This document shows, piece after piece, positions 1 through 20,000 of a stretch of 20,000 nt of DNA; positions within the stretch are counted from its first letter, which is position 1; every line of letters starts with the position of its first letter. The notes under the pieces are model-generated. The model saw only the letters and a program-made list of their open reading frames with translations. It was not told where the DNA came from and did no database searches. A program made the translations under genes and the position numbers. The stretch is taken from positions 109,917-129,916 of IMG/VR virus record IMGVR_UViG_3300003320_000087; one strand, written 5' to 3'. The stretch comes from an uncultured virus (IMG/VR IMGVR_UViG_3300003320_000087). Its lineage: Duplodnaviria > Heunggongvirae > Uroviricota > Caudoviricetes.

Positions 1-20
1 GAAGGACAGCTAAAGCGAGC

Positions 21-209
21 ATGAAGTATAACGTAATTGTACAGACGGATGGAAAGCACGATACATACAAGGTATATTCTCACAGACTTGAGAATTACTG
101 TCTTGTTCTGAATTTCGGCAGGCTTGAGAAATCAAAGGCTCCGGAAGAGATTGCTATTCCTGTTTTTACGTTTGATTTGTTCTACACTGAAGATATTGAT
201 GAAGCCTAA
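21..209 (+). CDS. hypothetical phage protein
   Basis: 62 aa ORF; overlaps the start of the next gene. Confidence 0.6.
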   Translation: MKYNVIVQTDGKHDTYKVYSHRLENYCLVLNFGRLEKSKAPEEIAIPVFTFDLFYTEDIDEA

Positions 210-354
210 GTACAAAAAGGGCCAGATTGTAACAGGTCCAGGTAACATTTCTGCAACAATTATTAACATTCTGTCAGATGCGGCGGGATTTAAGTATATC
301 GTAAAGCCAGATGGCAAAAATCCTGTCATCTGGAGAGAGCACGATATCAAATAG
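199..354 (+). CDS. hypothetical protein (MKPKYKKGQIV...)
   Basis: ATG at 199 is in frame with ORF 124..354 and overlaps the previous gene's end. Confidence 0.6.
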   Translation: MKPKYKKGQIVTGPGNISATIINILSDAAGFKYIVKPDGKNPVIWREHDIK

Positions 355-361
355 TTACCAA

Positions 362-390
362 GAGAGGGGTTGACAGCTCCTCTCAAGCTA
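362..390 (+). repeat. hairpin-AAGCT element 1
   Basis: GAGAGGGG-TTGACAG-CTCCTCTC-AAGCTA. Confidence 0.75.
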
Positions 391-398
391 GTTAGAAT
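370..398 (+). promoter_or_regulatory. sigma70/HrdB-type promoter embedded in hairpin element
   Basis: TTGACA-17-TAGAAT. Confidence 0.75.
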
Positions 399-458
399 AG
401 AAAAAGAATAAAACAACTTATAGCAAAGATATAGAATCAAAGAGAATAGATAATAATT

Positions 459-647
459 ATGACTATTTCGCTAGTGGTTCTCTTCGGCATCGCCCTTGTG
501 GTGTGTATTCTGAAGGACAATATGGGTAAGCTCCACGCGTTCATCGCTGTGATGTTCGGGCTTTACCTTGGTTCTACTGGAGTTGGACCTTCTCTCAAGG
601 AGGGGACTGAGAATTTCCTCCATTGGCTGAGTCAGATTCAATTCTGA
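459..647 (+). CDS. small membrane protein
   Basis: 62 aa with two hydrophobic segments; resembles small Streptomyces membrane proteins (from recall). Confidence 0.75.
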   Translation: MTISLVVLFGIALVVCILKDNMGKLHAFIAVMFGLYLGSTGVGPSLKEGTENFLHWLSQIQF

Positions 648-653
648 TTTGGC

Positions 654-680
654 GGGGTTTCGTAAAGAGACCCCAAGCTT
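654..680 (+). repeat. hairpin-AAGCTT element 2
   Basis: GGGGTTTC-GTAAA-GAGACCCC-AAGCTT. Confidence 0.85.
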
Positions 681-702
681 TGTCTACATAAGGAGAGATA
701 TA

Positions 703-1356
703 ATGCGCGAGTACCCTAAGATTGATAATCTGTACAAGCGTAATCCTGAGAAGAAGTCAGAGCTTCTTGTCGGTACATATACCCGGCCGGAATTTTCTCT
801 GATTGATGCTTGGGATGTTACGGAGAAGGTTGACGGTACAAACGTTCAGCTGAAGTTCCACAGGGTTTTTAACGGCTCGTTTGATATTAATGGGCGTACC
901 GAGCGCGCGCAGTTTACCATTGGCCAGGAGAATTTTCTTGAGGAGCTTGGTGACAGCATTCGCGGTAAGGTTCTTCACACCATTAATGCATTCAACCTTG
1001 ATACGCTGACCATCTATGGTGAGCTATATGGCCCAAGGATTCAGTCTGGTGGGAATTATTCTACTGAGCTTGGATTCCGGGCATTTGACATGATGGTGAA
1101 TGACAAGGTATGGTTGGCACCTGAGGATGTTCGTAAGAACGCCGAGTACTTTGGTGTTGAGCAGGTTCCTAACCTGGGGACAATGACTACTGAGAGTATC
1201 TTTCTGATGGTTGCCGGGGGATTTAAGTCCACCTTTGCAATCAATGAAGATTATGATGCAGAAGGTGTTATTGCAAAGCCGCCGTGGAATCTGTATGACC
1301 AGCGTGGAGAGCGGGTTATGTTTAAGCTCAAGACGTGCGATTTGAAGCATCTGTAA
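703..1356 (+). CDS. RNA ligase (Rnl2-like adenylyltransferase domain)
   Basis: Ligase motifs I TEKVDGTN, III YGELYG, IIIa FRAFD, IV EGVIAK, V FKLK; RBS AAGGAGA before ATG 703. Confidence 0.88.
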   Translation: MREYPKIDNLYKRNPEKKSELLVGTYTRPEFSLIDAWDVTEKVDGTNVQLKFHRVFNGSFDINGRTERAQFTIGQENFLEELGDSIRGKVLHTINAFNLDTLTIYGELYGPRIQSGGNYSTELGFRAFDMMVNDKVWLAPEDVRKNAEYFGVEQVPNLGTMTTESIFLMVAGGFKSTFAINEDYDAEGVIAKPPWNLYDQRGERVMFKLKTCDLKHL

Positions 1357-1362
1357 AGATGC

Positions 1363-1388
1363 GGCCAGATGAAAATCTGGCCAAGCTT
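1363..1388 (+). repeat. hairpin-AAGCTT element 3
   Basis: GGCCAGAT-GAAA-ATCTGGCC-AAGCTT. Confidence 0.9.
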
Positions 1389-1413
1389 TTTCCCCTTTCG
1401 TAAAGGACATATA

Positions 1414-2181
1414 ATGACAAGAATTCTTATTGGTTCTCAGGCAATGAAGTTCTGGTTTGGGGAGCATTTCCCAAGAACGCCTAGCGATACAGATTGCTTT
1501 TCGGATGAATTTATTCCAAATGTTGAGTCATTCTGGCATCCGAAGCTTTCTGAATATGAATGGAAGTTTGGGATTGTTGCTTCCATTGAAGAGCTATACA
1601 CCATCAAAGTTTCCCATGCTTTTTGGTTTCATGGTGACCGCAAGTGGTGGAAGCATATGTACGATGTGAAGTTCCTTCAGGACAAGGGGTACGACCATCT
1701 TGTTCCTGAGCTGTATGATATTCTGTATAGTATTTGGGTTGAGCGTCATGGAAAGAAGAAGGCGTTTCTTAACGTACCCGCCGATGAATTTTTCAATCCA
1801 AATGTGGACCGGATTTATGAGCATGACAGCATTCATCAGTCTATTGCCTATTATGATGAACCGCTATTCAGCAGAATTTTGCGGGACGGGCATGAAGTTA
1901 TGGTAGATGAATCAAAGTTCTGGTCTCTCTCACAAGAGGATAGGTTCAAGCTTGTCCGTGAAGAGGTGTACGCAACGGCTCTAGAACGAATTCTCATCCC
2001 CAGCAATTATGTGAAGAGTCCTAGAGGCGCCTACAATTGGGCAATGCGGAAGACAATTACTGACTTCTCAAAGGGTTGGTTTCCCAAGTTCATCGTGCTA
2101 CACTGGAATGAGCTGTACCGGCCGGATGTTGATTACTTGAAGATTCATCTGAATAATAAGGATAAGTTGATAACGCTATGA
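1414..2181 (+). CDS. phage protein with N-terminal nucleotidyltransferase-like motif
   Basis: ILIGSQA...PSDTD matches the hG[GS]...DxD Pol-beta NTase signature; also YEHDSIH; RBS AAAGGA before ATG 1414. Confidence 0.65.
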   Translation: MTRILIGSQAMKFWFGEHFPRTPSDTDCFSDEFIPNVESFWHPKLSEYEWKFGIVASIEELYTIKVSHAFWFHGDRKWWKHMYDVKFLQDKGYDHLVPELYDILYSIWVERHGKKKAFLNVPADEFFNPNVDRIYEHDSIHQSIAYYDEPLFSRILRDGHEVMVDESKFWSLSQEDRFKLVREEVYATALERILIPSNYVKSPRGAYNWAMRKTITDFSKGWFPKFIVLHWNELYRPDVDYLKIHLNNKDKLITL

Positions 2182-2513
2182 ATGATTTTGTAACTGAATT
2201 TGAACAGTATCTTGCCAAGAATTGGGAGTTTAAGTTCAGGTATGGTACCTTCCATGGAACCTTTGGATTTTATCAGGTTCTTTGGTCCGGTGATGCTATT
2301 GAGCTGAATACCCTATATGGTAAGGCTAAGGTTGTTGAGCGTTCTACTGACTATGCAGATGGTCAGGAAGAACGAACCATGGTTGTTAAGATTGGTGACC
2401 GATTCGTAAAGAAGGTTGGTTACTACGACTCATGGGACAGTTCAGATTGGGATGGCTCTATTACTGAGGTAAAGCCTGTAGACAGGATTGTCACGGTTTA
2501 TGAGCCAGTCTGA
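2178..2513 (+). CDS. acidic hypothetical protein, paralog 1 of 3
   Basis: C-terminal GYYDSWDSSDWDGSITEVKP..VTVY motif; ATGA overlap with upstream gene. Confidence 0.8.
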   Translation: MNDFVTEFEQYLAKNWEFKFRYGTFHGTFGFYQVLWSGDAIELNTLYGKAKVVERSTDYADGQEERTMVVKIGDRFVKKVGYYDSWDSSDWDGSITEVKPVDRIVTVYEPV

Positions 2514-2519
2514 TATCCC

Positions 2520-2539
2520 GCCCCGAAAGGGGCAAGCTT
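2520..2539 (+). repeat. hairpin-AAGCTT element 4
   Basis: GCCCC-GAAA-GGGGC-AAGCTT. Confidence 0.9.
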
Positions 2540-2556
2540 TCTGATTGGAGAATAAC

Positions 2557-2871
2557 ATGACTAAGTTCAGTGCTGCTCAGGTTGAGGCGGCTATTGAGGA
2601 AGAGTTTGACGGTTATCCCGAAGAATTCTATGGTGAGGTTGGCACGGATGGCTACGAATTGACCATGCTTGATGGTGCAGTGGCTTATGGTGTTGCCCGT
2701 GAAGGTGGTTATGAAGGCGGCGGGGATTACATGGATGTAGTCTTTCGAATTGGACAACAGTTTTTCCGTAAGCAGGGAACACACAACTCTTGGGATGCTA
2801 GCTATTGGGATGGCACTCTCGAAGAGGTTGAGCCTTATCAAGAGACTGTTACAAAGTACCGGGCGGTTTAA
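2557..2871 (+). CDS. acidic hypothetical protein, paralog 2 of 3
   Basis: GTHNSWDASYWDGTLEEVEP..VTKY; RBS GGAG before ATG 2557. Confidence 0.8.
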   Translation: MTKFSAAQVEAAIEEEFDGYPEEFYGEVGTDGYELTMLDGAVAYGVAREGGYEGGGDYMDVVFRIGQQFFRKQGTHNSWDASYWDGTLEEVEPYQETVTKYRAV

Positions 2872-3170
2872 TGTATACTAAGAATCAAATTCAAGATGCA
2901 ATTCTTGAAGACTATGATGGCGATTGGTCAGAGTTCCTTTACATGGTGAATGACAGTCATGATGAAGAGGCAGAGCTTCCGTCACTTGGTGTAAAGGCAA
3001 TTGGTGTTGAAAATGGCGGAGAAAAGTATCTCTGGGAAGTTTTCAAGGTTGGTGACCAGTATTTCCGCATGAACGGCACTCATGATTCTTATGAGGGTTC
3101 TATGTGGGATGGAGAGCTTGAAGAGGTTGAGCCCTTCAAGAAGACTGTGGTAGACTATCGTTCTAAGTGA
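2871..3170 (+). CDS. acidic hypothetical protein, paralog 3 of 3
   Basis: GTHDSYEGSMWDGELEEVEP..VVDY; TAATG coupling to upstream gene. Confidence 0.8.
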   Translation: MYTKNQIQDAILEDYDGDWSEFLYMVNDSHDEEAELPSLGVKAIGVENGGEKYLWEVFKVGDQYFRMNGTHDSYEGSMWDGELEEVEPFKKTVVDYRSK

Positions 3171-3177
3171 CGGTGCT

Positions 3178-3197
3178 GCGGGGCAACCCGCAAGCTT
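3178..3197 (+). repeat. hairpin-AAGCTT element 5
   Basis: GCGGG-GCAA-CCCGC-AAGCTT. Confidence 0.9.
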
Positions 3198-3206
3198 GGA
3201 GGTATT

Positions 3207-3401
3207 ATGAAGTTCAAGTATAGAATTTGGGTTACAGAGCGTGAGCGCGGTTGGGGTGAATCTTGCTGGACTGAAGACTTTGATACACCAGAAGAGGCCC
3301 AGGAAAGAATTAACAAAATTAATGAACGTAATAAGCCTGGTCCTGTTCCAGATTACTATATTCAGGCAGACAATGAAATTCGCGCTGTTCGAGTAGCTTG
3401 A
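3207..3401 (+). CDS. hypothetical protein
   Basis: 64 aa ORF, RBS GGAGGT. Confidence 0.8.
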   Translation: MKFKYRIWVTERERGWGESCWTEDFDTPEEAQERINKINERNKPGPVPDYYIQADNEIRAVRVA

Positions 3402-3427
3402 CATCTGATATGAAGGGTTGGTAATAT
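3398..3427 (+). promoter_or_regulatory. HrdB-type promoter (probable leaderless transcript)
   Basis: TTGACA-18-TAATAT with ATG 6 nt after the -10. Confidence 0.65.
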
Positions 3428-3433
3428 CTGACC

Positions 3434-3610
3434 ATGAGATATGAAGTTCGAGAAGATGTAGACCGATACAACAAGCCTACGGGACAGTGGGCTATTTGGG
3501 ATACACATGAAGGCAAGGCGACAGCCCGGTTTAGTGAAAAGGCCAGGGCTGAAGAGATTGTCGATAAGTACTATGCCGCACAATTCGCGGCTGAATCTGC
3601 TGCGGAGTAA
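3434..3610 (+). CDS. hypothetical protein (MRYEVREDVD..., 58 aa; not in ORF track)
   Basis: Translated manually; fills the gap between genes on the coding strand. Confidence 0.7.
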   Translation: MRYEVREDVDRYNKPTGQWAIWDTHEGKATARFSEKARAEEIVDKYYAAQFAAESAAE

Positions 3611-3612
3611 AC

Positions 3613-3999
3613 GTGTCTGTTGAGTTTAACACCTTTTGTGCTGTTGGGGATAAGGAAATTCCTGCTAAGCTTTTCTATAGCAGTGATGACCCTGCTGTAC
3701 TTGAATTCACATTCTATAATACTGGTAAGACCACAACATCCGCCCGGTGGATTTTTGCCCGGGATTTGATTCATGATGCATTCAATTCAGAATGCGGAGA
3801 ATCAGGGATTGGTGATATCAGGGTAGAAGCAGACAATGAATCCGTTTTGTTCTGGATTACCTCAAATGACGGAGATGCTTTGGCTACATTTGAGCGGGCG
3901 GTCATTGATGAGTTTATGGAATGTGTATATGATGAAGTTCCCGAAGGAGAAGACCACTACGAAATCCCGGATGAATTTCCTGAGGAATGGCTAGTGTAA
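3613..3999 (+). CDS. SsgA-family sporulation/cell-division regulator (SALP)
   Basis: Motifs YxxxDP, WIFARDL, GxGDIRV, VPEGE in SsgA-family order and spacing; GTG start. Confidence 0.85.
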   Translation: MSVEFNTFCAVGDKEIPAKLFYSSDDPAVLEFTFYNTGKTTTSARWIFARDLIHDAFNSECGESGIGDIRVEADNESVLFWITSNDGDALATFERAVIDEFMECVYDEVPEGEDHYEIPDEFPEEWLV

Positions 4000-4032
4000 A
4001 ACTCTTGAGGTACAATAGACTCAGGAGGCAAT

Positions 4033-4185
4033 ATGGAAGGTGAGCTAATTTCCGTGGACCAGGTATGGTTTGGAATTCGAGAACCAGAATGGTGGCCGGA
4101 AGACGAAGAAGATTTTGAAGAAAGACTTTTTGTGCCAAAAAAGGTGACCTTTCGTAAAGAGCTAAAAATTCGGCGCAAAAATTAG
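4033..4185 (+). CDS. small hypothetical protein (MEGELISVDQ..., 50 aa; not in ORF track)
   Basis: RBS AGGAGG; translated manually. Confidence 0.6.
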   Translation: MEGELISVDQVWFGIREPEWWPEDEEDFEERLFVPKKVTFRKELKIRRKN

Positions 4186-4207
4186 ACCTTTCGTAAAGGG
4201 CCTATTT

Positions 4208-4228
4208 GCCCCATTCAGGGGCAAGCTT
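4208..4228 (+). repeat. hairpin-AAGCTT element 6
   Basis: GCCCC-ATTCA-GGGGC-AAGCTT. Confidence 0.85.
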
Positions 4229-4285
4229 GAATGTATATATGAACACGCATGCGTGATACCATACTTCGGTTGAGGAATCAAGAGG

Positions 4286-4314
4286 TTGACATCTTCCCTC
4301 TGCTCCCGTAGTGT
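4286..4314 (+). promoter_or_regulatory. HrdB-type promoter
   Basis: TTGACA-17-TAGTGT. Confidence 0.7.
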
Positions 4315-4351
4315 CTGACCCATCGAAGCAACCCGCCCAAAAAATTGGGGG

Positions 4352-4380
4352 TTGACAGCAAGAGACAAGACAGCTAAAGT
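4352..4380 (+). promoter_or_regulatory. HrdB-type promoter
   Basis: TTGACA-17-TAAAGT. Confidence 0.7.
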
Positions 4381-4409
4381 AGGACTCAAGAAACCAACAG
4401 GAGGTCAAA

Positions 4410-4763
4410 ATGAAGGTGTCCGTTCGATTCAACAAGAGCACGGTTAAGAAGACCTCTCGCTCTAAGGTTGGCGGGATTGTTGTCAAGCGTCTCGGCAAGG
4501 TTCGTGACACCCACGTTGCCGGAACTGTTGTGCTTAAGAAGGTGCATTTTGGCCGGACTCTCCTTGGTGAGGTGATTGAGGAGACCGACAACATCTTGAC
4601 CCCCCGTGCTGAGGATGGTATGTTTTCTCGTGCGGTGAAGAACTGGAATCGTGCTCGGTTCATCGGCTCTCTTGGTGGATACTACAACACCAGGACTGGT
4701 GAGCGTGTGATGGATGCCGAGTATGTTTACATGGCTGGTTCTGACATTTACTACACTGACTGA
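4410..4763 (+). CDS. basic hypothetical protein
   Basis: 117 aa ORF, RBS AGGAGG. Confidence 0.85.
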   Translation: MKVSVRFNKSTVKKTSRSKVGGIVVKRLGKVRDTHVAGTVVLKKVHFGRTLLGEVIEETDNILTPRAEDGMFSRAVKNWNRARFIGSLGGYYNTRTGERVMDAEYVYMAGSDIYYTD

Positions 4764-4777
4764 AAAGGAATAGTTAA

Positions 4778-5359
4778 ATGGCTACGGAGCGTGAATACCT
4801 TATTAGCATCGGTCTCGCTAAGGAAGGACGCGGGCGGTTTTCTTCTGAAGCTAAGGCTGCTTTGGAAAAGGCTAAGTCTGAGGGTATGGTTTTTGACCTG
4901 ACCCCGGCTGAAATTGCTAAGCTGGAAAGGCAGAATAGGACAAAGAGGGTCAAGGAAGTTTCTCCTAAGCCTGTGAGTGTCCGTCGCCCCACTCAGGATG
5001 AATACGACGTCAAGGCTGTTCGTGCATGGGGTGAGCAGACTGGGGCTATCGAAAAGGGAAAGCGCGGTAAGCTTTCTACAGCTCTTATCAACGCCTACCT
5101 TGCATCTAACAAGGTTGAAAAGAAGGTGGCCGTTAAGAAGTCTGCTGTAAAGAGGTCTATTGTCAGGTCTGAGACGGTTGGTTATACTTTTGCCAAGCGT
5201 AAGGATACTGACCCGGCATTCATTTCGGAGCCGCTGGTTGCCGTGATGACTTGCGGGAAGTGCTCTCGTGGGGTATCCTACTGTGGATGCCAGGATGGTC
5301 CGGTTGCCCCAAGTTATCTTGGTGGTCAGCCTCTGATGTTGACCCGCCCGGTTAAGTAG
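4778..5359 (+). CDS. Lsr2-like DNA-binding domain protein with C-terminal Cys cluster
   Basis: KAVRAWGEQTGAIEKGKRGKLSTALINAY resembles the Lsr2 C-terminal domain; N-terminal GRGRFS; C-terminal CGKC...CGC. Confidence 0.7.
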   Translation: MATEREYLISIGLAKEGRGRFSSEAKAALEKAKSEGMVFDLTPAEIAKLERQNRTKRVKEVSPKPVSVRRPTQDEYDVKAVRAWGEQTGAIEKGKRGKLSTALINAYLASNKVEKKVAVKKSAVKRSIVRSETVGYTFAKRKDTDPAFISEPLVAVMTCGKCSRGVSYCGCQDGPVAPSYLGGQPLMLTRPVK

Positions 5360-5368
5360 GGTAACGTT

Positions 5369-5395
5369 GTTGGGGAGGATAAACCTCCCCAACTG
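5369..5395 (+). other. intergenic hairpin (variant of the AAGCTT element)
   Basis: GTTGGGGAGG-ATAAA-CCTCCCCAAC, followed by TGAGAGG RBS. Confidence 0.55.
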
Positions 5396-5405
5396 AGAGG
5401 AAAAA

Positions 5406-5732
5406 ATGTACGGAGACAATTCATATCGGCCGGATTATCCTGGTGCTAGGCTGACGAATCACCAGCACCGTGGAAATAGGCGCGATAATGCTGCGATTAA
5501 CAAGCTTCTTGACTCCATTACCAATGTGGATAGCAATGTCATTCAGTTGGCTAATGCTATGGTAAATACTGCTAGTCCAGGAGTTCGCGGTAGGCTTATG
5601 GATTTGGCAATTGCCATTATCTTTGCCGAAGCAGATGCATACGTTTATCAGAATGATGATTCTGATGGACCGAAGAACGCCATGGTTTTGGTTGACACTA
5701 TGAACCAGTTTGGCATCCAACTGAAGCCTTGA
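5406..5732 (+). CDS. hypothetical protein
   Basis: 108 aa ORF, RBS GAGG. Confidence 0.8.
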   Translation: MYGDNSYRPDYPGARLTNHQHRGNRRDNAAINKLLDSITNVDSNVIQLANAMVNTASPGVRGRLMDLAIAIIFAEADAYVYQNDDSDGPKNAMVLVDTMNQFGIQLKP

Positions 5733-5757
5733 CAGGCACCGAAGCACCTGCTAGTCT
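5729..5757 (+). promoter_or_regulatory. HrdB-type promoter
   Basis: TTGACA-17-TAGTCT. Confidence 0.72.
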
Positions 5758-5795
5758 TTAATCAATCAAGCAAGACAAACCGAGGAGAAAAAATC

Positions 5796-6809
5796 ATGGT
5801 TGCTGCTGTTGAGACCTACAAGGATATGGCTGCATTTGCTTCCCTCCGTGAGGAAGCTTGGCATGGACTTGGTACGGTGTTTGACAAGCCGGTCACCACG
5901 TCTGAGATGTTGGACCTTGCTCACCTTTCTAACTGGAATCTTCGTATGGTTCCACTGGACATCGATGGTGAGTATTCTGACCGTATCGAGTACAAGATTC
6001 TTCGCGACAATCCGTTCATGAAGCGCGTTGACCGTCTTGGAATTGTTGGGCGGCGCTATAAGCTTTTCCCGAACGAAGAGCTTTTCGCCTTCGGTGACAA
6101 TCTGACCAATCAGAGGCGCCGGTGGGAAACGGCTGGTAGCCTTGATGGTGGCCGAACGGTATTTGCAACTCTTGCCGATACGGAAGACATTGTTCTTGAC
6201 CCGAATGGCGCAGGAGATATCATTAAGAAGTATCTTCTTCTGAAGTCTTCTCACGATGGTTCTGGCAAGATTGTTGCCAAGCGTATCAACACCCGTGTTG
6301 TTTGCAAGAATACTCTGAACATTGGTCTGAAGGAGAATGGCGCGGAATTCAGCATTCGTCACACTCAGAAGCTGGAAGGCCGTCTTGCTGAGGCTAAGTT
6401 GGCTCTAGGGTTTGCTGAGGATTACGATGAAGAGTTTGAGGCTGCCATGCAGACTCTTTACGCCAAGGATATGACCATGGTGGAATTCGAGCGGATTGTT
6501 CTGGCCGAATTCCCTGAGCCGGATGCCGAAAAGGCTGGGGCTTACACTCGGTGGGAAAACAAGATTGATACTATTCTGGATGTCTGGGGAGACTCTACCA
6601 AGTCTGTCACTGACCTTCCGAATAACGCCTACCGTGGTCTTCAGGTTCTGACTGAGCACAACCAGTGGTTCCGTAACCTGCGAAATGAAGAGGGAACGGA
6701 TACTCCGAATCTGGAGAACTTCCATGCTGCTGGAATGGGTATGGAGGCAAAGACGAATGAGTTCCGGACCCGGGTCTTCGGCCGGATGATGGAATTCGCA
6801 ACTGCCTAA
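5796..6809 (+). CDS. DUF932/DUF945 (TIGR03299-like) phage/plasmid protein
   Basis: AWHGLG, ETAGSLDGGR, YLLLxxSHDGS, RVVCxNTL motifs. Confidence 0.85.
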   Translation: MVAAVETYKDMAAFASLREEAWHGLGTVFDKPVTTSEMLDLAHLSNWNLRMVPLDIDGEYSDRIEYKILRDNPFMKRVDRLGIVGRRYKLFPNEELFAFGDNLTNQRRRWETAGSLDGGRTVFATLADTEDIVLDPNGAGDIIKKYLLLKSSHDGSGKIVAKRINTRVVCKNTLNIGLKENGAEFSIRHTQKLEGRLAEAKLALGFAEDYDEEFEAAMQTLYAKDMTMVEFERIVLAEFPEPDAEKAGAYTRWENKIDTILDVWGDSTKSVTDLPNNAYRGLQVLTEHNQWFRNLRNEEGTDTPNLENFHAAGMGMEAKTNEFRTRVFGRMMEFATA

Positions 6810-6819
6810 TCTGTGAATA

Positions 6820-6857
6820 GAGGGGCTATCTCATAAACGGGATAGCCCCTCAAGCTT
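6820..6857 (+). repeat. hairpin-AAGCTT element 7
   Basis: GAGGGGCTATCTC-ATAAAC-GGGATAGCCCCTC-AAGCTT. Confidence 0.9.
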
Positions 6858-6885
6858 TTGTATTGTATAATGAGGAGATAAAGCG

Positions 6886-7050
6886 ATGGCAGAGTTTCTG
6901 CTTTCTGTAGTTGGGAGTGCAGTAATTGCCGGGGTTATTGAGGCAATTGCATTCATGACTGGCCATGACCCGAATTACTTCGTTGTCTGGCTTTTTGTAT
7001 TCCTTGCATGGTGGGGTATCTTCCTGATTGATGCAGACCTTGACTTTTAG
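6886..7050 (+). CDS. small membrane protein (54 aa; not in ORF track)
   Basis: RBS GAGGAG; MAEFLLSVVG..., two hydrophobic segments. Confidence 0.75.
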   Translation: MAEFLLSVVGSAVIAGVIEAIAFMTGHDPNYFVVWLFVFLAWWGIFLIDADLDF

Positions 7051-7058
7051 GAATACAT

Positions 7059-7080
7059 GGGGAAGTAATTCCCCAAGCTT
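7059..7080 (+). repeat. hairpin-AAGCTT element 8
   Basis: GGGGAA-GTAA-TTCCCC-AAGCTT. Confidence 0.9.
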
Positions 7081-7089
7081 GAAGGAGGA

Positions 7090-7428
7090 ATGAAATTGAA
7101 ACTGCCAATGTTCACCAAAGCTTTGGAGACAAAGGTAATCGAAGAAAGGGTATTCGTTGACCTAGAGCATCTAGTTCAGCTATTGTTTGATATCTCGAAT
7201 GAAACATCTATTGCAGCAACTAAGAACAGGGACCCGGCATTGGGTGCCATGACTCTTGGTGTGACGACCATCGGACAGGCTCTAGATGGGGCTCTGACAG
7301 CCCACAAGGAAGCCAACGGACTTACGGAGCAACCGAAGCCTTGTGGAGTCTCACGGCCACACCCTAGCCATTTGAGGATGCTGGACCGTAAGAGGGTTCG
7401 TTGTCCTGGTGTTGACCAGCCTGATTAA
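7090..7428 (+). CDS. hypothetical protein
   Basis: 112 aa ORF after AAGGAGG; exact start uncertain. Confidence 0.75.
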   Translation: MKLKLPMFTKALETKVIEERVFVDLEHLVQLLFDISNETSIAATKNRDPALGAMTLGVTTIGQALDGALTAHKEANGLTEQPKPCGVSRPHPSHLRMLDRKRVRCPGVDQPD

Positions 7429-7440
7429 ACATGCTACACT
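7412..7440 (+). promoter_or_regulatory. HrdB-type promoter
   Basis: TTGACC-17-TACACT. Confidence 0.65.
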
Positions 7441-7449
7441 AGATACATT

Positions 7450-7555
7450 CGTTAGGTTGAATAACCAACGCCTTTCTTTCAAATAGATTCCGGTACTCCT
7501 ATCAGTCTAATCAGGCAAGGAGCTAAGCAACAAGTCGGCTGTTGTGCCGGAATCT
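7450..7555 (+). ncRNA. putative structured leader / small RNA
   Basis: AGATTCCGGTAC (7485-7496) pairs with GTGCCGGAATCT (7544-7555), enclosing two inner hairpins; lies just after a promoter. Confidence 0.45.
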
Positions 7556-7590
7556 CTTCATATCAGCAAACATAAACAAGGAGGATTAAC

Positions 7591-7716
7591 ATGCCTACGG
7601 TTTACGATTACGATGACGAGACTGGTGACTTCAAGGTCATTGATGAGCCAGAGCAGCGTACTTTTGTTGATTCTAGCTTTGATTTTGACCCTTATAGTTA
7701 CATTGAGAACAAGTAA
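7591..7716 (+). CDS. small acidic protein (MPTVYDYDDE..., 41 aa; not in ORF track)
   Basis: Strong RBS AAGGAGG; translated manually. Confidence 0.7.
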   Translation: MPTVYDYDDETGDFKVIDEPEQRTFVDSSFDFDPYSYIENK

Positions 7717-7727
7717 AAGGAAATACA

Positions 7728-7952
7728 TTGGCTATTGTTAAGGTAAGCACCACTCAGCGGAATGCGTCTGTTGTTAATGTTCAGGCTTGTGTGTTTGGTG
7801 TAGAGTCTGAAATTCTTCAAGCAACTGACCCTAAGAATATCATTATTGAATTGATGGGTGCTCCGGAAAAGATTGCTCAAATTGTTGGCCGAACGGGTTC
7901 CCGAATTGTGGCACAGGTTGACCGTATGCCACGGGACATGAACGCAGAGTAA
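7728..7952 (+). CDS. hypothetical protein
   Basis: TTG start with AAGGA RBS. Confidence 0.7.
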   Translation: MAIVKVSTTQRNASVVNVQACVFGVESEILQATDPKNIIIELMGAPEKIAQIVGRTGSRIVAQVDRMPRDMNAE

Positions 7953-7958
7953 TCTTCT

Positions 7959-7995
7959 GGTGGGGCTTGACAGCCTCACCAAGCTTAGGTAGGGT
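7959..7995 (+). repeat. hairpin-AAGCTT element 9 with embedded promoter
   Basis: GGTGGGGCT-TGAC-AGCCTCACC-AAGCTT; TTGACA(7967)-17-TAGGGT. Confidence 0.85.
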
Positions 7996-8029
7996 TCTCT
8001 CAAGAAGCCCGGAAGAAAGGCAAGGAAAA

Positions 8030-8695
8030 ATGGCTGACCCTAACTCACTTGATGGAGTGTTCGAGAGCTGGAAGGGAATCTGCTGGATTTGCGATAAGCG
8101 AGTCAAGCGAACTGTAGCCAGTCGGGACCACATCATTCCAAAGTCTCATGGTGGACCTAACCATGCGGCCAACTACGCTCTTGCTCACAAGATTTGCAAT
8201 GAGCGGCGGGGTAATGATACACACCTTCCTAGTGTTACTGAGGCACTTCGCATTCTGAACATTTGCCAGAATGACATTTGTGGCCGGTGTGGAATTGAAA
8301 AGCAGAACTGTGGTATGATTCTGTTGGTTCAGAAGGGAACATCCCGCTGGATTTTGACAGCAGTGTGCCTGATGTGTAAGCTTATGGACCAGACAGCTTC
8401 GGATGAAGAGCGATTTTCATCTATTCCATTTCAAAAGAAGAGGATTGAGAGAGTTTCTATGGATGACATGTCTGTTGTTGACACCCTGACTCCTGCTCAG
8501 CTTGAAGAGGGCGACTATGTTCTTTTCCGGGCCGGAAAGAAGGAGCATGTGGGAGTCGTATCCAGTCTTCCCACCGATAATGGGACTTTCTTTTCTGTGG
8601 AAATTCATGATGATGAGCGTGACGAGAAGGTTGTTTACAATCTGAGTGTTGACGCTGAAATTAGCCTTCTGATGTACACTCAGATGGCTGTTTGA
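8030..8695 (+). CDS. HNH endonuclease with C-terminal extension
   Basis: CWIC...SRDHIIPKSHGGPN...NYALAHKICN; second CxxC pair; RBS AAGGA before ATG 8030. Confidence 0.85.
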   Translation: MADPNSLDGVFESWKGICWICDKRVKRTVASRDHIIPKSHGGPNHAANYALAHKICNERRGNDTHLPSVTEALRILNICQNDICGRCGIEKQNCGMILLVQKGTSRWILTAVCLMCKLMDQTASDEERFSSIPFQKKRIERVSMDDMSVVDTLTPAQLEEGDYVLFRAGKKEHVGVVSSLPTDNGTFFSVEIHDDERDEKVVYNLSVDAEISLLMYTQMAV

Positions 8696-8701
8696 TAAAT
8701 T

Positions 8702-8734
8702 GGGGCGGATTTATTTACAATCCGCCCCAAGCTT
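8702..8734 (+). repeat. hairpin-AAGCTT element 10
   Basis: GGGGCGGATT-TATTTAC-AATCCGCCCC-AAGCTT. Confidence 0.9.
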
Positions 8735-8749
8735 ATTTAAGGAGATGCA

Positions 8750-8857
8750 ATGCGAATCATTGAATGGCTTTTCAAGCTGGTAATTTACACCACCTGTGGT
8801 GTTCTTGGCGGCGTGGTAGGTTTCTGGGGTTCAGTGTGGATTGTGTCACACATGTGA
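8750..8857 (+). CDS. small single-pass membrane peptide (35 aa; not in ORF track)
   Basis: RBS AAGGAG; MRIIEWLFKLVIYTTCGVLGGVVGFWGSVWIVSHM. Confidence 0.65.
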   Translation: MRIIEWLFKLVIYTTCGVLGGVVGFWGSVWIVSHM

Positions 8858-8866
8858 CCACATCAC

Positions 8867-8899
8867 GGGGTTGACGTTCAACCCCAAGCTTGTTAGACT
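8867..8899 (+). repeat. hairpin-AAGCTT element 11 with embedded promoter
   Basis: GGGGTTGA-CGT-TCAACCCC-AAGCTT; TTGACG-17-TAGACT. Confidence 0.85.
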
Positions 8900-8922
8900 T
8901 GCACCAACGAATGGAGGTAAAG

Positions 8923-9342
8923 ATGGAATCCACTAATGGAATGAAGCTTATTTTTACACGGCATGCAGAGGAGCAGATTCAGGCTAAGGGATTCGACAAG
9001 GATTTGATTGTCTCTGAATTCCCGAATGTGACCGAAGACAAGATTTCTCCGAATAAGAAGTTTGAGGGGCAGTTCCGAGTAGTTGTGGGAGATGTCTGCC
9101 TTGTCGGTGCTCCAATGTACGGCATGTTTAGGGTGTTTACTTTGTATGAGGATGGTGTGATGACACCCCCTCGCCCTGACCAACTCAATACTATTGAGGG
9201 CCAGCGGTATGCTCACCTGTATGAGAAGATGCAGCGTGAGAAGAATCGTACGGCAAACAATGGGAATATGAAGCGGAAGAATGAATACTGGCCGCGAGTT
9301 CATGAGCGTCGTAGTGAGATTGGTCACAGGCTCATAAAGTAA
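8923..9342 (+). CDS. hypothetical protein, possible DUF4258/BrnT-like RNase fold
   Basis: RBS GGAGGT; LIFTRHAEEQIQAKGF resembles the DUF4258 N-terminal pattern. Confidence 0.6.
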   Translation: MESTNGMKLIFTRHAEEQIQAKGFDKDLIVSEFPNVTEDKISPNKKFEGQFRVVVGDVCLVGAPMYGMFRVFTLYEDGVMTPPRPDQLNTIEGQRYAHLYEKMQREKNRTANNGNMKRKNEYWPRVHERRSEIGHRLIK

Positions 9343-9369
9343 TTGTAAGTATGGTACCCTAGTGAAATC

Positions 9370-9393
9370 CGTTACCCCAGAAATGGGGTAACG
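9370..9393 (+). other. intergenic GAAA-loop hairpin lacking AAGCTT (possible terminator)
   Basis: CGTTACCCCA-GAAA-TGGGGTAACG within flanking TAGTG/CACTA. Confidence 0.5.
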
Positions 9394-9420
9394 CGCACTA
9401 AACTTAGGAGATATTTTAAT

Positions 9421-9888
9421 ATGTATAAGAAGACTGCGGTAGTCGGAAGTCTGATTGCCTCAACACTGGTAATGGCTGTTCCGGGAAATGCGGAAGCCGC
9501 CACAATTCAGAGTAAGGCAGTAACCGTTGCAAAGGGCAAGATTGGTTCCCCATATAAGTGGGGTGCTAAGGGCCCAAGCAAGTTCGATTGCTCAGGTCTG
9601 ACATGGTATTCCTTCAAGCAGGCTGGTAAGAATTGGAAGTATAAGCCTACTAACGGAATGCGAAAGTATCAGACAAAGGATATTACAGTCAATGAACGTA
9701 AGCCTGGTGACCTTATCTTTTTCAGGCGCAAGGGTTCATCTGATTGGAGCCATGTTGGAATCTACGTTGGTAGTGGATACATGGTGAATGCGGTAAATGG
9801 TAACACGTATAAGGGTGTTCGCAAGGGTAAGGTAAAGGATGGCTATTGGAACAAGTATTACGTCATCGATTACCGCCGCGTAAAGTAA
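9421..9888 (+). CDS. secreted NlpC/P60 family cell-wall peptidase
   Basis: Signal peptide ending AEA; GSPYKWG, FDCSGL (catalytic Cys), PGDLIFF, HVGIY. Confidence 0.92.
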   Translation: MYKKTAVVGSLIASTLVMAVPGNAEAATIQSKAVTVAKGKIGSPYKWGAKGPSKFDCSGLTWYSFKQAGKNWKYKPTNGMRKYQTKDITVNERKPGDLIFFRRKGSSDWSHVGIYVGSGYMVNAVNGNTYKGVRKGKVKDGYWNKYYVIDYRRVK

Positions 9889-9908
9889 GACCTCAAAATC
9901 AGAAATAC

Positions 9909-9941
9909 GCGGGGTGTTTTCCCTTGACACCCCGCAAGCTA
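9909..9941 (+). repeat. hairpin-AAGCT element 12
   Basis: GCGGGGTGTT...GACACCCCGC-AAGCT-ATG. Confidence 0.75.
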
Positions 9942-10120
9942 TGAACAACCTAATTATTGCAGGAATCGCATCCTTTGTCATGGCATTTGTTTGCCTGATG
10001 GCTTCTACAATTCTAGAGGGGTTCGAAATGTTTGCTGCCGGATTTTTTGCGGCGGCTGTGTATTGGATACTTGCAGGCATGTTGCCCGATGGTGTTGACA
10101 GCCCCGAAGCAAGCGAGTAG
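9941..10120 (+). CDS. small membrane protein
   Basis: Two hydrophobic segments; start uncertain, ATG directly follows AAGCT. Confidence 0.55.
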   Translation: MNNLIIAGIASFVMAFVCLMASTILEGFEMFAAGFFAAAVYWILAGMLPDGVDSPEASE

Positions 10121-10123
10121 GGT
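10095..10123 (+). promoter_or_regulatory. HrdB-type promoter
   Basis: TTGACA-17-TAGGGT. Confidence 0.7.
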
Positions 10124-10156
10124 AGTAACCAGAAAGCTTCAATTTGAGGAGAAAAA

Positions 10157-10399
10157 ATGTATCACAAGATTGCCGCTAGGAAGTCACTCGCTGCACTGGC
10201 TAACTTCTTTATCTGTGCTGTAAATGCCTCAATTGCATGGGTTTCCTACAATGCAGGAAGCTCATTGTATGGAGTGAACATCGTTTTCAGCATCTTCAGT
10301 GGAGTCCTTGCCCTTGGTAACTTCTTCGGTTATCTTGAGGCCAAGGATAGGGCGAATGCCGAAGACATGTACAATGAGGTTTATGGCCGTCGTCGTTAG
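10157..10399 (+). CDS. membrane protein
   Basis: RBS GAGGAG; two hydrophobic segments. Confidence 0.8.
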   Translation: MYHKIAARKSLAALANFFICAVNASIAWVSYNAGSSLYGVNIVFSIFSGVLALGNFFGYLEAKDRANAEDMYNEVYGRRR

Positions 10400-10406
10400 C
10401 AATACC

Positions 10407-10426
10407 GGCCCGAAAGGGCCAAGCTT
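10407..10426 (+). repeat. hairpin-AAGCTT element 13
   Basis: GGCCC-GAAA-GGGCC-AAGCTT. Confidence 0.9.
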
Positions 10427-10443
10427 TCTGAATAGGAGAAGAA

Positions 10444-10671
10444 ATGCCTAAGGAAACTGTCAAGTACGAAATCGAGCGGATTCCCAATGGAATGTACCGC
10501 AGTTCTATCACTCGTAAGCTAAATGGCGAGTGGAAGGAAATGCATCGCGAGATTACCCACACAATGTGGGGCGGAAAGTTTCACTGTAAGCGCTGGATTA
10601 AGAAGTGGGCTAACGGAAACTACCGGCAGCACAGCTATATGAACCTTGTGACTGTTGACCGTAAGTGGTAA
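10444..10671 (+). CDS. hypothetical protein
   Basis: RBS AGGAG; 75 aa. Confidence 0.8.
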   Translation: MPKETVKYEIERIPNGMYRSSITRKLNGEWKEMHREITHTMWGGKFHCKRWIKKWANGNYRQHSYMNLVTVDRKW

Positions 10672-10683
10672 ACCGGCAACATC

Positions 10684-10705
10684 GCCCCGGAAACGGGGCA
10701 AGCTT
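10684..10705 (+). repeat. hairpin-AAGCTT element 14
   Basis: GCCCCG-GAAA-CGGGGC-AAGCTT. Confidence 0.9.
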
Positions 10706-10726
10706 CCCAACTAACTAAGGAATGTA

Positions 10727-10900
10727 ATGAAGACTTACAAGGCTCGAATTGCTGCTGTCATTCTTGTTGTCGTTGGCTTCACTGGTGCTCACGTGAGGAA
10801 CGATTGGATTGGAAATCTGACAGTTGTGGGAATGCTCATCGGTTCCTGGGTAGCGATGAATCTCATCATTGATAACATTAAGGATGAGAAGAGCAGCTAA
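10727..10900 (+). CDS. small membrane protein (57 aa; not in ORF track)
   Basis: RBS AAGGA; MKTYKARIAAVILVVVG... Confidence 0.7.
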   Translation: MKTYKARIAAVILVVVGFTGAHVRNDWIGNLTVVGMLIGSWVAMNLIIDNIKDEKSS

Positions 10901-10906
10901 AAATCC

Positions 10907-10931
10907 GCCCGGCTTTATGTCGGGCAAGCTT
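10907..10931 (+). repeat. hairpin-AAGCTT element 15
   Basis: GCCCGGC-TTTAT-GTCGGGC-AAGCTT. Confidence 0.88.
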
Positions 10932-10973
10932 TCCTTCTAGATGATAATTGGATATCAATACTAGGAGGACAAA

Positions 10974-11126
10974 ATGAAGATATGGGTTATTACGACAGAG
11001 TGCGCTTGTGGATGGTACTCTGGAGAAGAAATCGCTGGAGCCTACAGCACTGAAGAAAAGGCTAAGGAAGCCTTGAAGGAATTCAACGGAGAATTCTATT
11101 ACATCAGTGAACTGGAGGTAAAGTGA
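10974..11126 (+). CDS. small protein, STEEKAK paralog A (50 aa; not in ORF track)
   Basis: RBS AGGAGG; MKIWVITTECACG...AYSTEEKAKE. Confidence 0.75.
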   Translation: MKIWVITTECACGWYSGEEIAGAYSTEEKAKEALKEFNGEFYYISELEVK

Positions 11127-11269
11127 AGGTTTGGCTGGTAAGTGAAGGTAATTGCAACTGCTGCATGTATGTTGCGGCTGTCTTTTCAACAGAAGAGAAG
11201 GCTAAGGCTTACGAAACTGACAGCGAATTCGTAGAAATTAACTTTCACATTGTAGATGAAGGGGAATAA
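11123..11269 (+). CDS. small protein, STEEKAK paralog B (48 aa; not in ORF track)
   Basis: GTGA overlap, RBS GGAGGT; MKVWLVSEGNCNCC...VFSTEEKAKA. Confidence 0.7.
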   Translation: MKVWLVSEGNCNCCMYVAAVFSTEEKAKAYETDSEFVEINFHIVDEGE

Positions 11270-11270
11270 A

Positions 11271-11852
11271 ATGGCTAGGTTCTTTACCAGCGATACGCAT
11301 TTTGGCCATCAGCGTATTATAGAGCTGTGCAATCGCCCATTCAGTTCTGTTGAGGAAATGAATGAGGCTATGATTGAGCGGTGGAATGCAGTTGTGCGAC
11401 CGACTGATACCGTTTACCATATGGGTGATGTTGCCATGGGTAGGATTGCAGAATCTCTGCCACTTGTTGGCAGGCTGAATGGTCGTAAGAAGCTGGTTCC
11501 TGGTAATCATGACCGGATTTTCTCTGGAGAAAAGGCAAAGCAGCGAGAGCGTTTTACTCCAGAGTATGAGAAGGTGTTTCAGGAGATTCTTCCTGAGCAG
11601 GTTGCTCTGAATCTGGATGGTCGTTGGGATGGCGTCTTTCCTATTCTGTGCCATTTCCCATACAGTGGTGATTCTCATGGGGAAGACCGTTATGCTGATA
11701 AGCGCCCCATTGATGTCGGCACCCCGCTGATTCACGGTCATGTTCATGATTCATGGCAGTTTAACGGCCGGATGTTTAATGTGGGTGTTGATGTAAATAA
11801 CTTCACTCCTGTCCATGAAGATGTGGTTAGGGATTGGATTAAGAGTCTGTAA
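11271..11852 (+). CDS. calcineurin-like metallophosphoesterase
   Basis: SDTHFGH, GDV, GNHD, HFP, HGHVH motifs. Confidence 0.92.
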   Translation: MARFFTSDTHFGHQRIIELCNRPFSSVEEMNEAMIERWNAVVRPTDTVYHMGDVAMGRIAESLPLVGRLNGRKKLVPGNHDRIFSGEKAKQRERFTPEYEKVFQEILPEQVALNLDGRWDGVFPILCHFPYSGDSHGEDRYADKRPIDVGTPLIHGHVHDSWQFNGRMFNVGVDVNNFTPVHEDVVRDWIKSL

Positions 11853-11855
11853 TAT

Positions 11856-11883
11856 GATGGGGTGGAAACACCCCATCAAGCTT
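11856..11883 (+). repeat. hairpin-AAGCTT element 16
   Basis: GATGGGGTG-GAAA-CACCCCATC-AAGCTT. Confidence 0.9.
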
Positions 11884-11900
11884 CCAACAAAGGAGACATC

Positions 11901-12200
11901 ATGACCCTTTATCAGTTTTCTTGGTGGGATTTGATTCCGCTTCCGTTGCTCATTCTGGCCCTTCGTTCAATGTTTTTTCGGCGGGTTGTTGGTCAGACAA
12001 ACAACAAGGAATCAGCCGGATATATGGCATTGTACAGCCTAACATATATGGTGATTGATATCATTCGCCACCGTACAGGATATGCTGTTTTTGATGCCGG
12101 AATGTTTGCTCTTTGGGCACATTCGTGGTGGAATTCTGGTGGCGGAGATTCTGTTAAGAACTTCATTCGGAGTTTTGGATTGAAGCCCGCAGTAAATTGA
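11901..12200 (+). CDS. membrane protein
   Basis: RBS AAGGAG before ATG 11901; about three hydrophobic segments. Confidence 0.8.
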   Translation: MTLYQFSWWDLIPLPLLILALRSMFFRRVVGQTNNKESAGYMALYSLTYMVIDIIRHRTGYAVFDAGMFALWAHSWWNSGGGDSVKNFIRSFGLKPAVN

Positions 12201-12206
12201 AATACC

Positions 12207-12230
12207 GCCCAATGAAAATTGGGCAAGCTT
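12207..12230 (+). repeat. hairpin-AAGCTT element 17
   Basis: GCCCAAT-GAAA-ATTGGGC-AAGCTT. Confidence 0.9.
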
Positions 12231-12249
12231 TCTAACAACAGGAGATATA

Positions 12250-12486
12250 ATGTCTGTACAGACAACTCGAAAGACCATCTGTGATAGATGTGGTAACGAA
12301 GTTCATGCTGAATACTGGGAAATCAGAATTGGTAAGCTAAAGTGGAAGCGATATAAGAAGACGCATATTGGGCGGCTGTCTTGGATGAAGCTGCAAAATG
12401 GCAGTGGTTCGATGCTGTGTGATATGGAGCTGGACCTTTGTGTTGACTGTTCAGAATTGTTTCATGTATTTATGAGCAATAAGTAA
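12250..12486 (+). CDS. small Zn-finger-like protein
   Basis: CDRC...DLCVDC; RBS AGGAG. Confidence 0.8.
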   Translation: MSVQTTRKTICDRCGNEVHAEYWEIRIGKLKWKRYKKTHIGRLSWMKLQNGSGSMLCDMELDLCVDCSELFHVFMSNK

Positions 12487-12493
12487 ATTAAAA

Positions 12494-12511
12494 GCCCTTC
12501 GGGGCAAGCTT
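12494..12511 (+). repeat. hairpin-AAGCTT element 18
   Basis: GCCC-TTCG-GGGC-AAGCTT. Confidence 0.88.
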
Positions 12512-12561
12512 GACACAACACACAGTACAAAGATTGTCTGTGTAGCTCTGTGGGAGGATAA

Positions 12562-12744
12562 ATGAACGTAGCACGAGAGTTGAGGCGGAGGGAACATTCT
12601 AGGCCCGGACATAAGCTCAGAGACGCTACGGATGAGGTGACCAGGAAGAACGTTGACGTGACAACCCGCCGTTTTTACCGCTGCTCATGTAGTTGGTTCG
12701 GATGGTTGACAGTCATCGATGATGAGACTAGAGTGAAGCCATGA
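12562..12744 (+). CDS. hypothetical protein
   Basis: RBS GGAGG; 60 aa. Confidence 0.75.
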   Translation: MNVARELRRREHSRPGHKLRDATDEVTRKNVDVTTRRFYRCSCSWFGWLTVIDDETRVKP

Positions 12745-13055
12745 AGATTTGGCTTGATGACGAGAGAGACCCGCAAGATTGGGTGGACAATCCGAAGTCT
12801 TGGTTTTGGGTCAAGAACAGTTACGATGCAATTGAGCTTCTTGACGACATTCGTCGCAAGGGTAATTCAATTGATGTCATGTCGTTCGACCATGACTTGG
12901 GTGGTGACGACACATCTCGCCGTGTGGTATTGTGGATGTGCGAAAACGATTTCTGGCCGGATGAGTGTCGAGTGCATTCAATGAACAATGTTGGCCGTGA
13001 ATGGCTTATTGGTATGATTGACCGATATGGACCGGGAGTTTCCTATGCACTTTAA
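12741..13055 (+). CDS. cyclic-phosphate-processing receiver-domain protein
   Basis: KIWLDDERxP, SFDHDLG, HSMNxVG motifs typical of this phage receiver-like family. Confidence 0.8.
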   Translation: MKIWLDDERDPQDWVDNPKSWFWVKNSYDAIELLDDIRRKGNSIDVMSFDHDLGGDDTSRRVVLWMCENDFWPDECRVHSMNNVGREWLIGMIDRYGPGVSYAL

Positions 13056-13407
13056 GCAAATCTGCAAGTGTGGTATCGTGGAGTTCGAGTGCCGTTGTTC
13101 TGCCGAGAATAAGAGGGTTGACACGCTTATGACGTGCTCTCATGAGTGGTGGGAAGACATCATCACTGAGCTTGATGAGCAGTATGATATTGCCGCTTAT
13201 TGGGATAAGCGTCACAGGTATCTGGAAATTGACCTTCCGGCTTCCCGGCACAGCCTTGAGGTTTCGCTGACCAATGTTTATGGTTTCGTTATCTCACTGG
13301 TGATTACCAACGAAACCGGCGGGGTCATGAAGGACATAACCATATTTTCTTGCGTCAATCGAAAGAACCTTGCCACCGACATTCACAGCGTGTACAATAG
13401 CTACTGA
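13045..13407 (+). CDS. hypothetical protein with Cys-rich N terminus
   Basis: In frame with ORF 13018; GGGAG precedes ATG 13045; start uncertain. Confidence 0.7.
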   Translation: MHFKQICKCGIVEFECRCSAENKRVDTLMTCSHEWWEDIITELDEQYDIAAYWDKRHRYLEIDLPASRHSLEVSLTNVYGFVISLVITNETGGVMKDITIFSCVNRKNLATDIHSVYNSY

Positions 13408-13416
13408 AGAGGGATT

Positions 13417-13608
13417 ATGACACACGATACAGAATTCCCATCTAATTGGGATATGATGACCAGTGCTGAAAGGACTGCTTGGTTAGCTAAGTGGTTCGAT
13501 GCTAACGTAAGTAAGCATCAGAACATTGGGAACATGAAGCGTGCAAAGGCAGAACGTGAATGGAGGGCTTACCGCACTAAGAACGGTAGGGGTAAGCGCA
13601 GGAAGTAG
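13417..13608 (+). CDS. hypothetical protein
   Basis: 63 aa, RBS GAGG. Confidence 0.75.
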   Translation: MTHDTEFPSNWDMMTSAERTAWLAKWFDANVSKHQNIGNMKRAKAEREWRAYRTKNGRGKRRK

Positions 13609-13721
13609 TGCCAAGTTGTCCAAGATGCAGGAAAAGCGATAAGGTACAAAAATCAAAGTCTAGGTCCATTTTAATCAAATTCATCTGTAAGAGATGCAAT
13701 CACGAATTTGAGGCGCCTTGA
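13608..13721 (+). CDS. tiny zinc-ribbon protein (37 aa; not in ORF track)
   Basis: GTG overlapping the upstream stop; CPRC...CKRC. Confidence 0.55.
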   Translation: MPSCPRCRKSDKVQKSKSRSILIKFICKRCNHEFEAP

Positions 13722-13727
13722 TTTTGC

Positions 13728-13754
13728 GGGGGTGGGCTTTCCACCCCCAAGCTT
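13728..13754 (+). repeat. hairpin-AAGCTT element 19
   Basis: GGGGGTGG-GCTTT-CCACCCCC-AAGCTT. Confidence 0.9.
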
Positions 13755-13772
13755 GTCTACATAGGAGAAAAA

Positions 13773-13964
13773 ATGATTTCCCGTAATGGATGTATTGCTT
13801 TTGCATGTGGAGCTTTTCTACTTGCCTTCGTGAATTTTATCGCGGGATTGGGTGCTGTTGTTACTCATGACCCGTTGTGGCTTGTGGGAGTAAAGTTTGC
13901 AAGTGCAGCGATTTGGTTTGCATGTTGTGCGGTGTGGGTTGTTGGAGCCATTACCCGCGAGTAA
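13773..13964 (+). CDS. small membrane protein
   Basis: RBS AGGAG; two hydrophobic segments. Confidence 0.8.
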   Translation: MISRNGCIAFACGAFLLAFVNFIAGLGAVVTHDPLWLVGVKFASAAIWFACCAVWVVGAITRE

Positions 13965-13974
13965 CCTATTGACA

Positions 13975-13998
13975 GGCAGATGAAAGTCTGCCAAGCTA
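13975..13998 (+). repeat. hairpin-AAGCT element 20
   Basis: GGCAGAT-GAAA-GTCTGCC-AAGCTA, preceded by TTGACA. Confidence 0.8.
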
Positions 13999-14025
13999 GC
14001 ACTACCAACAGCAAGGAGGTAGGAG

Positions 14026-14466
14026 ATGCTGAACCAATATATTTGCCTAAATTGTTACAATGGCAATTGCGACGAGTGTGCTGATAAGCACAAGGTTTTC
14101 CCTGATTGTCAGCATGAATGTAACAGGCAGAAGGAAGAGGCTCGGAAGATGAACGTCCACAAGCTTGACGTAGTTGCCGAGAATGGTGTACCGTTCCGAG
14201 TGGTGGTGCTGGTTGACGGGAAGTCTGAGAATTTCAACACGGCTTCCTTGAGCAATAAGAGTCTGGTAGAGTTCTATGACAGGCGCTATGACTTCACCCC
14301 TGATGGTCAGTTTACCGGTCATCGTATCTACCTTGACACTGCTCTTGAAGCCTCTGTGTACACCATGAGCTTTGACCAGCCTTCTTGGCAGATGGACTCT
14401 CGTACTTCCCGAACGGTTCGCGATTGGTTGCACTTCCTGGTTGACAGGGAATCGGTTCGGGTGTAA
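14026..14466 (+). CDS. hypothetical protein with Cys-rich N terminus
   Basis: RBS AAGGAGGT; 146 aa. Confidence 0.75.
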   Translation: MLNQYICLNCYNGNCDECADKHKVFPDCQHECNRQKEEARKMNVHKLDVVAENGVPFRVVVLVDGKSENFNTASLSNKSLVEFYDRRYDFTPDGQFTGHRIYLDTALEASVYTMSFDQPSWQMDSRTSRTVRDWLHFLVDRESVRV

Positions 14467-14484
14467 GGTAGTAACACGTAAAAC

Positions 14485-14527
14485 GGTGGGGCAAGGTGAG
14501 ATAAGTTCCCCAAACTCCACCAAGCTT
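14485..14527 (+). repeat. hairpin-AAGCTT element 21 (imperfect long stem)
   Basis: GGTGGGG...CTCCACC-AAGCTT. Confidence 0.7.
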
Positions 14528-14533
14528 TCTAAA

Positions 14534-14910
14534 CTGCCGATGACCCCGGAATGAAAATTCCGGGCGAGGACAGCCCCAATAGCATAATCCCGGCGAATGC
14601 GCCTTTAGAATAGTAGGAGATAGCAGGTTCAAATCCTGCTGGGGTTGCTAGGACAAATCTTCTGTTAGATTGTGTCCTAAGTAAAATGACCGGCTAGCTC
14701 GTGTGCAGGAACGCTAAGGGTGCTTTCGCGGGGATTCAGTTAGAATCCCACCGAACGTTTAAAGGTCCTGTTCCTGTACTAGGCGAGGGTTAATGGGCTT
14801 AGTAGGAAATCCCCGAAAAGTCACTGATAACAATTACCGGGTAGCCCAGTTAAATAGCGAGGTGGAGACGAAAGTCGTAGAAGCCAATGACCTATTTAAC
14901 TGGGCTTTTT
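14534..14910 (+). ncRNA. structured RNA cluster (two kink-turn hairpins, tRNA-like element, multibranch domain)
   Basis: No credible ORF; many long helices; ends in a 15-bp stem plus T run. Confidence 0.55.
14572..14647 (+). tRNA. tRNA-like element with aberrant anticodon arm (identity undetermined)
   Basis: Acceptor AGCCCCA/TGGGGTT, D arm GCAT..GG..ATGC, T arm GCAGG-TTCAAAT-CCTGC; anticodon arm pairs only CCT/AGG; no encoded CCA. Confidence 0.6.
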
Positions 14911-14944
14911 GTTTGACCAAAATCGTCTGAAGGAGACAGTAAAC

Positions 14945-15133
14945 ATGATGATTCCCGCTCCCCGTGTTGCTGAGCCTACCGTATTGAAGTGCCGTGAGGA
15001 TGGCTGTGAAGGCACTTATGAGCCGTACCGAGATGGTTCGCTGTCCTGTTACTGCGGCAGCCGCTCTAACCTCACTGTGGACGATGTAGAGATTCTGAAC
15101 ATGACCATTGTGTATGAGCGTAGCGACTGCTAA
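14945..15133 (+). CDS. small Cys-containing protein
   Basis: RBS AAGGAG before ATG 14945. Confidence 0.7.
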   Translation: MMIPAPRVAEPTVLKCREDGCEGTYEPYRDGSLSCYCGSRSNLTVDDVEILNMTIVYERSDC

Positions 15134-15140
15134 GATTTAT

Positions 15141-15168
15141 GCTGGGGATGAAAATCTCCAGCAAGCTT
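15141..15168 (+). repeat. hairpin-AAGCTT element 22
   Basis: GCTGGGGAT-GAAA-ATCTCCAGC-AAGCTT. Confidence 0.9.
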
Positions 15169-15199
15169 GCAACATCGACATTCTAATTAAGGAAACAAA

Positions 15200-15412
15200 A
15201 TGGTGTTTTTCGTTCTGCTCCTGGTTCTCGGTTCGGCTTGGGTTATTTCTGCCTGGTCTTTCATGCTGTTCGTTGGTATGGTTCATCATGACATTCTTCC
15301 GGCCGTGATTCCCATTTCGTATCAGACTTCTCTTCAGATTACTGGTGTGATGCTTGCGTTCACCTTTGGCTTTGCTCTTCTTTCTGGAATTCTTCGAGAG
15401 GCTGCAAAGTAG
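15200..15412 (+). CDS. membrane protein
   Basis: RBS AAGGA; two hydrophobic segments. Confidence 0.8.
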   Translation: MVFFVLLLVLGSAWVISAWSFMLFVGMVHHDILPAVIPISYQTSLQITGVMLAFTFGFALLSGILREAAK

Positions 15413-15418
15413 TAATCC

Positions 15419-15443
15419 GGCCGGATTTATTCCGGCCAAGCTT
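15419..15443 (+). repeat. hairpin-AAGCTT element 23
   Basis: GGCCGGA-TTTAT-TCCGGCC-AAGCTT. Confidence 0.9.
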
Positions 15444-15469
15444 TCAACAACAAATGTGAGGTAAATTAA

Positions 15470-15844
15470 ATGCTATTCAGTGATGCACAGAGCCTCAATG
15501 AGGGCGACGAGATGTTCGTTACCGATGGTGTTGGTCGTGCTACTCATCAGGTGGTTACCAAGCTGAGTGGCCCATACTACAATGGATTCTCAAGCCACGG
15601 TGTCCTTGTTGTCAGGGATGAGAGCAACCAGGTTCGGGTCTACAACCTTGGTGACCTAGTGATAAAGCCTGCTGTGCCTGTTGAGGGACAAACGTGGGTT
15701 CGTAAGACTGATGGTAAGAGCCGATATGTTGCTGGTGTGACAGACAATTTTGTCATCGTAAAGCAGAGTGCCGGGGCTTCTAATGCCAGGGCATATGTGG
15801 TTGAGATGAGCCTGTTTCTGACTACGTATCGTAAGTACAGTTAG
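15470..15844 (+). CDS. hypothetical protein
   Basis: 124 aa, RBS GAGGT. Confidence 0.8.
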   Translation: MLFSDAQSLNEGDEMFVTDGVGRATHQVVTKLSGPYYNGFSSHGVLVVRDESNQVRVYNLGDLVIKPAVPVEGQTWVRKTDGKSRYVAGVTDNFVIVKQSAGASNARAYVVEMSLFLTTYRKYS

Positions 15845-15851
15845 GATTGTC

Positions 15852-16325
15852 ATGATTGGCTGTGTTGAGGATGCCGAATTCATTGCAGAATGGGATTTTC
15901 GGCATCCTCTTCCAGATGGGTGGAGTTTTGCCGGTGAAGGCGCAACACGTGTTGCAGTGATAAGCCCGGATGGAATTGTCTATAAGGTAGAGCTTAGTCC
16001 AGATGGTTCTAATTCAAACGAATATATGAACATTCAGAGGATTAAAAAGCTGCCTCCCATTAAGGGATGGGAAATTGCGGATGCCTCCCTTTACATTCTA
16101 GATAACTTCAAATCAGTCATTGCTATGGAATACATTGAAGGCAGTGATGATATTGAATGCGGTTCGTATCTTGGACCAGAGTTTAAATGCACATGTAAAA
16201 TGAAGCCTTGTGTGGCTTATGTGTGGGAGGTCACCGCTAGACTGTGGGGTGTGTGGGACCTTACAAGTGATAACATCAGAGTGCAGCCTGATGGTACTCG
16301 GATTGTCATCGATGCAGTGTCTTGA
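15852..16325 (+). CDS. minimal protein-kinase-like fold protein
   Basis: GEGATR (Gly loop), VYK, NEY, AMEYIEG hinge, DLTSDNI catalytic loop, VIDA. Confidence 0.65.
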   Translation: MIGCVEDAEFIAEWDFRHPLPDGWSFAGEGATRVAVISPDGIVYKVELSPDGSNSNEYMNIQRIKKLPPIKGWEIADASLYILDNFKSVIAMEYIEGSDDIECGSYLGPEFKCTCKMKPCVAYVWEVTARLWGVWDLTSDNIRVQPDGTRIVIDAVS

Positions 16326-16332
16326 CTGACCA

Positions 16333-16360
16333 GCCCAGTCTTGATAGACTGGGCAAGCTT
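16333..16360 (+). repeat. hairpin-AAGCTT element 24
   Basis: GCCCAGTCT-TGAT-AGACTGGGC-AAGCTT. Confidence 0.9.
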
Positions 16361-16392
16361 CAGAAGGAACCATATCCTTTAAGGAAGAGAGT

Positions 16393-16632
16393 ATGGGAAC
16401 GAAGATTCGGCACGTGACGGTAATGATTGGTAAGGTTGAGTCAGTACCATCGTCACGTTTTGCCAAGCGAATTTGTCCGGCATGCAAGACTGAGCGTTTC
16501 ATTACTCAGCGCAGTAAGTTTCTCAAGCATAATAATGGCGAAAAGGAATGCCGTGCTGTTGGCCTGACAATTGACCAGTACAATAAGCTTAACGAAGAGC
16601 TGATTGCAGCTCGTAAGGCAACTTTCAAGTAA
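16393..16632 (+). CDS. hypothetical protein with CxxC
   Basis: RBS AAGGA; CPAC...H...C. Confidence 0.75.
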   Translation: MGTKIRHVTVMIGKVESVPSSRFAKRICPACKTERFITQRSKFLKHNNGEKECRAVGLTIDQYNKLNEELIAARKATFK

Positions 16633-16642
16633 GGATATGCAT

Positions 16643-16789
16643 ATGGCTAAGGTTGTTCGTCGTCAGCAGACTCGCAAGATTCAGACTCCTCGGAGTAAGA
16701 AGACTCGCGACTATCGCAACGGCAATGACTTTTCCAATTTCAAGGGTCCTAGGTATTCTCGTAAGGATAAGTATCCTGTAGCATACTGA
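16643..16789 (+). CDS. small basic protein
   Basis: RBS AAGGA; MAKVVRRQQ... Confidence 0.7.
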   Translation: MAKVVRRQQTRKIQTPRSKKTRDYRNGNDFSNFKGPRYSRKDKYPVAY

Positions 16790-16796
16790 CTAATTC

Positions 16797-16828
16797 GCCC
16801 GGCTGTGATAAAATGGCCGGGTAAGCTT
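16797..16828 (+). repeat. hairpin-AAGCTT element 25
   Basis: GCCCGGCTGT-GATAAA-ATGGCCGGGT-AAGCTT. Confidence 0.85.
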
Positions 16829-16850
16829 CCGACAAACAATGGAGAATAAA

Positions 16851-17000
16851 ATGAGTGAGTTTGACAAGAGCGTGGATGAGCTTTTTGACACTGCTGCTCG
16901 ATGGAGTAAGGGAATTGTAGTAGCGTCTGTCGTTCTGGCCCTGGGGGTCCTGAGCGTTGTTCTTTGGGCCATTATTTCTCTGGTCCTTCACTTCACGTGA
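16851..17000 (+). CDS. small single-pass membrane protein (49 aa; not in ORF track)
   Basis: RBS GGAG; MSEFDKSVDE..., hydrophobic C terminus. Confidence 0.75.
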   Translation: MSEFDKSVDELFDTAARWSKGIVVASVVLALGVLSVVLWAIISLVLHFT

Positions 17001-17006
17001 AATTTC

Positions 17007-17032
17007 GGCGGGTTGAAAAATCCGCCAAGCTT
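17007..17032 (+). repeat. hairpin-AAGCTT element 26
   Basis: GGCGGGTT-GAAA-AATCCGCC-AAGCTT. Confidence 0.9.
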
Positions 17033-17136
17033 TAACACCATCGTAAGGAGGCAATGTGTACTGCCATTGTGGTAGACCATATCCATGCCTTGACCATTAA
17101 TCAACGAGTCCTCCAGAATATATTCTAGGGATAAAG

Positions 17137-17508
17137 ATGAAGCTTTTCAGTAAGTCAAGAGGAATTCCTGACGTTCGTAAGCCTGATTATGATTTCATCC
17201 GGGATGCTGAAAAGGAATTCCGGATGGATGACGATGGTTTTGACGAACGAATGGATGAGGCAATCCTTGAGAATTCAGATTTCAAGGAAGTCAATTACTA
17301 CAACATGGACATTGATGAACTTGATAAGTTCATCGACAAGTGTCGGGACCTTGGTTCAGAACTGAATTCAATAAAGTATAAGGATGAACTCCTTGACTTT
17401 ATCGAAAGAATGGAAAGGCGAAGGTTCCGTCTCTCTCGTCGTGACTGGGACCAACGTCATTACGATTTGCGAAACAAGATGGTGGAGCGAGGGAAGCGCT
17501 CAAACTGA
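17137..17508 (+). CDS. hypothetical protein
   Basis: 123 aa ORF on the coding strand. Confidence 0.75.
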   Translation: MKLFSKSRGIPDVRKPDYDFIRDAEKEFRMDDDGFDERMDEAILENSDFKEVNYYNMDIDELDKFIDKCRDLGSELNSIKYKDELLDFIERMERRRFRLSRRDWDQRHYDLRNKMVERGKRSN

Positions 17509-17514
17509 ATTAAC

Positions 17515-17542
17515 GGCGGGTTAGAAATAACCCGCCAAGCTG
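17515..17542 (+). repeat. hairpin-AAGCT element 27
   Basis: GGCGGGTTA-GAAA-TAACCCGCC-AAGCTG. Confidence 0.85.
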
Positions 17543-17579
17543 CAACACCAAAATAAATAATAAACCGTTAGGAATAAAA

Positions 17580-17954
17580 ATGAACCGTCGTATTACGGCT
17601 GCTGTTGTCTCTGCTGTTGCTGTCTCTGTGGTGGCTACGGGTTGTTCTGCCTCTCCTGGTCACTCTGTCAGCCGCGCGGGAATTGTGGTGGACCGCGATA
17701 TTGAAGGGCATGGCTATGAACTGGAGACCAAGAACAGTTCTGGCAAGCACGAGTTTAGTGTGAGCGCCAAGGTTTATCACGATTGCCAGAAGCGCGAATA
17801 CTACCCCTCTTGCATTAAGAGCAGCAAGAAGGACAGCGATAACCGCAAGAGCTACAAGAAGTCGAAGAAGAAGCGCTCTTGGTCTTGGACTAAGAAGAAC
17901 AAGTCTAAGAAGTCTTCTAAGGGATTTAGCTTTAAGCGGAGTAAGAGGCGCTAA
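17580..17954 (+). CDS. putative lipoprotein with Lys/Ser-rich tail
   Basis: MNRR + hydrophobic stretch + ATGC lipobox. Confidence 0.75.
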   Translation: MNRRITAAVVSAVAVSVVATGCSASPGHSVSRAGIVVDRDIEGHGYELETKNSSGKHEFSVSAKVYHDCQKREYYPSCIKSSKKDSDNRKSYKKSKKKRSWSWTKKNKSKKSSKGFSFKRSKRR

Positions 17955-17963
17955 GTAAAACCC

Positions 17964-17989
17964 GGGCGAAAGAAATTTCGCCCAAGCTT
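17964..17989 (+). repeat. hairpin-AAGCTT element 28
   Basis: GGGCGAAA-GAAA-TTTCGCCC-AAGCTT. Confidence 0.9.
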
Positions 17990-18285
17990 GCAATTTTGCC
18001 AAAAATTATGACCATCGTAACAGCAAATTCTGTGGCAGTTTTTTGGACCATCGTAAAGGGGTTCCCGGCGAGTCGGGAATGTCGGACATGCCCCGCTTCG
18101 CGGGGCTTAGCCCGTGTTTGTACCAATTTGATAGTGTTTGTACAAATATGTACCAGAATGTCCGATTTGCCCAAGGCTAGTCGGCAAGGTGGGAAACTTT
18201 ACCAAACCGTGACCAAAAAACCTTCCGTGACGTGCTATCGCGCGATAGGATGGCGCTACGCGCCACCCAAACAGGAGGTACCAAA

Positions 18286-18540
18286 ATGGCCAGGATTACG
18301 AACAACAAGCACGTTATGCACTGGAGCGGCGAGACTGTCACCATTACCCGTCGGTTTCTCAAGTCGGGCGCCGTGCGCGTTCGTGTTGTTGTGGCTGAAT
18401 CATTCAATGGTACGGAGCGTTTGAACGAATACCGCGATTACGTTGACATGCACAAGGGTGATGCTGTATATGCTCGACACATCAAAAAGTTTGAGCGTGC
18501 AATTGAGTCAGCCGCTCGCGAAGCTTGGAACGCTCGTTAG
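18286..18540 (+). CDS. hypothetical protein
   Basis: RBS AGGAGGT before ATG 18286. Confidence 0.8.
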   Translation: MARITNNKHVMHWSGETVTITRRFLKSGAVRVRVVVAESFNGTERLNEYRDYVDMHKGDAVYARHIKKFERAIESAAREAWNAR

Positions 18541-18552
18541 GCATACCTAACC

Positions 18553-18579
18553 AGGGAGCCGGACAACCGGCTCCCTTTT
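18553..18579 (+). terminator. intrinsic terminator
   Basis: GGGAGCCGG-ACAA-CCGGCTCCC-TTTT after the stop codon. Confidence 0.75.
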
Positions 18580-18607
18580 CTATGCCTGCTAAAAGGTTGA
18601 ATTCTGT

Positions 18608-18639
18608 ACATCCACAGCTGTGGATAAACCTGTGGATAA
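18608..18639. promoter_or_regulatory. DnaA-box cluster
   Basis: TGTGGATAA (reverse complement TTATCCACA) at 18619 and 18631; imperfect inverted ACATCCACA at 18608. Confidence 0.65.
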
Positions 18640-18883
18640 CTTCGCTACTCTCTGCAATGTTACTTTACAGTATGTGAGAAAAGCTCTGTACGCCCTTCTA
18701 AGAGCCTCCCAGGGATGCCAATAGGCGACCACCCCAGGACACCCGCGAAAGGCCGTTAGACGCGATTTTCACGTTGTGTAGTATCTGATGGAGTGTCAGA
18801 GAACCAACGAAAGCGCAGGTCAGACACTGTTTTTCAATCTGACAGCGTGTCAGGTTACCGGCCAGTGGTCACAGACTGCTGAC

Positions 18884-18892
18884 TGTGGATAA
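18884..18892. promoter_or_regulatory. DnaA box
   Basis: TGTGGATAA, perfect consensus. Confidence 0.55.
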
Positions 18893-19105
18893 CTTTCTTT
18901 ACCTAAACGTTACGAAGACACGCCGACATAGGGGTTGACAATCTTTAAAAAATTTGCATAGGGGGAAAAGCCGGCCACTTAGGTAAAATTTTGGTAAAGA
19001 AAATCAGAAATGGTTGACACAGACTGAGAGTGCCTGTATTTCGCGCACACTCACACACTCGCCGCATGTTGGGAGCGGCTAGGTTACTCGCGAGTTAACT
19101 AACGA

Positions 19106-19121
19106 TGTGACGCACGTCACA
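19106..19121. promoter_or_regulatory. CRP/GlxR-type binding site
   Basis: TGTGA-CGCACG-TCACA, perfect TGTGA-N6-TCACA. Confidence 0.6.
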
Positions 19122-19226
19122 CAAATAGCATGGGAAAGGTTAGGCATGCTAAACATGGCCTCTGACCTGCGAAAACTCACAAAACCGCAGGTCAGAGCAT
19201 AGGCTAGTGTTTACCTCAGAACGAAC

Positions 19227-19296
19227 GGCCCGGAGGAAAGCCCCGCAAGGGGCGAGTACAAAGGAAGTCGCGGTTACTTGAGAACTAAATAGCGGG
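19227..19296 (+). promoter_or_regulatory. rRNA-operon-leader-like antitermination element (hairpin + boxA-like)
   Basis: GCCCGGAGGAAAGCCCC-GCAA-GGGGCGAGTACAAAGGAAG...GTTACTTGAGAACTAAATAGCG closely matches my recollection of Streptomyces rrn leaders. Confidence 0.65.
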
Positions 19297-19640
19297 ATTC
19301 AGAAACACATTACGCACAAGGAAACTCGCGGGTCACTGCCTAGAGGTCTAGCTAGGAAATCACCCCTTACATTCTGCGAGTTGAATTGACATTCTCGGCA
19401 CTTTGCCAGGATTAGCGAACGGGCGGTTCTTCCCTTTCCGATATGCCAGGAAATATCGACCGTCGAATATAGTGCGATTCCTTTTGGGATAGCGGTAGAT
19501 ATCCAATGCCACTAAAGGGATTCAAGTAGCGAAATCCAGCGGGTGTTTTGTTTGTCAGTCGAAAGTGCGCCGTGTCCCGATTATCTAGGGACTGTGGCTT
19601 TAGACGCTTACCCTTTCGAGCGTCTAGTGTCCACAAAGGA
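19297..19640 (+). ncRNA. putative large structured RNA / 5' leader
   Basis: No + strand ORF; at least seven helices, several with G-U pairs. Confidence 0.45.
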
Positions 19641-19663
19641 ATTAGGGAAGAAAGTGAGTCATC

Positions 19664-19993
19664 ATGACGACTGCCGCTCCTGCCAAGAAGACTGCCGCCC
19701 CGCGCAAGCGGGCGACTAAGAAGGCTGTCAGCACTCCTCAGACGGCCGAACAGACGACGACTGTGTCTGTTGTTGACCCGGACGTCTACGTGCCCCCTAC
19801 GGGGCTTGCAGAGGGTTTCCAGAGTGATGGGTCCGGCCCGCTGTTGGATGACCGTCTGACTCCGCGTGCGCTGGAGAACCTGACAGAGCTTGCCACGGAC
19901 GGAAACACGAACACGGCCCGAAAGTACTGGATTGCCGTGCTGGCAAAGTACGGCGTCACGGTTCCTTTTGTGCCGGTTGACGAAAGCGAGTAA
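19664..19993 (+). CDS. hypothetical protein with basic Ala/Lys/Thr-rich N terminus
   Basis: 109 aa ORF; higher GC than upstream genes. Confidence 0.8.
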   Translation: MTTAAPAKKTAAPRKRATKKAVSTPQTAEQTTTVSVVDPDVYVPPTGLAEGFQSDGSGPLLDDRLTPRALENLTELATDGNTNTARKYWIAVLAKYGVTVPFVPVDESE

Positions 19994-20000
19994 AACCGCC

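Follow-up and report, generated by a model that had tools for sequence, protein, structure and literature searches.

Most small early genes in a subfamily of large Streptomyces phages end with a variable RNA hairpin followed by AAGCU. This hairpin-AAGCU mark is most likely a site at which long mRNAs are cut or stopped and at which genes are swapped between phages. The window, a stretch of 20,000 nucleotides, is the right arm of a 129.9-kb Streptomyces siphovirus of Loccivirinae (cluster BE2). The scan of the whole genome and of related phages, proposed in the preliminary description of this DNA, revealed that the elements extend beyond the window. About 40-60 are present in the whole phage genome, on the + strand only, and the same grammar is found in the genomes of Faust and Gilson, in the relative G001, and in other Loccivirinae-sized IMG/VR records. 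In Samisti12 (BE1, a sister subfamily with the same hosts), no hairpin-AAGCT elements were found, only ordinary U-tract terminators. Literature searches and term look-ups returned no earlier description of the hairpin and AAGCU in this exact form. The claim that no described system matches is thus correct for the exact grammar but not for close analogues, which are known: promoter-early stem-loops (PeSLs), U-less hairpin 3' ends of actinobacteria, and intercistronic RNase sites.

All 28 sites with a hairpin and AAGCT(T) originally listed in the window were re-found, and the counts match. The stem is flush with AAGCT at 28 of 28 listed starts, and the tails are 24 AAGCTT, 3 AAGCTA, and 1 AAGCTG. 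AAGCTT is observed 39 times in the 20,000-nt window against 7.29 ± 2.56 expected, a number reached in 0 of 200 shuffles; the other 15 copies are inside ORFs and have no hairpins. In an unbiased test on both strands of the whole 129,916-bp genome, hairpins were called first and their tails were read afterwards. Among 383 hairpins on the + strand, the next letters are AAGCT in 34 and AGCTT, with the first A paired, in 12. Among 277 hairpins on the − strand, every tail 5-mer has at most 3 copies and AAGCT is not among these. A flush structure of −9 kcal/mol or lower is found at 75 of 193 + strand AAGCT, compared with 50 of 400 random positions and 19 of 215 − strand AAGCT.

Within 125 ORFs, AAGCT is rarer on the sense strand than expected (72 observed vs. 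107 expected, z −5.5, rank 26 of 1024 pentamers), although the SD of z over all pentamers is 2.66, so that the depletion amounts to ~2 SD and larger deviations are found for other pentamers. The reverse complement, AGCTT, shows no such depletion (103 vs. 109 expected, rank 440). This difference suggests that the tail is active as an RNA sequence. What is conserved is G(foot)...C-AAGCU, and position 6 is U in about 85%. The palindromic HindIII hexamer, previously considered the selected unit, has to be replaced by the non-palindromic core AAGCT.

The hairpins are 12-37 nt long. Stems and loops were tallied in three phages, for 111 elements in total, and 106 of these have a G-C pair at the stem foot. 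The stem pairs comprise 782 Watson-Crick pairs, 46 G.U wobbles, 0 A.C, and 1 other mismatch, consistent with the G-T mismatches noticed earlier on the + strand. Tetraloops are present in 64 of the 111 elements (GAAA 26, all GNRA 35, UUCG 13), as expected from the richness in GNRA and UUCG reported for the window. When the first 20 window elements were folded as RNA, each of the 20 formed a single hairpin with the AAGCU tail unpaired and an MFE of −8 to −26 kcal/mol.

The elements of the window, all on the + strand, differ in stem and loop. The hairpin at 654..680 has a TTCGTAAAG motif in its loop, that at 1363..1388 has a stem of 8 bp and the loop GAAA, that at 6820..6857, behind a DUF932 gene, has a stem of 13 bp, and that at 14485..14527 is irregular and 37 nt long; all four end in AAGCTT. 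Hairpins with AAGCTT are also at 4208..4228, 10407..10426, 11856..11883, 13728..13754, 15141..15168, 15419..15443, 16333..16360, 17007..17032, and 17964..17989, the last of the array. The hairpin at 9909..9941 is followed by AAGCTA.

Comparison of 262 stem pairs with the 99.7%-identical G001 showed 258 unchanged pairs and 4 double-sided changes with pairing kept; one-sided and broken changes were 0 and 0 among these pairs. The compensatory changes include G-C to A-T in the element at 10684..10705 and A-T to G-C, in G001, in that at 12207..12230. Two more compensatory pairs are seen in a population variant, from the run, of the element at 8702..8734 (stem 10 bp, AAGCTT). That the stems vary while pairing is kept thus holds for 4 of 4 changed pairs. 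The + orientation, the wobble pairs, the tetraloops, and the compensatory pairs therefore point to reading as + strand RNA. It is the signal type proposed initially, single-stranded, + strand, and most likely RNA, and the fixed stop-codon spacing and the sense-only avoidance of AAGCT in ORFs add further support.

The spacing to genes agrees with the initial remark that the elements lie a few nt past a stop codon and shortly before the next RBS. By the rough gene calls of this analysis, the hairpin starts 3-12 nt past the stop codon in 25 of 28 window elements and exactly 6-7 nt past it in 17; genome-wide, the 6-7 nt distance is found in 24 of 35 elements. In most window elements, an SD-led start codon is 10-54 nt downstream of AAGCT. 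The distance is 23 nt or less in 11 of 28, leaving no room for a promoter, and the downstream genes therefore need read-through or processed RNA. For example, the next start is 18 nt downstream of the element at 2520..2539 (GCCCC-GAAA-GGGGC and AAGCTT) and at 10 nt from that at 7059..7080 (AAGCTT), and at 3178..3197 AAGCTT abuts a GGAGG SD, with the start 10 nt on and no promoter room.

An embedded promoter with the −10 downstream of AAGCT is present in only 3 of 28 window elements. At 362..390 (hairpin 362-384, AAGCTA), a sigma70-like promoter has TTGACA in the loop, 17 nt, and TAGAAT. The element at 7959..7986 (AAGCTT) contains TTGACA-17-TAGGGT, and that at 8867..8891 (AAGCTT) contains TTGACG-17-TAGACT with TG before the −10. 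At 13975..13998 (AAGCTA), TTGACA is immediately upstream of the hairpin. Several elements in Faust, Gilson, and G001 also overlap promoters, in the order −35 in the loop, AAGCT, −10. Since 11 of 28 elements lack promoter room and only 3 of 28 embed a promoter, the elements are not efficient terminators. They also form a class apart from terminators, because about 7 canonical hairpin and U-tract terminators coexist at unit ends in this genome, and Samisti12 has the U-tract type only. One hairpin with TTTTCT that resembles this canonical class, at 18553..18584 on the + strand, closes the gene array. Genome-wide, AAGCT hairpins are 41 of 82 post-stop hairpins. The stop spacing, the gaps without promoters, the ORF avoidance, and the coexisting terminators point to an intercistronic signal at the mRNA level, not to a plain terminator.

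The preferred reading, which is tentative and falls somewhat short of an even chance, is that the elements are candidate cleavage sites beside a 3' protective hairpin, and possibly leaky terminators too. Early and accessory genes of Loccivirinae would be transcribed by the host RNA polymerase from few sigma-HrdB-type promoters into long polycistronic RNAs. Host machinery is implied because 0 of 205 scanned ORFs encode an RNA polymerase, a sigma factor, or a recognisable endoribonuclease. Each cistron would end with the stop codon, about 6 nt, and a G-C-footed hairpin, and the ~6-nt gap may just allow the hairpin to stay folded with a ribosome on the stop codon. The hairpin would protect the 3' end from 3'-5' exonucleases and would probably also terminate transcription weakly and incompletely. 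A sequence-specific event would take place in the invariant single-stranded tail, most likely an endonucleolytic cut AAG↓CUU made by host RNase E, which in actinobacteria prefers RR↓CNU, or by a phage factor. The products would be a hairpin-capped upstream cistron and an SD-led, short-leader downstream cistron. A new transcription unit would start from a promoter folded into the element, whose −35 lies in the loop and whose −10 follows three nt past AAGCT.

Like the elements, known intercistronic processing sites are repeated intergenic signals in early polycistronic RNA, with a short single-stranded recognition sequence adjoining a hairpin that would cap the upstream product. T7 RNase III sites, by contrast, consist of a long irregular duplex whose stem is itself cut, and T4 RegB (GGAG sites) cuts inside the SD. 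The available portions of two sources (PMC10641625, PMC6448022) describe mycobacterial RNase E as cutting RR↓CNU in single-stranded RNA, at sites with C at +1 in about 90% and enriched in intergenic regions. Cleavage is the best guess because AAG↓CUU fits RR↓CNU, a preference measured in mycobacteria, while the host here is Streptomyces. RNase E sites in those portions are degenerate, whereas the AAGCU tail is nearly invariant and always stem-flush, and the cleavage here is putative. One degenerate host enzyme with a loose preference does not explain such a tail. In four window elements the sixth letter is A or G, so that the +3 U is missing, and BE1 phages manage in the same hosts without the element. 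The three promoter-embedding elements resemble terminator and promoter composites, which favours a termination role. Tails like AAGCUUUC have 3 U in 8 nt, which is, in the accessible part of PMC8269248, the border of the "U-rich" efficient terminator class in S. clavuligerus.

It is possible, although rather unlikely, that no cleavage occurs and the elements are a special kind of intrinsic terminator or attenuator for host RNA polymerase, leaky and possibly aided by a factor. A hairpin with a CAAGCUUYC tail would then cause partial termination behind each gene, graded polarity of early units, and insulation at embedded promoters. This is consistent with stable GC-rich hairpins at gene ends, with pyrimidine-rich tails (AAGCTTCC in 19, AAGCTTTC in 11, and AAGCTTGT in 11 of the 111 elements), and with the terminator-then-promoter layout, as in PeSLs, of three window elements and several in Faust, Gilson, and G001. 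GC-rich actinobacteria have U-less "I-shaped" hairpin 3' ends besides L-shaped U-tract terminators, and transcripts in Streptomyces also end at hairpins poor in U, where read-through is more frequent, as far as the accessible part of PMC8269248 describes them. Compared with the terminators in that part, the elements share variable GC-rich stems, stable tetraloops behind stops, compensatory change, and sense orientation, but where those have a U-tract or no tail motif, the elements have the invariant AAGCU. This tail opens with AAG rather than U, and its five letters do not vary, unlike the degenerate sequence expected of a U-tract. The canonical class is kept separately in this genome and is the only one in the BE1 sisters, and many elements must be read through, 11 of 28 preceding a gene with no possible promoter. 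The sense-strand avoidance of bare AAGCT in ORFs is unexpected if the hairpin is required. With a lower probability, and unlikely on the whole, the elements are bound by a protein specific to Loccivirinae, which recognises them by their hairpin foot and single-stranded AAGCU and reads them only during infection. It could be a specialised endoribonuclease comparable to T4 RegB or Cas6, or it could control termination, translation, or the stability of RNA. The near-invariant 7-nt unit (G-C foot, in 106 of 111, and AAGCU), the confinement to one subfamily with absence in Samisti12, and the RNA-end repair kit of the phage (two RNA ligases, a PNK-like kinase, and cREC_REC) argue for such a protein, and most right-arm ORFs have no Pfam family, leaving room for a new factor. 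Against it, no candidate protein was found, with recognisable endoribonucleases in 0 of 205 scanned ORFs, and the factor, if an early gene product, would have to target the transcript that encodes it.

The elements also act as recombination joints, since a gene replacement and a one-gene indel relative to G001 are joined exactly at AAGCTT. The left edge of the replacement is exactly behind AAGCTT at 10684..10705, where the 99.7% identity stops; identity restarts at the stop codon directly upstream of the element at 10907..10931 (AAGCTT). The cassette missing in G001, 12231..12511 on the + strand, consists of an SD, an ORFan (12250-12486), a hairpin (12494-12505), and AAGCTT; its left joint is the element at 12207..12230 (AAGCTT), within a shared GGGCAAGCTT. 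One break has its right edge exactly at a hairpin start, and one insertion starts with an element. At 17515..17542 (AAGCTG), identity with G001 and two run variants restarts exactly at the hairpin start, and at 16797..16828 (G.U foot, AAGCTT) a population variant departs exactly there. In total, at least one edge is at an element in 4 of 7 collinearity breaks against G001; the idea that gain and loss breakpoints fall at the elements holds for these four but not for the other 3. Among the 20 loose ends listed, out of 44, 6 are within 10 nt of an element, and these 6 represent 5 distinct positions (355, 10705, 12515, 16796, and 17514); the elements ± 10 nt span about 7% of the window. Elements are preferred for gene loss, gain, or replacement because the same 7-10 bp (..GC AAGCTT) flank every gene in direct orientation. 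In the preferred reading, this role in gene exchange is a side effect of RNA punctuation. The reverse, a primarily DNA-level element (attC-like structure-specific joint or dispersed microhomology for cassette exchange) with a secondary RNA effect, is very unlikely, even though the four breaks and the loose ends speak for it. The cassettes resemble integron arrays in having an ORF, a hairpin of variable sequence and conserved structure read on one strand, and a short conserved core at the joint; most have no promoter, their orientation is uniform, and many are ORFans, and one precise cassette indel, of an ORFan, is seen here. Integron attC sites have R/L box pairs and extrahelical bases, while the 12-37-nt hairpins have neither, no integrase was found among the scanned ORFs, and the RNA-type loops and stop-codon spacing point to RNA. 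No tyrosine or serine recombinase or transposase was found in 205 scanned ORFs, or in the Faust annotation of the remaining minus-strand block. Thus, of the suggested attC-like joints, the joining at AAGCTT is retained, but 10-bp microhomology is enough for the one precise indel. Edges at gene borders are expected in any phage mosaicism, and elements fill most intergenic gaps here. A DNA-level role leaves the tetraloops, the G.U pairs, the stop-codon distance, and the sense-only ORF avoidance unexplained.

PeSLs are reportedly known from T4-type phages since Arbiol 2010. In the available part of Comeau 2014 (PMC4122927), a PeSL is a stem-loop with a strong sigma70-like promoter downstream, its stem is conserved by family (e.g., A3-4G3-loop-C3T3-4), and exchange occurs through whole-cassette homology. 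As far as that part describes them, PeSLs and the AAGCT elements are both small intergenic stem-loop cassettes repeated among accessory genes of a large lytic phage, crowded in plastic non-structural regions, rare among structural genes, and placed at indels or gene replacements of close relatives. Unlike the PeSLs in that text, the elements rarely have a promoter (3 of 28, with the −35 inside the loop; 11 of 28 without room), their stems are free with only G...C-AAGCU fixed, and host, phage family, and tail differ. The subset with promoters represents true hairpin and promoter composites, like the PeSLs described there.

The intergenic hairpins directly followed by AAGCT(T) are a real and strongly non-random feature, and they are conserved across the subfamily Loccivirinae. 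All 28 sites listed in the preliminary description were recovered as stems flush with AAGCT, 24 with AAGCTT, 3 with AAGCTA and 1 with AAGCTG. Independent folding of 20 of the 28 gave a single hairpin with an unpaired tail in every case (20/20). The window has 39 AAGCTT where 7.3 are expected, and the whole phage genome (G000) has 93, against 37 for the reversed control word. When perfect hairpins were collected first and their tails were read afterwards, 34+12 of the 383 hairpins on the + strand of G000 were followed by AAGCT or (A)AGCTT; among 277 hairpins on the - strand, no tail 5-mer occurred more than three times. In a tolerant energy scan with a cutoff of -9 kcal/mol, a flush structure was present at 75 of the 193 AAGCT on the + strand, compared with 50/400 random positions and 19/215 AAGCT on the - strand. 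By the strict definition the G000 genome contains 40 elements, a number that, like the other counts from our own scans, depends on the threshold. Their density is high from ~74 kb to the end (74-130 kb) and low in the structural module.

The elements are tied to gene ends. AAGCT follows 41 of the 82 hairpins located just after a called stop codon in G000. Rough gene calls place 35 elements of the genome no more than 20 nt from a called stop, and in 24 of these the hairpin starts 6 or 7 nt past the stop codon; in the window this spacing is seen in 17/28. Considering the known footprint of the ribosome on mRNA, this spacing is probably the shortest distance that leaves the hairpin folded while a ribosome is on the stop codon. 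An SD-led start codon lies within 23 nt after AAGCT in 11 of the 28 window elements, as in AAGCTTGGAGGTATTATG at 3192.

The G000 record is 129,916 bp long with 45% G+C, and the window corresponds to G000:C1:109917-129916. The nearest named relatives of the window are Streptomyces siphoviruses of Stanwilliamsviridae, subfamily Loccivirinae (cluster BE2). Faust shows 77% identity across 35% of the window, followed by Sham, TunaTartare, Gilson and others; in the Faust region matching the window, all annotated genes are on the + strand. A second IMG/VR record, G001 (98,783 bp), is 99.7-99.99% identical to G000 along most of its length. The same grammar was observed in Faust (34+8 of 491 hairpins) and in Gilson (29+18 of 413 hairpins). 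A pattern scan of IMG/VR, which used one stem family only (GCCCC...GGGGC), found the full grammar of stop codon, hairpin, AAGCTT, SD and ATG in records of Loccivirinae size and in G001, while most single matches elsewhere look like chance. No such element was seen in 48.7 kb of Samisti12, a phage of the sister subfamily Boydwoodruffvirinae (BE1), which infects S. griseus as many BE2 phages do; its intergenic hairpins are ordinary A-tract/U-tract terminators. G000 itself also has ~7 canonical U-tract terminators, at genome positions 14557, 22219, 78305, 92365, 104526, 108745 and 128469, the last of which (window 18553) ends the array of elements. The lack of elements in Samisti12 and the retention of U-tract terminators in G000 thus indicate that the AAGCU class is neither merely the usual look of a Streptomyces terminator nor a general requirement of the host.

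For the anatomy, 111 elements were pooled: those of G000 and those in 23.8 kb from Faust and 48.3 kb from Gilson. Hairpin length is 12-37 nt and pairing is nearly perfect. The foot pair is G-C in 106 of the 111, and the fixed unit is therefore G...C-AAGCU. Stem positions comprise 782 Watson-Crick pairs, 46 G.U pairs, no A.C pair and one other mismatch, in agreement with the earlier remark that mismatches are mostly G-T on the + strand. The enrichment of GNRA and UUCG loops also holds: tetraloops close 64/111 elements, with 26 GAAA, 13 UUCG and 35 GNRA in total. The commonest tails are AAGCTTCC (19), AAGCTTGT (11) and AAGCTTTC (11). The tail can be written as AAGCUU(Y/G)N, with AAG at the first three positions and two or three U in 8 nt; most elements indeed have no U tract, and true U-tract hairpins are present elsewhere in the genome.

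Stem sequences vary and pairing is kept, as originally proposed. In 36 orthologous elements of G000 and G001, paired by their flanks alone, 258 of 262 stem pairs are identical and 4 are changed on both sides with pairing retained; one-sided changes and broken pairs are both zero. A population variant of hairpin 8702 adds two further compensatory pairs. At syntenic positions, the 15 elements of Faust and 9 of Gilson share the tail and little of the stem sequence, although this comparison is illustrative, both sides having been pre-selected as hairpins so that broken pairs cannot show up. Selection acts on the structure of the element, not on the stem sequence. The + orientation, the presence of G.U without A.C, the RNA-type tetraloops and the compensatory changes against G001 together support an RNA-level signal read on the + strand. 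In addition, the sense strand of ORFs has fewer AAGCT than synonymous-codon shuffling predicts (72 observed vs 107 expected, rank 26 of 1024 pentamers), while the reverse complement is not depleted (103 vs 109, rank 440). The under-representation is only moderate, because the SD of the z-scores over all pentamers is 2.66.

There is a second strand-specific motif, TTCGTAAAG, with nine copies on the + strand and none on the - strand of G000, and eight versus one in Gilson. The + strand copies of G000 are at window positions 659, 1397, 2403, 4151 and 4190 and at genome positions 86051, 89730, 104532 and 106738. The motif is usually the top of a hairpin (..CCTTTCGTAAAGG..) and is at times found within an AAGCT element, alone, or ahead of one.

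A sigma70-type promoter is embedded in only three of the 28 window elements (362, 7959 and 8867). In these, TTGACN is in the loop and, after 17 nt, TAnnnT starts 3-4 nt past AAGCT; the same layout recurs in Faust, Gilson and G001 and at genome position 104281. RNA begun at such a promoter contains neither hairpin nor tail, which makes the element part of the RNA arriving from upstream. The window shows no enrichment of promoter-like sites (35 vs 26.7 +/- 5.5). As a general promoter the element was rejected, since AAGCT and the -10-like hexamers are separated by anything from 7 to 14 nt and many elements lie directly against the SD. A tRNA-like 3' punctuation was likewise rejected, as the trailers of 29 + strand tRNA/tmRNA genes called by ARAGORN do not start with AAGCT. 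Rfam has no family matching any element. Its sole gathering-level match in the window is a tRNA on the + strand at 14573-14646 (31.7 bits, gathering score 29; without a call by ARAGORN), located between element 14485 and the next genes.

Long transcripts by the host RNA polymerase must read through most elements, and the elements thus act within polycistronic mRNA. In the most likely reading, position and build make the hairpin resemble a 3' cap, and the tail is single-stranded and sequence-specific. RNase E, the major actinobacterial mRNA endonuclease, prefers single-stranded RR|CNU with C at +1, as measured in mycobacteria (PMC10641625). AAG|CUU is a perfect instance of this site and fits 24/28 window elements (T at position 6); the elements agree with the actinobacterial RNase E site in sequence, the motif being mycobacterial and the preference possibly different in Streptomyces. 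This match and the sense-only avoidance of AAGCT in ORFs make RNase E a plausible reader of the tail, and cleavage at AAG|CUU is proposed. The polycistronic RNA would be cut into an upstream cistron capped by the hairpin with its stop codon intact, and a downstream cistron with a short leader. The same hairpin probably also causes some leaky termination. The promoter-embedding subset, which resembles composites of a terminator and a promoter, is a weak point of the cleavage reading. A canonical L-shaped terminator differs in that its U-tract directly follows the GC-rich hairpin, where the elements carry the AAGCU tail. As for cleavage itself, the loose preference of RNase E fails to account for a nearly invariant pentamer, which leaves room for a lineage-specific protein reader. 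We consider it rather unlikely that Loccivirinae use a private RNA code, in which a reader of the G-C stem foot plus AAGCU would cut early polycistronic RNAs into hairpin-capped single-gene messages, and the same joints would let the lineage trade promoterless cassettes without an integrase. Such a reader could be a phage endoribonuclease, an RNA-binding protein, or host RNase E recruited by an optimal site. If true, a lytic phage would have an integron-like cassette system under selection at the RNA level.

A Pfam scan was performed on 205 + strand ORFs of at least 45 aa, excluding eight + strand calls within the minus-strand block at ~6-10.4 kb. No phage RNA polymerase, sigma factor, recombinase, transposase or recognisable endoribonuclease was found among them. 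The anatomy of attC consists of R''-L''/L'-R' boxes, extrahelical bases and a GTTRRRY core in 57-141 bp. The earlier suggestion of attC-like recombination joints is only partly borne out: this anatomy is absent from the short element hairpins, which have one mismatch in 111 and AAGCT as the core, and a recombinase is missing from the 205 ORFs; unlike in integron arrays, no integrase (tyrosine recombinase) was found beside the elements in that set. REP/BIME repeats combine a family-conserved palindrome, a conserved flanking tetranucleotide and a RAYT gene. Element stems, in contrast, vary between copies and orthologues, with no transposase in the same 205 ORFs. The earlier statement that no described system has this exact grammar is upheld by full-text searches of the literature and by the main texts of a BE2 announcement, a Loccivirinae preprint and the BE1 announcement, in none of which a description of a hairpin+AAGCU grammar was found. 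The closest system described in such sources is the promoter-early stem-loop (PeSL) of T4-type phages. Like PeSLs, the elements lie among small genes of hyperplastic regions, near indels between close relatives. PeSLs are defined by a sigma70-like -35/-10 promoter downstream of the stem-loop and by family-conserved stems (PMC4122927), and the elements differ in both: the promoter is present in 3/28, with the -35 inside the loop, and stems are not conserved. A stable hairpin without a U-tract also occurs at the U-less "I-shaped" 3' ends of actinobacteria; a fixed tail motif, which the elements have, is not part of that class as described (PMC8269248). The elements are best filed with intercistronic hairpin punctuation and PeSL-like cassettes.

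G000 and G001 differ by seven breaks of collinearity. The expectation that breakpoints fall at elements held in part: four of the seven have an edge at an element and three do not. In one, the 99.7% identity stops at window 10705, directly behind an AAGCTT; the next small gene is a different one in each genome, and the two sequences match again from the stop codon that precedes hairpin 10907. In another, G001 lacks a unit of the window composed of an SD, the ORFan 12250-12486, a hairpin and AAGCTT; the joint is inside GGGCAAGCTT, common to both flanking elements, and tblastn against 50,697 phage records gave no match for the ORFan. In the third, identity returns exactly at hairpin 17515, and in the fourth an insertion in G001 starts with a promoter-type element. 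DNA contigs of four sequencing runs showed variant edges at elements at five distinct positions (355, 10705, 12515, 16796/7 and 17514). These edges make up six of the 20 loose ends listed (of 44), all six within 10 nt of an element, and elements +/-10 nt occupy ~7% of the window. Faust vs Sham (~78%) and Gilson vs Comrade (~75-85%) are too diverged for exact joints, since at ~75-85% identity alignments pass through the shared AAGCTT whatever the history. Because most intergenic gaps here hold an element and mosaic edges tend to lie at gene borders in any case, the breaks show that elements serve as joints, not that they form a dedicated recombination system. The recombination seam is a secondary role of the RNA-level signal.

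Besides the PeSLs of T4, this is a second independent case where regulatory punctuation is also a seam for shuffling phage accessory genes, and here the seam has only 7-10 conserved bases and does not need a promoter. Should the tail signal cleavage or a stop, the element would be a compact, portable part (12-30 nt) with which Streptomyces operons could be insulated or processed, and each genome would offer ~50 natural isogenic substrates to define recognition by actinobacterial RNase E or a new phage RNase. For annotation, the motif is a very reliable marker of gene ends and small ORFs in Loccivirinae.

Genes of the window with assignable names encode an RNA ligase, an SsgA-like protein, DUF932, an HNH endonuclease, NlpC/P60 and cREC_REC, with a weak match to Lsr2; many others are ORFans. 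For the counterpart of the minus-strand block (~6-10.4 kb in G000), the Faust annotation gives a methylase, HNH/LAGLIDADG, ThyX, a hydrolase and hypothetical proteins. By Pfam, the phage has an RNA-end repair kit (window 703-1353 and 12741-13052; genome 86803-87846 and 89069-89503), consisting of two RNA ligases (RNA_ligase and RNA_lig_T4_1), a PNK-like AAA_33 kinase and the cREC_REC "cyclic-phosphate processing receiver" domain. Ro60 and an Rv2179c-like 3'-5' exoribonuclease are encoded elsewhere in the genome. The SsgA-like protein (window 3613-3996; PF04686, E 1e-14) belongs to a family linked to septation during Streptomyces sporulation; no relative of it turned up in a search of genome contigs. 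Two neighbouring small ORFs at window 10974-11266 form a tandem duplicate, both matching DUF7336.

The G000 record has no terminal repeat. In G001, 79 bp (37243-37321) join the end of the G000 record to its start; that record is therefore an opened circular or collapsed assembly whose ends are not physical genome ends. Window 18586-19663, ~1.1 kb without ORFs after the canonical terminator at 18553, is the best-conserved stretch against distant relatives (~80-87%; 86.6% to Faust). It contains the only three exact copies of TGTGGATAA in the window (18619, 18631 and 18884), which we take to be the reverse complement of the E. coli-type DnaA box, as well as TTGACA-type promoter-like sites. Rfam has no match in the conserved non-coding region 18400-19800. 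This stretch is a candidate origin or regulatory region. A 40-nt piece at 19228-19267 is matched by very deep contigs (~100-130x, vs ~5-10x for the phage) from two root-metagenome runs; these contigs are unlike the phage on both sides, and the short sequence is common with something abundant. GATC is absent from the 129,916 bp of G000, against ~488 expected from base composition, and from four pieces of relatives' genomes of 22-49 kb each, L005, L014 (Faust), L013 (Gilson) and L006 (Samisti12). The most depleted words in ORFs are all pentamers containing GATC, and this absence suggests a strong family-wide avoidance of a GATC-specific restriction or methyl-dependent system.

Follow-up and report, generated by a model that had tools for sequence, protein, structure and literature searches.

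In eukaryotic long non-coding RNAs of the mascRNA/menRNA kind, a tRNA-like element lies 3′ of a structured RNA and RNase P sets the 3′ end of the latter. Theta ribozymes lie 3′ of tRNA. For phage T4, the available portions of PMC3014915 and PMC9697503 describe two stable RNAs of unknown role, RNAC and RNAD, that derive from the tRNA region, and theta (HDV-like) ribozymes associated with phage tRNAs are the subject of PMC10879173. YrlA RNAs carry a tRNA-mimic domain with D and T arms in genomes that also encode Ro60, and the YrlA of M. smegmatis can be cleaved by RNase P (excerpts of PMC4201824). The k-turn of the Actinomyces-1 motif folds in Mg2+ and adopts the N1 conformation (excerpts of PMC8191799).

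The locus studied here is a cassette of a Stanwilliamsviridae-like phage in which we distinguish modules A, T, B, C and E, all on the plus strand; modules D, F, G and H occur in relatives. Like T4 RNAC and RNAD, of which the sources above give partial accounts, these are phage non-coding RNAs tied to tRNA genes, and stable RNAs from a phage tRNA region are thus a kind already known from T4. Unlike those two, they comprise many interchangeable units with k-turns, a pseudoknot and a tRNA mimic, the two sets being likened by description and not by sequence. Modules A and T resemble mascRNA/menRNA in that a tRNA-like element stands directly 3′ of a structured RNA and could direct RNase P; a Rfam signal of this type in one relative is not significant (21 bits against a gathering threshold of 42.5). 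Module E recalls the theta ribozymes (PMC10879173) in being a pseudoknotted RNA next to a phage tRNA, but it lies on the 5′ side of the tRNA, combines a single predicted pseudoknot with a k-turn and gives no HDV-like Rfam match.

The window, the whole 20,000-nucleotide stretch analysed, is the last 20 kb of a virus record of 129,916 bases (G000). DNA matches of the region are mostly to Stanwilliamsviridae phages of Streptomyces (15 of 18 records). By ARAGORN the genome carries 32 tRNA genes and one tmRNA, and it also encodes Ro60, two RNA ligases and SsgA, WhiB and Lsr2-like genes. The cassette occupies a 442-base gap free of ORF and tRNA calls, surrounded by small, patchily shared ORFs; within 14468-14944 the longest stop-free run is 55 aa on the plus and 60 aa on the minus strand, and no annotated CDS covers A, B, C or E in the relatives fetched. 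The original prediction had read 14534-14910 as a single undescribed structured RNA of about 380 nt, or a processed RNA operon, bracketed by two k-turns. All of the features that it named are where it put them, namely the k-turn hairpin, the tRNA-like element, the hairpin at 14649-14679, the stems, the AAGCTT and the T run. Its view of an undescribed structured RNA or processed operon is borne out by the lack of any non-tRNA Rfam family or CDS and by covarying stems, and the Rfam comparison that it proposed returns only a weak tRNA match. The picture of one RNA bracketed by k-turns fails since the modules move independently among relatives and the k-turns are parts of different modules.

Rfam searches of 14400-15000 up to an E-value of 10 gave no k-turn riboswitch or leader, RNase P or ribozyme match, and no such family appeared at the modules in 26 relative loci up to an E-value of 5. 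No description of these RNAs or of their exchange emerged from a literature search by title and abstract, which covers the literature incompletely. The consulted part of PMC10690425 lists three DNA-virus candidates with Streptomyces hosts, 42-76 nt long; in its supplement, four short motifs are absent from files 3, 5 and 6 and six record identifiers are absent from file 4. Modules A, C and E are absent from Rfam 15, and overlap with the partly compared PMC10690425 catalogue is possible.

Comparison with relatives reveals the modular arrangement. The order A-T-B-C-E is found in the window and in the near-identical L012, A-T-B-C-D in TunaTartare, A-T-B-D in Sham and Blueeyedbeauty and A-T-D in Beuffert and Annadreamy. 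Faust and Moab carry A′-T′-B-C-D, Gilson A′-T′-B-D, L015 F-A′-T′-B-C-D and Comrade, Belfort and MeganTheeKilla D-A′-T′-B. In BE-type phages module E occurs at another locus, with F, G or H upstream of it and tRNA-Met downstream: F-E-tRNA-Met in Coruscant, G-H-E-tRNA-Met in BE-type phages and, in Genie2, a miniature C before tRNA-Met. Twelve BE-type loci were fetched, nine with E and three without, one of these three having the miniature C. Modules A and E were never found together in the parsed relatives (12 loci with A, 11 with E); they co-occur only in the window, in L012 and, on separate contigs, in run X1, whose contigs retain A, T, B and E. Of 50 related viral records, 28 of them near-complete, 7 gave strong E matches, with sequences in or near the training set of the model, and 2 gave C matches, a patchy presence as expected of accessory genes. 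On these comparisons, we consider it likely (probability roughly 0.8) that the cassette is a series of separately inherited structured RNA modules.

Module A is a k-turn hairpin (14537-14569) whose C-stem has only 2 bp, with a C-G pair at -1, C.C at 3b.3n and C-G at 4b.4n. The elements of a standard k-turn (C-stem, 3-nt bulge, tandem G.A/A.G, A1n and A2b) are present in A at 13/13 loci, with the tandem G.A/A.G, a C at 3b and a U at L3 invariant in all 13. The -1 pair is C-G in seven loci and U.G in six, position 3n is C in six and U in seven, and the cap varies from a tetraloop to a multibranch domain of ~60 nt. Because the NC pairs of its core are invariant, module A has no covariation support. 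Including the copies of module E, 3b is C in 25/25 k-turns. The GA/AG positions are conserved among relatives in both k-turns, and both window k-turns have C.C at 3b.3n and lie in opposite topology. Their near-identity is partly particular to this genome: they share the -1, 3 and 4 pairs here, yet the C-C third pair is not conserved, 3n being A in 11/12 E copies and U in 7/13 A copies. Shuffles of the cassette contained two consensus k-turns in 19/2000 cases, or in 1/2000 when C was demanded at 3b, and the genome as a whole holds 70 consensus matches on the plus and 24 on the minus strand; given how frequent the consensus is by chance, the real support comes from comparative conservation.

Available parts of PMC4382518 and PMC8191799 report that k-turns with C at 3b fold in Mg2+ alone, and the latter that L7Ae is able to bind the majority of k-turns in vitro. 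The Actinomyces-1 k-turn, as given in the same excerpts of PMC8191799, is like both window k-turns at -1 (C:G), 3b:3n (C:C) and 4b:4n (C:G), a likeness confined to the k-turn core, A and E being without a Rfam family match. By the rule for C at 3b, the window k-turns would fold in Mg2+ without L7Ae. The original prediction mentioned a protein sponge or scaffold as a possibility, and one could imagine a single ~380-nt scaffold whose two matched k-turns bind a protein of the L7Ae family, in keeping with the shared -1, 3 and 4 pairs and with the L7Ae binding of most k-turns in vitro (PMC8191799, in part). This is very improbable: A and E meet only in the three sources named above, module shuffling has already weakened the idea of one RNA, and no L7Ae family member was found among 146 ORFs scanned in G000 (one scan left out the structural-gene region). 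Among 301 Actinomycetes genomes, in which the share of Streptomyces is unspecified, there was one full-length L7Ae match and four weak ones in longer ORFs, so that an L7Ae sponge is unlikely and the k-turns are best read as architecture and not as L7Ae bait. Conserved k-turns in phages of a host group mostly without L7Ae point to protein-independent folding or to an unknown k-turn binder.

The k-turn hairpin core of A is also shared by GC-rich, unrelated viral contigs (L022, L023, L026, L038, L039, L049, L075, L079, L098, L125 and L138), in several of them shortly upstream of start codons; by appearance these contigs may be haloarchaeal. A loose A pattern in 14 of 64 parts of the viral contigs returned at least 120 loci, with no T-loop downstream among the matches listed. 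The combined A+T model matched 19/43 viral records at 20 places, comprising four true A-T loci, nine inspected places that are ordinary tRNAs without a k-turn and seven further places.

Module A ends 1-2 nt 5′ of module T (14571-14648), a tRNA mimic in which the acceptor, D and T arms are conserved and the anticodon arm is free to vary. It matches Rfam tRNA (RF00005) over 14573-14646 at 31.7 bits, the gathering threshold being 29, and ARAGORN at default settings makes no tRNA call on it. The acceptor, D and T arms, the D-loop GG and the T-loop consensus are all present, with one additional unpaired base before U8; there is no constant 5-bp anticodon stem, 7-nt loop or anticodon. Across 13 loci the anticodon arm ranges from no stem to at least 8 pairs, with differing loop lengths, and the changes that X1 shows in T concentrate in the D loop and the anticodon arm. 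An arm that varies so freely excludes T as a tRNA that decodes with one fixed identity. Its 3′ end is a purine followed by C, and 30 of the 32 ARAGORN tRNA genes of the genome likewise end in C without a full CCA; given this shared terminal C, T could still be trimmed and CCA-tailed. Homologues are annotated inconsistently in relatives, as tRNA-Leu, Undet or OTHER, and T shows that certain phage "tRNA" annotations are non-decoding mimics. The score barely above the Rfam threshold, the erratic annotation and the chance frequency of consensus k-turns would all suit a decaying tRNA pseudogene amid chance hairpins and terminators. We find this hardly credible: T varies nowhere but in its anticodon arm and D loop and has kept the pairing of its acceptor and T stems, and C and E covary.

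A tRNA mimic in a genome with Ro60 also raises the possibility that the modules serve, like Y RNAs, as additional partners or substrates of the Ro60 that the phage encodes. YrlA RNAs mimic tRNA (PMC4201824, in part), the genome does encode Ro60, and module D of the relatives begins with a GGUCGA-like word within a 5′/3′ helix. We nevertheless judge this improbable: the arms of T follow the ordinary order and are not permuted, and GNCGAAN0-1G has just two matches, neither conserved, which fall inside the D loop and GNRA cap. Ro60 lies at 72681-74309 of the record and the cassette at about 124450, some 50 kb away; in the portion of PMC4201824 consulted, by contrast, almost every best YrlA match is no more than 4 kb from Ro60. 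Moreover, Ro60 is present in 10/10 compared relatives while the modules are patchy, and two YrlA-like RNAs already sit beside the Ro60 of this genome. T shares with YrlA the tRNA-mimic domain and the company of Ro60; it differs in being unpermuted, lacking a conserved 5′ Ro motif and lying 50 kb from Ro60. YrlA (RF02553) gave no match at module T, and membership of the window modules in the YrlA/Y RNA class was rejected on arm order, 5′ motif and distance to Ro60 (class features as in part of PMC4201824).

The two YrlA-like RNAs themselves lie upstream of Ro60, at ~70476-70607 and ~71786-72007 of the record (L009 ~510-730). They have the permuted T-AS-D order, one of them with a long insertion, and fall below the Rfam threshold, one scoring 23.6 bits and those of relatives at most 30.9 bits; comparable pairs occur in L364, L366 and L372. 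Module D, seen at L001:1474-1566 and in 22 other Streptomyces phage records, is a three-way junction of ~90 nt with paired ends and the GGUCGA-like 5′ word mentioned above. It is a candidate Ro60 ligand, and a motif search found no copy in G000.

Module B, a hairpin at 14649-14679 directly 3′ of T, folds at z = -4.7; most relatives have a hairpin of other sequence at this position, and Beuffert and Annadreamy have none. Module C (14688-14791) is a long multistem element whose conserved base has two short helices flanking a GGCUA that faces GAG or GAA, and its stem 14703-14712/14770-14779 was confirmed. In five full copies, 8/24 pairs differ at both positions and 95% of cells are paired, a covariation exceeding all 500 shuffles (0/500) and all slid controls; most of the double changes come from the divergent Moab copy. 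The miniature C of Genie2 is 52 nt long and consists of the base only, and X1 has 122 other letters where C would be. A short C-core pattern, unable to match the long form, found nothing in genome_contigs.

Module E (14795-14907) comprises a first hairpin, a predicted pseudoknot and a long k-turn arm. The stem at 14843-14906 on which the second k-turn had been described is indeed present; the original prediction overlooked that the module begins near 14795, with the hairpin and pseudoknot. The first hairpin spans 14796-14822, and loop bases 14809 and 14811-14813, with U14810 bulged, are predicted to pair with 14839-14842. The arm has a conserved GGAG/AGAA internal loop and a GNRA cap, and in the window it forms a perfect 15-bp stem (14843-14857/14892-14906) followed by U5, while in the 11 copies that precede tRNA-Met the contiguous NC stem does not exceed 9 bp. 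In 12 copies the k-turn has A1n, A2b and C3b without exception, G1b and G2n in 11 (Naboo differs), a paired 4b.4n in 11 and always a 3-nt bulge.

All five pairs of the E NC stem covary, at a score of 0.568 compared with at most 0.17 in slid controls and 0/500 shuffles; because the homologues are related phages, such shuffle controls overstate significance. First-hairpin and pseudoknot pairs, which are out of register in the MAFFT alignment, were read by script. The pseudoknot pairs are retained in 12/12 copies with two kinds of double change, one pair being A-U in ten and G-C in two and another C-G in eight and U-A in four, probably reflecting two independent events. X1, which is independent of model building, adds two compensatory changes in the long stem, C14845-G14904 to U-A and A14852-U14897 to G-C, and has A14848-U14901 changed to G.U; its single contig, at depth 4, lacks one pseudoknot G. 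As modelled, E fits a predicted pseudoknot and a k-turn into ~113 nt, a compactness that makes it a good subject for structural study.

Such features could belong to a self-folding functional RNA, either an orphan aptamer sequestering a small signalling molecule or a ribozyme whose self-cleavage parts the modules. The pseudoknot with a bulged U between invariant As, the ion-folding k-turn and the invariant internal loop would agree with this; none of the G000 protein genes follows the distribution of E over 10 genomes, and phage ribozymes associated with tRNAs exist (PMC10879173). It is nonetheless a long shot in our view, as E gave no Rfam riboswitch or ribozyme match up to an E-value of 10 (5 in relatives), its first hairpin exists in two quite different forms and the pseudoknot is shorter in X1.

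Upstream of the modules, TTGACA (14441-14446), a 17-nt spacer and TAAGGT (14464-14469), with TG just 5′ of the latter, form a predicted HrdB/sigma70-type promoter. The pattern occurs at 36 plus-strand sites of the genome, of which this is one, and a strict promoter scan made no call here. A similar site precedes the cassettes of relatives, and in X1 the spacer is altered while the boxes are unaltered among the differences listed. A hairpin followed by AAGCTT (14485-14527, with AAGCTT at 14522-14527) would form the 5′ leader. It was correctly noted at the cluster start, although it is a genome-wide intergenic repeat and not specific to the cluster: a hairpin precedes AAGCTT at 49/93 plus-strand sites compared with 8/93 on the minus strand, and AAGCTT ranks first or second among palindromic hexamers in this genome and four BK-type relatives. 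Within the window such elements occur at 1384, 2534, 10421, 14522, 15438 and other places, often preceding a ribosome-binding site, and possibly act as RNA processing or protein-binding signals. At the other end, the T5 after the 15-bp stem (14906-14910) is a predicted terminator-like 3′ end, which a terminator scan did not call. Region 14530-14915 folds at z = -4.54, with 0/100 shuffles equally good, and the single modules each fold better than their own shuffles (z from -2.1 to -4.7).

We tentatively propose, at somewhat less than even confidence for the account as a whole, that the cassette is transcribed as one precursor from the promoter predicted at 14441-14469 and that host tRNA-processing enzymes cut it at tRNA-like ends. 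RNase P would cut near 14571-14572 and 3′ trimming would occur near 14648, freeing A and a piece made of B, C and E, which may stay joined because no tRNA-like cut signal lies among them. That tRNA processing sets module ends is suggested by the repeated placement of a structured module within a few bases of a tRNA or tRNA mimic that follows it: A before T, an RNA near 82.7 kb of the record and 14/14 BE-type loci, in each of which the last module stops 3-6 nt upstream of tRNA-Met. In 11 BE-type copies tRNA-Met takes the place of the U run downstream of E; with no tRNA behind it, window E would end at its own stem and U run. The resulting stable accessory RNAs would serve as decoys that engage RNA-binding proteins or nucleases of the host; T, taking no part in decoding, would offer an elbow and an acceptor end to enzymes that handle or attack tRNA. 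The decoy role is a best guess, chosen because the modules are accessory, exchangeable and conserved in structure and one of them shows only the elbow and acceptor of a tRNA.

The same placement between promoter and tRNA-Met in 14/14 BE-type loci, together with the small ORFs downstream of the stem and U run of window E, would also be expected if the modules acted in cis, protecting, timing or attenuating a precursor that includes the downstream tRNA or small genes. We regard this as rather unlikely: different modules, or a mere 4-bp hairpin (L479), precede the same tRNA, the tRNA-Met pair of G000 itself has just a small hairpin, the E fold is kept beside unrelated neighbours and the folds show no alternative structure. 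For the decoy account, exact words shared with actinobacterial rRNA, with Jiangella rRNA as a stand-in for the host, did not exceed shuffles (best 3/100, in one of 15 tests). Phylogenetic profiles of 250 ORFs across 10 genomes, two of them partial, gave no cognate protein for E or C; the sole E-like profile is a spurious frame over RNA and the sole C-like one a 50-aa ORF with an imperfect pattern. A bolder version, in which at least eight exchangeable, tRNA-punctuated structured RNAs, including a protein-independent E (aptamer sponge or ribozyme) and an anticodon-less decoy, make up an RNA-only counter-defence arsenal of Stanwilliamsviridae, strikes us as quite unlikely.

The modules look family-restricted and accessory. 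Models of E and C, each run against 141 Actinomycetes genomes without a positive control, found no copy, and of at least 117 loci matched by a loose E pattern in 8 of 64 metagenome parts, 115 lacked the pseudoknot pattern, two Mandalore-like copies being among the matches listed. A, C and E are structured RNA families of cultured phages that infect laboratory Streptomyces, and since natural relatives differ by single modules, the role of stable phage tRNA-region RNAs is directly testable.

Modules F, G and H (L007:1395-1490, L015:395-450, L013:548-640, L146-L157) are likewise conserved, exchangeable structured RNAs that sit in tRNA-Met leaders and have no Rfam match. An unannotated structured RNA at ~82640-82790 of the record, also without a Rfam match, adjoins a tRNA-Arg(UCG)-like gene, its homologues adjoining a different tRNA in G016, G023 and G029. 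It holds the sole segment of at least 30 bases that is common to both full E-bearing genomes and occurs in 0/6 full E-lacking ones. Elsewhere in the window, a 986-base gap near the genome end (18678-19663) has no plus-strand ORF and contains an inverted repeat at 18894-19002, and a 157-aa ORF at 15852-16325, without a Pfam match and with motifs that look kinase-like by eye, is common to four BK-type relatives.

What the first reader, a model, noticed from the sequence alone, without database searches (positions are those of the whole stretch)
19227..19296. Phage mimic of the host rRNA-operon antitermination leader
Seen: GCCCGGAGGAAAGCCCCGCAAGGGGCGAGTACAAAGGAAGTCGCGGTTACTTGAGAACTAAATAGCG. From memory, not verified by search, Streptomyces rrn leaders read approximately GCCCGGAGGAAAGCCCGAGAGGGTGAGTACAAAGGAAGCGTCCGTTCCTTGAGAACTCAACAGCG. 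The flanks match closely, while the hairpin differs in sequence but keeps pairing and a GNRA loop. No 16S gene follows. Established: rrn boxA leaders load NusB/NusE/NusA/NusG to make RNA polymerase fast and termination-resistant. Inference: the phage hijacks host rRNA antitermination for a long transcript, possibly to read through hairpin elements or pull DNA in, or it sponges Nus factors. The leader hairpin (GCCCC-GCAA-GGGGC) has the same architecture as the AAGCTT elements, hinting at a link between the two systems.
Basis: partly seen in the sequence, partly recalled or inferred. Interest (0 to 1): 0.85.

Follow-up and report, generated by a model that had tools for sequence, protein, structure and literature searches.

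The report
Phage copy of host rRNA leader
A large Streptomyces phage carries, in front of a block of small unknown genes, a close copy of the short RNA signal that its host places before its ribosomal RNA genes, so it probably borrows the host's keep-transcribing machinery, and many other Streptomyces phages do the same.

Summary
In two complete host genomes the element occurs 6 times each, always 144 or 183 nt upstream of a 16S gene. The phage has one copy and no rRNA gene follows it.

The element is not a one-off. The host leader hits 87 phage records, all Streptomyces phages of at least two unrelated groups. The hairpin is kept by compensatory changes and the TTGAGAACT..AA.AG core is invariant. 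The next gene lies on the same strand in 21 of 21 records.

Best reading (0.55): a functional rrn-type Nus-factor loading site heading a roughly 6-kb block of small genes. No function was tested.

The link to the AAGCTT hairpins is not supported: they lie in another transcription unit.

New here: the leader runs into a conserved, covarying RNA domain of about 257 nt (19313-19569), which is the only part covered in two RNA libraries.

This scan had already noted the same element on a near-identical phage (e1-6061986). No paper that I could search describes it.

The parts
18935..18964 (+). Upstream promoter-like element: TTGACA, 18 nt, TAGGGG
   Evidence: Read. A TTGACA is conserved at the same place in Gilson. 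Not called by the E. coli-type scan.
19014..19042 (+). Second promoter-like element: TTGACA, 17 nt, TATTTC
   Evidence: Read. Conserved in Sham and Gilson. Not called by the scan.
19106..19121 (.). Palindrome TGTGACGCACGTCACA (TGTGA-N6-TCACA type), a likely regulator site
Evidence: Present in the window, Gilson, Sham, Forrest and TunaTartare. Binding was not tested.
19162..19195 (.). Inverted repeat CTGACCTGCG ... CGCAGGTCAG just upstream of the -10-like hexamers
   Evidence: The repeat and the following TAGTGT are shared with BillNye and Muntaha, which lack an intact rrn-like leader.
19200..19210 (+). Overlapping -10-like hexamers TAGGCT and TAGTGT; the likely proximal promoter, with no good -35
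   Evidence: TAGTGT is also the -10 of a host rrn promoter (TTGACA, 18 nt, TAGTGT at L034:764-793). The best -35 in the window is 4 of 6 and the consensus scan found none. Inferred.
19228..19239 (+). Conserved 5' flank GCCCGGAGGAAA of the leader
   Evidence: Identical to the host leader. Columns are at least 90% conserved in A1.
19240..19253 (+). boxB-like hairpin GCCCC-GCAA-GGGGC
   Evidence: Hairpin at the same place in host and phage copies with different sequences. 4 of 4 pairs show compensatory changes; 91.8% of cells are paired against 62.3% in shuffles.
19254..19267 (+). Conserved block GAGTACAAAGGAAG
   Evidence: Identical to the host. AGTAC.AAAGG is kept in most phage copies.
19278..19294 (+). 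boxA/boxC-like core TTGAGAACTAAATAGCG
   Evidence: Eleven invariant columns across 37 host and phage sequences (T53 T54 G55 A56 A58 A59 T61 A63 A64 A66 G67). The boxA/boxC assignment rests on homology to the host rrn leader and on recalled mycobacterial work cited in PMC2724277.
19295..19312 (+). Phage-specific conserved continuation GGATTCAGAAACACATTA
   Evidence: Nearly invariant in 9 related phages and absent from host leaders.
19313..19569 (+). Conserved structured RNA domain closed by a terminal helix (19313-19317 with 19565-19569) and a long helix of about 24 bp (19385-19416 with 19529-19559)
   Evidence: RNAalifold on 9 phages. 16 of 63 pairs have changes on both sides against 4.4 +/- 1.5 in shuffles and 1-4 in slid controls. 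Held-out Muntaha is paired in 43 of 48 cells and Blueeyedbeauty in 63 of 63. RNA-library contigs cover only 19254-19572. No Rfam family matches. MFE z-scores are unexceptional.
19593..19635 (+). Invariant 16-bp hairpin containing TAGTGT; a possible U-less terminator/attenuator or a gene-proximal promoter
   Evidence: Helix 9 is identical in 8 of 8 phages that have the region. Its function is not determined.
19664..19993 (+). First ORF of the downstream block (109 aa, no family)
   Evidence: Homologous to the first gene after the element in Gilson.

Best explanation
The element is a functional phage-borne copy of the Streptomyces rRNA-operon leader: a boxB-like GNRA hairpin, a conserved purine-rich block, and the boxA/boxC-like core TTGAGAACT..AA.AG. 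It is transcribed by host RNA polymerase from host-type promoters in the large non-coding control region (18680-19660). As nascent RNA it is proposed to recruit the host rrn antitermination factors to the elongating polymerase: NusB-S10 on boxA, NusA on boxC, and NusG. Transcription of the long untranslated RNA that follows, and of the roughly 6-kb block of about 14 small genes running to the genome end, would then be fast and resistant to Rho and to hairpin terminators, with no phage N-like protein needed.

Shown: homology, host specificity to rrn, conservation as RNA, position and orientation.

Inferred: the promoter used in this phage, Nus binding, and antitermination.
For: (1) Homology: 57/72 identity to a host rrn leader, E 1e-11.

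(2) In hosts the element is rrn-specific. The covariance model R1 finds 6 copies in each of 2 complete Streptomyces genomes, and all 12 end 144 or 183 nt upstream of one of the 6 + 6 16S genes. 8 of 8 full host loci have 16S downstream.

(3) It is selected in phages. A host leader query hits 87 of 50,697 phage records, all Streptomyces phages. These include Arquatrovirinae of about 50 kb, Loccivirinae of about 130 kb, Ibantik, and two uncultured contigs.

(4) RNA-level constraint. The hairpin sequence differs (GCCCC/GGGGC, GGCCC/GGGCC, GCGGG/CCCGC, GGGGGG/TCCCCC, CCCG/CGGG) but pairing is kept. 4 of 4 pairs have double changes; there are 23 such cells against 7.5 in shuffles, reached by 0 of 500 shuffles; slid controls are lower. 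The core has 11 invariant columns while the spacer varies freely.

(5) Position. The next annotated gene is on the same strand in 21 of 21 fetched records. A perfect TTGACA-17-TA...T promoter precedes the element in 10 of 25 phage copies, and a TAGAGT hexamer (the host rrn -10) lies within 110 nt upstream in 18 of 25. In Arquatrovirinae the element lies about 700 nt from the right end and heads the leftward gene set, which includes an Ocr-like antirestriction gene.

(6) Gilson-type phages also copy the host's tandem promoter layout (CTGATAGAGTCGGAGACGCA and the GGAA-rich inter-promoter stretch).

(7) Established knowledge: boxA is sufficient to prompt formation of the rrn antitermination complex, which blocks Rho and interferes with intrinsic termination (PMC13753749, passages). 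boxC is a specific NusA site in the M. tuberculosis rrn leader (PMC2724277, passages).
Against: No experiment or transcript map exists for this phage.

The window has no canonical promoter directly upstream. The consensus scan found 0 and the best -35 is 4 of 6.

The downstream block shows no excess of intrinsic-terminator-like hairpins (11 against 8.1 +/- 3.4 in shuffles; only weak AT-rich intergenic hairpins). What would be read through is therefore unknown, and Rho sites cannot be predicted.

The relative BillNye has no copy anywhere in its genome (best E 0.17), and Muntaha has only a degenerate one (26 bits, TTGTTAACT). The element is thus dispensable in some lineages.

An invariant promoter-like hairpin with TAGTGT lies between the leader and the first ORF (19593-19635), so the ORFs may not depend on leader-containing transcripts.

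The core resembles the E. coli boxA consensus only loosely. Its boxA identity rests on homology to the host leader.

R1 was built from most of the sequences it then scored, and alignment A2 is fitted to the model, which favours pairing.
Confidence: 0.55

Rival explanations
1. Miniature rRNA-operon mimic. In this phage family the main client of the leader is not the mRNA but the conserved structured RNA of about 257 nt that follows (19313-19569). The Nus complex would protect this untranslated RNA from Rho and act as a folding chaperone for its long-range closing helices. The long duplex would then be cut, as RNase III cuts rRNA stems, to release a stable RNA and a separate early mRNA.
For: The domain is conserved and covaries: 16 of 63 pairs have double changes against 4.4 in shuffles. 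Two held-out phages keep the pairing, 43 of 48 and 63 of 63 cells. It is closed by a terminal helix and contains a duplex of about 24 bp. Contigs from two RNA libraries of one study cover only 19254/19274-19562/19572, not the promoters or the ORF. Leader-trailer helices and boxA are the defining rRNA-operon elements (PMC10250234, abstract). Other notes of this scan describe similar cassettes in unrelated phages (e1-5917808, e1-5643193; not tested here).
Against: The fold is no more stable than shuffled sequence (z +0.76 and -0.29). The structure was derived from the alignment on which it was counted. Only 9 to 11 sequences are available, several of them near-duplicates. The RNA contigs are of depth 2-2.5, come from one study, cannot show ends, and could be DNA carry-over. 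The roughly 50-kb phages have the leader without such a domain (about 120-nt UTR), so this cannot be the general function. Muntaha keeps the domain with a degenerate leader.
Confidence: 0.2
2. Promoter and regulation mimicry. The phage copied the whole rrn promoter-leader module to obtain rRNA-like promoter strength and growth-rate or stringent control. The leader is retained for initiation, promoter escape or 5'-end stability, not for antitermination.
For: Phage copies carry the host rrn -10 (TAGAGT in 18 of 25). In Gilson-type phages the host's tandem promoter arrangement and initial transcribed sequence are also present. The match of Lannister to the host extends 99 nt through the promoter.
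Against: The most invariant part in phages is the distal core TTGAGAACT..AA.AG, 50-60 nt into the RNA, together with a covarying hairpin. This points to an RNA-protein site, not a DNA promoter element. The window phage kept the leader although it carries a different, BillNye-type promoter.
Confidence: 0.15
3. Decoy. The abundant leader RNA titrates Nus factors away from host rrn operons to shut down host ribosome synthesis.
For: High similarity to the host site. Possibly an abundant RNA.
Against: There is one copy per genome. It always sits at the head of a same-strand operon (21 of 21 records), which a free decoy would not require. No data support it.
Confidence: 0.05
4. A functionless remnant of recombination with a host rrn operon.
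For: Phages do pick up host DNA. No 16S follows.
Against: The element is kept at the same position in 87 records from unrelated phage groups. It shows compensatory hairpin changes and an invariant core amid diverged flanks.
Confidence: 0.03

Closest known systems
Streptomyces rRNA-operon (rrn) leader upstream of 16S
   Same: The sequence is homologous (57/72). The order is the same: flank, GNRA hairpin, GAGTACAAAGGAAG, TTGAGAACT core. It lies about 20-35 nt downstream of an rrn-type -10 in most phage copies.
   Different: No rRNA follows. After the core the phage sequence switches to phage-specific conserved RNA and protein genes. The hairpin sequence and the 5' half of the boxA-like region differ.
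E. coli rrn antitermination site (boxB-boxA-boxC) and the rrn antitermination complex (NusA, NusB, S10, NusG, SuhB, S4)
   Same: The hairpin comes first, followed by single-stranded conserved boxes, and the site lies just after tandem promoters. No phage protein is needed in principle: boxA is sufficient for complex formation (PMC13753749, passages).
   Different: The actinobacterial core only loosely resembles the E. coli boxA UGCUCUUUA (quoted in PMC2724277). Here it precedes protein-coding genes. Factor binding was not tested.
Lambdoid nut sites with N protein
   Same: A phage uses a host Nus-dependent RNA site at the start of early operons.
   Different: In lambda nut the order is boxA, spacer, boxB, and N binding to boxB is required (PMC2724277). 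Here the order is that of rrn, the whole site is a copy of the host leader, and no N-like protein is recognisable among 16 downstream ORFs (not conclusive).
M. tuberculosis rrn nut-like site, where NusA binds boxC
   Same: An actinobacterial leader with a boxC that NusA binds specifically (PMC2724277 citing Arnvig 2004 and Beuth 2005). The phage core is of this type by homology through the Streptomyces leader.
   Different: The two primary papers could not be read. The correspondence of individual bases rests on recall and was not tested.
BoxA sites outside rRNA (suhB and other genes)
   Same: Precedent that NusB/E sites regulate non-rRNA transcripts (PMC5725501, abstract).
   Different: Those are host genes and can repress translation or promote Rho action. 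Here a full leader copy sits on a phage.

Membership tests
Streptomyces rrn leader (nut-like region) | Sequence homology to host rrn leaders | tested here: met
   57/72 identical, E 1e-11; scored 74.7 bits by R1, which was built from it and 36 other copies.
Streptomyces rrn leader (nut-like region) | Hairpin 5' of the conserved boxes, kept by compensatory change | tested here: met
   4 of 4 pairs have double changes; 91.8% paired against 62.3% in shuffles. The alignment is model-fitted.
Streptomyces rrn leader (nut-like region) | Invariant single-stranded core TTGAGAACT..AA.AG | tested here: met
   Eleven invariant columns in 37 sequences.
Streptomyces rrn leader (nut-like region) | Lies just downstream of an rrn-type promoter on the transcribed strand | tested here: inconclusive
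   In the window there are only -10-like TAGGCT/TAGTGT hexamers with a weak -35. It is clear in relatives: TTGACA-17-TAGAGT in 10 of 25 copies.
Streptomyces rrn leader (nut-like region) | Followed by a 16S rRNA gene | tested here: not met
   No rRNA in the window or in the next 12 kb. It is therefore a leader copy in a new context, not an rrn operon.
Nus-dependent processive antitermination site | NusB-S10 binds boxA and NusA binds boxC | not testable with these tools
   Needs EMSA, ChIP or CLIP with Streptomyces factors.
Nus-dependent processive antitermination site | Confers read-through of Rho-dependent or intrinsic terminators | not testable with these tools
   Needs reporter or Term-seq experiments. 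The downstream block shows no excess of predicted intrinsic terminators.
Lambdoid nut/N system | Order boxA, spacer, boxB | tested here: not met
   The hairpin precedes the boxA-like core, as in rrn.
Lambdoid nut/N system | Phage-encoded N-like RNA-binding antiterminator | tested here: inconclusive
   16 downstream ORFs have no informative Pfam or PHROG match. The rest of the genome was not examined.
rRNA-operon architecture (leader-trailer helix enclosing a structured RNA) | Long-range complementary helices closing the RNA that follows the leader | tested here: met
   Helices 19313-19317/19565-19569 and 19385-19416/19529-19559 show covariation. Stability is unexceptional.
rRNA-operon architecture (leader-trailer helix enclosing a structured RNA) | The enclosed RNA accumulates as a processed stable product | tested here: inconclusive
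   RNA-library contigs cover only 19254-19572 in two runs of one study, at depth 2-2.5.

The most novel reading that the evidence does not exclude
Streptomyces phages of this family have rebuilt a miniature rRNA operon. Tandem host-type promoters and a copied rrn Nus-loading leader drive a conserved structured RNA of about 257 nt (19313-19569), closed by leader-trailer-like helices. This RNA accumulates as a stable species, and the early mRNA is attached behind it. The copied leader would then serve mainly as Rho shield and folding chaperone for a phage non-coding RNA of unknown function. The same leader was spread by recombination among unrelated Streptomyces phages as a portable, protein-free antitermination module.
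Probability: 0.3. Interest if true: 0.8.

Novelty: new variant of a known kind. Interest (0 to 1): 0.68.

Why it matters
Processive antitermination in phages is textbook for lambda, where a phage protein (N) is needed. Here a whole host rRNA leader is copied onto phage genomes, seemingly with no phage factor. This is seen in 87 sequenced Streptomyces phages of unrelated groups, and none of the records examined annotates it.

If functional, it would be a simple, transferable way for phages to obtain rRNA-grade transcription of early genes. It would also be a natural tool for studying the poorly known actinobacterial rrn antitermination complex, and a candidate part for high-level expression of long operons such as biosynthetic clusters in Streptomyces.

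The structured RNA behind it adds a candidate new phage non-coding RNA. All of this is directly testable in laboratory Streptomyces strains.

Tried and rejected
- Rfam (gathering threshold on the window; E up to 10 on 18600-19700; gathering on the next 12 kb) gave nothing at the element or in the RNA domain. It returned only a marginal tRNA hit at 14573-14646, noise hits, and three tRNAs on the minus strand.
- The E. coli-type promoter scan found no promoter in 18500-20000.
- A loose viral-contig pattern gave mostly chance hits: 8 of 119 loci passed a stricter filter. A pattern for the RNA domain gave 15 loci, of which 5 were true and already known. The exact pattern gave one near-identical contig.
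- The 365-nt untranslated region was not found in 201 sampled Streptomyces genomes. This search had no positive control, so it is weak.
- MFE z-scores of the leader plus domain and of the domain alone were +0.76 and -0.29, so there is no thermodynamic signal.
- A second hairpin, AAGGAA...TTCCTT, that I saw by eye in the host leader is not kept in the phage copies (by eye). I dropped it.
- A mini-ORF starting at the TTG of the core has no conserved stop (by eye). I dropped it.
- Sequencing runs: many DNA runs hold about 0.18 of the sampled words. Only four runs were laid, so no habitat claim is made. Parts of the stretch without cover in the RNA runs carry no weight on their own.
- Literature: searches found no paper linking boxA or the rrn leader with actinophages. 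The phiJoe paper and the phiScoe paper do not mention rRNA, leader or antitermination (find on the whole text).
- Smith et al. 2013 (J Bacteriol, R4-like phages) and the two M. tuberculosis NusA papers are not held. They could bear on priority and on the boxA/boxC assignment.

Full report
**What the window is.** The window is the last 20 kb of a 129,916-base virus record (G000:C1:109917-129916). Its relatives are Streptomyces phages of about 125-131 kb of the Stanwilliamsviridae/Loccivirinae: Kenrey, Faust, Sham, Gilson, Annadreamy and others. A 99.9% identical uncultured contig (L125) shows that the window's end continues into the record's first bases after 79 missing bases. The right physical end of phage Gilson corresponds to about G000:C1:5424.

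**The observation.** The quoted sequence is there, starting at 19228.
All 80 listed are from Streptomyces, and many lie at contig ends, as expected for collapsed rRNA operons.
- In 8 of 8 host loci with full flanks, a 16S gene starts 156-203 nt downstream.
- A local blastn of a host promoter-leader region against the whole window gives one significant match: 57/72 identical, E 1e-11, at 19223-19294.
- A covariance model (R1) built from 25 phage and 12 host copies finds 6 copies in each of two complete host genomes. All 12 end 144 or 183 nt upstream of one of the 6 + 6 16S genes.

In the host the element is therefore an rrn-specific leader. The phage record has one copy, and no rRNA gene lies in the window or in the next 12 kb.

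**It is a family, not an accident.**
- A 396-nt host promoter-leader query finds 87 of 50,697 phage records, all Streptomyces phages. The window's own 161 nt find 55.
- The carriers fall into unrelated groups: Arquatrovirinae of about 50 kb (Likavirus, Camvirus; Lannister, Zemlya, Joe and others), Loccivirinae of about 130 kb, the 56-kb phage Ibantik, and two uncultured contigs of 63 and 92 kb.
- The records do not annotate the element. In a few records (Ibantik, Joe, Beuffert) a doubtful small CDS overlaps it.
- Across 37 aligned copies the core TTGAGAACT..AA.AG has 11 invariant columns, while the spacer before it varies freely.
- The hairpin changes sequence but not pairing. On 26 distinct phage copies, 4 of 4 pairs have changes on both sides, 91.8% of cells pair against 62.3% in shuffles, and 23 double-change cells compare with 7.5 in shuffles (reached by 0 of 500 shuffles). 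Slid controls are clearly lower. Caveat: that alignment is fitted to the model.
- Loops are mostly GNRA (GCAA, GAAA, GAGA).

These are signatures of an RNA that binds proteins, not of a decaying relic.

**Context.**
- In 21 of 21 fetched phage records with a strong copy, the next annotated gene is on the same strand.
- In the roughly 50-kb phages the element lies about 700 nt from the right end. It sits directly after a perfect TTGACA-17-TAGAGT promoter and heads the leftward gene set, which in Lannister includes an Ocr-like antirestriction gene.
- A perfect -35/-10 pair precedes 10 of 25 phage copies. The host rrn -10 hexamer TAGAGT lies within 110 nt upstream in 18 of 25.
- Gilson-type phages even copy the host's tandem-promoter layout and initial transcribed sequence.
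- The window phage is a mosaic. It has the leader, but its proximal promoter region (inverted repeat 19162-19195 plus TAGGCT/TAGTGT) is of the type found in BillNye and Muntaha. BillNye has no leader anywhere in its genome, and Muntaha has a degenerate one.
- A simple E. coli-type scan calls no promoter here. The promoter used in this phage is therefore inferred, not shown.
- Further upstream lie two TTGACA-containing promoter-like elements, a TGTGA-N6-TCACA palindrome and a DnaA-box-like TGTGGATAA.

**What the leader runs into.**
- Downstream, the + strand carries about 14 small ORFs, from 19664 to about G000:C1:5300. The run ends at a strong 11-bp bidirectional hairpin at 5524-5550, after which genes mostly turn to the minus strand.
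- Of 16 ORFs tested, 14 match no PHROG and 2 match families of unknown function. Pfam gives one sub-threshold hit. Small ORFans of this kind are what early host-takeover blocks often look like; no timing data exist.
- Terminator-like hairpins are not enriched in the block (11 against 8.1 +/- 3.4 in shuffles).

**The structured RNA between leader and first ORF.** About 365 nt are untranslated, with very conserved blocks.
- RNAalifold on 9 phages predicts a domain from 19313 to 19569. It is closed by a terminal helix (19313-19317 with 19565-19569) and contains a long helix of about 24 bp (19385-19416 with 19529-19559).
- 16 of 63 pairs have changes on both sides, against 4.4 +/- 1.5 in shuffles and 1-4 in slid controls.
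- Two phages not used to derive the structure keep it: Muntaha in 43 of 48 cells with 9 double changes relative to the window, and Blueeyedbeauty in 63 of 63.
- Against it: the fold is no more stable than shuffled sequence (z +0.76 and -0.29). The structure was counted on the alignment it came from. Several sequences are close relatives.
- Rfam has no match.
- In two RNA libraries of one study, the only contigs on the 1.3-kb stretch cover 19254/19274 to 19562/19572. That is the distal leader plus this domain, not the promoters or the ORF. Depth is 2-2.5, contigs cannot show ends, and DNA carry-over is possible, so this is a hint only.
- An invariant 16-bp hairpin containing TAGTGT (19593-19635) lies between the domain and the first ORF. 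It could be a U-less terminator or a gene-proximal promoter.

**Mechanism.** Established knowledge:
- boxA in nascent rrn RNA binds NusB-S10 and is sufficient to prompt formation of the rrn antitermination complex. That complex blocks Rho and interferes with intrinsic termination (PMC13753749, passages).
- boxC is a specific NusA site in the M. tuberculosis rrn leader (PMC2724277, passages).
- Leader-trailer helices and boxB/A/C are the cis elements of rRNA operons (PMC10250234, abstract).
- NusB/E sites also act outside rRNA (PMC5725501, abstract).

By homology to the host leader, the most likely mechanism is that the phage RNA loads the host complex onto host RNA polymerase at the start of this unit. 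This would give fast, Rho-resistant transcription of a long untranslated RNA and a poorly coupled string of small genes, with no phage N-like protein.

I put this at 0.55. The rivals are:
- an rRNA-operon mimic whose main client is the structured RNA (0.2; compatible with the first);
- promoter and regulation mimicry (0.15);
- a Nus decoy (0.05);
- a relic (0.03).

- The hairpin-AAGCTT elements are real: 39 AAGCTT against 7.3 expected, most of them right after a GC-rich hairpin and before a ribosome-binding site. All lie at 675-18521, upstream of the leader on the same strand. The 5.5 kb downstream holds one AAGCTT, inside an ORF. They belong to another transcription unit, and the shared GC-stem/GNRA-loop look is generic.
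- Transcription-driven DNA entry does not fit this family, since the unit points towards the genome end. The geometry would allow it in the roughly 50-kb phages, but nothing tests it.

**Comparison and novelty.** By sequence the element is a member of the Streptomyces rrn-leader family in a new context. It fails the 'followed by 16S' criterion, so it is not an rrn operon. It works like an rrn antitermination site and unlike a lambda nut site, because the order is hairpin then boxA and no N is recognisable.

I found no paper linking boxA or rrn leaders to actinophages (searches; whole-text find in PMC5311408 and PMC10276819). Smith et al. 2013 on R4-like phages could not be read.

This scan had already noted the same element on a near-identical phage (e1-6061986). 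It has also noted rRNA-operon-like cassettes in unrelated phages. Those notes are unchecked leads and do not count as independent support.

New here:
- the breadth of carriers (87 records, at least two unrelated phage groups);
- the covariation test on the hairpin;
- the one-to-one host rrn control;
- the natural loss and degenerate variants;
- the mosaic promoter;
- the structured RNA domain with its RNA-library hint.

**Verdict.** Novelty class: new variant of a known kind. Interest 0.68.

Noticed in passing
window 675-18521: Hairpin-AAGCTT elements. AAGCTT occurs 39 times against 7.3 +/- 2.6 expected. Most copies directly follow a GC-rich hairpin (often with a GNRA loop) in the gaps before + strand genes. 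Candidate phage-specific promoter, processing or terminator signal of the upstream unit.
   Followed up: partly
window 18884-18892: TGTGGATAA, reverse complement of the DnaA-box consensus (recalled). Gilson has two tandem CTGTGGATAA at the equivalent place. The control region may also hold an origin or DnaA-dependent control. Also noted in e1-6061992.
   Followed up: no
window 19106-19121: Perfect palindrome TGTGACGCACGTCACA (TGTGA-N6-TCACA, Crp-type), present in the window, Gilson, Sham, Forrest and TunaTartare.
   Followed up: no
window 19162-19210: Inverted repeat CTGACCTGCG/CGCAGGTCAG plus TAGTGT is shared with BillNye and Muntaha, which lack an intact leader. The window phage therefore combines one lineage's promoter with another's leader (mosaic). 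A related CAGGTCAGA word also occurs at about 18817.
   Followed up: partly
window 19593-19635: 16-bp hairpin (with TAGTGT in its 3' arm), invariant in 8 of 8 related phages, just before the ribosome-binding site of the first ORF. Terminator/attenuator or promoter; unresolved.
   Followed up: partly
window 14573-14646: Marginal Rfam tRNA hit (31.7 bits against a gathering score of 29) that ARAGORN does not call. Possibly a degenerate or tRNA-like element.
   Followed up: no
L124 (G000:C1) 2441-2773: A 110-aa ORF in the leader-driven block has a sub-threshold match to the ribosomal protein L7/L12 C-terminal domain (24.0 bits against a cut-off of 25.9). Curious next to an rRNA-leader mimic but unproven.
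   Followed up: no
L124 (G000:C1) 5524-5550: Perfect 11-bp stem TCCCCACACCC/GGGTGTGGGGA with T-runs on both strands, a bidirectional terminator-like hairpin. It marks the end of the + strand block, close to where Gilson's genome ends.
   Followed up: no
window 20000 / G000:C1:1: The record's two ends are adjacent in a 99.9% identical contig (L125), with 79 bases missing between them. The record is thus a collapsed or permuted assembly, and its ends are not the physical ends.
   Followed up: yes
W05 (Faust) 369-424 and 130263-130318: Two identical weak model hits imply a direct terminal repeat of roughly 770 bp in Faust. The leader lies outside it.
   Followed up: no
window 18700-19999: About fifteen DNA runs from soil, root and plant samples each hold about 0.18 of the sampled words of this stretch. 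One conserved sub-segment seems far more widespread than the rest. Which one was not determined for those runs.
   Followed up: partly
L152 and L167 (IMG/VR contigs of 63 and 92 kb): A further, unclassified phage lineage carries the leader (GCACGGAGGAA..., hairpin, TAGTACAAAGGAAG, TTGAGAACTCAACAGTGGATA) near a contig end.
   Followed up: no
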